The notes under the pieces were generated by a model. The model ran no database searches, was not told the origin of the DNA, and saw nothing but the letters and a program-made list of their open reading frames with translations. From NCBI GenBank assembly GCA_027319565.1, contig DAHVNA010000001.1:139526-203525 (forward strand): 64,000 nucleotides of DNA, given 5' to 3'. Position 1 is the first letter of the stretch. Every line of letters begins with the position of its first letter. Shown here one piece after another: positions 1-64,000 of this stretch. The DNA is from Elusimicrobiota bacterium (GTDB lineage Bacteria; Elusimicrobiota; Elusimicrobia; UBA1565; UBA9628). Both the position numbers and the translations under genes were made by a program.

Positions 1-143
1 TGTCTCAGGTTTTGAACGCTTTGTCGAGCTTGGGATATAAAAATTCGGAAGCGCGAGCGGCTTTAGAGGCCGTCATTGGCGAAAACGGAGAGGCGAATTT
101 GAGCGCGGAGGAAATCGTGCGCCGAGCGCTTAAGAAACTCTAA
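1..143 (+). CDS. ruvA: Holliday junction branch migration protein RuvA, C-terminal end (5' truncated by window)
   Basis: Hand translation [24 protein letters not shown]...[12 protein letters not shown] matches the RuvA domain III pattern (AL.SLGY...E..A); stop overlaps ruvB start (TAATG). Confidence 0.9.
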
Positions 144-1174
144 TGGGCGAGATTTCAGAGTCGGTTCTAATGCCGGATCCTGCGGCGGGAGAAGAGATTT
201 TTGACCGAGCCCTTCGCCCCAAGACTCTAGATGAATTTATCGGCCAAGAAAAACTCAAGGCCAACTTAAGGGTCTTTATCGAGGCCGCGCGCAAACGCAA
301 GGAGCCCTTGGACCATTGCCTCTTTTATTCTCCTCCGGGGCTCGGGAAAACGACCTTGTCCTATATCCTGGCGCGGGAAATGGGCGTTAATTTGAGAACT
401 TCCTCGGGGCCTATTTTAGAGCGCGCCGGAGATTTGGCCGCTCTTTTGACTGATTTAAGCGAGGGCGATATTTTCTTCATCGATGAAATTCACCGTTTAA
501 ACGCGGTGGTTGAAGAAGCTCTTTATCCAGTGATGGAAGATTTCACTTTTTTTGTTTCGACAGGTAAGGGCCCTTCCGCTTCAGTTTTAAAATTAGCGGT
601 TCCGCGCTTTACCTTGGTGGGGGCGACGACCCGGGCCGGGCTTTTAACCGGGCCGCTGAGAGACCGCTTTGGCATCGTCGGCAATCTCGGCTTTTATGAC
701 AATGCGGAGCTTGAAAAAATCGTTCTTCGTAGCGCCGGAATTTTAAAAATTCGCATATCCAATGACGGAGCTTCGGAGATTGCTCGCCGCTGCCGCCAAA
801 CCCCCAGAATCGCCAACCGCCTTTTGCGTCGCGTGCGCGATTTCGCGGATGTCAAAGGCCAAGGCCTTATTGATGGCCCCATCGCTCGTTATGGCTTGGA
901 TGCTCTTGAAGTTGATGCGGAGGGCTTGGACGCCGGCGACCGCCGGCTTTTGTCCGCGTTGATCGAGAAATTTTCCGGCGGACCCGTCGGCCTTGAAAAT
1001 CTGGCGATCGCGGTGGGAGAAGAGTTGGACACCTTGACCGATGTCATCGAGCCTTTCTTGATTCAGTCCGGATTTATGTCCCGCACCCCGCGGGGAAGAG
1101 TCGCTTCCCAAAAAGCGTATCGGCATTTAAATTTTCCCGTTCCTCCCGTGCAACAAGATGCCGGGCTCTTCTAG
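143..1174 (+). CDS. ruvB: Holliday junction DNA helicase RuvB
   Basis: [12 protein letters not shown], Walker [30 protein letters not shown]. Confidence 0.98.
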
Positions 1175-2303
1175 TCTTTCCAAGGCCGCTTTTTTCGCTT
1201 TAACCTTGATTTCTCTTGTCTCTCTAAACGCCTGGTCTCATGAGCGTTCGATTCGGGTGGGGATCGTTCCGCAGGCGGATTCATTTGTCTTTGTGGTTCA
1301 GGGCCATTACCAGGCGCTTGATTTTTTGGGACGTTCCAAAAATCTCGTGGATGGAAAGACCTACACCGTTAAACCATCCGCGAAACTTTTATCGTTAGGC
1401 CGCTGGACCTTGCCGGCCAAGGCTTGGCTTAAGAGCCAAGATCCCCATGCGGCTCTCTGGATCGGAGGACGGCGCTATCCCGGAAATTTTTTGGTGCTTC
1501 TAAATTCCAATAAGACGGTTACGGGAATTGAAATTATCGGCATTGAGACTTACTTGCTTGGAGTGGTCGGCCATGAGATGGACGCGTCTTGGCCGCTAGA
1601 GGCTTTAAAGGCCCAGGCGGTGGTGGCTAGAACCTTTGCCTATTTTCAGCTTGAGAAATACCATTCCCAGGGTTATGACTTGGGAGATGACGCGGGTTCT
1701 CAGGTCTACGGCGGGGTCAATCAAACGCCGAAAAACGTCGTTCTAGCGGTTGAGAAAACCAAGGGAGAAGTTTTAGGCTATCGGGGAAAACTCTTGAGCG
1801 TCTATTATCACTCTTGTTGCGGCGGCCATACCGCGGATGCGGGATGGGTGTGGGGATTTAAGAATACGCCGCGGCCTCTAAGGGGGGTGCGCGACCCTTA
1901 TTGCAAATTTTCCCCCGATTACCGTTGGAAGGTTTTTTTTAGATCGGATGAAATCAAGGCCGCGCTCGAGAGCCGCCGACTTTTGGGGGGAGCGCTTAAG
2001 TTTTTTAGAATCGGAACCGAGAAATATGATTACGCTAAAAGTTTCAAAGCTCAAATTGGAGATACCCCTTTGAGCGTGGATGCCAACCGATTTCGTTTGG
2101 CCTTGGGGCCTTCCAGCCTCAAAAGCGTGCGGATTTTTAGGATTAAAAGAGAATCGGGCGGCGTTGAGTTTTCCGGCGCGGGCTCGGGACACGGGGTGGG
2201 CCTTTGCCAATGGGGCGCGCGCGGCCAAGCCATGCGCGGCAGAAGCTATGAGAAGATCCTGAAATTTTATTTTCCCGGTTCGGTTCTTTCTGTCGTCGAG
2301 TAA
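1158..2303 (+). CDS. SpoIID/LytB domain protein (peptidoglycan lytic transglycosylase-like)
   Basis: Signal peptide; [52 protein letters not shown] motifs. Confidence 0.92.
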
Positions 2304-2337
2304 AAATGATTTTTTAGGTTTTTATGATCACTGCCTC

Positions 2338-2366
2338 TTGAATCTTCGTTTCAGTTCTGTTAATCT
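2338..2366 (+). promoter_or_regulatory. Sigma70-type promoter for the two-component cluster
   Basis: TTGAAT-17 nt-TAATCT with TG extended -10, upstream of ATG 2415. Confidence 0.55.
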
Positions 2367-2414
2367 GTTGGAGGTGTCGGTTGGTTAAAGGGTTTAAGAA
2401 ACGGGAGAACGGTC

Positions 2415-2852
2415 ATGAACTATCATCTAAAACGGATTAATCCATATTGGCATAATCATCCCATGATTCCCACCGGGGTCGTGGTGGGAGTTATCTGCGC
2501 GGCCATGGGCTTTGCCGCTCAACGCCCGGCTATAGAAATCGTAGGAGTGTCGATCGCGGGATTATCTCTCTTTGTCGCGGTCAAGCCCGTCTTTTCCCTC
2601 TTGTTTTCTTTGATTGGGCTTTTTGGAGGAGTCAGCACGTTTTTGATCGCCCCCGGGCTTAACGCCGACAGCTTGACGCCACCGCTTAAGTTTATTTCCA
2701 TTCTTCTATTCACCGCGTTTTATGCGGCGCTCATGGACGCGATGCTTTTGGTCGTGGCGGTGATTTATAATTTCCTGGTCGGCCCTGGGGGCCTTTCCGG
2801 GCTTCATCTTGAATTATCCGAGGCGGAGGCGGAAGAAGAGGTCGAGGGATGA
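2415..2852 (+). CDS. Hypothetical membrane protein (about 4 TM, acidic tail)
   Basis: Hydrophobic segments, GGAG RBS, ATGA coupling to the next gene. Confidence 0.75.
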   Translation: MNYHLKRINPYWHNHPMIPTGVVVGVICAAMGFAAQRPAIEIVGVSIAGLSLFVAVKPVFSLLFSLIGLFGGVSTFLIAPGLNADSLTPPLKFISILLFTAFYAALMDAMLLVVAVIYNFLVGPGGLSGLHLELSEAEAEEEVEG

Positions 2853-3673
2853 AAATCAACGCCATTTACGCCTCGCGCGAACCCAATCGCGCAGCAGTTT
2901 TAATTGAAGCGTTATCGGCCAATCAGTTCGCTGTGTCTGTGGCGCAAAAATCCAAAGAGGTTTTGGATCAACTCTCTAAGCAGAACGCTAGTCTTCTTTT
3001 AATGGGAGAAAAACTACTTGATGCTGACGGAGTTTCATTCGTTAAAAACCTAAGGGCCAAAGGGGCTTATAAGCAAATGCCGGTGGTGGCGGTCGTCGAA
3101 CATGGAGAAACCCAGGCGGTTGCCCCGCGGCGGAGCGCATATGCGGCCTTTGGGAAAAAGCCCGTTGACGCCATTCGCGTCAAATTTTCCGGCGAGGGAA
3201 CTTCAAATGGAGTGGCCGCTTCCGCGTCTTCCCAGGCGAGCATTCGCCTCGCGTTTTTTAACGCGGGAGCGGATGAGTGTCTTTCTCTGAATTGGGATGC
3301 GGCGGAATGTGTTGCCCGCATCAAAGCTCTTTTGAGGCGCACCCAAACGGTTCCTTCCGAAGAAATCATCAAGATGGGGCTTATCGAACTTAATTTGACA
3401 AGTTACACCCTTCATATTGGCGGCAAAAAAGTTAATTTAACTTCTAAGGAACTCGATTTGCTTTATGTTTTCCTAAGTTCGTCAAATCGCGTTTTAAGCC
3501 GTCCGTATTTAATTGAGCGCGTCTGGGGATATAACTATTTCGGGTCTCCGCGGACGGTGGATGTTCATGTGAGGCGTTTGCGGGAAAAATTAGGCCCGGC
3601 GGCAAAGTACGTGACGACCATCCCTTGCGTGGGATATAAATTGATTCCCCCAAGTTCTGAAATGCGGAGGTAG
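2849..3673 (+). CDS. OmpR/PhoB-family transcriptional regulator with degenerate (pseudo) receiver domain
   Basis: C-terminal winged helix LTSKELDLL...VWGYNY...RTVDVHVRRLREKL...GYK; receiver lacks the acidic pocket and phospho-Asp. Confidence 0.88.
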   Translation: MKINAIYASREPNRAAVLIEALSANQFAVSVAQKSKEVLDQLSKQNASLLLMGEKLLDADGVSFVKNLRAKGAYKQMPVVAVVEHGETQAVAPRRSAYAAFGKKPVDAIRVKFSGEGTSNGVAASASSQASIRLAFFNAGADECLSLNWDAAECVARIKALLRRTQTVPSEEIIKMGLIELNLTSYTLHIGGKKVNLTSKELDLLYVFLSSSNRVLSRPYLIERVWGYNYFGSPRTVDVHVRRLREKLGPAAKYVTTIPCVGYKLIPPSSEMRR

Positions 3674-3678
3674 CGAAC

Positions 3679-4065
3679 ATGACAAAACAAAGCCATTCCA
3701 AGCTTCTGGTGATCGACGACGACGCCCATCTGCGCGAGAGTTTGGCCGAGGTTTTGGAACTGGACGGATTTGAATGCTTTCAGGCGGGAACGGCCAAGGC
3801 CGGGCTTGAGAGCGCGGCGAAAATCAATCCCGAGATTGTCATCATGGATATTCAATTGCCGGATTCCTCTGGTTTTCAGATATGCCAGGAACTGCGCAAG
3901 CGCTCGAAAACGACGATATTGATTATGATGACGGGGCGTTTTTTGTCTTTAGACGAGAAAAAACAGGGTTTTGCCTTGGGCGCGGATGATTATTTGACCA
4001 AACCTTTCGATATCGTTGAGCTTTCTGCGCGAATCCGGCAAATGCTGACCCGCCGGAAGGGTTAA
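3679..4065 (+). CDS. Single-domain response regulator (CheY-like)
   Basis: VIDDD, IMDIQLP, MMTG, GADDYLTKPF. Confidence 0.95.
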   Translation: MTKQSHSKLLVIDDDAHLRESLAEVLELDGFECFQAGTAKAGLESAAKINPEIVIMDIQLPDSSGFQICQELRKRSKTTILIMMTGRFLSLDEKKQGFALGADDYLTKPFDIVELSARIRQMLTRRKG

Positions 4066-4076
4066 TCTTAGGCCTC

Positions 4077-5957
4077 ATGCCATCATCGGCTCAAAGAGGC
4101 AAACTCGCCTATAAAATTCTTCTCTGGTTTTTGGTCATTTCTCTAATTCCGATGGGAGTCGCCGGGCTCTATTTGATTAATATTTCCCAGGCTTCTCTTC
4201 ATCAGCAAATTTTGGGGACGGAAAAATCCTTGGCCGAGAGTTTTGCCGAAACGGTCTATAAATATATCGCGACCTATCGGGATATTCTGGAAGAATCCGC
4301 GGCTTTGCCGCAATTTGTTTCGGGAAATAAAGAAGAGGAAGAGTCTTATCTCAAGCGCCTGATGAGCCTTCATGTCGCTATTTTAGAGCTCTCGGTTTTG
4401 GATTCTTCCGGCCATGAAACGATTCGGGAAGGGCGATTCCTCGGGCCCAACCCGCAGTTGCGCGATATGGAATCGGAGGGTTTTTTCGATACGGCTTTGG
4501 CGCGGGGGGAATTTATCGGCGGCCTTAAACGCTTTCAAGGCATTTATCCGACGGTGACAATCGCGGTTTCTATCGGATCGCCGAAATCGGGGCACACTCC
4601 CTTGGGAGTCTTGGCGGCTAAAATCAGCCTCAATGGACTTTCTTCAATGTTGTCCATGGAGTTTCCGCCTTCCAGCCAAACCTCGGCCGCCGTGGCCGCC
4701 CCGGACGGATTTCTGATCGCCCACTCCGATCCGGAAAAAGTTTATAAGCCGGACGCGCGTTTAAACAGCGAGATATTAAAAATTTTAACCACCCAGGTCG
4801 CTGATTCCGGCGGGGGAGAAATAACCCTTTCCGATGGGAAAAACTTTTTAAGCGCTTATGCCGATGTCAATGGTTTGGACTGGATCGTCTATGTTCAAGA
4901 GTCTATTCAAGCCGCCTATCATACGGCGGCGCGAATGCGCTCGCAGATTTTGCGGCTGTTGGTCTGGGTGATTATCGCGATTATCGTTTTATCCTTGGCG
5001 GTTTCAAGGCATATCACGCAGCCATTAAGGGCTCTTAAGGACGCGGCTCGAAAAGTCGGCATGGGGCAATTTGAGGATTTCCCGGAAGTCCTTACCACTA
5101 ACGATGAGATTGGAGATCTGGCCCAAGCGTTTTTGTCGATGAGCGAGTCGTTAAAAGAAAAAACCGGGGAACTGGTCGACACTAAACAAGAGCTTGAACG
5201 CTTGAACCGGACCCTTGAAAAGCGGGTCGAAGCGCGCACAAGAGAACTTAAAGCGGCGCAGGAAGAATTGATCAAAAAAGAGCGCTTAGCCGCGATCGGA
5301 CAGATGGCTTCGGTGGTCGGCCATGAGATACGCAACCCGTTAGCCGTCATCAATAACTCGATTTACTTTATTAAAACGAAATTGGCGTCTGTCTTGGCGC
5401 AGGACCCGAAAGTCTCAAAGCACGTCAAAATCATAGAATCCGAGATTCAACAGGCCAATGGGATTATCAACGAGATATTGACCTATTCACGGCAGCGCGA
5501 GCTTCAGCCCGAGACGGTTCGGCTCAATGATTGGCTGGAAGAGCTTCTTTCGGTGTATCCATTTCCTTCTCATATTACGGTTCAAAAAATTTTCGTTCCC
5601 TCCAATCCGCCGGTTGAAATCGACTTGACCGAGATGCAGCAAGCTTTAAGAAATTTAATTGGGAACGCCATTGAGGTGATGCCGGAAAAAGGGATTTTAG
5701 GCGTTAAGACGTTTTTGTCTCAAGCCAACATGGCGGCTATCGAGATTTCTGACACCGGGCCCGGCATTCCCCCGGAGACGCTTGAAAAAATATTCGCGCC
5801 ATTTTTTACTACCAAGGCCCGCGGAACGGGCCTGGGGCTGGCGGTCGTAAAAAAAGTCATCGATCGCCACGGGGGAAAAGTGGAAGTGGCTAGCGTCGTG
5901 GGGCGCGGGACTATTTTTCGTCTCCATATTCCGATTTCCCAGAAGGTGGAAGCATGA
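4077..5957 (+). CDS. Membrane sensor histidine kinase (Cache-HAMP-HisKA-HATPase)
   Basis: Two TM, HAMP (DEIGDLA), H-box GHEIRNPL, NLIGNA, DTGPGI, PFFTTK, GTGLGL. Confidence 0.95.
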   Translation: MPSSAQRGKLAYKILLWFLVISLIPMGVAGLYLINISQASLHQQILGTEKSLAESFAETVYKYIATYRDILEESAALPQFVSGNKEEEESYLKRLMSLHVAILELSVLDSSGHETIREGRFLGPNPQLRDMESEGFFDTALARGEFIGGLKRFQGIYPTVTIAVSIGSPKSGHTPLGVLAAKISLNGLSSMLSMEFPPSSQTSAAVAAPDGFLIAHSDPEKVYKPDARLNSEILKILTTQVADSGGGEITLSDGKNFLSAYADVNGLDWIVYVQESIQAAYHTAARMRSQILRLLVWVIIAIIVLSLAVSRHITQPLRALKDAARKVGMGQFEDFPEVLTTNDEIGDLAQAFLSMSESLKEKTGELVDTKQELERLNRTLEKRVEARTRELKAAQEELIKKERLAAIGQMASVVGHEIRNPLAVINNSIYFIKTKLASVLAQDPKVSKHVKIIESEIQQANGIINEILTYSRQRELQPETVRLNDWLEELLSVYPFPSHITVQKIFVPSNPPVEIDLTEMQQALRNLIGNAIEVMPEKGILGVKTFLSQANMAAIEISDTGPGIPPETLEKIFAPFFTTKARGTGLGLAVVKKVIDRHGGKVEVASVVGRGTIFRLHIPISQKVEA

Positions 5958-7102
5958 CAGAACCGAAGGCGCGTATTCTCATTGTCGATGACGATCCCCA
6001 TATCCGCGAATCTCTGTTGGATGTTCTGGAAGACGCCGGTTACGAGGTTTTTACGGCCTCCAGGGAGAAAGAGGCCTTGGACAAGGTTCACTCGCATAGT
6101 TTTGACGTGATCTTGATGGATTATAATCTTCCGGATTCAACCGGAATCCAGGTGATCAAGAAAATCAAAAAAATTAGGCCGATTGATTCCCAAAGCCAGA
6201 TATTGATGCTTACCGCGGATAAAAGCCAAGAGACGGCGGTCATGGCCATTCAGGAATCCGTGGCGGATTTTCTCGTCAAGCCGGTTGATGTCGATCGCCT
6301 TAAACGAGTCATTTCAAATTCCCTGGAAAAGCTTCGCTTGATTCGGGAAAACGAGAGAATAACGCTTCAGCTTAAGAAAAGCAACGAGGAACTCGAGCAT
6401 TTGGACCGGATGAAATCTAAATTTCTCTCAATGTCTTCGCATGATTTATCCAATGCCTTAATGGCTCTTCAGGCCAGTTTTGAACTTCTTTCTCAAACGA
6501 TGAACCCCTCGGAAGAGCAGACAAAAAGAATGCTCGCTATTTCTTCCAGCATCAGCCAATTAACTCGCCTGACCGCCGATTTAGTCGACTGGGCGTCCAT
6601 TGAAAGTGGAAAATTCAGAATTGAGCGGGAAATCTGCTCTCCAGAAACTCTGCTACGGGAAATCTTGCTGGGTTCTCAAGCTCGCGCGCAGGCGCGGGGA
6701 ATTAAGTTTACGGAAAAAATAGAAAAATCCTTGCCCGATATTTATGCCGACAAGAGGCGTATTTCCCAGGTTCTTAATAACCTGCTTGAAAATGCCATTC
6801 GCTACACTTCCAAAGGCGGAGAAATTCTGGTCTATGCGATGAAACTCGCCAACGGCAATGCGGAAACCGCGATTCAATTTGGAGTTAAAGACTCCGGAGA
6901 TGGGATACCGCCAAGCGAACTCGGTAAAATCTTCCAAAGTTTTTATCAAGGCTCCGATTCCTCTAAAAGCGGACGCCTGGGGCTGGGATTGGCGACTTCT
7001 AAAGAAATTGTCGAGGCTCACGGCGGAAGGATCTGGGTTGAAAGCGAAGGAGTCGGGCGCGGCGCGACTTTCTTTTTTACGGTTCCCACCTCGAAAAAAT
7101 GA
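5954..7102 (+). CDS. Cytoplasmic hybrid receiver-histidine kinase
   Basis: IVDDD..LMDYNLP..KP receiver; SHDLSNAL H-box; NLLENA, DSGDGI, GLGL. Confidence 0.93.
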   Translation: MTEPKARILIVDDDPHIRESLLDVLEDAGYEVFTASREKEALDKVHSHSFDVILMDYNLPDSTGIQVIKKIKKIRPIDSQSQILMLTADKSQETAVMAIQESVADFLVKPVDVDRLKRVISNSLEKLRLIRENERITLQLKKSNEELEHLDRMKSKFLSMSSHDLSNALMALQASFELLSQTMNPSEEQTKRMLAISSSISQLTRLTADLVDWASIESGKFRIEREICSPETLLREILLGSQARAQARGIKFTEKIEKSLPDIYADKRRISQVLNNLLENAIRYTSKGGEILVYAMKLANGNAETAIQFGVKDSGDGIPPSELGKIFQSFYQGSDSSKSGRLGLGLATSKEIVEAHGGRIWVESEGVGRGATFFFTVPTSKK

Positions 7103-9165
7103 CGACTTTTCGCCGATGGGGGCGGCTTTTCTTGCCTCTCGCTTTTATTTCCTGCGCGACAGTCAAAGTTCCCATGTCGGTAACGTTTCCGCCGGCCATC
7201 GATTTGTCTCCTTACCATCGCTTCGCTTTTGGCGACATGAACGGCAATCTCGGCCATCGTTTTCAAGACGCTTTGGAAAGTTATTTGTCGCGCTCCAAAA
7301 ATTTTAATTTCATAAATAGAGACCGGCTTAATGTGTTGACTGCGGAATATGACCTGACTCAGGCGCAAAATTCAGCGGATGCTCAAATGAACGCTATTGC
7401 GATGAAGGTTCATGGCGCGGCGTTTATTTCGGGAACCATTAATCAAAATTATTACCAGTTCATTCAAGAGTCGCCGGATACCTGTCAATGGAATAACCGC
7501 GCTCATCCCTGCCCGTTAAAAACACGGGTCGGGCGGATTCGCATCGGCGGGCATTTGGATGTGACAAGTGCCGTAAGTGGAAAATTGATTCACTCCCAAG
7601 CGATATCAAAAGTTTGTCAGGCTCAGAGCCAGGCCAAAAACGCTTCTCCGCCTCCCATCGATCGCTCGCAGTTGACGCAAAATTGCGTTAATTCCGCGGC
7701 GCGGGATTTGGCGATGCTTTTTTTGCCCTCAAGGAAAATGTTTTATCCAAGTTTCATAAAAGTGGGGGATATCCCGGCGGTGGCCCGGGGAATTGGAGAT
7801 GTGGAGGCCGGAGACATAGCCCAAGCGGCCAAGGATTTTAACGCGGCCCTTAAAGATCCCAAGGTCGGCTCTAGGGATTTTGATAAAAAGTCTTTGTCTG
7901 AAATCTATTGGGATCTCGCGTTGGCCCAAGAATATTCCTGGCAGTTTGGGCCGGCCTTGGATTCCCTCAAGAAATCATATGCGCTTAACCCGGTTTTAAA
8001 AACGCAAAAAGAAGAATCCCAGCTTCTTAATTTTGAATCCGCGCGAAGACGGCTTTTAGGCGTTACTCCCCTGATGCTGGCGGTCGAAGGTGGGGCTTTT
8101 CATCAAGTTCAAACTCTTCTTCAAAAAGGCGCGGACCCTAATTTGCAGGATGCCTCGGGAAATACGGCCTTAATGCGCGCCGTTCAGAAACAGAACTTGG
8201 CGATGGTCCAAATTCTTCTTCGCCATGGGGCTTGGCCCACGATTAGAAATAATCAAGGACTGAGCGCTTTGGATATGTCTAAAAATCCAAAAATTTCCGA
8301 TCTGTTGAGAGAAGATTTTTCAAAACCTTCGGTTTCCCATCCAGAAAAGCCCGCGCGGCCTTCAAAAATCGTAATTCATTCCGATGTGGATAAAATTCCT
8401 TACCATCTTCCGGAAGACCCGTTTAAAATCGCACTGGTCGTCGGCATTGAACACTATGAAAACAATCTCCCATCGGCTGATTTTGCCGACCACGACGCCG
8501 AAGTCATGCGCGAGCATTTAATGGCTTTGGGCTATGCTCCGCGCCATATCCATTGGCTCAAAGATGAAGAAGCGACTCGCGCGGCCTTGGTCAAAAATTT
8601 TGAGGGCTGGCTGCCTCAAGTCGTTTCCTCATCTTCTACCGTTTTCTTTTATTACTCCGGTCACGGGGCCGCCGATCCGCAGACGCATAAAACTTATTTG
8701 GTTCCAGCGGATGGAGATCCCAATTATCTTCAAGAAACGGCTTATCCTCTTTCCCGTCTTTACTCGACTCTTGGAAAATTATCCGCAAAACGGGTGATTG
8801 TCGTTTTAGACTCTTGCTTTTCAGGCCGCGGCGCGAGGTCTTTGTCTCCCACGGGAATGCGGCCTTTGGTGACCGTCTCTCCATCCGCGCCTATTTCAAA
8901 AGGGAGGGTTGTTGCCATGACCGCTGCTTCCGGGACCCAGATCGCGGAAGTTCTTAATTCCGAGGGCCATGGCTTGTTTACTTATTATTTTTTGAAGGGC
9001 CTTAATGGCGCGGCCACAACGCCAGTGAAAGTCATTACCTTGCAATCTCTCTATCATTATTTAAGGCCCGAGGTCGAAGACGCCGCAGGCCTTAAAAACC
9101 GGACTCAGACGCCGGAGTTTTTGCCGCAAAGACTTCTGAATGCGGCGCCGATTGTCTTGCGATAA
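7099..9165 (+). CDS. Lipoprotein with TPR-like helices, ankyrin repeats and C-terminal caspase-like (peptidase C14) domain
   Basis: Lipobox-like AFISC; GVTPLMLA and GNTALMRA ankyrin repeats; ALVVGIEHY, YSGHG, LDSCFSG, GLFTYYFLKGL. Confidence 0.88.
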   Translation: MTTFRRWGRLFLPLAFISCATVKVPMSVTFPPAIDLSPYHRFAFGDMNGNLGHRFQDALESYLSRSKNFNFINRDRLNVLTAEYDLTQAQNSADAQMNAIAMKVHGAAFISGTINQNYYQFIQESPDTCQWNNRAHPCPLKTRVGRIRIGGHLDVTSAVSGKLIHSQAISKVCQAQSQAKNASPPPIDRSQLTQNCVNSAARDLAMLFLPSRKMFYPSFIKVGDIPAVARGIGDVEAGDIAQAAKDFNAALKDPKVGSRDFDKKSLSEIYWDLALAQEYSWQFGPALDSLKKSYALNPVLKTQKEESQLLNFESARRRLLGVTPLMLAVEGGAFHQVQTLLQKGADPNLQDASGNTALMRAVQKQNLAMVQILLRHGAWPTIRNNQGLSALDMSKNPKISDLLREDFSKPSVSHPEKPARPSKIVIHSDVDKIPYHLPEDPFKIALVVGIEHYENNLPSADFADHDAEVMREHLMALGYAPRHIHWLKDEEATRAALVKNFEGWLPQVVSSSSTVFFYYSGHGAADPQTHKTYLVPADGDPNYLQETAYPLSRLYSTLGKLSAKRVIVVLDSCFSGRGARSLSPTGMRPLVTVSPSAPISKGRVVAMTAASGTQIAEVLNSEGHGLFTYYFLKGLNGAATTPVKVITLQSLYHYLRPEVEDAAGLKNRTQTPEFLPQRLLNAAPIVLR

Positions 9166-9259
9166 ATTTTTCAATGGATGAGCGATTCCATGCAAACTCA
9201 TCTGGCATTGGATAATTCTAGCACGTGTGGGGGATTTTGGAAAGTGCTAAAATTCCACA

Positions 9260-10312
9260 GTGGGATACTTAAAAGGACTCGCGAAACGGGCGGAAGAAAG
9301 CGGTAAGGCGTATTTAAGGTCTCAATTTTTTAGGTTTTTACCGGTTTTGCCTCCGCCCAAGACTCCGGTCGACGTAAAAGCTGTTTCCCGCATTTTAGCC
9401 GTTCGTTCCGACGCGCGCTTAGGAAATATACTTCTTTTAACTCCGGCTCTGCGCTTAATTAAAGAGGCTTTTCCATCCGCACAAACGGATATCTTGATGC
9501 CGCAAGCTTATGCCGCGGCCTTAAAATTTAACCCTTGCGTCTCCCGGGTTTTAAGTCCCAAAGAATGGCCGCTTCTGCGCTTTTTCGGTTATGATCTCGC
9601 TTTTGATTTTTCCTCCTACCATGCTTTTTCTCTCTCGGGTGCGTTGTGGAGCGCTTGGTCCGGTGCGCGCTGGAGGTTGGGATATCAACGTGGGGAATCG
9701 GATAGATTCATTAATATGCCTGTTCTCTGCCCTCGGGAAAAATTTCATGAGACCGTTAATTTAGCGCGCCTGGTGCGCGAGGCGGCGGGAAGGCCTTTAA
9801 GGCCCGATTCGGATTTAAGGCTTGAGTGGCATTGGGGTCCCGGTGAAAAAGAAGAGGGAGAAAAATTCTGGCGAAATCAGGGGTTGGATCAAGAATCCGT
9901 GGCTCTGTTCATCGGAGCTCGGGATCAGAAGCGACTCCCGCTGGCCTGGTTTTTAGAAATAGCCTCTCTTTTGCGCGCCCAGGGGAGAAAAACCGCTCTT
10001 CTCGCGGGTCCTGCGGAAAGACGTTTGATTGAGAATGTGTCCTTGCCCGTAGAGACGGTTTTACTGCCGGAGATGCCTTTAAGAAAATTTGCCGCCGCTT
10101 TATCCAATGCGAGAGCGGTTTTAACGGCCGACACGGGGCCGATGCATCTTTGCGTTTCTCTTAATATTCCGACGGTCGAACTCTTTAGCCACAGCGAGCC
10201 TTGGAGGTTTGGCTATTCTCATTGGCCTTCCCATCGGGTGATAGAGACCCCAGGCCGATGGGCGGAAGTGGGAGAGGTCTGGCCGGTTTTATCAGGGCTT
10301 CTTAACCGTTGA
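9260..10312 (+). CDS. Glycosyltransferase family 9 (LPS heptosyltransferase-like)
   Basis: RSDARLGNILL and TADTGPMHL motifs. Confidence 0.88.
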   Translation: MGYLKGLAKRAEESGKAYLRSQFFRFLPVLPPPKTPVDVKAVSRILAVRSDARLGNILLLTPALRLIKEAFPSAQTDILMPQAYAAALKFNPCVSRVLSPKEWPLLRFFGYDLAFDFSSYHAFSLSGALWSAWSGARWRLGYQRGESDRFINMPVLCPREKFHETVNLARLVREAAGRPLRPDSDLRLEWHWGPGEKEEGEKFWRNQGLDQESVALFIGARDQKRLPLAWFLEIASLLRAQGRKTALLAGPAERRLIENVSLPVETVLLPEMPLRKFAAALSNARAVLTADTGPMHLCVSLNIPTVELFSHSEPWRFGYSHWPSHRVIETPGRWAEVGEVWPVLSGLLNR

Positions 10313-11263
10313 GGCTTGAGCTTTCGGAATAATCTTGCGGAGCGGACCTGAAATCATCGCGGGCTTGGTTTTTACCGGGCTCAATTGCGGTTTCAGGCGG
10401 ATTTTAGGCTTGGGCTTCTGCGGGAGAAGATTGTCGATTTCATATGCTGAAACGAGAACCACGATGTTTCGGTCCAGGGATTTCGCGTAGTAATAAAGAG
10501 GTTTTCCCGATTTAACGGGTTGCGGAGTTCCAATAATCCATTCAATATTTTCCTTCCCGTCTTGCGCTTTGAAAGTAAAAAGTGGCTTTTTAAAGGGGTT
10601 TTTCTTTGGCAAATCTTGATCGACAAATTCTGTCGCGCGCAGGCCAAAGACGCTCGGCCAGGTCGGGCTTGAGGGATAGAGAGTGTAGCTTTTTCCGCGT
10701 CTGGGTGCGACCTCGATTGACTTTGGAATTCCGTAGGATCTCGGGAAAAAAGCGCGTTCTCTAAAATTATCTGGGTCCTGGGTGAGTCTCGAGGCATTGA
10801 GGCCGGAAGTGATATAAATTTCCGGGCGATTGGTGTACCTGAAATAAGCGGAATTCCAGCCGAAGGCCTGCCGTCCAAAATAGCCGTCTAAAATGGGTTT
10901 GGGGCTAATAGCCGCGTAAGCGATGAGGTGCGCGGCCGATGTAGAAATTCCGTAATCCGCATAGGAGGATGGGTTTTTAGTCGCGACATCTTCAAGAATA
11001 ATTTGCGGGAGAGCTTCCACGATTTGAGATACAGAGTCTGGATCCGCCAAATCCGCCACCGGCTTTTGAACCTTCCAAGCGCCTTTGTCTTTGACCAGTT
11101 CGACTGATTTTCCTTGATAAGAAATATCTAGTTTCTCAATCTGATTGGCTTTGACTCCTTCGAGGATGGGGGCGCGCGTGATGCGGGCGTTGTCAATGGC
11201 GATCCAAACTAAGGCGCCGAAAGTCGCGAGGAAAAGAGCGGAAAGAATTAAAATTTTTTTCAT
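10292..11263 (-). CDS. DUF4340-like exported protein associated with Gld-type ABC systems
   Basis: N-terminal anchor, W.V.KP....AD...V motif, YGI, position downstream of GldG-like gene. Confidence 0.7.
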   Translation of the reverse strand: MKKILILSALFLATFGALVWIAIDNARITRAPILEGVKANQIEKLDISYQGKSVELVKDKGAWKVQKPVADLADPDSVSQIVEALPQIILEDVATKNPSSYADYGISTSAAHLIAYAAISPKPILDGYFGRQAFGWNSAYFRYTNRPEIYITSGLNASRLTQDPDNFRERAFFPRSYGIPKSIEVAPRRGKSYTLYPSSPTWPSVFGLRATEFVDQDLPKKNPFKKPLFTFKAQDGKENIEWIIGTPQPVKSGKPLYYYAKSLDRNIVVLVSAYEIDNLLPQKPKPKIRLKPQLSPVKTKPAMISGPLRKIIPKAQASTVKKP

Positions 11264-11268
11264 GGCTT

Positions 11269-12885
11269 TTAAGAGGAGATGGGAGTCGGTTCTTGTTGAT
11301 GCGCTTCTTCTGCGGGAGCGGTGTCTGCGCCGTAGAGCGAAATCATTTTGCGCCTTCTCTTCATTTGTCTGCGATAACTAAACGCGCCGTAGACTAAAAG
11401 CATACAGGGTAGGAAAAGAATCATTCCATATTTGACCAGTAGACGCATTTTGTCGGACAAGGGCCTGAGAGGCCGATAGGTCATGCCTTTCCCGCGAATG
11501 GAGAGTAAATCGCTGTCCTCACAAGACCACTCAAGAAGATTTTCCAAAAAGACCGCGCTTGTCTGGCGATTGGCGAAATGAGAATCTAACACGTAAGCGG
11601 TCGCAATCACAATGGCCCGCGCGGATTTATGCGGAGTCAAAGATGGGGTTCCCGCAGGAGCGGGAAATTGCCCGGAAACTAACCCCGCCAGCGAGAAAGG
11701 CCCGCGCCGGTCTTTCGCCAAATTGGCGGAACTTTGCGTGATGCCGATGTTGTAGGAATTTTTAAGCCAGCTGTTGGGACTTGAGTCCACTAAAGATTCG
11801 TATTTGAGTCCATTGACTGCGGCGGTTGAAGCGAAAATGGGGTGCACAAAGGGCAAGGTAACGCCTTGAAGATGCTCGACGGCGGGGTTGGAAGAATCAA
11901 AATGGGTGGCGACCGGTATGTAAGGATATTGCTGAATTCTCATCGCGACAAATTGGCCGATATTTTGTTGAAATTCGACATTTTCCGATTGGGCGTCGAC
12001 GACAAAGCCATTGGGAATATTGAGCCCCCAGTCTTTTAGAAGCGGTCCTAAACCCAGACTCATCGGCGCGCTATAAAAGGCTTGGAAATTAACCGAGCGC
12101 CGATTAAAGAGAATTCCCAAGGGCTTTCCTTCAAACAGCCAATTTCTCAGGGCTTCAATGTCTTGGTTTTTAAACTTTTGAGTGGGACCTAAAATCCACA
12201 GAGCCGAGACATCGGAGGGGATTGCGGAGCTAAGATCGACGGTCTTTAAATTGAGGTCTTCCCGAAGCGGAGCAAAGAGGTTAGATGCCGAGGGGTCTCC
12301 CGGGTTTTTTTCGCCATGCCCAACGACAAAGCCTACGGTCGGAAGGACCGGATCGGCGAGTTTTTTGATGCGGCTGGTGATTTGATACTCCAAATCGGAG
12401 GTGTCTTGTAAAAAGGGAATAACCTGACTGCGCCCTTTATAAAGGAGAGCGATTCCCATATAGGCGGTTTTGACCTCGAATTTATCTTTGGCCATCACGT
12501 TCACCTGGACCGGGGAAATGCCCAGCGCCTGAGCGTCGTCTTTTCTTTTTTGAGATTCGTTGGGATCCAAAAATTCAACCGTAATATGCCCGTGGGCCGC
12601 AGATTTATATTCGCCTAAGAGATCGCGGAGATAATTTTCATTGAGCCCGTAGGGCGGGGGAAGATTCGGAGTGAAATAGACCTTGACGATCAGGTTGTCG
12701 GTTAATTTTGAGAGGATATGTTTAGTTCCCTTGGATATGGAGAAGATGTGTCCGGAGGAAAAATCCATTCGGGAATAAACGTAATAGGAAATTCCGTTGA
12801 CGGCGGCCAATGTCCCAATCAAAAGCAAAGTGCCTAAGCCGGAAAACAGAAGTTGCCGGAATTTGGTCTTGGGTTCTTGAGACAT
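11269..12885 (-). CDS. GldG-like ABC transporter auxiliary component
   Basis: RMDFSSGHIFSISKGTK, FLDP, GFVVGHGEK, FLENLLEW...LLSIRGK..RPL, terminal TMs. Confidence 0.88.
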   Translation of the reverse strand: MSQEPKTKFRQLLFSGLGTLLLIGTLAAVNGISYYVYSRMDFSSGHIFSISKGTKHILSKLTDNLIVKVYFTPNLPPPYGLNENYLRDLLGEYKSAAHGHITVEFLDPNESQKRKDDAQALGISPVQVNVMAKDKFEVKTAYMGIALLYKGRSQVIPFLQDTSDLEYQITSRIKKLADPVLPTVGFVVGHGEKNPGDPSASNLFAPLREDLNLKTVDLSSAIPSDVSALWILGPTQKFKNQDIEALRNWLFEGKPLGILFNRRSVNFQAFYSAPMSLGLGPLLKDWGLNIPNGFVVDAQSENVEFQQNIGQFVAMRIQQYPYIPVATHFDSSNPAVEHLQGVTLPFVHPIFASTAAVNGLKYESLVDSSPNSWLKNSYNIGITQSSANLAKDRRGPFSLAGLVSGQFPAPAGTPSLTPHKSARAIVIATAYVLDSHFANRQTSAVFLENLLEWSCEDSDLLSIRGKGMTYRPLRPLSDKMRLLVKYGMILFLPCMLLVYGAFSYRRQMKRRRKMISLYGADTAPAEEAHQQEPTPISS

Positions 12886-13637
12886 TAGCTAATTCTCCTG
12901 TGACTGAGCTTTTGCGCGGTCAGATAGAGAAAGATGAAGATAAACGACGCGAAATAGAGAATATCCCGGGTATCCAAGACGCCTTTTCCCATCGTCTGCA
13001 TGTGGGAATCCAACCCGATGAAATCAAGGATGCTCGAAAGTCCGGTGGGAAGAAAAATGGCGAATTTTCCGATCACGACAAAGCTAAATCCGATTAAGAA
13101 AGCGGTGATGAAAGACACGATCTGGTTTTTGCTAAAAGAAGAGGTGTAGAGCCCCGCCGCTCCAATTAAGAGACCTTCAAAAGTCAACGCGCAAAGAGTT
13201 CCGATGGATTCTCCCCAATCCAGATGGGCCGGAGGGGCCACCAAAAACGCGAGACCAACCGCGAAAAACAAAAGCGCGGCAATGACGAGGGTATAAAGAG
13301 AAGCAAAGCCGAGATACTTTCCCAGGACGATATCCCAATCTTCTAACGGGAAAGTGGCCAGCGTTTCAAAAGTTCCGGATTTTAATTCTTCCGAGAGAAG
13401 GCCCATGGTCAAGGCCGGGACAAAGAAAGAGAGGATGATGGGCTCAAAGTCGATGAGGGTTTTAATGGTCGCCTGCCCGACCAGGAAAAGAGGCGCCATA
13501 AACAAATACCCAGTTAGAAGATAAAAAACAAACAAAGCGACATAGGTCGACGGCGATTCCAAAGCGACGCGAAGGCCCTTGTGCGCCAGGGCTTTGACGG
13601 CGTGAACTTGAAACAGCGGTTCTTCTTGCGTTTTCAT
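12885..13637 (-). CDS. GldF-like ABC-2 permease
   Basis: PALTMGLLSEELKSGTFETL, IVLGKY, KNQIVSF, GVLDTRDILYF. Confidence 0.9.
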   Translation of the reverse strand: MKTQEEPLFQVHAVKALAHKGLRVALESPSTYVALFVFYLLTGYLFMAPLFLVGQATIKTLIDFEPIILSFFVPALTMGLLSEELKSGTFETLATFPLEDWDIVLGKYLGFASLYTLVIAALLFFAVGLAFLVAPPAHLDWGESIGTLCALTFEGLLIGAAGLYTSSFSKNQIVSFITAFLIGFSFVVIGKFAIFLPTGLSSILDFIGLDSHMQTMGKGVLDTRDILYFASFIFIFLYLTAQKLSHRRIS

Positions 13638-13642
13638 TTTGA

Positions 13643-14575
13643 TTAGTTTTGAGTGAGGTTCCTGAAAATCTCTTCCAGATCTTGCCTGTCTTTTCTTAAT
13701 TCCAAAATCGGCCAGCGTTTTTCAGCGGCCAGGTTGAAGAGATCTTCCCGAACGTCGGTCTTGGCCGAGGCGTCAAAATAAAACCCCGGTTCCTTGGGGT
13801 TGTGGATGGCCTCTTCTGCCGATGACACGCCGGGCAGTTTTCTTAAAGCGGATAAAATTTCGGAGGCCGGCCCTTTGAGAGAAACAAAAAAACGGATTTG
13901 AGAGTTTTTTCCGCCGGAGCTGATTTCTTCTGAGCTTCCCTCCGCGACCAAGCGTCCGTTGTTGATGATGATGAGCCTATCGCAGAGGACTTTCGCCTCC
14001 GAGAGAATATGGGTTGAAAAAAGAACGGTCTTTTCCCGTCCAAGTTCGCGGATGAGATCTCGTACTTCATGAACCTGATTGGGGTCCAGGCCCGAGGTCG
14101 GTTCATCCAGGATGAGAACTTCCGGGTCATGGAGAATCGCTTGCGCCAGGCCCACGCGCTGGCGAAAACCTTTAGAGAGTTCGCCGATTTTCCGCCCCAA
14201 GGCGGATCTGAGCCCGCAGGCTTTGACGGCATAGGCAATGCGCTCGCGCTTTTTTTCGCCGGAGATTCCTCTTAGATGTGCGGCTAATTCTAAACTCTCC
14301 GCGACTTCCAAGTCTTCATAGAGAGGATTATTCTCTGGCAAATAGCCCAAATGGCGGCGCGCTTCCATGGGGTTTTCTGAAACATCAAGATCGAGAATCT
14401 TCGCGTGCCCATCGTCTGCCGGGAAAAAAGAAGTCAAAAGCCTCATCGTGGTCGTCTTTCCCGCGCCGTTGGGACCGAGAAATCCGACAATACGGCCTTG
14501 CTCGACTTTGAAGCTTAAATCGTCGACAGCAGTTCTTTCTCCAAATTTTTTCTTTAAACGAATCGCTTCAATCAT
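13643..14575 (-). CDS. GldA-like ABC transporter ATP-binding protein
   Basis: GPNGAGKTT, LSKGFRQRVGLAQA, LDEPTSGLDP. Confidence 0.95.
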   Translation of the reverse strand: MIEAIRLKKKFGERTAVDDLSFKVEQGRIVGFLGPNGAGKTTTMRLLTSFFPADDGHAKILDLDVSENPMEARRHLGYLPENNPLYEDLEVAESLELAAHLRGISGEKKRERIAYAVKACGLRSALGRKIGELSKGFRQRVGLAQAILHDPEVLILDEPTSGLDPNQVHEVRDLIRELGREKTVLFSTHILSEAKVLCDRLIIINNGRLVAEGSSEEISSGGKNSQIRFFVSLKGPASEILSALRKLPGVSSAEEAIHNPKEPGFYFDASAKTDVREDLFNLAAEKRWPILELRKDRQDLEEIFRNLTQN

Positions 14576-14639
14576 GACTTCTATATTAAAGAAAAATTTT
14601 AGGGGAATTTGTCAATATTTCGCTTTTTTCCCGTAACCC

Positions 14640-14668
14640 TTGACAATGTCAGGGGGCGGGGCTAGACT
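14640..14668 (+). promoter_or_regulatory. Sigma70 promoter of the TPR-Ig/OmpA-TolQRR-TonB operon
   Basis: TTGACA-17 nt-TAGACT. Confidence 0.7.
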
Positions 14669-14710
14669 ATTTGAAGGAAGCGCCAAAAATTCAGAAATTA
14701 TTTTTCGCGC

Positions 14711-17700
14711 TTGAAAGGAGGGGCTTTGGGCTTGCTTTGGTCGTTATTTTTGTGGGGGAATCAGCTTTGTTTTCCCCAGGCTGCGGCAATCCCGCCGGAG
14801 ATGACTCTCAACACCCAAGCTCAACAGCTTTATCTCTCCGCGGGAAATTTTTTTCAAACCCAAGATTACGCCCATGCCGCCGATCAATACCAAGAATTCT
14901 TAAAACGCGATCGCGATCAACCCGATCGTCTTGAGGCCCAGATGATGCTGGCGGAAAGCCTTTACCGGCAAGGCATTGCGCAATTGTCTTTGTCTCCTAA
15001 GCGCGCGGCAAAGATTTTTAAGCAGGCGAAAAAGGCTTATAAGAAAGTGTCTCGGGACTCTCCAAGCGGGGACTATCTGGCGGAGAGCGCGCGGTTTCGA
15101 ATCGGGGAAATGGCCTTTAACCTTGGCCAATATGACGAGGCCGTTTCGGATATGGAAAGTTTGGTTTCCGATTACCCTCTAGGCACGTTGAGAGGCGAAG
15201 CCCGGTTGCTTGAGGCCGAGGCCTTGATGTCTCAAAAACAGTTCTCAAAGGCGGAGAACTTGCTGGATGAGGCTTTAAAAGAACAACCCTCTTATGCCGA
15301 TAATCCGAGACTCAAATTAGTGCGCGGGATCGCTCTTTTTGAAACGGGAAATCCTGCCGCTGCTCTGGCGTCTCTGAGCGGGCTTCAATCTCCGCTCGCG
15401 CTTTTATATTCCGCTCGAGCCAACATGAATCTGGAAAAGCCTTTAATCGCGGTTGAGAACCTTAAGACCCTGATCGCGGATTATCCTGAAGACCCGGAAG
15501 TTGAAATGAGCCGTTATCTGGTGGGGGAGGCTTTTTTCGAGGCCAGAGACTACACCTCGGCAGCCCAGGTCTTTAACCAGTTTCTGATGGATTATCCGCG
15601 TAGCTCTTTGCGCGGGGCGGCGACTTATAAAATGGGCTTATGCAGTTATAACCTTAAAGATTATATGGCGGCGCGCGGAGACTTTGAGTCGGTTGAACAA
15701 ATGAGTCCGCCTGGAGAATTCGCCGAGCCGAGCCTCTACATGATGGGCGAATCTTTTCTAAAGGAAGGAAACTATACCAAAGCCGGTTTTGATTATTCCG
15801 ATTTATCCTCCGCTTATTCCAATCGCTTGGCCGGAACCGCTCAATTTAAGCTGGCTTGGACCCAATATAAGCGGCAGGAATATCCGGAGGCCCATGTCAC
15901 GCTCAATTCGTTCATTGTCCGCTATTCATCGCATCCATTAGTTCCAGCGGCGGCGTATCTCAATGGAAATACTTTAGGAAGCGAGGGTAAATATCGCCAG
16001 GCGGCTCACGCCTATCAACAATCCTTAGACTTGGCGGCTTCCAATCTCTATCCCTATCGGAGTTTAATTTTAAACCCGGCCTTGGCCATGCTTAGCCGCT
16101 CCTATTTGGAAGCCGGAGAATACGGCCATTTGATCTCCGGTTATCAATACGTCCTTAAGGAAAATGCCCCCACCCAGGATCCTTGGCGCGCGGCCGCTCT
16201 CCTTTATATAGCGGAGGGATATTACCGGCAGGGGCTTTATGATCAGTCTCTTTCGATTTACAAGGAAATCATCCATTCCTATCCTGCGACTCCGGAATCC
16301 ATTGTCGCAAAGGATGGAATCAGTTGGTGTCTTTTTAAACAAGGGCATTTTTCTCAATCTTATCAGAAGCGCGTTGAACTGGAGGCCTTGAAGAACGCGC
16401 CGGCGATTGCCCCGTCTAAGACCGTTGTCGTCAATGAAAATCCGGGCGCCGATTTGTTTTTAAACAACCAGTATGCCGAGGCGGTCACTCTTTTTAATCA
16501 GAAAAAATATGCCGACGCCTTGGACGCCTTTGAGCGGTTTGAAAAAGATTACGCCCAGGACCCGCGCGCGGCCGATGCCGCTTTGGAAGAGGGTTGGTGC
16601 TATTACCGCCTCAATTATTACGGTGACGCCGTTAAAACCTGGGAAAGGGTGGAAGCGAGTTATTCGTCTTCTGAAGCCGCCAAATCCGCGGCCTGGGCCA
16701 CGGCCGACACTTATTTTAGAGCCGCTCAATACGACAAAGCCGTGGCGGCCTATCAACATATACTCCAAACCTATCCGGATGACGCCGCTTCTTCATATGC
16801 CCGGCTTCGCATCGCCCAAAGTTATTACAACGCGAAAAATATTCCCCAGGCCATCTCTGCGTTTGAGGATGTTTTGAATAATTCTCCTGGAGACAAGGAG
16901 GGTCAACAGGTTCTGGATTATTTAACGCAGATGCTTTATCAGCCCGAATCTAAAGACGCGGCCTTAAAGGCTCTTCAATCTTTGGCGAGCTCCCAATCTT
17001 CGAACTCTTTTGGAGCGAGAGCGGAACTGGGTTTGGGGCTTTATTTTTTCGAGACGGGAGATTATACCAGCGCGGTTCAAAACTTAGAGGAAGCGATCCC
17101 CAACCTTTCGCGGGACAAAGATATTCGCGACGCCCAGTATGATTTGGCCCAATCTTATTACGCCTTAAAGCGCTATGAGGATGCGGAAAGGGCTTATCAG
17201 CGCTTTACGGAAAACTATCCTGACGATTCGCGTCTGAGAGCGGCTTTGTTTCGCATGGGAACCTCGGCGTTCAATTTAAAGGATTTCGAAAGAGCGGCCG
17301 CGGCTTTCCATCAGTTGGCGGCGCAGTATCCAAAGTCTCATTACGCCGCCTTGGCCCTCTACAACTCTTCCTTGGCCTATCGAAAATTGGGCGATTGGGA
17401 ATCGGCGGCCTTGGCCTTGAAAAATTATATCGCTCTTTATCCGCAGCAGGCTCAAAAATCAAGCGCGCCATCGGAACTGGCTTCCGTTTACGAGGAACAA
17501 CGAGACTATGGAAAAGCGATTAAGCAGCTGGAGTCCGAAAAGAGCTCTCTTAAAAGCGATGACCCTGTTTTCCTAGAGACCAGTCTTGAGATCGCCAAGG
17601 ATTACGCGGCGATGGGAGATGATGCCGATTCTCTGAAAGAATACCAAGCCATCGAGGCTAGCCCGCTTAAGAGTAATCCCTACCGTTTAAACGCCTTGGC

Positions 17701-17917
17701 CGATTTGGGCCGCTTCTATGAAGATAAAAAAGAGTGGAGCCTTGCGGCAAAGACCTATGAGGAGTTGTCTTTGAGCACCAACGATCCCAGTTGGCGCGAT
17801 CCCGCCAAAGCTCGCGCAGAAGCGGATCGCGAAAAAGTTTCCAAGACCGTTTCGGCTGATTCCAATCAGAATCAAGTTCAGAATTCTTCCGCGCCGGCGG
17901 GAGGAGGGGCGCAATGA
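14711..17917 (+). CDS. Large exported all-TPR protein (YbgF/CpoB/BamD-like repeats)
   Basis: Signal-like N-terminus; repeated Y..A...F..F...YP.S...A units along about 1000 aa. Confidence 0.9.
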   Translation: MKGGALGLLWSLFLWGNQLCFPQAAAIPPEMTLNTQAQQLYLSAGNFFQTQDYAHAADQYQEFLKRDRDQPDRLEAQMMLAESLYRQGIAQLSLSPKRAAKIFKQAKKAYKKVSRDSPSGDYLAESARFRIGEMAFNLGQYDEAVSDMESLVSDYPLGTLRGEARLLEAEALMSQKQFSKAENLLDEALKEQPSYADNPRLKLVRGIALFETGNPAAALASLSGLQSPLALLYSARANMNLEKPLIAVENLKTLIADYPEDPEVEMSRYLVGEAFFEARDYTSAAQVFNQFLMDYPRSSLRGAATYKMGLCSYNLKDYMAARGDFESVEQMSPPGEFAEPSLYMMGESFLKEGNYTKAGFDYSDLSSAYSNRLAGTAQFKLAWTQYKRQEYPEAHVTLNSFIVRYSSHPLVPAAAYLNGNTLGSEGKYRQAAHAYQQSLDLAASNLYPYRSLILNPALAMLSRSYLEAGEYGHLISGYQYVLKENAPTQDPWRAAALLYIAEGYYRQGLYDQSLSIYKEIIHSYPATPESIVAKDGISWCLFKQGHFSQSYQKRVELEALKNAPAIAPSKTVVVNENPGADLFLNNQYAEAVTLFNQKKYADALDAFERFEKDYAQDPRAADAALEEGWCYYRLNYYGDAVKTWERVEASYSSSEAAKSAAWATADTYFRAAQYDKAVAAYQHILQTYPDDAASSYARLRIAQSYYNAKNIPQAISAFEDVLNNSPGDKEGQQVLDYLTQMLYQPESKDAALKALQSLASSQSSNSFGARAELGLGLYFFETGDYTSAVQNLEEAIPNLSRDKDIRDAQYDLAQSYYALKRYEDAERAYQRFTENYPDDSRLRAALFRMGTSAFNLKDFERAAAAFHQLAAQYPKSHYAALALYNSSLAYRKLGDWESAALALKNYIALYPQQAQKSSAPSELASVYEEQRDYGKAIKQLESEKSSLKSDDPVFLETSLEIAKDYAAMGDDADSLKEYQAIEASPLKSNPYRLNALADLGRFYEDKKEWSLAAKTYEELSLSTNDPSWRDPAKARAEADREKVSKTVSADSNQNQVQNSSAPAGGGAQ

Positions 17918-20900
17918 TGAATGGACGGAATTTTATTTCTAGTGGAGTGGTTCATAAATCCATTTACAATCCGTCACCCCGGCAGGTCTTAAGCCGGGGT
18001 CCAGCCTCTTTGTGGGTTTGGATTCCGGCAACAGCCGGAATGACGAAAATGCAAAATGTAAGCAAGAATTGGAGACTCTACGCTAGGGGAAAATGGCTTG
18101 CCATTTTCTTCTTCTTGATCGCCTTTTTATGGCCAAGGAATCTTCATGCCAAATCATCTCCATTAGAGCCCCCCAGCCTGATTTTTTCGCCCGCTGGAAA
18201 CGGATCTCGAAAAACTCTTTCTTTTGTCGTTAATCTGCCGGAGACCGCCGAAGTCTCTAGCTGGCGTTTTGAGATTCGAGAGAAGGGAAACAAAGACCTT
18301 CCCGGCGCCCTTGTCAAAGCATTTTCCGGTGATGGACGCCCGCCTCAAAAGATTGTCTGGGATGGAAAAGACACCCAAAACCGGGTGGTCGAGGATGGAA
18401 CTTATTATTATTCGTTGAGCCTTCAGACCCCGGCTGGAAATCAAGCCGCGATTCGCCTTTCTCCGGTGATTGTCGACCGCGTTCCTCCCACTATTTCGGC
18501 CAAGGTCCATCCCAGAATTTTTTCTCCCAACGGTCTTAAGCCGGAGACCGTTTTTACTTTGAAAGCTTCCGATCAGTACGGAATTTATGAATGGCTGCTT
18601 GAAATTAAAGGTTCCGATGGGGTGCCGGTCAAGTCTTGGATGGGAAAAGGGCGTCCGCCCGCGGCCGTGCGTTGGGATGGGAGAGGAGATTTTAATGAAG
18701 ACGTGCCGAACGGGACCTATACCTTTCAGCTCACGGTTGAGAACCTGGCTTCAAATCGCGCGGTCACGCCGCCCCAGACGGTGACGGTTAAAAGGCAAGG
18801 CGTGGTTTCAACCGTGGGAGTGACTCCGGACGTTTTTTCCCCGCATAAAGAGAAACCGATCGCGAGTTTTGATATTACCGGCGGCGATCCTTCCTCGGTT
18901 GAGCGTTGGGAGCTCAAAATTATCAACCAAGCCGGCAGGCCCGTCTTTTCTTTCAAAGGCAATGGGGCTCCACCCGCGCGTCTTGACTGGAATGGGGATA
19001 TTTCTAAGGATAAGACCGCGCCTGACGGGGCTTATCAAGTTATCTTATATGAGACCGACAATGCCGGGAACACCGCCGCTTCCGCTCCGGAACCCCTCTA
19101 TGTCGATACAAAGCCGCCTCTTTTGGAAGCGCGCCTGGAGCCGGATTTGTTGAGTCCGGGAAAACAGCGCGAAAATTCCCAAGGGATTTTTAAATTGCGC
19201 GCTGAGAGCCGATATCCGTTTAAATGGGCCCTTAAAATTTATACCGATGTCGGAGAACCGGTCAGAACTTGGAGCGGGAAAATGGGGTCAAGAGTCCCGA
19301 ACCAAATTTTGTGGCACGGCAATAACGACTCCGGGCAGATTGTCACCGACGGGACCTATTCTTATTCCCTTTGGGCTTCTGATATCGCCGGAAATGAAGG
19401 GGAAACTCCGCGGCAAAAATTCGTGGTGAACACGACTCCCCCGGCTCTGTCTGTTTCAGCGGATCATGCCCTTTTTTCTCCCAATGGCGACCCCACTCTG
19501 AGCCACGTCGTTTTTAGTTTGAGCGCCCAGGATGCCAGTCCCTTCGCGAGCTGGGCTCTTTTGATTAACGATTCAAGCGGCAATCTTGTTCGCGAATTCA
19601 CCGGATCTCCGCTCAATATTCCGGAGAGCGTCTCATGGAACGGGAAAAGCAAAGACCGCGAACCGCTTCCGGACGGGACCTACTCCTATGCGCTCGAGGC
19701 GAAAGATATCGCGGGAAATTCCGCCAAGACTAGTCCCCAAAATATCGTTATTGGAGCGACCAAGCCCATTCCTCGGGTGTCTTCTTCTCTGGACGCTATC
19801 TCGCCCAATGCCGATGGATTTAAAGACACGACCGATTTCCATTTGAGCGTCAAATCCTTCAATCCGGTTGAAAAATGGTTTCTTAGGATTTTTGATGAAG
19901 ACAAGGTCGCGCGCCGGACCTTTGAAGGGCAGGGAGACGTTCCCGGAACCATCCAATGGGGCGGCGAGGGAGACGATCAAAAAACGCTTCCGGACGGGAG
20001 ATATTCTTATCAGCTGGAAGTGGTCGACGCCGCCGGAAACACCAGCAAGACCCGCCTTAAATCTATTTTGATCAACACAACGCCGCCCACAATTAAAATT
20101 ACCGCCGACCCTGCTCTTTTTTCGCCGAAACCGACGGCGCCTCATTTTAGCTCTTCGACCATGTTTGTCCTAGGCTATCAAGATGTCAGCCCGGTCATGA
20201 GATGGAAAGTGATCATTCAGGACCCGATGAAAAATAATGTTCGCGTTTTTTCCGGAAATTCTTCTTTTCCGCGGTCAATTTCCTGGTATGGGCGTTCCAG
20301 CTCCAGAAAGATTTTACCGGACGGGCCCTACACCTATACTCTTTTCGCGGAAGATGATGTTGGCAATAAGTCGACCACCTCCGAGCAGATTTTGCGCTTG
20401 GACGGCTCTTCTCCCCAGGTGAGTTTGAGAGCGGACCCCACGCTTTTTTCGCCCGGGACGGGCTCTCAGAAAAACGAGACGACTCTATTGTTGGGATATA
20501 AGGCCAAGGCCGACATCTCTAAATGGAAATTGTCCATTGACTTAAAAAAGGGAGAAGTCGCGCGCGTTTTCTCGGGCCTTGGGCGTCCGCCGCAAAATAT
20601 CCCATGGGACGGGAAAAACGCCTACGGGCGCATTCTTCCCGATGGGACTTACGACGCGTTTTTGAAAGTCATTGACGAAGTCGGCAACGAGGGGCTTAGC
20701 CCCGCCGCTAAAATCACGATCGACACCTCAAAACCAGTCGCCACTGTCGTCGCCCAAACCGAGCAGTTGGAAGACCTAAGCGTTCCTCTGACCGTTACGA
20801 AAGACGCGGACAAGGATATCGTTATTTCCTTGGCCAGCGAGGTCCTTTTTGATAGCGGCAAGTCGACTTTAAAAGATGCGGCCGACAATACCCTTTTAAG

Positions 20901-21213
20901 AGCCGCCTATCTTATTAAGCGTTATCCCCATCGCGCCGTTTTAATTAATGGGTATACCGACAATGTGCCAATCCATGACGCGTCGTTTAAAAACAACCAA
21001 CAGCTTTCAAAAGCGCGGGCCGAGGCCGTAATGAAGTTCTTGGCCTTTAAGGCGAATATTCCCGCCTCTCGGATGAAAGCCCAGGGCTTTGGGGATAAAA
21101 ATCCTATCGCCTCTAACGACGATCCCGAGGGCCGGCAAAAGAACCGCCGCGTGGAAATTGTTTTGACCAGCAATACCCATCGATCTCATGCGACTAAGGA
21201 GGAGAATCAATGA
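17914..21213 (+). CDS. Periplasmic protein with eight FlgD/CHU_C-like Ig repeats and C-terminal OmpA/MotB peptidoglycan-binding domain
   Basis: Eight FSP...WxG...DGxY...D.AGN units; VLFDSGK, GYTDNVPI, LSKARA, NRRVEI. Confidence 0.88.
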   Translation: MMNGRNFISSGVVHKSIYNPSPRQVLSRGPASLWVWIPATAGMTKMQNVSKNWRLYARGKWLAIFFFLIAFLWPRNLHAKSSPLEPPSLIFSPAGNGSRKTLSFVVNLPETAEVSSWRFEIREKGNKDLPGALVKAFSGDGRPPQKIVWDGKDTQNRVVEDGTYYYSLSLQTPAGNQAAIRLSPVIVDRVPPTISAKVHPRIFSPNGLKPETVFTLKASDQYGIYEWLLEIKGSDGVPVKSWMGKGRPPAAVRWDGRGDFNEDVPNGTYTFQLTVENLASNRAVTPPQTVTVKRQGVVSTVGVTPDVFSPHKEKPIASFDITGGDPSSVERWELKIINQAGRPVFSFKGNGAPPARLDWNGDISKDKTAPDGAYQVILYETDNAGNTAASAPEPLYVDTKPPLLEARLEPDLLSPGKQRENSQGIFKLRAESRYPFKWALKIYTDVGEPVRTWSGKMGSRVPNQILWHGNNDSGQIVTDGTYSYSLWASDIAGNEGETPRQKFVVNTTPPALSVSADHALFSPNGDPTLSHVVFSLSAQDASPFASWALLINDSSGNLVREFTGSPLNIPESVSWNGKSKDREPLPDGTYSYALEAKDIAGNSAKTSPQNIVIGATKPIPRVSSSLDAISPNADGFKDTTDFHLSVKSFNPVEKWFLRIFDEDKVARRTFEGQGDVPGTIQWGGEGDDQKTLPDGRYSYQLEVVDAAGNTSKTRLKSILINTTPPTIKITADPALFSPKPTAPHFSSSTMFVLGYQDVSPVMRWKVIIQDPMKNNVRVFSGNSSFPRSISWYGRSSSRKILPDGPYTYTLFAEDDVGNKSTTSEQILRLDGSSPQVSLRADPTLFSPGTGSQKNETTLLLGYKAKADISKWKLSIDLKKGEVARVFSGLGRPPQNIPWDGKNAYGRILPDGTYDAFLKVIDEVGNEGLSPAAKITIDTSKPVATVVAQTEQLEDLSVPLTVTKDADKDIVISLASEVLFDSGKSTLKDAADNTLLRAAYLIKRYPHRAVLINGYTDNVPIHDASFKNNQQLSKARAEAVMKFLAFKANIPASRMKAQGFGDKNPIASNDDPEGRQKNRRVEIVLTSNTHRSHATKEENQ
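17939..18086. mobile_element. MITE/REP-like palindromic element inserted in frame in the 5' end of the Ig/OmpA gene
   Basis: CTAG at 17939 and 18083 (144 bp apart), weak terminal inverted similarity, internal CGTCACCCCGGC..GCCGGGGTCCA and TGGATTCCGGC..GCCGGAATGACG hairpins (17972-18045). Confidence 0.7.
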
Positions 21214-21824
21214 TTCATATTAATTTTTTGGAAATTCTAAAAACGAGTTTTACCCTGGTCATATTGCTTTTTTGCTCCTTGGTGACCATGACTTTCGCCA
21301 TTGAGAGATGGTGGTATTACCGCTCGGTCAGAATCGACGTCGAAAAATTCATGACGGCAATCAAAGAATTTTTGGAGGCCCACAAACACGCGGAAGCCCT
21401 CAATCTCGCGTCGAATTCTCCGGGGCCTGTCGCGGCAATAGTCCGCATCGCCCTTTTAAATCGCAGTCGCCCTAAAAGCGAGGCCGCCGCCCTTTTAAGC
21501 GCCGCGCAGATTGATGAAAGGGGAAAACTGGAGCGTTATCTCGGCATTTTGGGAACCATGGGAAATACCGCGCCGTTTATTGGCCTCTTTGGAACCGTGG
21601 TGGGAATTATTAAGGCTTTTCATGATTTGGCTCTTTCCGGATCGGGAGGGCCTTCGGTCGTCGCTGCGGGAATCGCGGAAGCGCTGGTGGCGACGGCCAG
21701 CGGGCTTGCGGTCGCTATTCCATCGGCGATGCTCTATAACTATTTTGTCAAAAAGGTCAAGGATATCGCTTCTGACATGGAAGCTTCCTCGATTCGGATT
21801 CTAGTTTATTTGGGGCTTAGCTGA
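21210..21824 (+). CDS. MotA/TolQ/ExbB proton channel protein
   Basis: APFIGLFGTVVGII, GIAEALVATASGLAVAIP. Confidence 0.95.
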   Translation: MIHINFLEILKTSFTLVILLFCSLVTMTFAIERWWYYRSVRIDVEKFMTAIKEFLEAHKHAEALNLASNSPGPVAAIVRIALLNRSRPKSEAAALLSAAQIDERGKLERYLGILGTMGNTAPFIGLFGTVVGIIKAFHDLALSGSGGPSVVAAGIAEALVATASGLAVAIPSAMLYNYFVKKVKDIASDMEASSIRILVYLGLS

Positions 21825-22240
21825 TGCAGACCGGTTCTTCAAACAACTCGATTATCACCGACATCAATGTAACTCCCTTGGTCGACGTCTGCTTGGTTTT
21901 AGTGATTATTTTCATGGTGGTAGCGCCGCTGGCGATGCAGGCTTCCATTGAAGTCGCTTCTACCCGGGTCGGAGCGCCCAAAGCTCGGGCGGCTTTGACC
22001 AAGAATGTCGACGTGGTTTTGGACGCGCGGGGAACGGTCACGATTAATGGAACTCCGGTGGCTTGGGAGAATCTGCCCCAGGCGTTGAGAAAGGCGATTT
22101 CCCGTAGCCAGGATCGCTTGGTCGGGCTTAAGGCTTCTCCCAAGGCGCCTTTAGGCAAGGTGGTTGAGATTTTAGATGATTCCAAACAGAACGGCGCTAA
22201 AAAAGTAGCCTTGATCAATCCCAAAGAAGGAGGAAGTTGA
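21824..22240 (+). CDS. ExbD/TolR family protein (copy 1)
   Basis: INVTPLVDVCLVLVIIFMV with the conserved Asp. Confidence 0.95.
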   Translation: MQTGSSNNSIITDINVTPLVDVCLVLVIIFMVVAPLAMQASIEVASTRVGAPKARAALTKNVDVVLDARGTVTINGTPVAWENLPQALRKAISRSQDRLVGLKASPKAPLGKVVEILDDSKQNGAKKVALINPKEGGS

Positions 22241-22659
22241 TGGCGATAGGGCAAGGAAAGTCGGGCGAGCCGATTACCTCGATTAACATCACGCCCTTAG
22301 TGGATGTCAGCCTTGTTTTGGTCATTATTTTTATGGTCGCCGCGCCGCTTTTAACACAGCCGATTTTGCCGGTTCAGCTTCCTAAAGCCGTGACGGATGA
22401 GGGAAAGGAAAGAGAAAATATCACGATTACGATTACCAAGGACGGCCAATGGGCGCTCAATGCCGATCCGACGACTCCTGAAACTCTTCCCTCGGTTTTG
22501 CCCTCGCTTTTGGCGAAAAATAAAGATAAATACGTGATCATCCGGGCGGATGCCGATTCTCCCTATTCCTACACTTTGGAAGCGCTTAAAATCGCGAAAG
22601 CGGCCGGGGCCAAGGATTATGCGGTGGCGACAGTCGAGAAAAAGAGAGTATCTCCGTGA
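22237..22659 (+). CDS. ExbD/TolR family protein (copy 2)
   Basis: INITPLVDVSLVLVIIFMV, IRADADSPY. Confidence 0.95.
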   Translation: MMAIGQGKSGEPITSINITPLVDVSLVLVIIFMVAAPLLTQPILPVQLPKAVTDEGKERENITITITKDGQWALNADPTTPETLPSVLPSLLAKNKDKYVIIRADADSPYSYTLEALKIAKAAGAKDYAVATVEKKRVSP

Positions 22660-23777
22660 GTAAGGATGCGACTAGGCTTGAGACTTCGGCGGGTTTAGCC
22701 GCCGCTATTCATGCTTCCCTTTTCGGGCTCTATCTTTTGCTCAAAGCAACCGCGCCTACCGAAGAGATGGTGAAGCTAACCCGGGTTGATTTTATCGATG
22801 AAATTCCCCAAGCCGCGCCTACTACTTCTGCCAATCCCGGTCGGCTTGAACGCGCGCCCAAAAGCTTCAAGGATTTTCTTCATATGGCCCTTCCCTCGTT
22901 TCACGCTCCAAGCCCGCCCCAAGCCAAGTTGGAAGAAATGCAAACCAGCCCCGCTTTAAACTCGCCCAAAGAGACTTTGCCTTCTCCCCGTATCACGCTT
23001 AAAACCAGCGCTAATTCCGTTCATATGAATTTTCGCTTTGCGCCCGCTCATTTAAAATCGGCGGATTCGCATTTGTCGGATATCTCTTCCCCGCAAGCAG
23101 TTCCACAAGAAACGCCCCAAGACATGCCAAATTCAAAGCCGATTGCGTTAGAGGCGGTTGGAAAGGTCAAGGTTTCAGGGCAAATTCATTTTAATCAAGC
23201 GGCGCATTTTAAGAGTTCGGATCAAATACGAGATTTGCCTCAGGAAAATTTGGCGGCCTCGGGACCCGCGGCGCTGGAAGATTCTCAGCCCGGGGCGATT
23301 CAATTAAATTCCAGCTATCACGCGGCAAGCAGATCCGCCTTGCCTTCCGGCGGAGACTTGCCCATCGGCTATGATAAAGGAATTTCCTTGAAAGAGGGGG
23401 CGGTTCATCCCGCGGGAGCGAATTTGCCGCAAGCTTCTCTTGCGCCTGCCGCGACAAAACCGGGCAAGCTTAAAAGCGTCAATCATAAAGGCATGGAGAT
23501 TAGCGGTCCCTTGGCGGACCGGAAGATTTTAAAAGCGGCGGCGCCGCGCTATCCCAATTGGGCGAAAAGCCAAGGAGTGGAAGCCGATGTCATCGTCCGT
23601 TTTTATGTTTCGCCCGAGGGGCGGGTTTTAGACCGAATGATTATCGAAAGGACCTCGGGATACCAAAGGCTTGATGAACTGTGCAAAAAAACTCTCAAGA
23701 AAATGCTTTTTGCCCCGCTTGAAAAAGGCGATCAGGTCGAATGGGGGTATATCACCTTTCATTTCAAATTAAAATGA
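22656..23777 (+). CDS. TonB family energy transducer
   Basis: TM with His (AAAIHASL), Pro/Ala/Ser linker, PRYPNWA..GVEADV..F.V...G.V, SGYQRLD, terminal FKLK. Confidence 0.88.
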   Translation: MSKDATRLETSAGLAAAIHASLFGLYLLLKATAPTEEMVKLTRVDFIDEIPQAAPTTSANPGRLERAPKSFKDFLHMALPSFHAPSPPQAKLEEMQTSPALNSPKETLPSPRITLKTSANSVHMNFRFAPAHLKSADSHLSDISSPQAVPQETPQDMPNSKPIALEAVGKVKVSGQIHFNQAAHFKSSDQIRDLPQENLAASGPAALEDSQPGAIQLNSSYHAASRSALPSGGDLPIGYDKGISLKEGAVHPAGANLPQASLAPAATKPGKLKSVNHKGMEISGPLADRKILKAAAPRYPNWAKSQGVEADVIVRFYVSPEGRVLDRMIIERTSGYQRLDELCKKTLKKMLFAPLEKGDQVEWGYITFHFKLK

Positions 23778-23786
23778 GATAAAGCC

Positions 23787-24386
23787 ATGGCTCAAGAAAG
23801 CTCGCAATTGACCTTAAACCGCCGAAGGCGCTATTTTATCGATACGGAAATTCAATTGCCGCTGACCCTGGGTCTTATTTTTATCGCGACGGTTGAGGGA
23901 GTTTTCGTGGGATGGGGGCTCAGCCGGATTATTCATCTTGCCTTTGATTGGCAGAATGCTCGCCAGATTTTAGAATTCTTCGCTTTTCTTGTCATGACTT
24001 TCTTGCCGATGGTCCTCATTAATTTTTGGCTGAGCGCATGGTTTACCCATCGGATGATTGGGCCGCTCTCAAGGGCGCGCAAAGCGCTGTCTTCCGTTGT
24101 AGAGGGAAATTTGGAATGCGAGATTATTCCCAGGGAAGGCGACTTTCTCCGCCATTATCTGGAAGACGTCAACTCGGCCGTGCGGACCTTAAAACGCCTC
24201 ATTTACCGAGATCATCAATACGTTCAGGAAACAGTCGAACTCTTAAACCAGTGCCGCGATAAAATCGAGAGTAGCGGCCTTCCCAGCGAGGCGAAAAACG
24301 ATCTTCAAAAACTCATTTCCCAAGCCAAAAGCCGCCTGAGTATTGTCAATGTCCATTTCGTGCGTCACCGAGGGGATAAGACATGA
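23787..24386 (+). CDS. Two-TM HAMP-like domain membrane protein
   Basis: RRRYFID..IQ, two TM, THRMIGPL..R..V.EGNL...REGD. Confidence 0.7.
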   Translation: MAQESSQLTLNRRRRYFIDTEIQLPLTLGLIFIATVEGVFVGWGLSRIIHLAFDWQNARQILEFFAFLVMTFLPMVLINFWLSAWFTHRMIGPLSRARKALSSVVEGNLECEIIPREGDFLRHYLEDVNSAVRTLKRLIYRDHQYVQETVELLNQCRDKIESSGLPSEAKNDLQKLISQAKSRLSIVNVHFVRHRGDKT

Positions 24387-24763
24387 AAAAAACAGATGAA
24401 GCGGTCTTGATCGTAGATGATGACGATGGCATGCGGGAGTTGGCCGAAGTGATGTGTAAGCAGATGAAGCTTAAAACTTTCTCCGCTTCGGACACCGTCG
24501 CCGCCCGGCGCTATCTTGAAGAAAATATCCCGCGCTTGATTCTTCTCGACATCATGATGCCGGACGGAAACGGCATCGAGTTTTGTCAGTGGATGCGTTC
24601 GCAAGAGGAGTTTAAAAATGTTTCAATTATCGTAACAAGCGCTTTAAAAGAAGAAGAAACGATTCAAGACGCTTTTAAAGTCGGCGCCAATGACTTTTTG
24701 TCAAAGCCCTTCGAGGTGGTGATTTTTATGGAGAAACTGGGACGTTGGATTAAAGATAAATGA
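24383..24763 (+). CDS. Single-domain response regulator
   Basis: IVDDDD, LLDIMMP, TSA, GANDFLSKPF. Confidence 0.95.
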   Translation: MKKTDEAVLIVDDDDGMRELAEVMCKQMKLKTFSASDTVAARRYLEENIPRLILLDIMMPDGNGIEFCQWMRSQEEFKNVSIIVTSALKEEETIQDAFKVGANDFLSKPFEVVIFMEKLGRWIKDK

Positions 24764-25734
24764 GAGCGGCTATTTTAGCTTGTTTGTTTTTTGGAGGCGT
24801 TCTCTTTGCCGCGGCGGATTCTCAAAACGGCGGGAATGCCGCGAGCGGGCAAGGAGTGTTGCCGGAGGTCCTCATCGAAGCCGAGCATAACAAGCCTTTG
24901 CCGTTGTCCAAACCACCCTTGAGTTTTGATGTCAAGGAAGACCAGCCAATCGAAAAGATTCTCAAACAAACGGACCGTTCTTTGATGAATCGTCTTCCTT
25001 CTCAAATACTAAAATCAAACGTCTTTAAGCCAGAGATTTCAGTCAGCTCTCGGGTTATTATTCCGTCCCAGATTTGGATTGTCCGGCCTTGGGCGGGAGA
25101 TTTCGCGCATGTTTTTCACCCGCAAAATATCCTATCAAGCATTCACGCCTTTGAAGATAATCGAAACGAGCGCAAGAAGGCAGTTTGGGAAATGGACGTG
25201 GTCGATGGAGAGGGAAAATCAATCCAGCATTTTTCCGGTTCCGGAGTCGTGCCCAAGCGGATACCCTTTGACGGGAAAGACAAGGATGGAAAATGGATCG
25301 AAGTCGGAGAGACCTACATGGGAGTTCTCAAAAACACCGATTCTCAAGGCAGGATTCATACCGCCTACGGCCGTCCTTTTAAAATAGCGGGGCTCAGCCT
25401 CAAGAATTCTTCCTCTTTTTCTATCGACTTGGACGCGGGAGTTCTTTTTTCCACCTCTTCTGCCGTTCTTGAGTTTTCTCCCTTCGGGCGGGAACTGATT
25501 GTAGAAGCCGCCCAGTTGCTGCAAAGATATTATCCCGGCTTTTCGGTTGCGGCATCTCTTTCGAGCAAACGCTTAAATTCCCAAGAACTTAAAAAAGCCG
25601 TTTCCCTGTGCGCCGAGGAAATCGCAAATAGACTCATTATTTCCTCGTCTAATATCCGAAAGAGTTGGAACCGTCAAGATGCGGGAGGAGAGGGAGTTCT
25701 CGCCATTTCAGTCCAATCCCAGGCTCGGCCGTAA
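24760..25734 (+). CDS. Exported protein with one FlgD-like Ig unit and a degenerate OmpA-like C-terminus
   Basis: Signal peptide; WEMDVVDGEGK..FSGSG.VP..IPFDGKDKDG resembles the repeats of 17914..21213. Confidence 0.6.
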   Translation: MRAAILACLFFGGVLFAAADSQNGGNAASGQGVLPEVLIEAEHNKPLPLSKPPLSFDVKEDQPIEKILKQTDRSLMNRLPSQILKSNVFKPEISVSSRVIIPSQIWIVRPWAGDFAHVFHPQNILSSIHAFEDNRNERKKAVWEMDVVDGEGKSIQHFSGSGVVPKRIPFDGKDKDGKWIEVGETYMGVLKNTDSQGRIHTAYGRPFKIAGLSLKNSSSFSIDLDAGVLFSTSSAVLEFSPFGRELIVEAAQLLQRYYPGFSVAASLSSKRLNSQELKKAVSLCAEEIANRLIISSSNIRKSWNRQDAGGEGVLAISVQSQARP

Positions 25735-25741
25735 GAATCGT

Positions 25742-26374
25742 TTATCTCACTGTGCCGTTTTTTTTGGCTCGCCAAAATTCAAAAAGGCCTGGAAGCAAGG
25801 AAATAAAGATGACGACCAGAATGACCAAATGGATGCGTCGGCCGATGTTGGGGATTAGCCCTGCCAAGGAATAGCCTCCGCCGGCCATGGCGAGAATCCA
25901 AAGAAGGCCGCCGACGATATTGTAAGCGACGAAACGAGAGTAAGGCATTTCAGCCACTCCGGCGACCGCGGGGGCGAAAGTTCTGACAATGGGAATAAAA
26001 CGGGCCAAAACGATGGTTTTCGCTCCATATTGTTCATAAAAATCGTGCGCCCGCCGCAAGTGTTTTTTCTTAAAAAAAAGAGAATCCTCTTTTTGAAAAA
26101 GGCTGTGTCCGGCCTTAAGCCCGATTCCGTATCCGATTTGATCTCCTAAGATGGCGGCGATAGAAGCGGCGATTAAAAGCCAAGAAATAGAGAGTTCTCC
26201 CGTTTTCGCGAAAATTCCGGCCGTGACCAAAAGAGAGTCTCCGGGCAAAAAGAAACCGAAAAAAAGGCCGGTTTCGGCAAACAGGATGAGAGAAATCAGC
26301 GAAATTCCGCCCCAACTGATTAAGGCTTTGACATCATAAATTTCGCGAACGATATGGATAAGCGAGTGGATCAT
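25742..26374 (-). CDS. DedA family membrane protein
   Basis: FAETGLFFGFFLPGDSLL, ARFIPIVRTFAP. Confidence 0.95.
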   Translation of the reverse strand: MIHSLIHIVREIYDVKALISWGGISLISLILFAETGLFFGFFLPGDSLLVTAGIFAKTGELSISWLLIAASIAAILGDQIGYGIGLKAGHSLFQKEDSLFFKKKHLRRAHDFYEQYGAKTIVLARFIPIVRTFAPAVAGVAEMPYSRFVAYNIVGGLLWILAMAGGGYSLAGLIPNIGRRIHLVILVVIFISLLPGLFEFWRAKKNGTVR

Positions 26375-26375
26375 T

Positions 26376-27626
26376 TTAGATGAGAAGTCCTGCGATGGCC
26401 GCGCTTAAAAAGCAGGTTAAAGAACCCGCGATCCAAGCATAAACTCCAAGGCGCGCCAGGTCTTTTCTGCGCTTGGGAGCCAAGACTCCGATTCCTCCGA
26501 TTTGAATTCCGATAGAGAGAAGATTTGAAAAACCGCACAGAGCGTAGGCGGCGATGATTTGAGAGCGCATATCCAAGGCTTGGCGAACAGACAAGATTTT
26601 GGACATATCGGTGTAGGCTACAAATTCATTGAGAATCGTCTTTTCCCCCATTAAAAACCCCACGGTTTTACAATCTTTCCAGGGAACTCCCAATATCCAC
26701 GCAATCGGAGACAAGGCTCGGCCCAAGATGAATTCAAGCCCGATGTCGGGGCGCCCGAAATAGCCGAAGATAATGTGAAGCCCGGCATTAATCATCGCCA
26801 GCATCGCCATGAAGGCAATTAGCATGGCCGCAACGTTGAGCGCGAGTTTGAGCCCGGTCTCGGCTCCGCTTGCCGCCGCTTCCAAGACATTGGAGTCGGT
26901 GTTAGAGTTGAGTTTTGGAATAAAACCGCTGGTTTCCGGGGTTTGGGTCTCAGGAATGATCAGTTTTGAGATGACCAATGAGCCAATGGCGGATAAGACG
27001 CTTGCCGCTAAAAGATGGCCGGCGATATCGGGAATGTAGGCTTTTAAAAGCCCGACATAGGCGATCATGACTCCGCCTGAAATCGTCGCCATTCCAGCCA
27101 CCATCACGCAGAATAACTCGGATTCCGTCATGTTTTCTAGATAGGGTTTGACTAAAAGCGGGGCCTCTGTTTGTCCCATAAAGACGTTGGCGGCGGCGTT
27201 GAGGGTTTCCGCGCCCGAGGTTTTTAAAGCGCGTTTCATGAGATGGGCCATGAGCGAAATTACCCATTGCATAATTCCCAGATAATAAAAAACGGACATC
27301 AGCGAAGAAAGAAAAATAACGCTGGGCAAGACTTGGAAGGCGAAGAAAAATCCGATAGAACCGGATTGCCCCGGCGGAATCGACAGCGCGTTAAAGACAA
27401 ATTTTCCGCCTTCTTCTTGAAAGGCCAAGAGGCTGGTGACCAAATCGTTGACCTTGGCAAAAACCCAGTGTCCGCTTGCGGTCTTTAAAATGAGGAGTGC
27501 GAAAATAAATTGAAGGAAAACCCCCCAGCCGACCACGGCCCAATTAATTTTTTTCCCGCGGCCGCCAAGCAGGCGCGCAAACAACAGCATTGCGATAATG
27601 CCAAAGAAGCTCATCAGCCTAGGCAT
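26376..27626 (-). CDS. NupC/CNT-family nucleoside transporter
   Basis: FFFAFQVLP, ANVFMGQTEAPL, KTILNEFVAY, ALCGFSN. Confidence 0.95.
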   Translation of the reverse strand: MPRLMSFFGIIAMLLFARLLGGRGKKINWAVVGWGVFLQFIFALLILKTASGHWVFAKVNDLVTSLLAFQEEGGKFVFNALSIPPGQSGSIGFFFAFQVLPSVIFLSSLMSVFYYLGIMQWVISLMAHLMKRALKTSGAETLNAAANVFMGQTEAPLLVKPYLENMTESELFCVMVAGMATISGGVMIAYVGLLKAYIPDIAGHLLAASVLSAIGSLVISKLIIPETQTPETSGFIPKLNSNTDSNVLEAAASGAETGLKLALNVAAMLIAFMAMLAMINAGLHIIFGYFGRPDIGLEFILGRALSPIAWILGVPWKDCKTVGFLMGEKTILNEFVAYTDMSKILSVRQALDMRSQIIAAYALCGFSNLLSIGIQIGGIGVLAPKRRKDLARLGVYAWIAGSLTCFLSAAIAGLLI

Positions 27627-29214
27627 GGCTAAAGACCTCGGCTTTAGAATGTTTTGAAAAAGAGAGAGCGAAGAATGTTATGGATAAGAGCGCATATGCC
27701 GCGGAAAACTGATAGGGAATTTGATTGGCCGGATAGGCCAAGGTCCAAGGCCCATACATCGAGCCGTCCGGGGATGCGGAATGAACAATTCCAAAAAATG
27801 AAAAGACAGACAATAGCATGAGATAAAATGAAGAACGCTTGAGCTTCCCATCAATTAATTCCGCCATGAATGCGCCCCAGAGCATCGCGGTCAAGATAAA
27901 TCCGTTTCCAAGGGCCGTAATGACAAGAACTTCGGGCAAGCCTTTTCCGACGGCATTGAGAAGAGTCTGAAATTTTTCCGGGCTAATCCAATCGGGGTTT
28001 GAAATTTTAATTTGTAAAAGCCGCGCTACGGTGGGAAAATAAGAGAAGGCGACGGCCGGGGCATGCCGGGCGGGGCAGGAGAGAAACGCCTGGCAGATGA
28101 TGTCTAAGGCCACGAAAATGAGAATAGGAGCGATGACGGCCCGAGGAATTAATTCGACGATAGCCCCTAAATATCCAAAGATTCCTCCGAGTCCTATGAA
28201 GAGCCCGGTGAGGAGTGTGTATCCATAGCGGCTTCCCATATGCTTATAGGCGGGTTGACCGATATAAGGCGTTGACTGCGCGACCCCGCCGAAAATTCCG
28301 GCAATCAAGGTCGCGACGGCCTCGGTTAGAAGAATATCCCGGGTGTTAAAATTGTCGCCCGCGACTTTTGCGCTTTCAGTGACATTGATTCCCCCGACGA
28401 CGGTCAAAATTCCAAAGGGAAGGGCGATTGGCAGATATCGGAGGGAAGGAATAAAACCATGGACAAATCCCAGTGTCGGGAGCGGAAACCCAAAATGAAA
28501 GGTGATGCTGGGGGGAGAATAATGGCCTCCCACAAGCCCATGCGGAGCCAAGAGATAATAAAGAAAAGTTCCCAGTCCTATCGCGGTTAAAACTCCGGGA
28601 AAATTCCACGGGAGTTTTCTGTGGGCGACCAAGGAATAAAGAATCAACCCCAAGGATAAAACCCCGACTAAGGGCATTCCAAAGACCTCGGCCAAAGGGA
28701 CAAATCCAATTAAGGCAAGGCCGATTCCGGCTAAGGATCCCAAAAGTCCGGCCTGGGGCACCGCTTTTCTGACCCAATCGCCGAAAAACGAAAGAATGAG
28801 CTTTAAAACTCCAATGGAAATCATGGTCGCCATTCCGATTTCCCAGGCTTGAATGGCCGCCGCCTGCGGGGAAAGCCCCTGGTTTTTAAGCGCGATAAAA
28901 GACGGGCCGAGAACCGTCAGGGCGATTCCGATAGTCGAGGGAGTGTCCAAGCCCAAGGGCATGGCGGTGACGGATTCCTTTCCAGTTTTTTTAGCCAGGC
29001 GAAAGGCCATCCAGGTATAGACGAGATCGCCAAAAAGAACGCCCAAAGCCGTTCCCGGAAACATTCTTCCGTAGACGATGTTTTCCGGGAAATGAAATCC
29101 AAAAATCAGGATTCCGGCTAGGAAAGAAAGGACGGTCAGATTGTCGAAAGCAAGGCCGAAAAAACCGTTCAAATCGCCAAGCCCGATTAAATTGCCAACG
29201 GCGTTTCTTTCCAT
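27619..29214 (-). CDS. NCS2/AzgA-like nucleobase permease
   Basis: GDLNGFFGL, TAMPLGLDTP, ESAKVAGD, TPYIGQPAYK; multi-TM. Confidence 0.8.
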   Translation of the reverse strand: MERNAVGNLIGLGDLNGFFGLAFDNLTVLSFLAGILIFGFHFPENIVYGRMFPGTALGVLFGDLVYTWMAFRLAKKTGKESVTAMPLGLDTPSTIGIALTVLGPSFIALKNQGLSPQAAAIQAWEIGMATMISIGVLKLILSFFGDWVRKAVPQAGLLGSLAGIGLALIGFVPLAEVFGMPLVGVLSLGLILYSLVAHRKLPWNFPGVLTAIGLGTFLYYLLAPHGLVGGHYSPPSITFHFGFPLPTLGFVHGFIPSLRYLPIALPFGILTVVGGINVTESAKVAGDNFNTRDILLTEAVATLIAGIFGGVAQSTPYIGQPAYKHMGSRYGYTLLTGLFIGLGGIFGYLGAIVELIPRAVIAPILIFVALDIICQAFLSCPARHAPAVAFSYFPTVARLLQIKISNPDWISPEKFQTLLNAVGKGLPEVLVITALGNGFILTAMLWGAFMAELIDGKLKRSSFYLMLLSVFSFFGIVHSASPDGSMYGPWTLAYPANQIPYQFSAAYALLSITFFALSFSKHSKAEVFSHA

Positions 29215-29285
29215 TGGTAAATTCTACCTGATTTTGAGGGCGGTAACCGAGTTGCTGGCTTGAAAATGTGTTTCCCGTTCTCGGT

Positions 29286-29353
29286 CTAGGCCTTTTGTTG
29301 GCGCGAGTCTGGGCCTTTAGGCCCAGGGAAAAAATGGGCGTTTAGCTTATACT
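29286..29353 (+). promoter_or_regulatory. Double GGCC-box promoter (copy A)
   Basis: CTAGGCCTTTTG (29286), CTGGGCCTTTAGGCCC (29309), TATACT (29348); same spacing as the copy at 57298. Confidence 0.7.
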
Positions 29354-29357
29354 AATA

Positions 29358-30422
29358 ATGATGAAGGAAAAACTCTTCAAATTCCGAAAATTCCGATGGG
29401 GAATTGGGTTTCTCGCGTTATGGATGGGGTTTCCCGTTTGGGCTCTTGAGTCTTCCGCGCGCTTTGAAGAGCCGGTTCCAATTAATTTACATTCTTTTTC
29501 CAATGCCGTCCAACCCAATGATGTTTTGCCCGATCTGGGAAATTCTCCGAAAGAGATTTCTTTCCCAAGCGAAATTTTTCATAGAAAAGAGCGCCTTTTA
29601 AGTCCTCAGGTTCCTTTAGCTAGACCCCATGATCTAGCAGACAACGATCCTGCTCGGGGCTTTGTGCCATTTGAGAGAGTTGTCGAAAATTCCCCAAAAT
29701 CCGTATTTCAGACGAAAACCGCTTCTCGCCTCAATCAGGAGTCGTTTAAAAGTCCTGTTAGCGGCGGGGTTCTTTTTGACGGCGCTCAAGAAAAAGAGGG
29801 GCCGTGGAAATACGATTTGGAGGGAGCGTTGTGGTTTTCCGGTCAACAGGCGCAACTGATAGGTTCCGGTTCTTATGGGCGCGTTTTTGCGCATCCCGCT
29901 AATCAAGACTGGGTCGTTAAAGTGATTCACGGCAGCAGGATTTACGGGGCGACCGCGTTTTATGAACATCCGGAATTTTCCAATCTTGAGAAATTGTCTC
30001 AAGCCCATCTTTCTCCGCGCCCGATAGATACGGGTCTCATAAATGGCATTCCCTATATTATTTCAGAGCGGGTGCATGGCGCGACCTTAGGAGACATCAT
30101 TGGCGAGAAAAAATTTGGCATTAGGGAGTTAAAATTATTGCGGCAGATGTTTAACTCTCTTTTAAAGAGCCGGTTTTCCATCGTCGATCTAACCCCCAGC
30201 AATGTCATGTTGGGGCATACGGCGTCTAATCCAGAACCCCAAGCCTATATTATTGACGCGGGGCTTTTAACTTCGATTAGCGTTTTTGCTAATCCTTTTA
30301 TTGATATCCAAGATTTGGTGAAAGATTGCAACGATTTGCTACGCCGATCAGGGAGCGTTCGAAAAATCGAGTTTGCGCGCCGGGAGATTGGTCATAAAGC
30401 CGCGCTTTTTTTCTCGCGTTAA
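29358..30422 (+). CDS. Signal-peptide-bearing protein kinase-like protein
   Basis: Signal ..GFPVWA; low-complexity leader to VLFDG; IGSGSYGRVF, VVK, DLTPSN, IIDAG. Confidence 0.8.
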   Translation: MMKEKLFKFRKFRWGIGFLALWMGFPVWALESSARFEEPVPINLHSFSNAVQPNDVLPDLGNSPKEISFPSEIFHRKERLLSPQVPLARPHDLADNDPARGFVPFERVVENSPKSVFQTKTASRLNQESFKSPVSGGVLFDGAQEKEGPWKYDLEGALWFSGQQAQLIGSGSYGRVFAHPANQDWVVKVIHGSRIYGATAFYEHPEFSNLEKLSQAHLSPRPIDTGLINGIPYIISERVHGATLGDIIGEKKFGIRELKLLRQMFNSLLKSRFSIVDLTPSNVMLGHTASNPEPQAYIIDAGLLTSISVFANPFIDIQDLVKDCNDLLRRSGSVRKIEFARREIGHKAALFFSR

Positions 30423-30426
30423 TTTA

Positions 30427-32640
30427 ATGAAGATATCTGCTCAAATTCTGTGGAGCCTTTTTCTTTTGATTTCTGCTCCCTTTTCTTATGCCGCTTCCGG
30501 CTGGGTTGAGGCGGATCCTGCGGGAGGCTTTTCAAAATATAACCCGGCGACCGTCGACCGGATTGAGTTTGGGAATCAATTTCAGAATCAGGGAATGGAT
30601 CAATGGTGCGATCGATTCCCTCTCATCGTGCCCCTCAGTCAAGACTTTGTCAACGGTTTGGGGCCGGGAAGTTTGTTGGTCGGGGGAACTTTTTCGGGAA
30701 CTAGACAATTTCTCCGCTATCCCGATGGCAGTCTTGCTCTCAACGATCAATTGGAAATTAAATTTCAAAGCGGATATGCGATGACCGCCGTCAAGAGCGC
30801 GGCAGGCATTTCTCAGAGGGCTTTAGGGGTTTACGCGGGGGTTTCCGTCGATGGGCAGTCGATTGTCACCCGTCCGCTTCACACCGCTGACTCTTGCAGC
30901 CAGGTCAAACGCCTTCTCAACGTGCTTGACTTTAAAACCGTTCTCCCGCTCAATGCCAAGAGAATTTCAAAAATGGAAGTGGGGGAATTGTGGGAAATTC
31001 CGCTGGTCTATCAGATTTCTTTTGAGCCTTTGGACGCGGCCCAGGTCCTGGAAACTCCGGGGTCTTTTACGCCTTTTTCCGCTTATTTCGCGATAGGCTT
31101 GTCTAAAACCGCGGACCCCACCGTGACTCTTTTTAGAAAATCTTCGCACGATTTGCGCCTCAAAATCCATTTCGATCAATTTAAGACCGTCAGCGCTTCC
31201 GGCGGAGCGGTCGTAGGGCCGATTCCAGCCACCGATATTGGAACTCCGGGAATTGAGTCGCTTTTATCGAACATGCTTCCGAATCTTATCTCGAATCCCG
31301 CGCTTAAACTTTTAACGCGAGAGGTGGATGATTATCTCGCGGCCCAGATTGCGGTTTTAGTCTCTCAAGAGCGCGGCGGGCAAATTTTACTCGAATACCG
31401 CTTGGATCCCGCCAATCAAAAACAGATGGAAGAACTCGCCAAGCTTTTGAAAGGCGATTTGAGCGTTCTTTCAGCGATGAAAAATCTGTTGGTCGACTGG
31501 AGGGGACGAGAAAACAAAGATATCGAAAAAACCCTCAACGCTTTAAGGCAAAGGCATTTGGAACATTTGCGCGTTTCCGAATCCTTGTCCGGTTTTGATC
31601 ATTATCGACAGAGTCTTAAAACGCTCAATTTTTCGGTTCCGTTTCTTTTTAATTACAGCGGCTCGGTCGCGCGGAACACCGATCATTATGTGATCGCAGC
31701 GCCCCGAGGTCTTGAGTTCTATTCCTATAAGTCTCAAAAACAATCGAATTGGGGATTTTTAAAGCCCCCGATTGTGGGCTCTTCGTTGAGGCATAATCAG
31801 AGTCAAAGCGTGCAATCCCTTGTTTTTCTCAATGCGCGCCACGCTTCTAAAAATAAGGATGAGCAATTAATAGTTTATAACCGGGAAACCGGCATTTTGC
31901 GCTTGGGAGATATCCAGCAGGAGTTGTCTCGAATTGATTCTTTGATTGCCTCTATCGGGTCTCTTCAAAATTTTCCGCCTGAGGCGGAAATTCCCAAAAA
32001 ACTCAAGGATCTTGTTTCCGGTTCCGAACATAAAGGCTATGCGGAGTTAAGCGTGATTTTGACTCCAAAAGCGATTCATCAAATTATTTCTTCTTCCTCG
32101 GAATCTGTTCTCCGTGCCTTTGAGCTTTCGCTTTCCGGCGGCAACCGCGCGGTCTTTGACTATGCCCTCAAATATTCAAGATTATCGGCCGATGGCAGCC
32201 TGCATTTTAAGCGTTCTTTTGTCCGACACTTGGACGAACTGAATTTGCCGGATCCAACCCGAAAAAGGCCGGAAATGGTTTTATCCAAGGCCGGGGTTTT
32301 ATTTCACGAAGTCGAGCTTCTAATTTCTGATTTAAAGAGAGCGAAAAACATTCCTTCTCCGGAACAGCAATCAAAAGAGATTCTTAAGATATTGGACGGC
32401 AGTTCCCATTGGTTTGAGTCTTACTCTGGATATGGCCGGGTGGTTGAAGTTCTGTTGCGTCTTGCGCCGCGAGACGGGGTGGCCGCCGATTTGTTTTTCC
32501 ATGTAGACAAAAAGAAAACCGATTCCTCAAACCCGAGCAAGCGCTATTTATTTAGCCCAGATATTCTCAGCCAGGCTTCTCTGCGCGCGATTAGCGCCGT
32601 TGAGCGTTCCTTTATGCCGCCGACTTCGCTCAACGATTGA
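30427..32640 (+). CDS. Large exported hypothetical protein (about 737 aa from ATG 30427)
   Basis: MKISAQILWSLFLLISAPFSYA signal peptide; long open frame directly after the kinase. Confidence 0.8.
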   Translation: MKISAQILWSLFLLISAPFSYAASGWVEADPAGGFSKYNPATVDRIEFGNQFQNQGMDQWCDRFPLIVPLSQDFVNGLGPGSLLVGGTFSGTRQFLRYPDGSLALNDQLEIKFQSGYAMTAVKSAAGISQRALGVYAGVSVDGQSIVTRPLHTADSCSQVKRLLNVLDFKTVLPLNAKRISKMEVGELWEIPLVYQISFEPLDAAQVLETPGSFTPFSAYFAIGLSKTADPTVTLFRKSSHDLRLKIHFDQFKTVSASGGAVVGPIPATDIGTPGIESLLSNMLPNLISNPALKLLTREVDDYLAAQIAVLVSQERGGQILLEYRLDPANQKQMEELAKLLKGDLSVLSAMKNLLVDWRGRENKDIEKTLNALRQRHLEHLRVSESLSGFDHYRQSLKTLNFSVPFLFNYSGSVARNTDHYVIAAPRGLEFYSYKSQKQSNWGFLKPPIVGSSLRHNQSQSVQSLVFLNARHASKNKDEQLIVYNRETGILRLGDIQQELSRIDSLIASIGSLQNFPPEAEIPKKLKDLVSGSEHKGYAELSVILTPKAIHQIISSSSESVLRAFELSLSGGNRAVFDYALKYSRLSADGSLHFKRSFVRHLDELNLPDPTRKRPEMVLSKAGVLFHEVELLISDLKRAKNIPSPEQQSKEILKILDGSSHWFESYSGYGRVVEVLLRLAPRDGVAADLFFHVDKKKTDSSNPSKRYLFSPDILSQASLRAISAVERSFMPPTSLND

Positions 32641-33375
32641 TTAGAACCCGACGCCAATGTTAAGCTCGTAGCCGGAAATGCCATGGAATATCATGTAGGC
32701 TCCTCTGAGATCCACAAAGGGGAAAGGGGTGATGTCGATGCCGGCCGCCAAACGCGAACCCGTGGCTGTTGCCGCGAGCCCATCAAGGCCAGCGATTTGG
32801 GCCGTGTTGATTGTCGCTCTAGTGTCGTCAAAGCCCGCGCCGATAAAGGGCTGAACGATCGGCAGTCTCCAGATCGCGCTGAGGTCTCCTGATAAATGAG
32901 TCATCGAAAAGGCGCTGTCGTTGATCATGTCTCCCATCGCGGAAACCTCGACCGTCGGTAAAAAGAAAAGGAGGCGGGATGGAGTGAAGAGTCCATAGCG
33001 AAGGCCTCCACCTAAAACCGTCGCGCCATCGTAGCTAAATCCATGAGCTACGACGTCTAAATGAAAGGGAAGCCCTAATGTTCCCTGAACCATTGGCAAG
33101 CCGAACGCCCCGGCGCCGCTGTTTTTTAGGACGATGTCATTTGAATTGGGGGCGGTTTGCGCTACTCCAACAAGTCCCAGGGAAAAACCGGGGAAACCAT
33201 CCGGCGCTGTCGGGTCAAATTCCGCGCCTCCAAGAACTCCTCCGATATCGAGCGCAAAAGGCTTGAGCGCCTGGGAATTGATGAGTGACGAAAATTGATT
33301 AAAGGGTCCCGCCCAGGACCATAGCGGCAAAGATAACGGCATTAACGCCAACAAAAACAGAAATATTTTTTTCAT
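32641..33375 (-). CDS. Putative outer-membrane beta-barrel protein
   Basis: Signal peptide, alternating Gly/aromatic strands, terminal YELNIGVGF beta-signal. Confidence 0.7.
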   Translation of the reverse strand: MKKIFLFLLALMPLSLPLWSWAGPFNQFSSLINSQALKPFALDIGGVLGGAEFDPTAPDGFPGFSLGLVGVAQTAPNSNDIVLKNSGAGAFGLPMVQGTLGLPFHLDVVAHGFSYDGATVLGGGLRYGLFTPSRLLFFLPTVEVSAMGDMINDSAFSMTHLSGDLSAIWRLPIVQPFIGAGFDDTRATINTAQIAGLDGLAATATGSRLAAGIDITPFPFVDLRGAYMIFHGISGYELNIGVGF

Positions 33376-33408
33376 GAAGAAAGGATATCAAAATTTTAGG
33401 AGAAATCT

Positions 33409-34611
33409 TTAATGAGATTTGAAAATGTCGGCTAAGGTCGTTAGTATGACGATATTTTTTGCCCCGGAATAGGACAGGCCGTTGATGAGGCGCATGGCAT
33501 GTCTCCAGGATTTTTTGCAAGTATTGAGCTCGTTTGAATATTTGAGAATTTCATTGCGGATTTCTTGCCGCATCGTCTTTGACCAATAACGCTTGGCCCT
33601 AGAATAGTTATCCTTGGCCTTTTGATATTTTTCCATGGACAATAAAAATTGCTTATGGCCGGAGTCGAGCAAATCCAGAACTTTTTCTTTGAGCGTTGGG
33701 GTGGGCAAGATTTCCAGTTTTTGCTTAGCTTTTTCCATTTCCACTTCCAGACGAGCTTTGAGAATCAGCGGTTCAGGAACGCTTCTTAGTTTTTTGGATA
33801 GACCGATAGCCTGGGTCGTCCACAGCCACCATTTGGTGATATCGAACTGATGCCAGTAAATTCCATTTCTCCAATCCGCCGGAAATTTGTGATGAAAATT
33901 GTGATAACCCTCGCCGAATGTCAAAGGGGCTAAAAGCCAGTTGTCGCGAGCCGAGTTACTCATTGAATAGGGCTTTCCGCCCCAAACATGGGCGGCGGAA
34001 TTAATCAGGAAGGTCATATGATGAACCACGACCATTCTAAAAAGGCCGCCCCATAAAAACCCGCCGAGAGGGTGTCCCAAGATTAGGCCCAGCATTGTCG
34101 GCAGTCCAAAAGAGACCGCGACGACTAAAAAAGGGTACCAGCGGTCTTGCCAGAGAACAAGAGGATCTTTCGTTAAGTCCGGGGCGTTTTTCTTTCTCTG
34201 TTCCGCGAAGGGATCGGTGTAAAAAATCCACCCCATATGGGCGTAGAAAAAACCTTTTCCGATATTGTAGGGATCTTTTTCGCTGTCGACATACCGGTGG
34301 TGATCGCGGTGATCCGAGGCCCAGCTAAGAACTGAATTTTGGGCCGCCGCCGCGCCAAAAATGAGATAGAAAAGCTGGAGGGGTTTGCCGCATTCATAGC
34401 TTCGATGGGAATAGTAGCGGTGGTATCCGGCGGTGATAGAAAGACCGGTGGCCAAATACATAAGCGCGAACACGAAGAGATTGGCCCATGGAAATCCGTA
34501 ATGGATTAAATACCATATCGCTCCCAAGAGAGCGGCGGTTGGAGTGGATGTCAGCCAAAAGAGATTGAGGTAGTTGATTTCTCTTTTTGGCTGTTGTGGT
34601 TGGGTCTCCAC
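33409..34611 (-). CDS. Membrane fatty-acid (delta-9 type) desaturase
   Basis: His boxes HRYYSH, HRDHHR, GEGYHNFHH; INSAAH. Confidence 0.93.
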   Translation of the reverse strand: METQPQQPKREINYLNLFWLTSTPTAALLGAIWYLIHYGFPWANLFVFALMYLATGLSITAGYHRYYSHRSYECGKPLQLFYLIFGAAAAQNSVLSWASDHRDHHRYVDSEKDPYNIGKGFFYAHMGWIFYTDPFAEQRKKNAPDLTKDPLVLWQDRWYPFLVVAVSFGLPTMLGLILGHPLGGFLWGGLFRMVVVHHMTFLINSAAHVWGGKPYSMSNSARDNWLLAPLTFGEGYHNFHHKFPADWRNGIYWHQFDITKWWLWTTQAIGLSKKLRSVPEPLILKARLEVEMEKAKQKLEILPTPTLKEKVLDLLDSGHKQFLLSMEKYQKAKDNYSRAKRYWSKTMRQEIRNEILKYSNELNTCKKSWRHAMRLINGLSYSGAKNIVILTTLADIFKSH

Positions 34612-34618
34612 AAAGGGC

Positions 34619-35932
34619 CTAGTAGCGGTAATTCTCGGTCTTGTAAGGTCCTTTGGGGTTAATTCCTAGATATTCCGCCTGTTTTTGATTGAGTTGCGTC
34701 AGATGAGCTCCGAGCTTATCTAAATGGATTCGCGCCACTCTCTCATCGAGCAGTTTGGGCAGGGTATAGACCTTGTTTTCGTATTTCTTATTCTCGCGAT
34801 TGGACCATAATTCGATCTGGGCGAGAACTTGGTTGGAAAACGAGATGCTCATCACAAAGGAGGGGTGCCCCGAGGCGCATCCAAGGTTCACTAAGCGTCC
34901 TTCGGCCAGGACGATCAAAACTTTTCCATCCGGCCAGGTGAATTGATCGACCTGCGGCTTGACCGTCGTTCTTTTGAGTTTTTTGTCGTTCATTAAAGAA
35001 GCGACATCAATTTCAAGGTCGAAGTGCCCGATATTGCAGACGATCGCGTGGGATTTCATCGCGTCCATATGCTTTTTAGTGATGACATCGCAGCAACCGG
35101 TGGCGGTCACGAAAATATCTCCGATGGGAGCGGCTTCATCCATCGTGATGACGGAAAAGCCTTCCATGGAGGCTTGGAGAGCGGTAATAGGATCGATTTC
35201 GGTCACTAGAACTCGGGCCCCCATTCCTTTAAACGATTGCGCGCAGCCTTTGCCGACATCTCCATATCCGCAGACGACCGCGATTTTCCCCGCGATCATG
35301 ACATCGGTGGCGCGTTTAATGCCGTCCAAAAGCGATTCTCTGCAGCCGTAGAGATTGTCGAATTTAGACTTGGTGCAGGAATCATTGACGTTAATGGCCG
35401 GAACCTTGAGTTTTCCTTGGGCCTCCCGTTGATACAGGCGATGAACCCCGGTCGTGGTCTCTTCCGACAAGCCGGCGATATCTTTTAAGAGATGGGGATA
35501 CTTGTCGTGAATAATGTTTGTCAGGTCGCCGCCGTCATCGAGCAGAAGATTGGGGCCGAGTCCGCCTTCAAATTGGAGAGTTTGCTCAATGCACCAATCA
35601 TATTCCTCAAGAGTTTCTCCCTTCCAGGCAAAAACGGGAATTCCCGCTTGGGCAATCGCCGCGGCGGCATGATCTTGAGTCGAGAAAATATTGCAAGAAC
35701 TCCAGCGGACTTCCGCCCCCAATTGAATCAGGGTTTCAATTAAGACAGCCGTTTCAATGGTCATATGGAGGCATCCGGCGATTCGTGCCCCTTTGAGCGG
35801 TTTTTTGCCGCGATATTCCGCCCTTAAAGACATCAGCCCTGGCATTTCCGCTTCGGCTAAAGCGATTTCCTTTCTTCCCCAATCGGCAAGAGTGATATCT
35901 TTGACTTTGTAATCCATGGCGGCGGTCGGCAT
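34619..35932 (-). CDS. ahcY: S-adenosylhomocysteine hydrolase (start reassigned to ATG 35932)
   Basis: [53 protein letters not shown] before ATG 35932. Confidence 0.97.
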
Positions 35933-36030
35933 AAATTTCTCCTTCCCAAGGCGAGACTTGGGCATTTTTTTACTAGCACTAACCACTTTATTGTAGCAAA
36001 ACTCGCTATTGATGAGATACAATAAATGTC

Positions 36031-36624
36031 ATGAATAAAATCAACAGCCGTATTGCCGAGGAATTGACGGAAAGCGGGCGGGTCATCTCTCAGTCCGCTC
36101 AAATGGCCCCTTTGCTTGAGAAAGTAGCCGAAGAATTGGTGTCTTGTTATCGTCGCGGCAACAAGATATTGACTTTTGGAAATGGCGGATCGGCTTGCGA
36201 TGCCCAAAATTTCGCCGACGAACTCGTTGGCCGTTTCGAGCGCAATCGCCCACCCCTTCCGGCATTGGCTTTGACCACTAACACTTCGGATCTCACCTCA
36301 ATATCCAACGATTTCGGTTATGAGGTTGTCTTTGCAAGGCAACTTGAGGCCCATGCCAAGCCCGGAGATATCGCGGTGGCGATATCGACCTCGGGAAACT
36401 CCAAAAATGTCCTTTTGGCCGCAGAAGCGGCAAAAAAATTAGGGCTTTTAGTCATCGGTCTTTCTGGAGAAAGCGGGGGGAAACTCAAAAATATCGCTGA
36501 CTTCTGCGTTTGCGTCCCGTCTAAGACCGTCGCGCGCATCCAAGAGGCGCATATCGCCATCATTCAAATCTGGTGCGGGATTATTGAGGACTCTCTTTTC
36601 CCGAATGCGCCAAAAGCCCATTGA
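36031..36624 (+). CDS. gmhA: D-sedoheptulose-7-phosphate isomerase
   Basis: GNGGSACDAQ, SNDFGY, STSGNS, RIQEAH. Confidence 0.95.
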   Translation: MNKINSRIAEELTESGRVISQSAQMAPLLEKVAEELVSCYRRGNKILTFGNGGSACDAQNFADELVGRFERNRPPLPALALTTNTSDLTSISNDFGYEVVFARQLEAHAKPGDIAVAISTSGNSKNVLLAAEAAKKLGLLVIGLSGESGGKLKNIADFCVCVPSKTVARIQEAHIAIIQIWCGIIEDSLFPNAPKAH

Positions 36625-37103
36625 GACCGGCGATGGGAGAGATCGTTTCTTTAAAGACAGCCGCGCTGATCCGCCAAAGCCTGAAAAAAAAACATAAGAC
36701 GGTTGTTTTTACCAATGGAGTCTTCGATATTTTGCACGCCGGTCATGTTCAGGTTCTGGAGCGGGCTAAAAAAATGGGAGATGTTTTAATTCTAGGCCTT
36801 AACCGCGATGAGTCGGTTCGCCTATTGGGAAAAGGCCCGGGCCGCCCGCTCAACCGCTTTAAAGACCGTGCCCGAGTTTTAGCGGCATTGTCGGCTGTTG
36901 ACTACGTCGTTGGGTTTAAGGAAAAAACCCCTGAGAAGACGATTCGGGTTTTAAGGCCCGATATCCTGGTTAAGGGCGCCGACTATTCAAAAAACCAAAT
37001 CGCGGGCGCCGCCTTTGCCGGGAAAGTCGTCCGTATCGCGCTTAAAAAAGGCTATTCAACGACAGCCCTGGTCAAAAAAATTCAGGGGTTATCCGCCGCC
37101 TGA
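36621..37103 (+). CDS. rfaE2: Heptose-1-phosphate adenylyltransferase (RfaE domain II)
   Basis: FTNGVFDILHAGH, KGPGRP, PDILVKGADY, GYSTT. Confidence 0.92.
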   Translation: MRPAMGEIVSLKTAALIRQSLKKKHKTVVFTNGVFDILHAGHVQVLERAKKMGDVLILGLNRDESVRLLGKGPGRPLNRFKDRARVLAALSAVDYVVGFKEKTPEKTIRVLRPDILVKGADYSKNQIAGAAFAGKVVRIALKKGYSTTALVKKIQGLSAA

Positions 37104-37633
37104 GTTTTCGCCGGTTTCTTTTTTTGGCGCGTTTTTGACTGGGGCGATTTAATTTTTTCCTTGCCCTTATTATTGGCGTTTAATTTTTCAAGCTCCGCGA
37201 TTTTCTCTTGCGCTTTTTTAACGTCTTTGAGTAGCGGGCTTGAAGGGTGGGATTTTTCAAACGCGCTTAGATCCGCTTGGGCTTGTTTGAGCTTTCCGGA
37301 GACGACTTCCTTAACGGCGGCGGCGAATTCCTTTCGTTCTTTGAGAGTTTGTTCTCTTTGGGAAACATTAGATTTCTCCCAAGTTGGTTGATTGAGTTTG
37401 GAGAGGTCTTGTTTGCTTCCGCGCACAGCCGCGACCGCGACTAAGTCGTTTCTATTTTCGTAGCTTTGTCCTACCGATGAGGCGGAGAGGCTTTGTTCCA
37501 GTTGAGTAAACCAATTCATCAGTAGTGTCGTGGTCGATTGCGCTTTTTGAGGCGGTGGCGCCTGTCCTTCGTCAGCCTTCGATGAACCGACGGCGAAGAC
37601 GCTCAACGCGAGCGCAAGGATTATTTTTTTCAT
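37082..37633 (-). CDS. Exported helical hypothetical protein
   Basis: MKKIILALALSVFAVGSSKA signal; AVAAVRG motif; TPR-like FEKSHPSSPL; coupled to the upstream gene. Confidence 0.75.
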   Translation of the reverse strand: MKKIILALALSVFAVGSSKADEGQAPPPQKAQSTTTLLMNWFTQLEQSLSASSVGQSYENRNDLVAVAAVRGSKQDLSKLNQPTWEKSNVSQREQTLKERKEFAAAVKEVVSGKLKQAQADLSAFEKSHPSSPLLKDVKKAQEKIAELEKLNANNKGKEKIKSPQSKTRQKKKPAKTQAADNP

Positions 37634-40600
37634 GGGTTTCCCTCCTGAAAATTCTTGACCAGGATCTCAACCGAAGGGCCGTAGGAGGGGTCAAGCTCCT
37701 GTATCTGTTTTGCGGATTCGGAAACTTTCCGCGCGTTTTTAAGATGGATTTCGGTTTTAAGGAAGTTCATCCAGATATCGGGATTGCCGGGGTCGTTGAG
37801 CGCGGCTTTCTTATACCAACTCTCGGCCTTATGGTATTGGCGCTTTAAAAAGTCGATGTTTCCAAGATCGTTATAGGCGGCCGGGCTTGTGGAGCTAATG
37901 GCCAAGGCCGATTTAAAACTTTTCTTGGCGGCACTGATATTTCCATCTTCATACTCCCAAACCCCCAAGGCCAGGCGCGGATCGATGAGAGAGGGGTTTT
38001 CGGCGATTTTTTCTTCAAGCCTTTTCCGAATTGATCGGTAGGCCGCATGAAAGAGATTTTCGGAATTTTCTTTGACGAATTTATCGACCGCTTCCATATT
38101 CGGTATCTCCACCTTCCAGTCAGTGGGCGGCATGGTCACGGGCTCATATGTTTCCCAGGCTTTTCGCACATCGATGATATGAACGTCGCCTTTCTTTGAC
38201 TCGGTTTTATAAGAATAGGCGGCGTTTCTTACGGCGTCGATAAAAGATTTTCCTATCAATGTCGACTCGACAGGGACCCAATAGGTTCCCTCATAACTAA
38301 TCAAGCTGTCCTTAGGAAAAGCGGCATCGGTCCAAGAGGAGGCGCGGGTATCAAACATAAAGGCCATATGCCCTGGATAGTCGATAATGGCGGCGTGAAC
38401 ATTGTCCGCGTCAAGCATGGAGATGAATAGAGTCGTTAAATCGTCGCATTGTCCGCTTTTTCGCCGAAGAGTTTCCCGTGGAAATTGCGCATAGTCAATC
38501 GGGAAATTGGGGTTGGTTGAAATTTTCTCAAAGGAGTTCGTCGGGTTTTCCGCGTATTGCATGCCGTAAACCCCTAAGGCTTCCCACAAACGCATGGCGG
38601 CCAAAACATTGGAATTGAGGGCTGAGGCATCGGGAAAATTTTCCTGATGATTGAGAATCTCTCTCTCAAAATCAAATACGGGCGTATCGTTGGGAGTGAT
38701 GAAATTGGCGATTCGGCGCGGGTCTTGCCAGGTAATGGCATTGCGGGAATAGACGGTCAGCGGCTGGGCAAGAGAGATCGTTTTCTTTTTGTTTTTTTCG
38801 AAATAGGTCAGCGTCAATTTCGCCTGAATGGGAGTTTCCTCCGTGACATCGAGGATGGTATTGTTTAAAGTCGCGATCAGAGGGACGACAATCGAGGACA
38901 TGGAGTCCAATTTTTTAATGCGTATGTCGTATCCAAAGTCCATGTAATTTTTGATCTGGAAGGTCAGCTTGAGGTCGTTAAACGGCACATCGGAATTGTT
39001 CGTGATGGTGGCCGAGCCGATGGGATTTTTTAAATACCACTTATAGTTGGCCGGGAATATTCCGGACAATGTTATAGAGGAGATGGAGATTTTCGGGCGG
39101 TTGGCGCTTTCCCCATCAATGGCCTTGATCGCCCGGCTTTGCGTGCCAATATCTCCGGTTTTCGCCTCGGTGGCCAATCGGTAGTAATAGACCTGTCCTG
39201 ATTGGGCGCTAGAGTCTGTAAAGTGATTTTTATCGGTTGTCCCAATTTGCATGAAGTTTTCATAGCGCTTGTCGGAGCGGTAAATAAGGTAATCCTTGGT
39301 CCATGAATTTTTGACCGGTTCCCAGGAAAGCTCTATGACGCCTTCTTTGGCGGCGGTTGATATCGAAAGAGGGGCGGATAGGGAAGGGTGGATATGAAAT
39401 GAGAGGATATGTTTTTGCAATCGGTCTGAAATTCTCAGAACTTGCTTGTCTACCGATAGAGAGACGGGATCTCCAATTAAACTGCCCGAAAAGAAATCCA
39501 TAATCCAGCGTCCATTGGTCGAAAAAGAAGAGACGCGCTTGAGAGCATGGTCTAGGACATAGATGTAGTTTTCTCCATCAAAAGCCAAGGCGATTGGATC
39601 TTCGAATTTTCCGGGAGCTTCGCCCATTTCTCCCCAGGAGCTGATGAGTTCTCCGGAAGGATTGCATTTAAACACCTTTTTAAGTTCCCGGTCGAGGAAA
39701 TAGACAAATCCCGCGTTGTCCCAGGCGACAGAGACCGGCTTTTCAAGTTCAAAAGAGCCGAGTTTAGGGCCAATTGAAAAGAGAAAAACTCCGTCTGGGG
39801 TATAGGCATCGACCCGGTGATTTCCCGGATCGGCGATATAAACCGTTCCCGCACCATTGACCGCAAGCCCCAAGGGCTTTCGCACGCGCCCTTCTTTTGA
39901 GAGCCCATCAAACCAACCGCTGGGCTGCGCGATATTTTTGTCCCATTTCCAAGCGCCGGAGGAATCTGAGACAAAGTGTTCTATGCGGTGTCTGGGCGCG
40001 TCTGAAACGTAAAGCCCAAGGGTCGGATCAAGAGCAAGGCCGGTCGCTTTCCATGTTTGATCGTCTTTTTTGCCTTTTTTCCCGAATTGAGAGAGAACAT
40101 TTCCCGAAGAATCGAGAACGGCAAATTTCCCTTTTTTCGGCAAATAAATATAGGTGCTCGATTGGTTGATCAAAATCGGGTTGGCTGAAAAATTCCAGAT
40201 GGCATCCGGCCCCGAGGGAAATAGCTTGGTGGTGGCGCTGGGATGAATGGGGTGAATCTTGAATTTGTTGGCCACTGAAACGAGATCCACGGTCTTTTTT
40301 CCGCCGTCTAGGATAACCAGATTTCCGTTTTGGGCTATATCAATTGATTTTAGCCTTTTAAATTGCCCGGCTCCCGAGCCGCGGCTCCCAAAATGCCCTA
40401 ACTCGGCGCCGTCCGGGCCCCATTCCGTGACCCTTCCTCTGGCCGCGGAAATTCCATAGATAAAACCATAGCGATCGACCGCAAAATCTTGTCCGTTAAA
40501 TGGAATGGCGACTAAAAAATGGGCGGAGGAGTCAAACTCCTCAATGCGTTCGTTCGAGCGATCGAGGACGTAAATTCTGTCGGAGGCGTCAACGGCGATT

Positions 40601-41124
40601 TTGTCGGGTCTGGACCATTGCCCCGGCAGCGATCCCTTTTCTCCAAACCAAAAAAGAAACAAGCCGTCGGGAGTGAAGACCTCGATTTTTCTGTTTCCCG
40701 TGTCGGCGACATAGATCCGCCCGTCCGCTCCGATGGCAATGGAGCTGGGGTCGTCAAATTGTCCGGCTCGGGAGCCCGGCATTCCCATGGAGAACAAGAA
40801 TTTGCCGTCGCGATCGTAAGCCCTTAAAACGGAATTGCCGGTATCTGCGACATAAACTTTGTCGTTTGCTACAGCCAGCCCTTCGGGGTAGCGCAAGCGG
40901 GCGGTTTTTTTTGAACTGAGATCGGCGAGTTTGCCGCTCTTGTCATAAACCAAGAGGCGTCCCTTTTCATCAAGGACGTAATATCGGCCTAGGGCGGCGC
41001 GGACGGAAATTGGCTCTTTGGCCTCTGAGACCGAAAAAGAGGGGAGAAAATGAACGGTGTCGTAACTCCATGTGATAGAGGGCAACGCAATGAGCAGATA
41101 GGCGAGGATTGTTTTTGTTTTCAT
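37630..41124 (-). CDS. Exported NHL-propeller / FN3 / transglutaminase-like / TPR protein
   Basis: Multiple P.GLAV...YVADTGN NHL repeats; LSWEPV..YLIYRS..YYYRL FN3; GQCDD..PGH..VPVEST; C-terminal TPRs. Confidence 0.85.
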   Translation of the reverse strand: MKTKTILAYLLIALPSITWSYDTVHFLPSFSVSEAKEPISVRAALGRYYVLDEKGRLLVYDKSGKLADLSSKKTARLRYPEGLAVANDKVYVADTGNSVLRAYDRDGKFLFSMGMPGSRAGQFDDPSSIAIGADGRIYVADTGNRKIEVFTPDGLFLFWFGEKGSLPGQWSRPDKIAVDASDRIYVLDRSNERIEEFDSSAHFLVAIPFNGQDFAVDRYGFIYGISAARGRVTEWGPDGAELGHFGSRGSGAGQFKRLKSIDIAQNGNLVILDGGKKTVDLVSVANKFKIHPIHPSATTKLFPSGPDAIWNFSANPILINQSSTYIYLPKKGKFAVLDSSGNVLSQFGKKGKKDDQTWKATGLALDPTLGLYVSDAPRHRIEHFVSDSSGAWKWDKNIAQPSGWFDGLSKEGRVRKPLGLAVNGAGTVYIADPGNHRVDAYTPDGVFLFSIGPKLGSFELEKPVSVAWDNAGFVYFLDRELKKVFKCNPSGELISSWGEMGEAPGKFEDPIALAFDGENYIYVLDHALKRVSSFSTNGRWIMDFFSGSLIGDPVSLSVDKQVLRISDRLQKHILSFHIHPSLSAPLSISTAAKEGVIELSWEPVKNSWTKDYLIYRSDKRYENFMQIGTTDKNHFTDSSAQSGQVYYYRLATEAKTGDIGTQSRAIKAIDGESANRPKISISSITLSGIFPANYKWYLKNPIGSATITNNSDVPFNDLKLTFQIKNYMDFGYDIRIKKLDSMSSIVVPLIATLNNTILDVTEETPIQAKLTLTYFEKNKKKTISLAQPLTVYSRNAITWQDPRRIANFITPNDTPVFDFEREILNHQENFPDASALNSNVLAAMRLWEALGVYGMQYAENPTNSFEKISTNPNFPIDYAQFPRETLRRKSGQCDDLTTLFISMLDADNVHAAIIDYPGHMAFMFDTRASSWTDAAFPKDSLISYEGTYWVPVESTLIGKSFIDAVRNAAYSYKTESKKGDVHIIDVRKAWETYEPVTMPPTDWKVEIPNMEAVDKFVKENSENLFHAAYRSIRKRLEEKIAENPSLIDPRLALGVWEYEDGNISAAKKSFKSALAISSTSPAAYNDLGNIDFLKRQYHKAESWYKKAALNDPGNPDIWMNFLKTEIHLKNARKVSESAKQIQELDPSYGPSVEILVKNFQEGNP

Positions 41125-41393
41125 GATAACACGAGCATATCAATTTTTTGAGCTTTTTAGTCAATCAAGTCAATCTAAAACCAAAGTATAATGGGAAAAT
41201 CGCGCTTTTTCAAGTGGGGATACTGCTAAAGCGGCGTTGTGGATATCTCCCGGCAACAAAAAGGAATCTTCCTTAGCTTCGGTCTAATGGACCGCTGAAT
41301 TAAGCCAACCGCGTTTGCGGGCTTCTAGGATTTCGGCGGTATAGGCCTCTTTTAGTTTGCCCAATCTGCCTGCTATTGAGTATGATAGGCTGA

Positions 41394-42398
41394 GTGTTTG
41401 AGTGGAAGAAAAAGCGGGAGTATCCGCGCTATCGGGCTTGTTGTTTTATCATTGCTGGAGTTTTCTGTTGGAGCGGGTTTGGGTCCGCCCAAAAACTCAG
41501 AGCCGCGCCCGCGACATTCATTACGGCGCTACCGGTTTCTCAAGATCAACTCCTAGCTCGCTTTTCCTTTAACCCCACCTTGAGCTCAAATCCCTCCGCT
41601 CCCTCCGGAGGAACGCAACTCAACAATTATCAATTTCCCGAAACCTTTCTCTATGGTTTGACCGATAAAATCGCTCTAGCTTTGGACACCCGGCAAGGCT
41701 TTAGTTCCATGCAGGAGGGTTTGCCCCAGGGAAGTCAAAGTCTCAGCGCTAGCGGTTTTGGAGACACTCTTGTCTTTGCCCGCTATACGCTTTTGGATTG
41801 GGATTATCCCGGCAGCACGTTTCGCATCGCTCCTTTGGTGGGGGCTTATTTACCGACCGGGTATTACCGTCAGTCCAATAGCGCCGGGCCCTTGCCCTTG
41901 GCTCTTCAAAATGGATCAGGGTCGGTGGATTCTTTTTTAGGGCTGACGGCCGCGTTTTACAATCGCAATTACGGATTTAGCTGGGACGCGACTTGGCGGC
42001 ATAATCTTCCGGCTTCCGGCGGCTTTGACCTGGGCGATGAATATAGAACGGATGGAGAATTCGAGTGGAGGCTTTTGCCGCGTTCTCTTCCCAGTTCTTA
42101 TCTGCCTAACGAGCTTTGGGGGGTTATTGAGACCAACTGTATTTGGAACAATCGCAGCGTCGTTAGCGGTAGTTTGGACAGCGCCTCTGGCGGGTTTTCC
42201 TGGCTCTTCTGGTCCGGCGTTGATTACGCGACCTTGCATTGGGAATTGGGCGCCGAAGTGGGAGTTCCGGTGATCCAAAATTTAAATGGGCCCGGGGCCA
42301 TTGATCAGATCGTGTCTTTTCGCCTGTTTTATGAATATTATCTCGCCATGCCTTCTTGGAGAGAAAAGAAAAAGTCTCGTCCCAGTTTGGGGATATGA
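41394..42398 (+). CDS. Putative outer-membrane transporter/porin-like protein
   Basis: Signal-like N-terminus; SGFGD..FARY, LPTG, QNGSGSVD motifs typical of this barrel family. Confidence 0.6.
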   Translation: MFEWKKKREYPRYRACCFIIAGVFCWSGFGSAQKLRAAPATFITALPVSQDQLLARFSFNPTLSSNPSAPSGGTQLNNYQFPETFLYGLTDKIALALDTRQGFSSMQEGLPQGSQSLSASGFGDTLVFARYTLLDWDYPGSTFRIAPLVGAYLPTGYYRQSNSAGPLPLALQNGSGSVDSFLGLTAAFYNRNYGFSWDATWRHNLPASGGFDLGDEYRTDGEFEWRLLPRSLPSSYLPNELWGVIETNCIWNNRSVVSGSLDSASGGFSWLFWSGVDYATLHWELGAEVGVPVIQNLNGPGAIDQIVSFRLFYEYYLAMPSWREKKKSRPSLGI

Positions 42399-42838
42399 AA
42401 AAATATTTGAATGCGCTCATCTGCCTAGTTTTCGCGAGTTTCTGCGCGGCAGAGTCTTCAGCGCTTTACGCGCAGGCGTCTTCCGCCCTTCAACAAACGA
42501 GCGAACAAACCGTTTTGCGCGCGACCATGGGAATCCGGGGAGTTTTCTCTCCGCGAGGGTTTTTTAATATAGAGGTGCGCCTAGATCAGCTTCAAGGCCT
42601 TAATCGCTATAAATTCGATCTCCGCGATTCTCTGGCGATTCTCGATTTTAAGCCCGGAGTGGTCGTCAGTTCCTCCACTCTCCAAGAAGTGATGATCAAG
42701 GCGGGATATCGCCCGGGGCCGGTTCAGATGGAGAAATTGCCTTTGAGCCGGGTTAAAGACAAAGGCCGCGGTTGGATGAGTCCGCCCAAAGCGGATTCGC
42801 GTTGGGCCTTTATCCGTTGGCTTGAGCTTAATTTTTAG
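42395..42838 (+). CDS. Exported HMA-fold-like protein lacking CxxC
   Basis: ATG 42395 coupled to previous stop; IRGVFSPRG..IEVRLDQLQGL...DL...L.EVMIKAGY pattern. Confidence 0.55.
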   Translation: MKKYLNALICLVFASFCAAESSALYAQASSALQQTSEQTVLRATMGIRGVFSPRGFFNIEVRLDQLQGLNRYKFDLRDSLAILDFKPGVVVSSSTLQEVMIKAGYRPGPVQMEKLPLSRVKDKGRGWMSPPKADSRWAFIRWLELNF

Positions 42839-42902
42839 CGCTCGGCCCTTTTTAGCCCCAAGGGTTTTAACAAAACAAAATTTAAATGGTATTCTGTTTA
42901 AA

Positions 42903-43958
42903 ATGTCTTTTGAACATTTCCTAATCCGGTGGAAAAAATGGGGGCCTATCCGCTGGGGCTTTTTTTTCTTTCCCGCGCTATTTTTTTCATCCATCTCCTG
43001 GGCTTTAAGCGGGCCTCCCGTAACCTGGAAAAGTCCGCCTCTTGATTTTGCCGCCGTTGATTTTGTTGCCGGTAATTTTATCGGCGGAGAGTCTTTTCAG
43101 CTGGCGCTGGCTTCTACTCGAAAAATATTTCTTTATTCCTACCCTGTTGTTTCATCCTCTCCGGTCGCGGTCTATGTCATGCCGGAAAGTCAATCCCGAA
43201 TTTTATCTTTAGAGGCCTCGCCTTTGGGCCCGGGGTCTAAAGCGAAACTTTTCGTCACCTATTACGATGGAGCCTTGGGGCAGGTCGGAACCCGGGTATT
43301 TGAATTTTCATTGTCTCAAAAGATTTGGAAGCCTCTGGCCCAAATTCCATATATCGTCCGCGGAATCGGCGGCGCCGGTCCCGGTGCGCTTTTTTGCCAA
43401 CAGCTTTTGGACAACGGCTCATTTCCTCTCTCTGCGATCTATCCGCTGACTTATAAAGAAGGTTATTCTTCAGCTGATAAAAGTTATGGCCGGGCTTTAT
43501 CGCGCTGGCTTTATTCCCAAACCGTGGTTCATATAAAAGGCCAAGATTTTTTTGCGGCGATTGTTTCGGGAAATCGCCTTGAGATTTCTTCTCAAGGGAA
43601 AGAATGGACCATTCCGGGCTCATATGGGCAATCTCCCAACCGCCTGAGATGGCCTGTTTCGAGCTCGCATATATTTGAGTTTTCTCCTCGAATTTTATTT
43701 AAAAAAGGGCTTTTGTTCGTGGTCAAAAACGAGTCCCGCTGGGGATTTCTCGCCGAGTCATTTGGGCTTTTTGATCGCGGGAAGATTTCTTCTCTTAAGT
43801 GGCGAGACGAAGATTTTGAGAGAAATTGGACTGAGGGTCTTCCGGGAGTCGTTTCCGATATTGATTGGGTCTATCCTTCGGGTTCAAAGTCGCCGCAACT
43901 CATCGCCTTGTGGACAGGCTCTTCCAGAAAAACGCATCTATGGGCATTCAATCTTTAA
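42903..43958 (+). CDS. Exported beta-rich hypothetical protein
   Basis: Signal ..SSISWA; start chosen at ATG 42903 following TG-N-TATTCT. Confidence 0.65.
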   Translation: MSFEHFLIRWKKWGPIRWGFFFFPALFFSSISWALSGPPVTWKSPPLDFAAVDFVAGNFIGGESFQLALASTRKIFLYSYPVVSSSPVAVYVMPESQSRILSLEASPLGPGSKAKLFVTYYDGALGQVGTRVFEFSLSQKIWKPLAQIPYIVRGIGGAGPGALFCQQLLDNGSFPLSAIYPLTYKEGYSSADKSYGRALSRWLYSQTVVHIKGQDFFAAIVSGNRLEISSQGKEWTIPGSYGQSPNRLRWPVSSSHIFEFSPRILFKKGLLFVVKNESRWGFLAESFGLFDRGKISSLKWRDEDFERNWTEGLPGVVSDIDWVYPSGSKSPQLIALWTGSSRKTHLWAFNL

Positions 43959-44893
43959 TTTTGCTGAGCGCTTGCGCCTTAAGCCTTCAAGCGGCAGTTC
44001 CGCCGCTTCCGCCGCCAAGTTTTGGAGAGGCCGCCTTTGGCGTTTTGGTTTTGGAAGAGGGAAACGCTCCGCAATGGACCGAGACCACGCGGCAGATTAA
44101 AACCGCCTTTATGGCGCGCTTTCCGGTCGCCTTCGCTTTCGGTTTGGCGGACCCAGACGATATGCAGCATGGAATCGACCAATTAGAAGCCCGCAGGGTC
44201 AAAAAAATCGTCGTCGTTCCTCTCTTTTATTCTTCGCAAGCCAGCGTCATCAAACAAGTTCGGTATTTACTAGGAATCGGAAAAAATCCGTCCCAGAGCC
44301 TTTTTAAAACCTATCAGGATTTGGCGGGGCCGCCACAGAAACGTTTGGAAATTCATGTTCCCGTCGTTTTAACCCCGACTTTAGACTCATCTTCCGTGCT
44401 TGAAAAAATCCTCTTGAGCCGAATACTTTCCCTGCGCCTGAGCCGAAAAGGACAGAATCTGGTCGTTATCTCCGAAGAACCCGATTCTTCCCGGGCCGCG
44501 AAAAATTGGAAAGAAGTCCTGAGCCGCTTGGCCGTTCAAATTGGGCGGCGGGCGGGATTTAAATCGGCCCAGGTATTTTTACTCAGCGAGGGGGATAGCC
44601 AGGATAAAACGGCGCTTTCCGAAAAAATGTTCAGAGAAAGCATTGAGAAACTGCGCCTTAGCGGACCGGTTTTTATTCTCTCTACGGAATTGGCTGCGGA
44701 TTTGTTGACGCAGAGGCTTTCCAGGATTCTTTCCGGGCTTTTAGTTGGCTATAATGGGAAGACGCTTTTGCCGAATCCGTTGATTGCGCCGTGGGTTTTG
44801 AAAATGGCGCAGGAAGGCGCTCAGATGGGCGATATGCGCAAATATAAAGAAAAGGGAAATACAGGCTTTATGAATTTCCCGAAGATCCGATGA
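43940..44893 (+). CDS. Exported CbiX/SirB chelatase-fold protein, metal-ligand His apparently absent
   Basis: Signal peptide; AFGLAD...GIDQLEARRVKKIVVVPLF, LLPNPLIAPWV. Confidence 0.65.
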   Translation: MGIQSLILLSACALSLQAAVPPLPPPSFGEAAFGVLVLEEGNAPQWTETTRQIKTAFMARFPVAFAFGLADPDDMQHGIDQLEARRVKKIVVVPLFYSSQASVIKQVRYLLGIGKNPSQSLFKTYQDLAGPPQKRLEIHVPVVLTPTLDSSSVLEKILLSRILSLRLSRKGQNLVVISEEPDSSRAAKNWKEVLSRLAVQIGRRAGFKSAQVFLLSEGDSQDKTALSEKMFRESIEKLRLSGPVFILSTELAADLLTQRLSRILSGLLVGYNGKTLLPNPLIAPWVLKMAQEGAQMGDMRKYKEKGNTGFMNFPKIR

Positions 44894-44906
44894 GGAGGGC
44901 GTTTTA

Positions 44907-45638
44907 ATGGGTATTGATGAGGGGATGCCGGTCTTGGATCGCGGTTTTGTCCGATTGGTTGATTTCATGGGCGGAGATCTGGCGGTGGTTCAGTCCGCGC
45001 GGGTCTCTTATGCCGCGGAATCTAAAGGCGAAGAGGCGGATCGAAAACTGATCAACTATCTTTTAAAGAACGATCATATGACGCCCTTTGAACAATCGGT
45101 TTTTAAATTTCACGTCTCCTGCCCGATTTTTGTCATGAGGCAATGGATTCGCCACCGGATGGCTTCTTATAATGAGATCTCCGGCCGATACACGGAGGTG
45201 AAAGACGAGTTTTATATTCCCACGGTTTGGCGCGGGCAAGACATGAAAAATAAGCAAGGCTCGGTTTCCGCCAATGTTCCGAATGAGGAGTTAACCCGAT
45301 TGCTGGATTCCCAGGTTCGGGCCTGTTATGAAACTTATCAGAAACTCTTGAAATTAGGTGCGGCCCGGGAGATGGCAAGAATGATTCTCCCGCTCAATGG
45401 CTACACGCAGTTTTATTGGACCATCAACGCTCGCAGTTTGATGAATTTTGTCTCTCTGAGGGCGGACGCGCACGCCCAGTGGGAAATTCAAAAATACGCG
45501 GAAGCTCTCGCCTCTTTTTTCGAGGCAAAAATGCCGTGGACTTTTTCCGCCTTCTTGGGGCATGTTTGGAAAGGCGCTAACCCCATTTTAGATGAGCGCA
45601 AGCGGCAGTTAAGTCCGGAGTTGACCTTGAAGGCATGA
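44907..45638 (+). CDS. thyX: FAD-dependent thymidylate synthase
   Basis: ARVSY, HMTPFE, RQWIRHRMASYNEISGRY, AQWEI. Confidence 0.97.
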   Translation: MGIDEGMPVLDRGFVRLVDFMGGDLAVVQSARVSYAAESKGEEADRKLINYLLKNDHMTPFEQSVFKFHVSCPIFVMRQWIRHRMASYNEISGRYTEVKDEFYIPTVWRGQDMKNKQGSVSANVPNEELTRLLDSQVRACYETYQKLLKLGAAREMARMILPLNGYTQFYWTINARSLMNFVSLRADAHAQWEIQKYAEALASFFEAKMPWTFSAFLGHVWKGANPILDERKRQLSPELTLKA

Positions 45639-46669
45639 ATTTTTTGTTGGCCCCTTGTCTGGCCTTTTTTTCCTCTTCGCTTTTTGCCCAAAGCGTCGCC
45701 GTTGCTCGGTTGTCGGATATTACCATCCCGGCTCAAGGCTTGATTGTCTTTAAACAACAAGAAAAATTGAAGGCTTCTTTCGATGGCCGAGTTGAAACGG
45801 TGAACGCCCAAGAACAGACATGGGTCAAGGCTGGCCAGCCTTTGGCGTATCTAGCGGATATCAAAACGGCGGCTTTGTTGGATTATAGAGGAATGACTCC
45901 CAAACAAGCGGTGTTGGACCGCTGGAAATCGGTCTATTCTCTTATGAAGGTGGATTGTCCTCAAGATTGCCTTATTATTCGCCGCTTTGTTTCAGAGGGG
46001 CAGCGTATTAAAACCGGAGATCCCTTATTTCAGGTGTCTTATCGATTGGCCTTGGTAGGTAAAATCCCTCCAGAATATGCGCGTTATGTGAAAGATGGAC
46101 AGGATTTGCTTTTCTGGCCCGCTTCCAATTCGCTCAAAAAAAAGAAAACCTTGATTCAAAATTATTCTCTCAATCAAACGGTGTCGCCGCCAACGGGCGT
46201 TTTTACCAGTTTCATTCCTGTTCGGCATTATCCCCAGGAGCTTCAATGGGCGGGACGCATTACTTTGGCTCACGACGTATTGGCGGTTCCAACTTCCTCG
46301 TTGATTGCCTATCAAGGGAAAGTTTTTCTGCCGATGGAGGTCGTTAGCGGGATTACGACGAAGGAATTGACGGAAATAAAAGCCTCGGAGGCGGTCACGG
46401 ATCATAGTCCGATTTTAATCCTAAAAGATGTTGAGCTCAATAAAGCCTTTCGATACGATCCCAAACATGCCTTGTCTTTAATGCCGGCCATTTCAACGGC
46501 GCCGGCCGTTTCCCAATCTCCCACCTCTCGGGCCGCATCCGCGCCTCAGGCCGCAAGCCCGAAGAAACCCCAAGGCCCTTCTTTTTGGGAAAGGTTAAAA
46601 GCGGTGAAGCCTTTGCCGTCCCGCAATCAACAGAGGCAATCCGATTCGGATGAAGATTATGGCAATTGA
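45635..46669 (+). CDS. Membrane-fusion (HlyD-like) adaptor-like exported protein
   Basis: Lipoyl-like halves KASFDGRVETV..VKAGQPLA and VSEGQRIKTGDPLF; LAVPTSSL. Confidence 0.6.
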   Translation: MNFLLAPCLAFFSSSLFAQSVAVARLSDITIPAQGLIVFKQQEKLKASFDGRVETVNAQEQTWVKAGQPLAYLADIKTAALLDYRGMTPKQAVLDRWKSVYSLMKVDCPQDCLIIRRFVSEGQRIKTGDPLFQVSYRLALVGKIPPEYARYVKDGQDLLFWPASNSLKKKKTLIQNYSLNQTVSPPTGVFTSFIPVRHYPQELQWAGRITLAHDVLAVPTSSLIAYQGKVFLPMEVVSGITTKELTEIKASEAVTDHSPILILKDVELNKAFRYDPKHALSLMPAISTAPAVSQSPTSRAASAPQAASPKKPQGPSFWERLKAVKPLPSRNQQRQSDSDEDYGN

Positions 46670-47891
46670 ACCAACCAAGCGCGTTCTAGCTCTCATTTTG
46701 GCCGGAGGCCGCGGGGAAAGGCTTTATCCATTGACGGTCAGCCGTCCGAAGCCCTCGGTTCCCTTTGGGGCGAAACATCGAATTGTCGATTTCGTGCTGT
46801 CTAACTGCATCAATTCCGGAGTGCAGTCTATTTATGTTTTAGTCCAATACATGTCTCAAAGCTTGATTGAATACCTGCGCTCAAGCTGGCGCACCGTGGG
46901 CCTGACTCGCGATCAATTCATCGCCTTGGTCCCGCCTCAGATGCGTCTGGGACAAAATTGGTATCAAGGGACCGCCGATGCGGTGCGCCAAAATCTTAAT
47001 TTAATCTACGATTTCGATCCTGATATCGTCGCGGTGTTTGGTTCAGACCATATTTACCGCATGGACATTGGGCAGATGATTCACTTTCATTTAAAAAGAG
47101 AAGCCGATATTACGGTGTCGGCTATTCCCGTTCCTATTGAGCGTTCCCAAGGATTTGGAATCATAGAAGCCGACGAGGAAGGAAAAATTCTGTCTTTCGT
47201 TGAAAAGCCAAAGATCGCAAAGCCGATGCCGACGGATCCGTCCCGGGCCTACGCCTCAATGGGCAATTACTTATTTTCAACCGAGGCTTTGCTTTCGGTC
47301 CTTTCCGATAAGACCTTGGGGGCGGGAGCGGAATTTGACTTCGGAAAATCCATTCTGCCAGTCATCCATAAAAAAATGCGCACCTATGCATATGATTTCT
47401 CCCTCAATATTCTTCCGGGTCTTAAATCTCATGAGGAAAAGGCTTATTGGCGGGACGTGGGCACGATTGAAAGCTTCTATCAGTCCCATATGGATATTTT
47501 AGGAGAGTTCCCGCGTTTTGATTTAAATAATCACCGCTGGCCGATTCATTCCGAGCGCCATGACGGGCCTCCGGCGAGAATTTTAGACGGGCGGCTTCTC
47601 AACTCGGTGATTGGAGACGGGGCTCTTATCGAAAAATCAAGCATTGCCAATTCTATTTTAGGCCGAGGCGTTGAAATTGAAGAGGGCGCCATTATTGAAG
47701 ATTCCATTATCATGGATTTTTGCCACATCGGCAAAGGTTCTCGGCTTAAACGGGTCATTGTGGACCGATTTAATACCGTTGCCGCTCAATCGGTGATTGG
47801 ACATGACCGCGAGAAAGACTCCCAGCTTTATTTTGTCGATTCTTCGGGTCTAGTCGTCATTCCCCGAGGCAAAACTCCGGGCCGGGTTTAG
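46650..47891 (+). CDS. glgC: Glucose-1-phosphate adenylyltransferase
   Basis: [37 protein letters not shown]. Confidence 0.97.
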
Positions 47892-47893
47892 AG

Positions 47894-48847
47894 ATGATTA
47901 AAAAGAAAATTCAGATTCGATCGGCGGAAGAGGCGGTCGGACTTTTAGGCGAGGCCGATTCGGCTTTAAGGGAGATGCAGGGTCATTACGGCGTTCAACT
48001 TTTTTTGCGGCAAGATTCCGATTCCGAAGAATTGGCGTTGTGGGTTAAAGGCAATGCGACTCGGGTAGAGAGAGCGATGAAAAAAATTAGGCAGAAACTA
48101 AGCGATTTGCGCGGCGAAACCGAAGGCCCAGATTCTCCTTCTGGGTTTTCCCGCGAACATATTTTGACTGGGGCCGACCAAGAGGCTTACCGGACCTCTT
48201 TTGGAAAAATGATTTCTCCCCGGACTCCCAATCAGGGGCGCTATATCGAAGCGATTGAAAATCATGATTTGGTTTTTGGAATCGGTCCGGCGGGAACCGG
48301 TAAAACCTTTTTAGCCGTTGCCTGCGCGCTCAAAGCCCTCGATATGCGGCAAATTCAGCGCATTGTCGTTACCCGGCCGGTGGTCGAGGCCGGAGAAAAG
48401 CTAGGCTTTTTGCCTGGGGACCTTTTAGAGAAAGTGGATCCCTATCTCAGGCCAATTTATGATTCATTTTATTCGCTCTTGGGCCCCGAACGTTTTCGCA
48501 TGTGGCGGGAGACGGAAGTCCTTGAAATCGTCCCTTTGGCTTATATGCGCGGGCGCACGTTTGAGAACGCCTTTATTATTTTAGATGAGGCTCAAAATAC
48601 CACGCCGGAACAAATGAAGATGTTTTTGACTCGCATGGGCCAAGGATCGAAGGCTGTCGTGACCGGAGATATTACGCAGACCGATTTGACTTCAATTAAA
48701 GCCTCGGGGCTCGTCCAGATTCTGGAAATTCTTAAAAATGTAGAGGGAATCGTGTTTCATCAGTTTGGACAGGAAGACGTCATTCGCCATCCGCTGATCA
48801 AAAATATCCTCAACGCATATGAAAAGTGGGAAAAGCGTCATTGCTAG
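47894..48847 (+). CDS. phoH: PhoH-like ATPase
   Basis: [34 protein letters not shown]. Confidence 0.95.
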
Positions 48848-48902
48848 GCCCCGACTTCCATCGGTGATGAATTATAAAAGAATTTGTGAACCACTGCGTT
48901 AG
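48836..48902. repeat. Degenerate REP/MITE remnant between phoH and ybeY
   Basis: CGTCATTGCTAGGCCCCGAC..TCGG plus AATTTGTGAACCACTGCGTTAG, whose reverse complement resembles the left end of the element at 17939. Confidence 0.5.
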
Positions 48903-48908
48903 AACAGA

Positions 48909-49328
48909 ATGAAAATTTCCGTGTTTAAAACTGGGCTTTTGCCCGCTTCGGCCCGAAAGACCGAGAAGTTCCGCTTGGCCGCTCATCTTGCCTTGGGTAA
49001 AGCCGGTCAAGAGAAGGGCAGTCTCAATATTATTTTCATGAATTCAAGAGAAATGCGCTCTCTCAATAAAGAATTTCTCGGCCATGATTATGACACCGAC
49101 GTCATTTCTTTTCCCTACGATGAAAAGCCCGCTTTTGGAGATATTTTTGTTTCCGTGCCTCAGGCGCGGCGGCAGGCCAGCGAAGTGGGGCATCCCCTTT
49201 TGCGCGAAATTCTCACCTTGATTATTCACGGGGTTTTGCATTTAAGAGGCTATCGCGATGACAAACCCGCGCTTAAGAAAAAGATGTTTAAAGAACAGGA
49301 TCGCCTGCTGGGATTGTTGAACATTTAA
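48909..49328 (+). CDS. ybeY: rRNA maturation endoribonuclease YbeY
   Basis: TDVISF, GDIFVS, HGVLHLRGY. Confidence 0.93.
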   Translation: MKISVFKTGLLPASARKTEKFRLAAHLALGKAGQEKGSLNIIFMNSREMRSLNKEFLGHDYDTDVISFPYDEKPAFGDIFVSVPQARRQASEVGHPLLREILTLIIHGVLHLRGYRDDKPALKKKMFKEQDRLLGLLNI

Positions 49329-49486
49329 TTTTTTTCTTTCATCTGTCCGGACAGCCGACATCAACGCCTCCTTCTGTCTTTTTTCATCATTCTGGCAGTT
49401 GGTAAAACCCGCAAAGACCCATTGATGGAGCGGAAAAATGGGGCTACACTCTTTGGGTTGCGCGTTTTCGCGGAAGGGAGCCTCGC

Positions 49487-49903
49487 ATGAGAAAAATATT
49501 GTTTTCAGCCGCCAAAATTCTCCCCGCTAATTCCGGCGAAACAATTAACTCCAAAAATTCCAACAGGAGGCGATCAATGATTCAGAGATTAATGACGACT
49601 CCAATCAATAAAACAGTAAGGACGTAGATACGCCTTGCGGCAATTCTCGTGGCGGGCTTCCTGATAGCGGGAAATTATCAAGGATTTATCGCTCCCATAT
49701 CCGATTGGATTGAAATACACATTCCTCACTGGGCCGCAAACGCAGATGTAATCATTGTGTCTTTATTCCCTATTACTCTTGAGTTGCCAAGGGACTCGGA
49801 AGCATCTTACTTGGCCGTCGTGATGTTTTCTCCTTTTATACTCATTTATGAGCCATGTTCCAGAATAGCGCTGAATTATCTCAATGGGGGAACGTCAGCG
49901 TGA
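49487..49903 (+). pseudogene. Small membrane protein gene interrupted by an in-frame TAG (49625)
   Basis: ATG 49487, ATG 49577 (AGGAGG RBS) and the 49649..49903 ORF share one frame with a single TAG between them; upstream TTGATG-17-TACACT. Confidence 0.4.
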
Positions 49904-50229
49904 AGACATGAGGGAAATATGGATAGTCCTCACAATGTGGGTAAAACATGAGGGGAAAGGTGATGAAGAATAAGTCTAATTTGAGAGAATAGAAATAAGT
50001 TTCTATTCTGTATTTATGCTTCCTCATCTCCGGCGGCGGCGATGATCTGACCCCGCCAATCTGGAAAGACGACAGCGGCCAAGAGCCTTTCTTCCCATTA
50101 TTTTGACCTTGAGCAACCCGAGGACCGCCTCCGGTTGGATATACGCTGGGATGAAATTTCCCGTCCCGCCTTCGCGGCGATTCAAAAGCTTAGGCAGGAA
50201 GATTGTGCCCGCCGCAAAATCTCCGCTTG

Positions 50230-51351
50230 CTACTTTAACAGCGACTTATGCTTGACGATAACGGCTTTTTCCCGCAAGGACTTGATATATTTGTCCATCA
50301 GCTTGTGGCTTTCGACGTCCATTAAAACTTCCTTAAGATAATTCTTGAATTTATCGAATTCCGGCTTTTCCGCCGCTTGATGAGATTTGACGCGGACGAT
50401 ATTGTAACCTTCGTCGTTTAAAAGCGGATCGCTGATTTGACCGACGTCTAGAGAAAAAACCGCTTTATCTAAAGCGGGCGGCAAGGCGCCCCTAGGAATA
50501 AACCCGATGTCCCCGCCATTGGGAGCGCTATTGGGATCTTCCGAATAAGTTTTAGCGATTTCCGAAAAAGTGGACGTTCCGTCCATCAACATGGCTTTAT
50601 ACTGATTAGCGTCTCTTAAGGCCCGCGTTTTTTCCGCTTTGGGATCGTTGGGGGATACGCGGACTAGAATTCGGGCCAGTTGAACCCGCTCCGATGTCGA
50701 GGATTTTACTCTTTCCACAGCCATCAAAAAATCTTGAGCGGCATATGGGGTCATTCCCGCCGGGGGTTCGGTGCTGCCGGAGGCGATGTATTGAGTGATC
50801 TCATTAAAATAAGCCTGAATTTCCGGGGTCGCTGGCGGTTCAACCTTTGATTTTACCTCCTGATCCAAAACTTTCTTGGCCATGACTTGTTTTTCAAGGC
50901 GTTTGCGGTATTGCTGGTAGGTGAGGCCCATGGCTTTAAGCTGTTTGTCGAAAGCGGCTTGGGCTTCTAGAGGGCTCAGCGGGTTTCCATTCTCATCGAC
51001 GTTAAAACGAGATTTTATTTCCGCCAGAGCCTTGTCGATATCATCTTGATGAATTTTAATTTTTAAATCCTTGCCGGCCTGATAGAGAAGCTGTTGATCG
51101 ATTAAATCATCAAGCACCTTGCCTTTTATTTGCTGGATGAAAGCGGGGTCTCTCATTGCCATGGGGTTGGACTGCGCCATATCGTTTAAGGTCGCGGCTA
51201 GTTCCTTGCGATAGCGCGACAAAAAAATCGGCGCGTTGTTGACGGTCGCGATGACGTCATCAACGCGGGCCGCTGTCGCCGATTTGAGAAAAATGAATGC
51301 GCAGGTAAAGCCTAAAACGGCGGTCAACAGTCGTCTATTTGAATTGTTCAT
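50230..51351 (-). CDS. SurA-like periplasmic chaperone/parvulin PPIase
   Basis: VIATVNNAPI, LDDLIDQQLL, AKTYSED..GGDIGF, LREKAVI. Confidence 0.9.
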   Translation of the reverse strand: MNNSNRRLLTAVLGFTCAFIFLKSATAARVDDVIATVNNAPIFLSRYRKELAATLNDMAQSNPMAMRDPAFIQQIKGKVLDDLIDQQLLYQAGKDLKIKIHQDDIDKALAEIKSRFNVDENGNPLSPLEAQAAFDKQLKAMGLTYQQYRKRLEKQVMAKKVLDQEVKSKVEPPATPEIQAYFNEITQYIASGSTEPPAGMTPYAAQDFLMAVERVKSSTSERVQLARILVRVSPNDPKAEKTRALRDANQYKAMLMDGTSTFSEIAKTYSEDPNSAPNGGDIGFIPRGALPPALDKAVFSLDVGQISDPLLNDEGYNIVRVKSHQAAEKPEFDKFKNYLKEVLMDVESHKLMDKYIKSLREKAVIVKHKSLLK

Positions 51352-52150
51352 CGAGTATCTCCACGGGGAACTTTTTTTGAAGCGATTGCAAGTAGTTGTC
51401 TAATTTCTGTTTTTCAAGAATTTGGATAAAACGATCTTTATATTTTTCAAAAACCACTTTATGCTGAGAGTCTTTGCGGATGACGTGATATCCAAATTTG
51501 GTCTTAATCGGCCCGCTGAGTTCTCCTACCCGCATTTGAAAAATGAGATCCTGAAGTTCGGGAATAATCTCTCCATAGAGGGCGGAAGGCATTTTCCCGC
51601 CTTTGACGGCCGAACCGCTGTCGAGAGAATATTTCCGCGCGAGCCGTGCGAAATTAGCGCCGCGGCGTATTCGCTTAAGAAGGGTTTCCGCGTCTTTTGG
51701 AGATGAAACTAATATCTGGCTAAAGACGACTTCATATGGATGTCTTTTCCAATAGGATTTCGCTTCATCTTCGCTGACCTTGGTGATGCGGGTATCCCTT
51801 AAGTTTTTTTCCCAATCTTGAATCAACAGGTATTTTAAGGCTTCGTGGAGGCGCAATTTTTCTTCTTCTTTGATTTTAGACGCTTCTTTTAGATATTCGG
51901 GAGACTCAGGTACTTTAGAGGCTTGCGCGGCGGCCAATTCTAATTTATCGCGGATGAGAATGTCCAAAAACTGTTTTCTTCCGTCCGGGGTCATCACGTA
52001 ATTTTGATACCCCGGGTCCACCTCGTTAAGGGCTTTTTGAAAATCCTCTTGGGTAATCGACAGAGGCCCTACCGTCGCGATCACGGCCTGGCGCTTCTGA
52101 CAAGCGGTTAGAGAAAAAACCGCCAGGCTGATTAAAAAAATCCTTCTCAT
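51335..52150 (-). CDS. PpiC-type peptidylprolyl isomerase lipoprotein (PrsA-like)
   Basis: Lipobox LTAC; QILV, FARLARKYSLD..GG, TKFGYHVI. Confidence 0.9.
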   Translation of the reverse strand: MRRIFLISLAVFSLTACQKRQAVIATVGPLSITQEDFQKALNEVDPGYQNYVMTPDGRKQFLDILIRDKLELAAAQASKVPESPEYLKEASKIKEEEKLRLHEALKYLLIQDWEKNLRDTRITKVSEDEAKSYWKRHPYEVVFSQILVSSPKDAETLLKRIRRGANFARLARKYSLDSGSAVKGGKMPSALYGEIIPELQDLIFQMRVGELSGPIKTKFGYHVIRKDSQHKVVFEKYKDRFIQILEKQKLDNYLQSLQKKFPVEILDEQFK

Positions 52151-52167
52151 AATCAGTATTTATCCTA

Positions 52168-55100
52168 TCATTTTTCAAAGAACGCGCCGAGCCACTCAAG
52201 AGCGCTTTGACCCTTAAGAGAAATGACGAGTCCGTCTCCCTGCTTGGAACTGGTAAAGCGAATATCTTGCGAATATTTTTGGGTCCAACGTTGAATCTGT
52301 TCCGGGGCGATTTTTGCGGCAGAGCCGAAAATCAGCTCAAGCTCGTTTTTTCGTTGGGAAATTTTGACGATTCCGATTTCGGCGGCCGATATTTTTATCC
52401 TAATGAGATTGAAAAGATTGATCACCGGATCGGGAAGAGGCCCCGCTAAGTCTTCCATTTCCTTTCGGATGGTTTCTAAATCCTCTTTTCTCGCGGAACT
52501 AAGCCTTCGGTAAAGTTCCAAGCGCTGCCTTTCCTCGGGGAAGTAGTCTTGGGGAATAAAGGCCGATAGCGGGAGATCTAGCGTCGTTTCTTCCGTTGGG
52601 AAGCGCGCGCTGGGGCTTTTCTTCTGGAGACTAGAGACTTCCTCCGTTAAAAGTTGGCTGTAGAGAGAAATTCCCACGTCGCGGACAAACCCGTGTTGGC
52701 GGCGTCCCAAAAGGTCTCCGGTTCCGCGAATCTCCATGTCTCGCATCGCCAGTTGCGCCCCGCTTCCCAAGTGGCCAAATTCCTTGAGCGCCTCAAGGCG
52801 TTTTTGCGCTTCTTCCGATATTCGGGAAAATTCCGCGTCCTTGGGATAAAGAAAATAGCAGAACGCTTTTTTTGATTCGCGTCCGATTCTCCCGCGCAAT
52901 TGATAGAGTTGCGCTAGTCCGAACTCATGCGCGTCTTCGACGAGAAGAGTGTTCACCGATGGAATATCAAGCCCCGATTCGATAATGGTAGAGGCCACTA
53001 AAACGTCAAATTTCTTTTTGTAGAAGTCCCACATCGCGCTTTCAATCTCAGAGCCTTTCATCTGCCCGTGAACGATGACAAATCGAGTCGACGGCATTAA
53101 ATCCTTGAGGTGATCCGTGGTTTCTTTCAGGGTTCTGACGCGGTTGTGAACATAATAGGCTTGTCCGCCGCGGGCGATTTCCTCTTCGATGGCGCTAATG
53201 ACAGTTTCTTCGCTCCAGGGCAAAATGCGCGTCGTAATCGGCAAGCGTCCGGCGGGGGCGCTCTGGATAAAAGAGAGAGATCTCAGTCCCGACAATGCTT
53301 GCCCGAAGGTTCGGGGAATTGGAGTGGCCGACAAGGAAAGAACGTCTAGCGTCGCGCGAAAGCGCTTTATTTTTTCTTTATCTTCGACTCCAAAGCGGTG
53401 TTCTTCATCGATAACAGCCAACCCCAAATCCTTAAACCGGATATCTTTTTGAAGAAGCCGCGCGGTGCCAATGACGATGTCGACACGCCCCTCTGTCAGC
53501 TTTTCAATGACGGCTTTTTGCTCTGAGGGGCTTTGAAAGCGGGTGAGAAGACCCAGGCTTATGGGATAATCGGCGAATCTTTTTGAAAAACTCCGGAAGT
53601 GTTGCTCGGCTAGGATGGTAGTCGGGACCAGAACGCAGGTCTGTTTGTTTCCCATCGCGCATTTAAAGGAGGCGCGCATCGCCACTTCGGTTTTTCCAAA
53701 TCCGACGTCTCCTAAAACTAAACGGTCCATCGGCTGGGGCTTGGACATGTCTTCTAATACCTCGGCAATTGCGCGCGCTTGATCGGGAGTTTCTTGATAG
53801 GGAAATTCTTCGGCAAACTCCCGTTCGAGGGGATTATCCTTGGGGAAGGCATATCCCGGAGATGAGGCGCGTTCGGCTTGGGTTTTAAGGAGCTTTTCGG
53901 CCAGTTCTCTGACGCCTTCCCGCACTCGTTCCTTGATTTCTTCCCAGCGTCTTTGATCGAGGCTTGAAAGACGCGGGCGCCCGGAAGAGCCCGAGACGTA
54001 TTTTTGTATGGCTGAGAACTCGCTCATCGGCAGATAGAGAACGGAGTCTCCGGCAAATGAAAGCCGGGCGCATTCAACCTGTCCAAAGCCGGGCGAGCGA
54101 ATCATTTGAAGCCCGCCGTAGCGGGCGATCCCATAATCGCGGTGAACGACATAGTCTCCTTTTTGAAGATCCGAAGAATGGAGGCGGATCGGAGAGGGAA
54201 TCGGGTAAGACAAGGCGCGGCGATATCTCCGATTGAAAATTTCCGAGGAGCTGTAGAAAGCGACTTTAAATTTCGGATGGATAAAACCGTTTCCAATTTC
54301 GCCGATCAAAAATTGGCAGCTCTCTTTGAGCGAATTGGGGAATATCTCTTGAATTCTGGAATTCTCGCCTTGGTTAAGACTGTAGATAAAAACCTTAAAT
54401 CCTTCTTGATTGAGTTTTTGAATTTCCTTAAACGCCTGTTCGGCGATTCCGTCCGTCGGCGGGTTGGATCTCGCCCCAAAATCGATATCTTGACTGGAGG
54501 TCTCAAGAAGGCGTCCCGCCCATATCCAACGCTTTTCGGGCGCGGTAAAATTTTCTGGCAGGACAAGACCGTCTTCCGCAATCCACAGCGCGTTTGAGAG
54601 AAAACTTTGACCGAGCCAATTCCATAATGGCGCGGAATCGATCTGGGCGCTTTCGGAAGAGGCGGGAACGGCTTGGGCTTTTAAAATAGTTCCAGAGCTC
54701 ATTTGCGTGCCGGGGTCAAAGGAGCGCAGGGAAGCGATTTTATTTCCATCAAAAAGAATTCGCGTAGGATTTTCGGAATTGGGGCTATAAAAATCAAGGA
54801 TCGCTCCGCGAATCGCGAAATCACCGGGAGATTCGACGAAATCCGAACGCAGGTAACCCAATTGGATTAAATTTTGAGCGGCTTCATCGCGATTGAGCGC
54901 GGTGTCAACAGAGAAAGCGAGAGTTCTCTGTCGGAAAAACTGCGGAGAGGGAACTTTGGCCTCCAGGGCTTTAAGATTTAAGACAAATAAAGCGGTGTCG
55001 GGATTAATGAGCGAAAGGTTTTTGAGCCTTTGCGGCTGGTCTTCTCCAAAAACAGCGGAGATTAATTTTAAATTTTTTGGAAACAAGGGAGTCAGCGCGG

Positions 55101-55260
55101 AAAAAGCGGAGTTGATTTCTTCAATGCGCTCTTCCTCGTTGACGAGAAACACGAGCGGACCGTTTAAAGCCGGGAGAAAAGAAATTTCTTTTTTGGAAAG
55201 ATAAAGTTGCGCGAGGTACGCCCAGGCGGAAGCGGTCGGCAGTCCGATCAGGCGCGGCAT
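52168..55260 (-). CDS. mfd: Transcription-repair coupling factor
   Basis: GDYVVHRDYGI, ETPDQ, GDVGFGKTEVA, DEEHRFG, SATPIPRT, QLRGRIGR, RDMEIRG. Confidence 0.97.
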   Translation of the reverse strand: MPRLIGLPTASAWAYLAQLYLSKKEISFLPALNGPLVFLVNEEERIEEINSAFSALTPLFPKNLKLISAVFGEDQPQRLKNLSLINPDTALFVLNLKALEAKVPSPQFFRQRTLAFSVDTALNRDEAAQNLIQLGYLRSDFVESPGDFAIRGAILDFYSPNSENPTRILFDGNKIASLRSFDPGTQMSSGTILKAQAVPASSESAQIDSAPLWNWLGQSFLSNALWIAEDGLVLPENFTAPEKRWIWAGRLLETSSQDIDFGARSNPPTDGIAEQAFKEIQKLNQEGFKVFIYSLNQGENSRIQEIFPNSLKESCQFLIGEIGNGFIHPKFKVAFYSSSEIFNRRYRRALSYPIPSPIRLHSSDLQKGDYVVHRDYGIARYGGLQMIRSPGFGQVECARLSFAGDSVLYLPMSEFSAIQKYVSGSSGRPRLSSLDQRRWEEIKERVREGVRELAEKLLKTQAERASSPGYAFPKDNPLEREFAEEFPYQETPDQARAIAEVLEDMSKPQPMDRLVLGDVGFGKTEVAMRASFKCAMGNKQTCVLVPTTILAEQHFRSFSKRFADYPISLGLLTRFQSPSEQKAVIEKLTEGRVDIVIGTARLLQKDIRFKDLGLAVIDEEHRFGVEDKEKIKRFRATLDVLSLSATPIPRTFGQALSGLRSLSFIQSAPAGRLPITTRILPWSEETVISAIEEEIARGGQAYYVHNRVRTLKETTDHLKDLMPSTRFVIVHGQMKGSEIESAMWDFYKKKFDVLVASTIIESGLDIPSVNTLLVEDAHEFGLAQLYQLRGRIGRESKKAFCYFLYPKDAEFSRISEEAQKRLEALKEFGHLGSGAQLAMRDMEIRGTGDLLGRRQHGFVRDVGISLYSQLLTEEVSSLQKKSPSARFPTEETTLDLPLSAFIPQDYFPEERQRLELYRRLSSARKEDLETIRKEMEDLAGPLPDPVINLFNLIRIKISAAEIGIVKISQRKNELELIFGSAAKIAPEQIQRWTQKYSQDIRFTSSKQGDGLVISLKGQSALEWLGAFFEK

Positions 55261-56169
55261 TTAGGTTAAGGCGACTTGGCGCGCGAGCTCTTTGAGAAAT
55301 GAGGATCTTAGGCTTGTGTCCTTGCAAAGAGACTTGAGATGCCGGGCCTGGCTTCCGTCTTCGCGGGCCAAGAAAACCCGCATTTCAATTCCCTCGGGCT
55401 TAATCTCGGCAAAGGCGCCCAGCGGAGTCGAGCATCCGCCGCCGACCAGGCGCAAGAATTCTCTTTCCCATTCAACCGCGATTCGGGTCGGCCCGTGATC
55501 GAGAATTTGAGAAAAAAGACGCAGATCGTCTTTGAGGCGGGATTCAATGGCCAAGGCGCCTTGCCCGGGGGCCGGGACCATCGCGTCAAGTTCAATGAAG
55601 TGAGCCAGGGGAATTTCCCGCTTAAGCCTCTTGAGTCCTGCGGCCGCTAAAATAATTCCGTCCAAGGATTTTTCTTCCAATTTTTTTAGCCGGGTGTCTA
55701 CGTTGCCGCGAAGAGGTGTTGTCGTCACTCCCGGAAAAAGGATTTTGGTCTGGATTTGTCTTCTCAGGGAAGAAGTGCCGATTTTGTGTTCCGCCTTAAG
55801 CTCTTTCCATTTAAGCCCGTCGCGTCCGATAAAAACGTCTTGCGGGTTTTCCCGTTCCGGGTAGGCCAAGATATGGAGTTCTTCCGGAATTTCAGCGGGC
55901 ATGTCTTTCGCGCTGTGGACGGCTAAATCAATTTCTTTTTTGAGCAGGGCTTCTTCGATTTCCTTGACGAACAGCCCCTTGGTCCCTTGGGGAGACAAGG
56001 AGGCGGCATGCGCTTCCTGGGGGGAATGATTCTGAAACAAATCTCCCGAGGTCTTGATGATTTTGAGTTCGGTTTCTACAGAGGGGTCTATTTCCTTAAG
56101 TCGGCTCTCAACCCAGTGGCTTTGGGCCAGGGCCAGGGGCGAGCCTCGCGTTCCAATTTTTAGCTTCAC
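55261..56169 (-). CDS. hemC: Hydroxymethylbilane synthase
   Basis: GTRGSPLALAQ, KGLFVKE, VHSAKD, GTSSLRR, RGNVDTR, GGCSTP. Confidence 0.97.
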   Translation of the reverse strand: MKLKIGTRGSPLALAQSHWVESRLKEIDPSVETELKIIKTSGDLFQNHSPQEAHAASLSPQGTKGLFVKEIEEALLKKEIDLAVHSAKDMPAEIPEELHILAYPERENPQDVFIGRDGLKWKELKAEHKIGTSSLRRQIQTKILFPGVTTTPLRGNVDTRLKKLEEKSLDGIILAAAGLKRLKREIPLAHFIELDAMVPAPGQGALAIESRLKDDLRLFSQILDHGPTRIAVEWEREFLRLVGGGCSTPLGAFAEIKPEGIEMRVFLAREDGSQARHLKSLCKDTSLRSSFLKELARQVALT

Positions 56170-56209
56170 TTAATCATTGTAGAAAATTCCAATTTTCTAT
56201 AATCACGAG

Positions 56210-57280
56210 ATGCCGCAAAAACCGTTTCTTAAATGGATCGAAATTGATTTAAAGGCCATTCGCTCTAATCTTGATTGGATTATTTCCGAGTCAAGGCCCC
56301 TGACCCAGGTGATGGCGGTTTTAAAAGCGGATGCATATGGGCACGGGATGATTCCCGTGGCGAGAGAAGCGGTCAAGGCCGGCGTTCCTTTTATAGGGGT
56401 TTTAAGCGTGGATGAGGCCCGGCAGCTTAGAAGCGCGGGAATTTCTCATCCTCTTTGTTTAATGGCGCCGATTTTGCCGTCCCTGGCCGAAGAGGCGGTT
56501 AAACTTAAAACTTCGGTGACGGTCGATAATCTGGAGCAGTTGCGCGCGCTCAATGCCAAGGCATCCTTTTCTCATCCCGTTTCCGTCCATATTGATTTGG
56601 ATTTCGGCCTTGGCCGTTGGGGAATTTCTCCGCGGCGGATAGCTTGGTTTGTCTTGAGTCTCAAGCGCTTTAAGAAAATCCGTTTTCAAGGCCTTTCCGC
56701 TCATATCGATTATATTCCCGGGAAAAACGCAGTCGAGGCGGAGGAAAAATTGCGCGATTTTAACCAGATCGCTCAGCGGCTTAAAAAAACGCATCCGGGT
56801 TTAATTTGTCATGCCGCCAATAGTTCTGTTTTTCTTGATTTTCCTCATTGGAGAATGGATCTGGCTCGAATCGGGAATTTAATTTACGGAATTAACGCCG
56901 CGAAATCAAAACCGGTTCCGCTTAAAAATCCCTGGCGCTTTCAGGCGCGAATCGTCCATATCCGCGCGATTGCCGCTGGCGAGTCCGTGGGATACGCGAG
57001 CGCCTACGTTTCTCCGAGGGAAATGAAGGTCGCGACCCTCTTGGCCGGATACTCCGATGGAATCACGATGGAGCCCGCCGAGAGGCTGATTCGCCTGGGT
57101 TCCGGCTTTGAGTATTGGGGAATGATGGGGAAAAACAAGACGCCGTTTATCGGCGGCTGCGGAATTTCCCATCTGCTGGTGGACGTTAGCGAAATTCCCC
57201 GCGCTAATGTCGGAGATATCATCACTCTTCCGGCGCGCCGCACTGCCGCTCATTCCCGGATTCCGCGGGTCTACATTTAA
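56210..57280 (+). CDS. alr: Alanine racemase family PLP enzyme (divergent)
   Basis: VLKADAYGHG (PLP Lys), HAANSS, GESVGY, GYSDG, RIPRVY. Confidence 0.8.
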   Translation: MPQKPFLKWIEIDLKAIRSNLDWIISESRPLTQVMAVLKADAYGHGMIPVAREAVKAGVPFIGVLSVDEARQLRSAGISHPLCLMAPILPSLAEEAVKLKTSVTVDNLEQLRALNAKASFSHPVSVHIDLDFGLGRWGISPRRIAWFVLSLKRFKKIRFQGLSAHIDYIPGKNAVEAEEKLRDFNQIAQRLKKTHPGLICHAANSSVFLDFPHWRMDLARIGNLIYGINAAKSKPVPLKNPWRFQARIVHIRAIAAGESVGYASAYVSPREMKVATLLAGYSDGITMEPAERLIRLGSGFEYWGMMGKNKTPFIGGCGISHLLVDVSEIPRANVGDIITLPARRTAAHSRIPRVYI

Positions 57281-57297
57281 TGATAGACAGCTCTCAA

Positions 57298-57365
57298 CTG
57301 GGTCTTTTGCCGGGAAAGCTCTAGGCCTTTTGGCCCTTGGGGTCTGTTGTATTGTTCGATACAAT
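57298..57365 (+). promoter_or_regulatory. Double GGCC-box promoter (copy B)
   Basis: CTGGGTCTTTTG (57298), CTAGGCCTTTTGGCCC (57321), TACAAT (57360); spacing identical to copy A. Confidence 0.7.
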
Positions 57366-57435
57366 GATAAGGCCGGATAAAACGGCGCGGGAAAGTGCTT
57401 AAAATCGCTTAACTCATATAAAAAGGAGAATTCCC

Positions 57436-59271
57436 ATCAAAAAAATAACTGCCTGGGCGCTGGCGGCGACGTTGACGGTTTTATCTCCGGGGCTTTCTTC
57501 TTATCAGGCCTTTGCGGCGGAATTTTCAGAACCAAATCCTGAAATTTCTTCTCTTGAGTTGCGCAATCCTTCCGCTTCTAATCCTCTCGGTCAAGCTCCT
57601 TCCATTGAAGAATTTCAAGACCTCTCTGTCGAGCCAAAAACTGGCGCGGTTTTGCCGGCGGCAGAAGCGGCGGAAACAAAGGTTTTAGAGTCCAAGCCTT
57701 CTCTGCCCCAGGCGCGCGCCTTACCCAAGAACACTGCGAAAACTGCGCCCGCTTTTTTCCCGACTCCGAAAGAATCTTTACCGCAAGGCCGCCGGTTTTT
57801 TAGGAGTCTTGTCAAAAAGATTTCCGGTGTATCCCCGGCGTCAAGAAAAATTTCACTGGGCGTTCTTAACCGCCTCTTTGATCGGCAAAAAAAATCCAGG
57901 TCTTTATCTCTTCCAAGCGTTCAAGATATTTCAAGACCTTCAGCTCACAATCTCGCGCTTAAAGCGGGGCTTTCCGGCGGTGTTGAAAAGCCCGAAGTTC
58001 GACTGCCCATTGAAAGCGCGGGAAACTTGGAAGACGCTCCTTCGCCCAGAAAATTTAAATGGCTGAGAGAAATTCAAGAGTTGCCTTCCCAATTTTTGTG
58101 GAAATATGTTCCGGGTTGGTCTATCGCCGCGATGGGGGGAGAAATGCAGGCGGTGGCTCTTCCGGTGTTTACCGCGCAGGTCTTTGGCCTTTCCCAAGCC
58201 ATTATCGCTTCCGGCGTCAATTTGATTGCCCGCATTCCCGGCGCTTGGACCGGAGCTTTTTTTGTCGGCCATTTTAGCCCCAAGGTCATTAACAACGCCG
58301 CCTTGATTATTTCCGCTTTAAGCGGCGGACTTGTTCCCGCAGCCATTTTTCTTCATTTATCCCATGCCGCTCTTTTGGGAGCGTTTTTGCTGGGGTCGGC
58401 TTTGTCGGGGTTGGTCTACGGCGCGACGCGGGGAGTGACCGAGAATTTAATTCCTCCGCTTTTGATTGCGGATAGGTCCCAGCGGGAATTTGGCCTTAAC
58501 TACGCCTATCAATGGGTGGAGTTGAGTTCGATTGCGATGGCGATGATTTCGGTCCCGCTTCTTCATGTTTTCGGTGGAAGCGTAATGCTGGGAATTTCCA
58601 GTTCCTTTTTCCTGATTTCAACTTTATTTTACGCTTCTTTAAAGCTACATAAGCCGAACGCTTCTCCCGCTTCTCCGGTAGCGCTCGATAAAACTTCCGA
58701 GAAAGGGCTTTCTTGGCGAAATTATGTTCCGTTTGTGTTCTTTCGCTTAATGCATTTTTCCCTGTATGCGGTTTTTGCCGCCGCCATTTCCCTGGGAATT
58801 CTTCACTCGGACAAAATGACCGGAAATATTATTGGGTCTTACGACTTTGGAAGCTGGGTGTTCGGGTTTTTAGCGACCATGGCTCTTCTTCCTAAAAAAG
58901 GGGAGAGGTCTTGGACATTTTTTGGAGTGGGGACGGCCTTGGCGTTTTTGTGGGCCAGCTCTCTTCTTTCCATACCCGCTTTATCGATGGTCCTTGCGGG
59001 GGTCATGGGCGGCATGATCATGATTAATTCCAACAAATGGATGAGTCTCTACCAAGAAAAACTGCATCAATCCAAACTCAAAAATCTCTCTAAATGGATG
59101 ATGACGGCTAGTATCTTGGGGACTCTCCCTATCTTTATCGCCGCCAGCCTAAGCCAAATTTTCCCCGCCTGGGCCGCTGTTTTGACGATGCCCCACATCA
59201 TCATCTTCGCCAATATTTTGGTGACGATCCTTGGGATTTTAACCCTTTTAGCCTTCAAATCCTCCCGCTAA
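57436..59271 (+). CDS. MFS-like transporter with signal peptide and about 200-aa low-complexity leader; probable ATC start at 57436
   Basis: About 12 hydrophobic segments in two halves; frame open upstream of TTG 57472 giving (M)KKITAWALAATLTVLSPGLSSYQAFA; AAGGAG 7 nt before ATC. Confidence 0.75.
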   Translation: MKKITAWALAATLTVLSPGLSSYQAFAAEFSEPNPEISSLELRNPSASNPLGQAPSIEEFQDLSVEPKTGAVLPAAEAAETKVLESKPSLPQARALPKNTAKTAPAFFPTPKESLPQGRRFFRSLVKKISGVSPASRKISLGVLNRLFDRQKKSRSLSLPSVQDISRPSAHNLALKAGLSGGVEKPEVRLPIESAGNLEDAPSPRKFKWLREIQELPSQFLWKYVPGWSIAAMGGEMQAVALPVFTAQVFGLSQAIIASGVNLIARIPGAWTGAFFVGHFSPKVINNAALIISALSGGLVPAAIFLHLSHAALLGAFLLGSALSGLVYGATRGVTENLIPPLLIADRSQREFGLNYAYQWVELSSIAMAMISVPLLHVFGGSVMLGISSSFFLISTLFYASLKLHKPNASPASPVALDKTSEKGLSWRNYVPFVFFRLMHFSLYAVFAAAISLGILHSDKMTGNIIGSYDFGSWVFGFLATMALLPKKGERSWTFFGVGTALAFLWASSLLSIPALSMVLAGVMGGMIMINSNKWMSLYQEKLHQSKLKNLSKWMMTASILGTLPIFIAASLSQIFPAWAAVLTMPHIIIFANILVTILGILTLLAFKSSR

Positions 59272-59281
59272 GTTTTCTCCG

Positions 59282-59331
59282 ATCCTTCTATGATCTAGAT
59301 CATAGAAGGATTTTTTCCTTTCCTCTATAAT
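59282..59331 (+). promoter_or_regulatory. Perfect 30-bp palindrome with FNR/CRP-like core plus TATAAT; may also terminate the MFS transcript
   Basis: ATCCTTCTATGATCTAGATCATAGAAGGAT (59282-59311), T-run after it, TATAAT at 59326. Confidence 0.7.
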
Positions 59332-59381
59332 CATTGGGTAGCTCGATACCTTTTTAAGCGAGATCTATAGCGAGGTCAATT

Positions 59382-59810
59382 ATGATCTACAAATTTGAAC
59401 CCAGCACGATGGCGACCGGTCTTGACTCTCTCGACCACCAGCATGAAAACCTTTTTGAGCTCTCCAACCGCATGGAGACTTTGGCGCAGGGGGACCTTGA
59501 TCATATTGCCGTTGAGCGCGCCTTGGTGGCTTTGAGAAACTACGGCTTGGCCCATTTTGTCCATGAAGAGCGGATGATGGATGTTTATATATGCCCGCTG
59601 GCCAAGGCCAATAAAGACGCTCACGGCCTTTTTGTTGAAAAAACCAAGGAATGGTTCAGGCGCTTGGGCGAGTGCGGGTCCGATTTGGAAATAAAGAGTT
59701 TGCTCTTTGAGGTCAATAAATTCGTCGGCGAGTGGCTGACAAAGCATATCTGCCGGGTTGACGTAAGCCTTAAGCCTTGCATCCAAAACGTACAGAAAGA
59801 GGCCAAATAA
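59382..59810 (+). CDS. Bacteriohemerythrin
   Basis: TGLDSLDHQH, HFVHEE, DAH, WLTKHICRVD. Confidence 0.9.
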   Translation: MIYKFEPSTMATGLDSLDHQHENLFELSNRMETLAQGDLDHIAVERALVALRNYGLAHFVHEERMMDVYICPLAKANKDAHGLFVEKTKEWFRRLGECGSDLEIKSLLFEVNKFVGEWLTKHICRVDVSLKPCIQNVQKEAK

Positions 59811-59811
59811 A

Positions 59812-60585
59812 ATGAGTATTCTTCATCTCTTTGGACTTCCGCCTGCGGCTTCCAGTTATGCCGCGGATATTGATTTTGGCTTGCGGCTGACTTTTGCCTC
59901 TATTGTTTTTGTTTTCTTTTCCTGGAGCGTCTATTTAGCCTATTTGGTTTTTCGCTATAGAAAAAAACCTGGTTCCCAAGCTGAATACGAAAAATCCGAA
60001 GGGATTTCAAAAGCGATATTGCCGGGGGCCTTGGTTTTGGTTCTGGAAATGGTTTTGATTGTTTTTTGGGAAATTCCGGTCTGGGGAAAAATCAAAGAAG
60101 ATATGCCGATGGGGCCGGATGTGATAGAAATCAACGTCTTGGCCCAGCAGTTTGCCTGGAATATCCAATACCCCGGGCCGGACGGAAAATTTGGCAAGCG
60201 CAAAAAGGAATTAGTCAGCTTCTCAAATCCCATTGGGCTTGATTATAACGATCCGGCGGCCCAAGACGATATTGTCTTAGCCAATGAGCTTCATTTGCCG
60301 CTGGGAAAAACAGCTCTTATTCATCTGATGTCGATGGACGTGGTTCATGATTTTGCCGTTCCGGAATTTCGCATCAAGCAGGACGTAGTTCCAGGGATGG
60401 ATATCCCTTTATGGGTTAAACCGACTAAGGCCGGAACTTATGATTTGGCTTGCGCGCAGTTGTGCGGTTTCGGACACAGCTTGATGGTCGGGCATGTCAT
60501 CGTCCAGAGCCCGGAAGATTTTGCCGCATGGCTTAAAAGCAAGTCTCCGACTCTACCGGTGGCCAATTCCGCCAATAACTTCTAG
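59812..60585 (+). CDS. coxB: Cytochrome c oxidase subunit II
   Basis: Two TM, AQQFAWNIQYP, DVVHDF, KQDVVPG, CuA motif CAQLCGFGHSLM. Confidence 0.95.
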   Translation: MSILHLFGLPPAASSYAADIDFGLRLTFASIVFVFFSWSVYLAYLVFRYRKKPGSQAEYEKSEGISKAILPGALVLVLEMVLIVFWEIPVWGKIKEDMPMGPDVIEINVLAQQFAWNIQYPGPDGKFGKRKKELVSFSNPIGLDYNDPAAQDDIVLANELHLPLGKTALIHLMSMDVVHDFAVPEFRIKQDVVPGMDIPLWVKPTKAGTYDLACAQLCGFGHSLMVGHVIVQSPEDFAAWLKSKSPTLPVANSANNF

Positions 60586-60598
60586 AGAGGTATTTTTG

Positions 60599-62311
60599 AT
60601 GAGCGAACATAAGACCAGTTTCCTGAAAAAATACGTTTTTTCCACGGACCACAAGATCATCGCGCTTCAGTATATGTTTACTTCTCTTTTCGCGCTTTTA
60701 ATCGGATTTTTCTTTGTCTTAATCATGCGTTGGGAACTGGCTTTCCCGATGCATCCGATTCCTCTTTTGGGCCGGCTTTTGTCGGCCAAGCTCGCTCCCA
60801 ATGGCGTGATGTCGCCAGAGCTTTATAACATGCTTGGGGCCATGCACGGCACCGCGATGATCTTCTTGGGAATCGCGCCCTTGGGTTTTGCCGCATTCGG
60901 AAATTACGTCCTTCCGCTTCAAGTCGGGGCTCCGGATATGGCCTTTCCAAAGATTAACATGTTCTCTTATTGGTCTTTCGTCATTGGTTGCTTAATTTTA
61001 GCTTCTTCCTTTTTTCTCCCCAGCGGTCCGCTTCAATCGGGGTGGACGGCTTATCCGCCGCTTTCCGAGATTACGCGCGGGACGACGATCTGGATTCTGG
61101 CGATGGTTTTCATTATCACCTCATCTCTTTTGGGCGCCATCAATTTTATTGTCACCGGGCTGAATATGCGGGCTCCGGGCTTGACCTTGGGCCGCCTGCC
61201 GATTTTTGTCTGGGCGCAGCTGGTCACTTCCGCGATTATTTTGCTGGCGTTTCCGCCGGTTGAAGCGGGGGCGATTCTTCTTTTGATGGATTGCGTGGCC
61301 CACACCAGTTTTTATTTGCCGCAGGGACTGGTGGTTTTGGGCCATGCCTCGGGCGCGGCCGGTGGCGGACAGCCGATTCTTTGGCAGCATCTGTTTTGGT
61401 TTTTAGGGCATCCCGAGGTCTATGTGCTTCTTCTTCCGGCGATTGGAATCATAGCTGAAATCATCGCCAATAATTCCCGCAAACCCCTGTACGGATATAA
61501 AGCGATGGTGGGCTCTCTTTTAACGATTCTCATTTTGTCTTTTATCGTTTGGGCGCATCACCTTTATATTAGCGGTATGAGCCCGTTTTTGTCGGACTTC
61601 TTCGCGATCACGACCTTGGCGATTTCAGTGCCCTCGGTCATTCTTTTAACGTGCCTAGTCTTTAGCCTTCAGGGAGGCTCTATTCGCTTTACGACTCCGA
61701 TGTTGTTCGCGCTCTCATTCTTGCCGCTTTTCGGAATCGGAGGACTGACCGGAATCCCCTTGGGGGTTACCGTCACCGATATTTATCTTCACGACACTTA
61801 TTATGTCATCGGACATTTCCACTATGTCGTGGTCGCGGGAATTTTAATGGCCCTTTTTGGCGGGATTTATTTTTGGTTTCCCAAATGGTTCGGGCGCAAA
61901 ATGGATGAGACGCTCGGAAAAATCCATTTCTGGGGAACGGTCATCGGGATTAACGGGACGTTTTTTCCGATGTTTATCTTAGGGCTTGCCGGGCAATCCC
62001 GCAGATTGTGGGATCCCTTGGCGCAGGCGCATAACGTTCCTTGGCAAAAATGGCATGTCGTCAGCTCTGTTTTTGCCGGAATTCTGCTTCTGGCCCAAAT
62101 TCCGTTTATTTACAATTTCTTCCGCAGCATCTTTAAAGGGGAGCGGGTTTCCGATAATCCCTGGGAAGCGACGACCTTGGATTGGGCTTGCCCGTCTCCG
62201 CCGCCGCATGGAAACTTTGTCAATCCTGTTTGTGCCTATCGCGGTCCCTACGAATATTCGCCGCCCAATCATCGAGACGGTTGGGTTCCTCAAAACGCGG
62301 AAGCGGCGTAA
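60599..62311 (+). CDS. coxA: Cytochrome c oxidase subunit I, A-family (start reassigned to ATG 60599)
   Basis: STDHK, MHG, PDMAFP, GHPEVY, WAHH, HFHY; GAGG RBS before ATG 60599. Confidence 0.96.
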   Translation: MSEHKTSFLKKYVFSTDHKIIALQYMFTSLFALLIGFFFVLIMRWELAFPMHPIPLLGRLLSAKLAPNGVMSPELYNMLGAMHGTAMIFLGIAPLGFAAFGNYVLPLQVGAPDMAFPKINMFSYWSFVIGCLILASSFFLPSGPLQSGWTAYPPLSEITRGTTIWILAMVFIITSSLLGAINFIVTGLNMRAPGLTLGRLPIFVWAQLVTSAIILLAFPPVEAGAILLLMDCVAHTSFYLPQGLVVLGHASGAAGGGQPILWQHLFWFLGHPEVYVLLLPAIGIIAEIIANNSRKPLYGYKAMVGSLLTILILSFIVWAHHLYISGMSPFLSDFFAITTLAISVPSVILLTCLVFSLQGGSIRFTTPMLFALSFLPLFGIGGLTGIPLGVTVTDIYLHDTYYVIGHFHYVVVAGILMALFGGIYFWFPKWFGRKMDETLGKIHFWGTVIGINGTFFPMFILGLAGQSRRLWDPLAQAHNVPWQKWHVVSSVFAGILLLAQIPFIYNFFRSIFKGERVSDNPWEATTLDWACPSPPPHGNFVNPVCAYRGPYEYSPPNHRDGWVPQNAEAA

Positions 62312-62372
62312 CGAACCCGAAACGGGAGCTTTTTGAATTAAATTTGTAACACCCGCCTGTTAAATTCTGGGT

Positions 62373-64000
62373 ATGGATGAGCCCAGGTCTTTGCAGGATA
62401 TCGAGTCCATTCAAAGCCTCGACACCGCGCGTTTGGCTTTGAGATGGGCCCTGGAAAAAATTCAATCTCTTGAAAAAGACAAAGCCGGGCTTTCCGAAAA
62501 AGCCGAAGCGGCGGAAAATGCGCGCGAAAAAACCCAGGAAAATTTAATCTCCCTTCAAAAGACAATCGGCCTTAAAAATGCCGAGTCAACCCAGCGCGAA
62601 CTCTATTACGCGAAACTTGAAGAGTATCTATCTTTGAAGCTGGACGGGAAACTGGATGTCGCCTTGCTCGCGAAAAAAGAATTGGAAGTGTCCCAGCTTC
62701 AAGAGATGCTTTCTCAAAAGCAGCTTCATCTCGAGAAAGATTTCGCGGCGAGAAAAGAGGCCTTGGAGCGCGATTTTAACCGCCTGAGAAGCGAGCTGGA
62801 AACTGAAACCCGGGAAAAAATGCGCCGCTCGGAAGCGACGCTAGAGGCGCGGCGCGCGGCCATTGAAGAAGAATTCCTTTCTAAAAACGCGCAACTGGCC
62901 GACCGAAAGGCCCAAATAGAGGCGGAATCGAAAAATCTAGAGGGAAGAAAAAATCATTTTGAGAGTTATTACAAGGAAGAGAGAGCCCATCTTCAAGCGG
63001 CGCTTAAGGGCTTTCGAGATGAAATCAAGGAAGAAGTGGCTTTGCGCGTTCAGATGGCTGAACGCATTCTGGAAGAGAGAAGAGAATCTCTCGAAAAAGT
63101 TTATTCCGAAGAGCGCGCGCTTTTAATTCGCGAGATAGAAAATTGGCGTTCCAAGGTCAAGGAGTTAGGGCCTAAAAATATAGATTTAGAAAAACTCTTG
63201 GCCCTGGCTGAAGACAAAAATTTGCAGGTTCAGGCCAGTTTAGACCGGATTGTCGTCGCGCGGGAAGCGGAGAGAAGCGCTTATCAAGCCGACAAGGAAG
63301 GACTATTGAAAGATTCGGAAATGTGGCGCAAGCAGGCTTTAGAGCTTTTGGAGGAATCTCAAAATCTTAAGGCGAAATTAAGCGAGGCCCAAACCCGTTC
63401 TGAAATCTCAGAAAAGGAAATCGAAAATTTAAGGGGCCGAATTCAAATTTTGACGGAAGAGTTCTCTTCAAGCCGAAAGAGAAACGAAGAGCTTTGGAAA
63501 AAATCCGTCGCGCTCCAAAATTCCTTGACCGAAGCTCTTGAGCGCTCGGAAATGCTCGAAGAGCGCGGAAAATCAAATGAAGCGCGGATGAAAAAAGAGC
63601 TCAACGACTTTGTTGCAAGGCATGAGGCCCTCAGCGCGGAGTTTAAGGAAACCCGGTCTCTCAGCGCTTCTCAGATGGACCGATTGATACAACTTGAAAA
63701 AGAGCTTTCCCAGGCCCGAGAAGCGGCAATGGCGGCGGATTTAAAGCTTGCCGGGGCGCAAAAAGAAATTGAGATTCTTAAAAACGAGCGACAGGCCGCT
63801 GTCGAAGAAGTGGGAAAATTAAGAAAAGAAATCGAATCGGCGATGATTCAAAATTTGTCTCTGGAAAGAAATCTCTCCGAGCTTGAACAGAAACTGAGGA
63901 AAGAAGAGAATACTCTGGAGATTGAAAGCGGACAATTTAATCACGAAAAAGAAATGTGGAATAAAGAGCGGGAAATTTTAGAAGCGCGTCTTAAGAGTTA
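62373..64000 (+). CDS. Long coiled-coil protein (over 540 aa, 3' truncated by window; absent from ORF track)
   Basis: Hand translation MDEPRSLQDIESIQSLDTARLALRWALEKIQSLE... stays open to the window end; Glu/Lys/Arg/Leu-rich heptads. Confidence 0.88.
   Translation, partial: MDEPRSLQDIESIQSLDTARLALRWALEKIQSLEKDKAGLSEKAEAAENAREKTQENLISLQKTIGLKNAESTQRELYYAKLEEYLSLKLDGKLDVALLAKKELEVSQLQEMLSQKQLHLEKDFAARKEALERDFNRLRSELETETREKMRRSEATLEARRAAIEEEFLSKNAQLADRKAQIEAESKNLEGRKNHFESYYKEERAHLQAALKGFRDEIKEEVALRVQMAERILEERRESLEKVYSEERALLIREIENWRSKVKELGPKNIDLEKLLALAEDKNLQVQASLDRIVVAREAERSAYQADKEGLLKDSEMWRKQALELLEESQNLKAKLSEAQTRSEISEKEIENLRGRIQILTEEFSSSRKRNEELWKKSVALQNSLTEALERSEMLEERGKSNEARMKKELNDFVARHEALSAEFKETRSLSASQMDRLIQLEKELSQAREAAMAADLKLAGAQKEIEILKNERQAAVEEVGKLRKEIESAMIQNLSLERNLSELEQKLRKEENTLEIESGQFNHEKEMWNKEREILEARLKS

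Follow-up and report, generated by a model that had tools for sequence, protein, structure and literature searches.

A double-box promoter element conserved across class Elusimicrobia and its candidate NarL-type regulator

Two unlinked loci in the genome of an Elusimicrobiota bacterium, here called A and B, each carry a pair of GGCC-rich boxes upstream of a -10 element, in the same arrangement. Is this arrangement a coincidence or the mark of a regulon, and, if the latter, which protein reads the boxes and what does it switch on? The window, which is the whole stretch of DNA analysed (64,000 nt; C23:139526-203525 of source genome G000), belongs to a metagenome-assembled genome (MAG) of 2.03 Mb that is 91.65% complete. 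An earlier note on this DNA had read out three strings at each locus, with offsets of 23 nt from box to box and 23 nt from the second box to the -10, and had proposed a candidate regulon. All six strings and both offsets are present at the two loci (Table 1).

Table 1. Coordinates of the promoter elements, target genes, kinases and candidate regulator. Positions are those of the window, except for the regulator, which is given by genome and contig.
Feature	Position	Strand	Remarks
dCache-HAMP-HisKA sensor kinase	4077..5957	+	Its orthologue in relatives belongs to the operon of the regulator; candidate input
REC-HisKA-HATPase hybrid kinase	5954..7102	+	In relatives, its orthologue immediately precedes the NarL regulator gene; candidate phosphodonor
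Locus A distal (secondary) box	29286..29303	+	Centre about -65.5; G4, G5, C7 and G12 kept
Locus A proximal (primary) 18-bp box	29309..29326	+	Centre -42.5, overlaps the -35 position; 27.9 bits
Locus A sigma70-type -10, TATACT	29348..29353	+	
Target gene A	29358..30422	+	Signal peptide, low-complexity linker with LFDG, protein-kinase-like domain, no TM helix
Exported protein, family not recognised	30373..32640	+	755-aa ORF; likely co-transcribed with gene A
Locus B distal (secondary) box	57298..57315	+	Kept in 5/5 congeners
Locus B proximal 18-bp box	57321..57338	+	Centre -42.5; 29.1 bits
Locus B -10, TACAAT	57360..57365	+	
Target gene B	57436..59271	+	Signal peptide, linker with LFDR, MFS-like membrane domain (MFS_1 E=0.003)
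NarL/LuxR-type response regulator	G000:C56:26123-26884		Candidate binder; soluble REC-HTH protein

Three lines of evidence confirm that the double box is a real promoter-position element, with about 45 copies in the source genome. First, a 13-mer core of the box has 71 matches in the genome, 23 of which are followed exactly 24 nt on by TAnnnT, a pattern that follows at most 4 core matches at any other distance from 10 to 44 nt (binomial p about 6e-30 for 24 nt). A looser core without the T-tract shows the same preference, with TAnnnT at 24 nt in 30 of 207 matches and in at most 8 elsewhere. Second, a position weight matrix (PWM) built from the 23 sites finds 37 sites at 20 bits or more in the genome and none in a Markov-4 simulation, a comparison that is partly circular because the matrix was trained on 23 of the genome's own sites. 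The genome scan that the earlier note had proposed as a check, with its fixed 24-nt distance and 37 sites against 0, thus speaks against chance. From the 54 PWM matches listed, 43 were kept as promoters and 11 were dropped for a low score, for lacking a -10 as well as a suitable downstream gene, or because a distal box had been counted twice; a composite rescan added about 3-4 candidates, which gives the total of about 45. Third, 16 of the 43 promoters have their start codon 6 nt past the -10, and another 4 have it at 7 nt. This distance played no part in the definition of the motif and so supports real promoters, whose mRNAs would be leaderless. The sites are mostly intergenic, and their spacers are unrelated between copies. 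The shared architecture of loci A and B is therefore real, although it is not confined to these loci and the distal spacing, constant between these two, varies from 23 to 25 bp in the genome.

With the -10 at -12 to -7, the proximal box spans -51 to -34 and is centred at -42.5, in agreement with the palindrome noted near -42; the full box, however, is 18 bp long, a near-palindrome with the consensus (t)CTRGGnC-TTTn-GRCCYw. In the logo of proximal boxes the half-site reads R3-G4-G5-n-C7 around an N4 centre, and with pseudocounts G5, C7 and G12 reach 0.95 and C14 reaches 0.89; some of these positions were fixed by the seed pattern, and the same ones are kept in a relaxed scan and in relatives. 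For 22 of 42 promoters, the second box that scores best is 23 bp upstream in forward orientation; others have it at 24 bp, forward (3/42) or reverse (1/42), or at 25 bp, reverse (6/42), which makes 32/42 at 23-25 bp; in the other 10 it is elsewhere or absent. Forward distal boxes have the consensus cTaGGcCtTTTGCCGgaA, which keeps G4, C7 and G12 and has a right half with a consensus of its own, GCCGGA. The complete genome G104 carries mostly reversed distal boxes at 24-25 bp (10/19). At the -35 position, 38 of 43 sites match TTGACA at no more than three of six positions, bearing out the lack of a good -35 seen at loci A and B, and promoters of this kind would be weak without help. Together with the position of the box centre and its fixed distance to the -10, this supports the class II activator geometry that had been assigned to the two loci. 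In class II activator promoters, the CRP/FNR site is at -41.5; there, as here, the activator site abuts or overlaps a weak -35.

The element is conserved across class Elusimicrobia. A fixed strict pattern has 17-23 matches in each of five congeners and is present in 30 of 41 genomes (source genome included), and a reversed-control pattern has none in the same search. In a sample of the phylum, the strict pattern occurs in 52 of 68 genomes of the class and in 0 of 83 outside it, with 3 control matches in all. The candidate regulon is thus borne out, with about 45 units in the source genome and the motif in relatives across the class. Short coiled-coil repeat proteins that lack signals (L069, L074, L076, L078 and L086) likewise lie behind the motif in three relatives (G092, G122 and G034), and one motif copy in G104 (L058, C1:879144-879188, +) has no ORF of at least 50 aa within 260 nt and may serve a small RNA.

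The earlier note did not recognise the motif as a known operator. Here it erred, since the proximal box closely resembles the Dev box of DevR/DosR and the OsdR box, as these appear in the available parts of their descriptions (PMC3177182, PMC5069765). According to the former, DevR boxes are 18 bp long with conserved G3, G4, G5 and C7, secondary boxes keep G4, C7 and G12, and the tgs1 promoter has tandem boxes at -42.5 and -63.5. As far as the accessible sources go, the DevR/DosR regulon of Mycobacterium tuberculosis (NarL subfamily; PDB 3c3w) and the present one share an 18-bp inverted repeat with an N4 centre and conserved G4, G5 and C7, tandem strong and weak boxes with one centred at -42.5, about 45 targets and a K-T-x-K-N recognition helix. 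An inverted repeat with G5 and C7 in each half, in tandem boxes of which one lies near -42.5, is what a NarL/LuxR regulon of DevR-like architecture displays, and both features are present here. The two systems differ in box spacing (23-25 bp here, 21 in DevR) and in the box itself, where the present motif keeps T2 and a T-tract centre and has A or G at position 3. DevR controls hypoxia or dormancy genes, whereas the targets here are exported enzymes; in place of the heme-sensing DosS/DosT, a dCache-HAMP kinase with a REC-HisKA hybrid is the candidate input, and the phylum is another one; the full-length match of the candidate regulator to DevR (E=6e-34) ranks below those to LiaR/VraR-type proteins. 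The spacing, the absence of HisKA_3 from the source genome and the exported hydrolases among the targets exclude the DevR/DosR regulon proper, so that the class-wide regulon appears to be of DevR type in its working without being the DevR regulon itself. The OsdR consensus of Streptomyces coelicolor, AGGGCCGATCGGCCCT, has the same RGGCC-N4-GGCC core, and predicted OsdR sites include secreted proteases; in the part of that study available, OsdR sites lie at varied distances from genes (translation-start offsets in its Table 1), have no T-tract centre and control stress and development genes (PMC5069765). A literature search (top-ranked listings, with subscription journals outside its coverage) found no description of an Elusimicrobia regulon or of the motif. 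The mechanism would thus be of a known kind and the regulon undescribed in the literature searched.

We propose, with a probability of about 0.75, that the boxes are primary and secondary sites of a conserved NarL/LuxR-type response regulator, the C56 protein of Table 1, which would activate the -35-less sigma70 promoters of about 45 units, mostly for predicted-exported proteins. First, the source genome encodes two GerE-domain proteins in all, the C56 protein and a paralogue on C49, and both are response regulators. Both carry K-T-I-K-N (KTIKNH) in alignment with K-T-V-K-N (KTVKNY) of DevR, whose Lys179, Lys182 and Asn183 contact bases according to the available part of a published report (PMC4082495). 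The genome thus encodes a REC-GerE regulator that has the base-reading Lys/Lys/Asn triad, and all 17 sequences of orthologues or close paralogues at 56% identity or more retain KT[IV]KNHLN; the triad also occurs in other PDB matches and in relatives that lack the motif (G102 and G043 among them), and so permits this site without predicting it. Second, in the phylum sample (150 genomes), the motif is found in 51 of 61 genomes with a C56 orthologue (at least 60% identity) and in 0 of 89 without, although this is not an independent statistic because essentially one clade is involved and the identity cut-off partly tracks relatedness; the other 10 of the 61 have no strict-pattern match. Third, G004 and G025 have the motif, and in both the C56 orthologue is the sole GerE protein. 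One genome (G027, 88% complete) has three sites and no orthologue; the adjacent hybrid kinase is missing as well, which fits an assembly gap. As to autoregulation, no box with at most one mismatch lies directly upstream of the regulator in 15 loci, and a rescan of the source genome placed none at the regulator or kinase genes, which counts against the proposal.

Synteny suggests that the signal enters through the two kinases of the window. In many relatives, a histidine kinase, a REC-HisKA hybrid and the regulator are followed by pilus genes that we take to be Tad-like from a pilin-like N-terminal pattern; Pfam gave no match for these pilus genes. The order of hybrid and regulator is visible at six loci (L097, L098, L099, L102, L114 and L115), with the kinase too in all but L115, and the two genes are neighbours by coordinates in further genomes. 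In the source genome, both kinases are in the window and the regulator has been relocated to C56. NarL regulators usually partner with HisKA_3-type kinases, whereas the kinases here are of HisKA type; a search for a HisKA_3 partner in G000, G025 and G094 gave no match. The relocation and the kinase type both count against the proposed reading. By analogy with DevR, phosphorylated dimers of the regulator would occupy both boxes in a cooperative manner, and the dimer at the proximal box would recruit RNA polymerase in class II fashion, so co-inducing the approximately 45 units. Ahead of the dCache kinase, the window encodes an OmpR-type response regulator and a receiver-only protein (2849-4065, +), and a protein with CsgG-like, ankyrin and caspase domains directly follows the hybrid kinase (7099-9165, +). 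An OmpR domain also lies within a few kilobases of the hybrid kinase in G025, G034, G011, G092, G122 and G156, and a search of six f4 genomes gave no OmpR match.

The same class II regulon might be read by another clade-specific protein or by two proteins, the distal box binding a different factor or a C56/C49 heterodimer; we regard this as unlikely, though as the foremost of the alternatives. The 23-25 bp spacing and the distal GCCGGA half differ from DevR and count against the NarL-type regulator. A distal box with its own consensus, which may point to a second factor, and with two geometries would suit another binder, as would the clade-level co-occurrence and the sites of G027. Besides GerE, we checked OmpR, CRP, XRE and sigma domains against the motif. 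An OmpR/PhoB-type binder is rejected by 0 PF00486 matches in six motif-rich f4 genomes, and a CRP/FNR-type binder by the absence of CRP domains from the motif-rich G088 and G166 and of a TGTGA-type half-site from the logo. XRE matches vary from 1 to 7 per genome (counted by domain, not by orthology), and G004 has forward distal boxes at 23 bp with a single GerE protein, which argues against the need for two.

It is improbable that the boxes are repressor operators over the -35 region of weak sigma70 promoters, keeping a secretome off until a signal releases the regulator. The proximal box, extending to -34, would block the -35 position, a TG extended -10 is present in 14 of 43 promoters and TTG often follows the box in family f4, all of which would suit a repressor. 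Such operators could sit in any register, whereas the spacing between box and -10 varies by no more than 1 nt; most sites have a poor -35, and DevR activates with this same geometry. That the element is an RNA hairpin, a terminator or a mobile REP-like repeat is very improbable, since GGGCC-TTTT-GGCCC could fold but the 5-bp arms are mispaired at one position or more in 35 of 43 proximal boxes, and the element lies upstream of the predicted transcription start, mostly between genes, with unrelated spacers and a fixed -10 distance.

What, then, would the NarL-type regulator control? Gene A encodes the kinase-like motifs GxGxxGxV, DLTPSN and IIDAG behind a signal peptide that was called by eye and is missed by our signal-peptide heuristic. 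It has ATGs at 29358 and 29361, and its transcript would be leaderless from the second, which lies at the likely +1. Gene B probably starts at a non-canonical ATC, 7 nt after AGGAG (window 57424-57438, +); its orthologues start with ATT in four of five congeners and with ATC in one, so the non-canonical start is conserved. Rfam gave a single, chance-level match in the locus B leader (E=0.59). The earlier note had given both genes one unusual leader type, and both do have a signal and a linker with LFD, but B reads LFDR instead of LFDG and BLAST finds no significant similarity between the leaders. The ESM Atlas returned no usable match for the locus A leader, and three metatranscriptomes of the same study contain no contig covering locus A.

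Across the genome, predicted export is the common trait. The heuristic, which is crude (it overcalls, flagging 530 of 1904 genes, and misses locus A), finds signal peptides in 36 of 41 mapped first genes and in 177 of 661 other unit-first genes (Fisher p 4e-15); by eye, the first genes without a signal are just a receiver-only protein and a PAS-GGDEF protein. In relatives, signals follow the motif at 16 of 19 loci in G104 and at 21 of 30 in five other genomes, for which 30 of 42 motif matches were taken in. The predicted enrichment of genes with signal and LFD leader therefore stands for export signals, and the LFD leader marks a subset. By a pattern tuned on regulon proteins, 17 genes of the source genome carry it: 12 of the 41 first genes, 2 operon-linked genes and 3 outside the regulon (one without signal, one at a contig edge and one without motif). 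With 0 of 19 targets in G104, it is ruled out as the defining feature of the targets.

The cargo is largely enzymatic where it can be named. Among 42 targets, Pfam leaves 14 without a family and assigns peptidases (three FtsH-like AAA-M41, M1, M48, S8, C1-like, trypsin/PDZ with Rce1, C92 and a weak C39), two lytic transglycosylases, an amidase, a GH15, a LOG-family protein, a nucleotidase with a PQ-loop domain, an MscS, two weak MFS matches, a phosphatase, the locus A kinase and a Clp ATPase. In 20 further genes scanned, operon-linked ones add a PLD, an S1/P1 nuclease and an amylase-like protein, and 12 have no family; the gene at a weaker site is an M3 peptidase. NCBIfam gave no family for 19 of 22 non-regulator proteins. 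Targets in relatives include nucleases, peptidases, an SLT and a Clp, and those of G104 are almost all without a family. The Clp ATPase (G000:C28:11984-14653, -) combines a signal peptide with a disordered linker, keeps two Walker A/B sets intact and lacks TM helices. Close relatives of it occur in 8 of 41 genomes (named are G001, G003, G004, G005, G013, G015 and G025); signal-like N-termini are visible in three congeners, as well as in the two copies of G025, of which one stands behind the motif. Other paralogues of the M1 peptidase, of the LOG protein, of the FtsH-like targets and of the Clp (the last on C78 and C25) are encoded in the source genome. The FtsH-like targets carry TM helices and so could work in the cell's own membrane.

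From this cargo, the output would be an extracellular digestion programme of proteases, wall hydrolases, nucleases and transporters, whose probable objects are other cells or what remains of them. The source genome has 13 T2SS/pilus ATPase matches over the cut-off and 4 secretins in 2 Mb. A bolder reading, which we hold to be possible but rather doubtful, is a class-wide attack or host-contact programme in which one phosphorelay switches wall hydrolases, nucleases, proteases and leader-bearing ATP-dependent enzymes, and signal, linker and LFD form the address for an undescribed two-step delivery route into prey or host. An exported Clp ATPase and protein kinase without TM anchors suggest delivery into another cell's cytoplasm. 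Against delivery stand the G104 targets, nearly all family-less and lacking the LFD leader, and cultured Elusimicrobium minutum, which grows without prey. So does a survey in whose available part the MAGs of Elusimicrobiota rank near the bottom by number of predicted extracellular proteins (PMC11495043).

Nearly all that is known of free-living members of class Elusimicrobia comes from MAGs, and the class gains a defined global regulon together with candidates for its regulator and its sensor pathway. The targets form a catalogue of co-regulated, predicted-exported proteins, many without a family, and offer a way into the question of whether other cells are prey for these bacteria or are digested by them. 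As the class includes the cultured E. minutum and the regulator is a soluble REC-HTH protein, the claim is directly testable.

Two further observations concern individual proteins. Very large proteins in Elusimicrobiota are described in a giant-gene preprint, whose available part mentions no regulon (10.1101/2023.11.21.568195); directly downstream of a regulon gene, the source genome encodes a 4659-aa protein with a signal and an LFDG leader and no Pfam family (G000:C56:31701-45680, +). The two non-exported targets, the receiver-only protein (G000:C89:45986-46429, -) and the PAS-GGDEF cyclase (G000:C24:18343-19215, -), would couple the regulon to c-di-GMP.

Follow-up and report, generated by a model that had tools for sequence, protein, structure and literature searches.

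A shared signal-plus-linker leader on unrelated cargo proteins of Elusimicrobiota, a possible bipartite signal for delivery into a partner cell

Introduction

Plasmodium PEXEL, oomycete RXLR and the signal-plus-transit peptides of complex plastids are bipartite targeting signals. The leader described here resembles them in that a secretory signal would be followed by a second address of 100–150 residues, carried by unrelated, housekeeping-type cargo destined for another cytoplasm; unlike the leader, they are encoded by eukaryotes and direct proteins either from a host into its organelle or from a parasite into a eukaryote, and no sequence likeness was seen. The Paulinella crTP, another bipartite peptide of this eukaryotic kind, is, according to the part of the source available, about 200 aa long, with the first 50 aa cleaved and part 2 thought to fold (PMC12176269).

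In bacteria, MafB-N, Microscilla-N and the Amoebophilus APD1/APD2 regions offer a parallel, combining a signal, a shared lineage-restricted region and diverse cargo (PMC3482391, as far as its available text goes). These are, however, conserved globular domains read there as surface anchors, APD with a lipobox, whereas the leader is of low complexity with one short motif and has a lipobox cysteine in 2 of 121 cases. In place of the toxins described for those domains in the sections available, it carries transporters and AAA proteases as well as second signal peptides. Membrane effectors of T3SS and T4BSS share with the leader cargo segments whose hydrophobicity falls just short of causing insertion in the producing cell, but they are described in the available portion of PMC6110835 as one-step substrates that lack a Sec signal, enter eukaryotic membranes and mostly have few segments; the leader proteins have a Sec-like signal, their genome yielded no FHIPEP gene, and whole bacterial-type transporters are among the cargoes. 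No published description of the leader was found in the literature searched.

Two leader proteins in the window

The window, a 64,000-nucleotide stretch of an Elusimicrobiota contig, contains two proteins that begin with this leader (Table 1); none of the 9 other ORFs inspected in it is a third. As the sequence-only reading had proposed, each combines a signal peptide, a Pro/Ser/Glu-rich linker and an LFD motif, with linkers of 109 aa in the kinase-like protein and 119 aa in the MFS-type protein, in which Pro, Ser and Glu together make up 33% and 34% of residues, respectively, against 19% in the proteome. The same reading placed both genes behind a GGCC-box promoter, and a 38-bp two-site element indeed precedes each.

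Table 1. Coordinates of leader, cargo and upstream features of the two window genes
Feature	Position	Strand	Details
Kinase gene, 38-bp two-site element ('GGCC box')	29287..29324	+	pattern match
Kinase gene, -10-like hexamer TATACT	29348..29353	+	23 nt past element, shortly 5' of start codon
Kinase-like gene	29358-30422	+	354 aa
Kinase signal peptide, Sec-like	29358..29444	+	residues 1-29; cleavage site inferred
Kinase linker	29445..29771	+	residues 30-138; low-complexity, Pro/Ser/Glu-rich; conservation poor
Kinase LFDG motif	29772..29783	+	L139-F140-D141-G142
Protein-kinase-like cargo	29805..30422	+	Gly loop, VK lysine, D-x-x-x-x-N and DAG motifs
MFS gene, 38-bp two-site element	57299..57336	+	pattern match
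MFS gene, -10-like hexamer TACAAT	57360..57365	+	23 nt past element
MFS AAGGAG ribosome-binding site and non-AUG start ATC	57423..57438	+	sequence; orthologs
MFS signal peptide	57436..57516	+	residues 1-27; PG..Y.A c-region; cleavage site inferred
MFS linker	57517..57873	+	acidic Pro-rich part, Ser/Ala/Lys-rich part, basic segments predicted to be helical, in that order
MFS LFDR motif	57874..57885	+	L147-F148-D149-R150
MFS-type transporter cargo	58087..59271	+	about residues 218-611; segments weakly hydrophobic

In the kinase-like protein, a basic n-region and a hydrophobic stretch precede the linker. F140, D141 and G142 of the motif are invariant in 6/6 aligned homologs, and the conserved cargo starts at W150 in the homolog alignment. 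Profiles match the kinase only weakly (NCBIfam MAD6 kinase, E=8e-5; Pfam YrbL, E=2e-6), a sequence search of the domain against solved structures gave 0 matches, and structure prediction was of low confidence (mean pLDDT of 35 for the kinase, with 6 sequences as input). The protein is an atypical member of the leader family, ranking 98 of 1810 with a profile built from other genera.

The MFS frame is open on the forward strand from 57436, an ATC codon 7 nt downstream of AAGGAG, and a non-AUG start (ATC or ATT) is kept in all six copies, the window's own and those of 5 orthologs. Its signal peptide is of the kind typical for the leader family, and the FD of its motif is retained in the 5/5 orthologs shown. 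Basic linker segments at about residues 114–128 and 134–146 are predicted to be helical in a low-confidence model; the protein alone was predicted with a mean pLDDT of 45. The match to the MFS profile is weak (E=0.003), and a homolog 49% identical to the window protein carries PF07690. The last segment is strongly hydrophobic (-2.9).

A leader family in one order

The two examples on which the modular leader had been proposed extend to about 22 proteins of this genome, a set that omits as weak candidates a HEAT protein, two FtsH proteins without FD, PepC, HAD-SemiSWEET, PLD and three unknowns of 315–587 aa. An enrichment of FD(G) among signal-bearing proteins had been named beforehand as the check. 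In a motif-blind class, for which just a signal-like N-terminus and the make-up of the linker were considered and in which neither window protein was placed, FDG lies 105–185 residues past the signal in 11 of 39 proteins, against 6 of 293 other signal proteins (p=1e-7; signal peptides called by our own hydrophobicity rules rather than SignalP), so that the proposal stands on the point at which it could have fallen. With stricter cut-offs, FDG is found in 9/30 and 4/17 proteins; it is the top enriched 3-mer of the class, seen 9 times where 0.46 are expected.

Across 10 ortholog sets, identity at the motif's three positions is 0.78–1.00, compared with 0.31–0.73 in the linker, from which the motif appears to be under selection. 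It is better written [LI]-F-[DTE]-[GRN], with a helix before it. When each of 19 leaders was left out of the profile in turn, 9 came first among 1792 proteins and 13 were within the top ten; the other 6 seeds generalise poorly (ranks 16–1405).

The leader recurs in other genera. Within the order, profile matches occur in 43/47, 10/10 and 1/2 genomes of its three families. Across the class Elusimicrobia, the leader is present in families f1, f2, f8, f30 and f32, and no match was found in f5 (47 genomes), f6, f7 or f12. The leaders of a double-AAA FtsH and of an 832-aa unknown are found on ankyrin repeats in P0010 and P0012 (our labels), and that of the GH15 protein, missed by the profile from other genera, sits on a different cargo in the equally labelled L147. 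The leader is modular and exchanged between unrelated cargoes. Its alignments have many indels, its composition is of low complexity, and no Pfam or NCBIfam family matched more than one of 37 leaders at E 0.1.

Profile A1, built from this genome and run against 1.84 billion representatives, gave 15 matches, of which 14 are close relatives; the remaining one, an 1844-aa protein with repeated FDG, was rejected as unrelated. A word-indexed search with profile A2 gave 9 matches from 8000 candidates scored. Searches of such reach therefore probe presence outside Elusimicrobiota weakly. In the ESM Atlas, the best scores, 0.83 and 0.86, fall in clusters mostly of Elusimicrobiota and are taken as leads only.

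An upstream element shared with other secreted proteins

The 38-bp element, whose second site is the palindrome GGGCC-N4-GGCCC, has 29 matches in the genome and 0 in each of 2 shuffles. A TANNNT hexamer stands at an offset of 21–25 from it at 22 of 28 sites, against a background of 4%, and FDG occurs in 8 of 25 genes selected by the element compared with 12 of 433 other signal proteins. About 12 ordinary secreted proteins without a linker also lie behind it. The element is probably the activator site of a secreted-protein regulon; with a -10-like hexamer adjoining the start codon, the kinase transcript is probably leaderless. A sigma-54 reading of the element was dropped on visual inspection, as its GG-to-GC spacing departs from the sigma-54 consensus.

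Cargo proteins and their topology

Beyond the kinase, the leader is found on ClpB, FtsH, HtpX, PepN, glycogen and nucleotide enzymes, MscS, PspA, MFS, ABC and CDF transporters, M50, GH15 glucoamylase and signal peptidase II. Of 99 leader-family members, 63 matched no Pfam model over the portion that was scanned. Housekeeping paralogs without the leader exist for PepN, FtsH, ClpB/C and LOG. No membrane segment was found after the leader in the kinase and ClpB cargoes, both of which need ATP.

In the ABC cargoes (4/99), the membrane domain starts at model position 4–8. Charges flanking the first segment detected after the leader were compared in 130 proteins, of which 103 have such a segment (the family set here excludes eight own-genus loci, and the weak own candidates apart from PLD were retained). 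More K/R lie before the segment in 71 and after it in 20, with 12 ties; controls gave 13 against 13 for other signal proteins and 60 against 30 for signal-less proteins, in a test that is crude, often picks a later segment and has a small (30) and mixed signal-peptide control. By this charge pattern, the membrane cargoes look N-in.

Their segments are also weakly hydrophobic: the median over the four best segments is +1.1 in 5 own proteins and +1.0 in 51 from other genera, compared with -0.14 in 60 own housekeeping proteins. The family set for this comparison, as for the PG count below and the other-genera profile, excludes nine own-genus loci. Among family-matched pairs, four of them ABC pairs with a single comparator in common, 10/13 agree and 3/13 (1 MFS, 2 M50) are opposite. 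Second signal-like segments past the motif are clear by pattern in 5 of 122 proteins, and by eye are present also in MscS, the double-AAA FtsH and a 532-aa protein.

A proposed delivery route and its alternatives

We tentatively favour, at a little less than an even chance, a bipartite signal that delivers proteins into the cytoplasm and inner membrane of a partner cell. The promoter element would turn on the secreted-protein set jointly, and the N-terminal signal would carry the precursor through the producer's own Sec channel, where cargo segments, being marginally hydrophobic, would slip through rather than stop. The linker, which is disordered, and the helix that closes with (L/I)F(D/T/E)G would be read by a second machine, for which the numerous type IV filament systems (T2SS/T4P/Tad) are the most plausible candidates, and the cargo would be handed into the partner cytoplasm upon contact. 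Cleavage at the motif or close to it would probably take the leader off. Soluble cargoes such as the kinase, ClpB, PepN and the glycogen and nucleotide enzymes would act where ATP and substrates exist; membrane cargoes (MFS, ABC, CDF, FtsH, HtpX, M50) would insert N-in into the partner inner membrane; and those needing an outside N-terminus, such as MscS, one FtsH and some secreted domains, would use their second signal in the partner. The outcome would be that a partner, in all likelihood another bacterium, is broken down and drained while alive.

The step beyond the periplasm, which the sequence-only reading had also suggested, thus finds indirect backing in the soluble kinase and ClpB cargoes, the N-in, weakly hydrophobic membrane cargoes and the second signals. 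Counting against delivery, no route is known to take a transporter of 12 helices across Sec in soluble form, the last segment of the window MFS protein is strongly hydrophobic, and the proteases, the glucoamylase and many other cargoes could function in the periplasm.

The candidate machinery is abundant in this genome, with 4 secretin and 13 T2SS/T4P/Tad ATPase matches over the cut-off and an annotated Tad locus. The Tad ATPase, the one component profiled across genomes, does not discriminate as a dedicated leader machine: present in 324 of 401 genomes of the phylum, it is also common in family f5 (44/47), which gave no leader match, and therefore does not track the leader.

It is unlikely that the cargoes go only to the periplasm or surface, with an ordinary Sec signal followed by a linker and FDG helix that serve as tether, docking motif or removable propeptide and keep the cargoes inactive or scaffold-clustered in the cell's own envelope, as with MafB-N and the Amoebophilus prodomains. 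Such a destination would suit signals of typical build, with an n-region charge of +2 to +6 and an acidic mature start in 18/18 of those listed and an AxA-like site in 104/121 leaders (both by our own heuristics), as well as the numerous hydrolases and the linkerless proteins driven by the same element; surface anchoring is also the published reading of signal-plus-prodomain effectors in the part of PMC3482391 available. It would, however, leave the nucleotide-binding domains of the kinase, ClpB, ABC and two-helix FtsH cargoes facing the side that lacks ATP, and it is opposed by the N-in charge bias and by second signal peptides, useless in the periplasm. If the cargoes do stay in the envelope, the leader is a variant of signal-plus-prodomain effectors.

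Quite unlikely is a one-step route to the same partner destination with no periplasmic stage, in which the whole leader of 150–170 residues, with its PG..Y.A signal, diverts the protein from Sec to a dedicated producer-to-partner channel. Polytopic passage through Sec would then no longer be a problem, and the available text of PMC6110835 documents one-step T3SS/T4SS substrates that are likewise marginally hydrophobic. The signal is distinctive, with PG in 92/99 family members against 26/365 other signal proteins of the genome and PG..[YW].A in 63/99 against 0/365, an enrichment that is partly circular because the profile favours PG signals. Yet PG is present in just 10/22 own leaders, the AxA-like site is retained, and the genome encodes 1 SecA and 1 signal peptidase I and, at 91.65% completeness (which leaves some room), gave 0 matches to FHIPEP, the T3SS/flagellar export gate.

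Very unlikely in our view is a second cytoplasm of the cell's own, whether an internal daughter cell, a spore-like compartment or a vesicle, supplied under a developmental regulon. The topology arguments suit any second cytoplasm, the cargoes are co-regulated, and they amount to a near-complete bacterial envelope and housekeeping kit (FtsH, ClpB, HtpX, PspA, signal peptidase II, MscS). A daughter with its own genome could, however, express the leaderless genes; fast cargo swapping between sister species and the share of members without a Pfam match are more effector-like; and no such compartment is described in the literature examined.

Coincidence, that is, low-complexity N-termini with a chance tripeptide, could draw on leader alignments with a mean column identity of just 17–22% and on the seeds that fail to generalise. 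It has a negligible probability, being refuted by the motif-blind enrichment, the near-invariance in orthologs and FDG among element-selected genes, and opposed also by the recurrence in other genera and the shared promoter element.

Implications

Among the leaders, 0/121 have the twin-arginine consensus and 2/121 a PEXEL-like RxLx[EDQ] overlapping the motif, and none of the leader proteins matched FlgD-Ig/CHU_C, though the genome has FlgD-Ig/CHU_C proteins. Together with the lipobox, globular-prodomain and T3SS-gate results above, these counts set the leader apart from those known signals. It marks a large co-regulated exported class in a little-studied order, which the profile allows to be catalogued, and accounts for otherwise puzzling gene models in which ClpB, FtsH or MFS proteins bear a signal.

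If delivery into a partner is correct, a new secretion route, surprising to secretion specialists, would bring ATPases and complete membrane proteins of many helices into a different cell. This would be organelle import in a bacterial form, operated by the invader. We consider it possible, if not quite probable, that the members of this Elusimicrobia order live as predators or parasites without having been recognised as such, and install working bacterial machines in a living partner through a leader-keyed pathway, some being re-exported there by a second signal peptide. Described members of what is presumed to be the same order are called aerobic heterotrophs, not predators (PMC9476967, PMC8357290). 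With delivery, Elusimicrobia that are common in groundwater, soil and freshwater would have to be assigned a different way of life.

The model would also offer a testable account of the signal-plus-cytoplasmic-domain puzzle of the giant proteins of Omnitrophota. Like the leader proteins, these combine a signal, membrane segments and cytoplasm-type metabolic domains; they occur in suspected predators and lie near T2SS/T4P/Tad genes (10.1101/2023.11.21.568195; 10.64898/2026.06.07.730766, each in its available part). In contrast to the leader family, no shared leader or motif is described for them in the accessible text of either preprint ('leader' and 'motif' both occur 0 times in 10.64898/2026.06.07.730766), and their domains are read in the sections available as acting outside the cell, unlike the proposed leader cargo. 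No internal motif repeats were found in two giant leader proteins of our genome. Elusimicrobiota are enriched in huge proteins, according to the available part of PMC11573180, and several leader proteins are 2,400–5,800 aa long.

A leader shared by unrelated proteins

The sequence-only reading had proposed that a kinase and an MFS protein in the window (C23:139526–203525 of a 2.03-Mb source genome, 91.65% complete) share a leader of signal peptide, Pro/Ser/Glu-rich linker and LFD motif; this is borne out, and the set grows to 22 own-genome members (alignment A1), with the motif at residue 130–188 of the ORFs as called. The linker of the kinase-like protein comprises 109 residues (Pro+Ser+Glu 33%, compared with 19% for the proteome) and leads to LFDG at residues 139–142; F140, D141 and G142 are invariant in its ortholog set, and the conserved cargo starts at W150. 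Read from its ATC start, the MFS protein has a signal peptide, a 119-residue linker (Pro+Ser+Glu 34%) and LFDR at 147–150. The ATC/ATT start is kept in five orthologs, with in-frame stops upstream in most copies, and could, speculatively, hold expression down or make it depend on IF3 levels. The assignments are probable ones, suggested for the kinase by weak profile matches and visible kinase motifs invariant in six homologs, and for the MFS protein by a profile match (E=0.003) and by PF07690 in a homolog of 49% identity.

Features of the window (plain positions) and of source-genome contigs (prefixed positions)
Feature	Position	Strand	Description
38-bp element, kinase gene	29287–29324		Two sites, the second palindromic
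38-bp element, MFS gene	57299–57336		Two sites, the second palindromic
Kinase-like ORF	29358–30422	+	354 aa; basic N-terminus, then hydrophobic stretch, linker, LFDG
MFS ORF start	57436	+	ATC 7 nt after AAGGAG, frame open from there; listed ORF starts TTG at 57472
MFS non-AUG start region	57423–57438		ATC/ATT after AAGGAG, conserved in 6/6 copies
Protein directly after kinase gene	30373–32640		755 aa, signal-bearing, without leader linker
Homolog of 755-aa protein	C23:40325–43015		896 aa (24%, E=2e-36); same 38-bp element upstream
Caspase-domain protein	7099–9165		Signal- or lipoprotein-like; ankyrin repeats, caspase (C14) domain
Operon	14711–23777		TPR protein, FlgD-Ig/CHU_C/OmpA protein, ExbB, two ExbD, TonB
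Giant leader protein L008	G000:C56:31701–45680		4659 aa
Giant leader protein L004	G000:C25:11276–18517		2413 aa
Tad locus L250	G000:C45:74003–82466		Fused CpaE–CpaF ATPase, short secretin
Locus L252	G000:C27:6456–8507		FliG-domain and TPR protein, adjoining MotA/MotB-like genes

Among 1,810 non-overlapping ORFs, a class was defined blind to the motif, by signal-like N-terminus and linker composition alone; neither window protein entered it. The expected enrichment of FD(G) among signal-bearing proteins was found: FDG lies 105–185 residues past the signal in 11/39 class proteins and in 6/293 other signal proteins (p=1e-7), as against 3/240 downstream windows of the same proteins. It persists under stricter cut-offs (9/30 and 4/17), and FDG is the top 3-mer (9 observed, 0.46 expected). 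With leave-one-out profiles of 19 hand-picked leaders, nine held-out members rank first of 1,792 and 13 rank tenth or better (the MFS protein first, the kinase fifth); six perform poorly (ranks 16–1405).

The 'GGCC-box' promoter placed upstream of both genes resolves into a 38-bp element with 29 sites genome-wide, the pattern having no match in two shuffled genomes. TANNNT follows at offset 21–25 in 22/28 sites (background 4%; the window −10 box is 23 nt later) and a start codon at offset 33–38 in 19/28, a geometry like that of a leaderless transcript whose activator would bind near −42. Almost all downstream genes encode signal peptides. Directly behind the element are 14 of the 22 leader genes, a partly circular count given that the pattern was derived from leader genes; the others have a single site or a later operon position. 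Roughly a dozen of its targets encode secreted proteins that lack the linker. The element also occurs in Elusimicrobiaceae.

Conservation and range

The motif is under selection. Of ten ortholog sets from sister genomes, nine are informative, because the anchor in the HAD set is the enzyme's own motif; identity is 0.78–1.00 at the three motif positions and 0.31–0.73 in the linker, where indels are many. The leader is also modular, as supposed from the window: those of the double-AAA FtsH and of an 832-aa uncharacterised protein precede ankyrin repeats in the protein matches P0010 and P0012, respectively, a third has shuffled modules behind it, and the GH15 leader precedes different cargo at locus L147.

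The leader is real and order-wide, the order presumably being UBA1565. Profile A1 matches other genera, most alignments stopping short of the motif; among f1 and f2 family matches outside the own genus, [FY][DE][GNA] was read by eye at ~140–180 in 11/20, and several others carry related forms, FTG and LSG among them. Profile A2, built from 37 leaders, matches 43/47 genomes of f1, 10/10 of f2, 1/2 of f3, 3/4 of f8 and 7/118 of f4, and none of f5 (0/47) or f12 (0/89) among the best candidates scored, at most nine per genome; absence of a match may reflect divergence rather than true absence. In 83 proteins outside training, FDG lies within residues 120–210 in 19, compared with 2/163 later windows; for F[DE][GNAR] the counts are 34 and 9. 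These figures are partly circular, since the motif is part of the profile. In the anchored consensus, a helix that is hydrophobic near −24, −17, −4 and −1 precedes F-[DTE]-G. A profile of 98 other-genera leaders, themselves first found by own-seeded profiles, fills the first 12 places of 1,810 own ORFs with own members (12/22), ranks the kinase 98th and misses GH15.

Among 80 listed promoter-pattern loci, 37 have Elusimicrobia titles and one Rhodoblastus; many of the remaining 42 have orthologs of the source genome's genes. One protein match to the leader family is labelled Elusimicrobiota. At L033, L035 and L038, short leaders (motif ~residue 72–125) follow the same DNA element, so linker length can halve; two sit on PLD-nuclease-like cargoes.

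Cargo proteins and their topology

Own-genome cargoes are PepN, HtpX, subtilase, two MFS, GH15, GH13, double-AAA FtsH, CAAX-HtrA, MscS, LOG, ClpB, kinase and uncharacterised proteins of up to 4,659 aa, with two FtsH, PepC, PLD and HAD-SemiSWEET as weaker members. Leaderless PepN, FtsH, ClpC, ClpB and LOG paralogs are present, and the leader-bearing versions are thus extra copies. A Pfam scan of residues 170–650 of 99 other-genera proteins identified 13 M50, 7 MFS, 4 ABC membrane domains, 2 GH13 and one each of GH77, CDF, PspA, signal peptidase II, CAAX, S8, trypsin, histidine phosphatase, amino-acid ligase and BatA; 63 had no match in that range. The giants L008 and L004 have no or negligible Pfam match, and relatives in other genera reach 5,785 aa. 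The cargoes at L182, L215, L236, L240 and L247, several of them M50-bearing, have acidic internal repeats rich in Gly and Asp past the motif.

Past the signal peptide, neither the kinase nor ClpB has a membrane segment; export through Sec would thus strand these ATP-using enzymes in the periplasm. Profile matches to MFS, ABC and CDF begin at model position 2–11, soon past the motif; these families are N-in, which conflicts with a periplasmic leader. Around the first segment detected past the leader (in 103/130 proteins, by a crude detector that often takes a later segment), K/R is richer before than after in 71 versus 20 (12 ties). The counts are 13 and 13 among other signal proteins (n=30), and 60 and 30 among signal-less ones (n=116). 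A second signal-like segment past the motif is clear in 5 of 11 pattern matches (122 proteins), and by eye in MscS, double-AAA FtsH and a 532-aa membrane protein; that of MscS, kept in its ortholog L118, fits the N-out topology of this family. On a simple biological hydrophobicity scale (median of the best four segments), own leader cargo segments are weakly hydrophobic (median +1.1, n=5, versus −0.14 for own housekeeping proteins, n=60; p=0.005), as are those of other genera (+1.0 in 51 proteins versus +0.25 for 7 neighbours). Weaker hydrophobicity is seen in 10/13 family-matched pairs, one MFS and two M50 pairs going against it. Marginal hydrophobicity of this sort is described for T3SS/T4SS membrane effectors (PMC6110835).

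Relation to known systems

Pfam and NCBIfam families each match at most 1/37 leaders; a lipobox occurs in 2/121 leader proteins and a Tat motif in none of the 121. PEXEL and RXLR are analogies. Closest in logic are MafB-N, Microscilla-N and Amoebophilus APD1/2 (PMC3482391), which unlike the leader form conserved globular domains and are interpreted as anchoring to the surface. Paulinella crTP offers an analogy of function alone (PMC12176269), and the Omnitrophota giants pose a similar puzzle, with no leader described in the sections available (10.1101/2023.11.21.568195, 10.64898/2026.06.07.730766). Unannotated huge proteins are abundant in Elusimicrobiota (PMC11573180). Apparently the targeting leader is undescribed so far, no description having been found in the literature searched, mainly open-access papers. 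One member of the presumed same order was obtained from an amoeba culture that was fed cyanobacteria, and it cannot synthesise seven amino acids (PMC9476967); in PMC8357290 a member is reported to be aerobic, the accessible text mentioning neither symbiosis nor predation.

A possible delivery route

Several independent but indirect signs bear on the destination, and we tentatively favour two-step delivery into a partner cell, a reading with somewhat less than an even chance. The leader protein would be exported by Sec, its helix–FDG element read by a second machine and the cargo transferred into another cytoplasm; the leader would be removed, and Sec/YidC of the partner would insert or re-export the cargo. 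That the partner is a bacterium is suggested by the bacterial type of the cargo (FtsH, PspA, MscS, signal peptidase II, amylomaltase). A leader acting instead as envelope tether or propeptide is unlikely, as the ATP-using kinase and ClpB would end in the periplasm; delivery in one step is also rather improbable, and a second compartment of the cell's own as destination is a slim prospect. Chance can practically be dismissed given the FDG enrichment.

For the second step of two-step delivery, a type IV filament system is likeliest: the source genome has one SecA, one signal peptidase I, four matches to secretins and 13 to T2SS/T4P/Tad ATPases, and no FHIPEP gene was found at 91.65% completeness. 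Tad ATPase, present in 324/401 phylum genomes including reduced gut lineages, does not alone track the leader. The Tad locus L250 is listed in the table; L252, in a genome without a flagellar export gate, would be an orphan motor. The caspase-domain protein is a possible candidate for cutting after the Asp of FDG, and the operon of ExbB, ExbD and TonB may encode a T9SS-like or TonB-energised envelope system.
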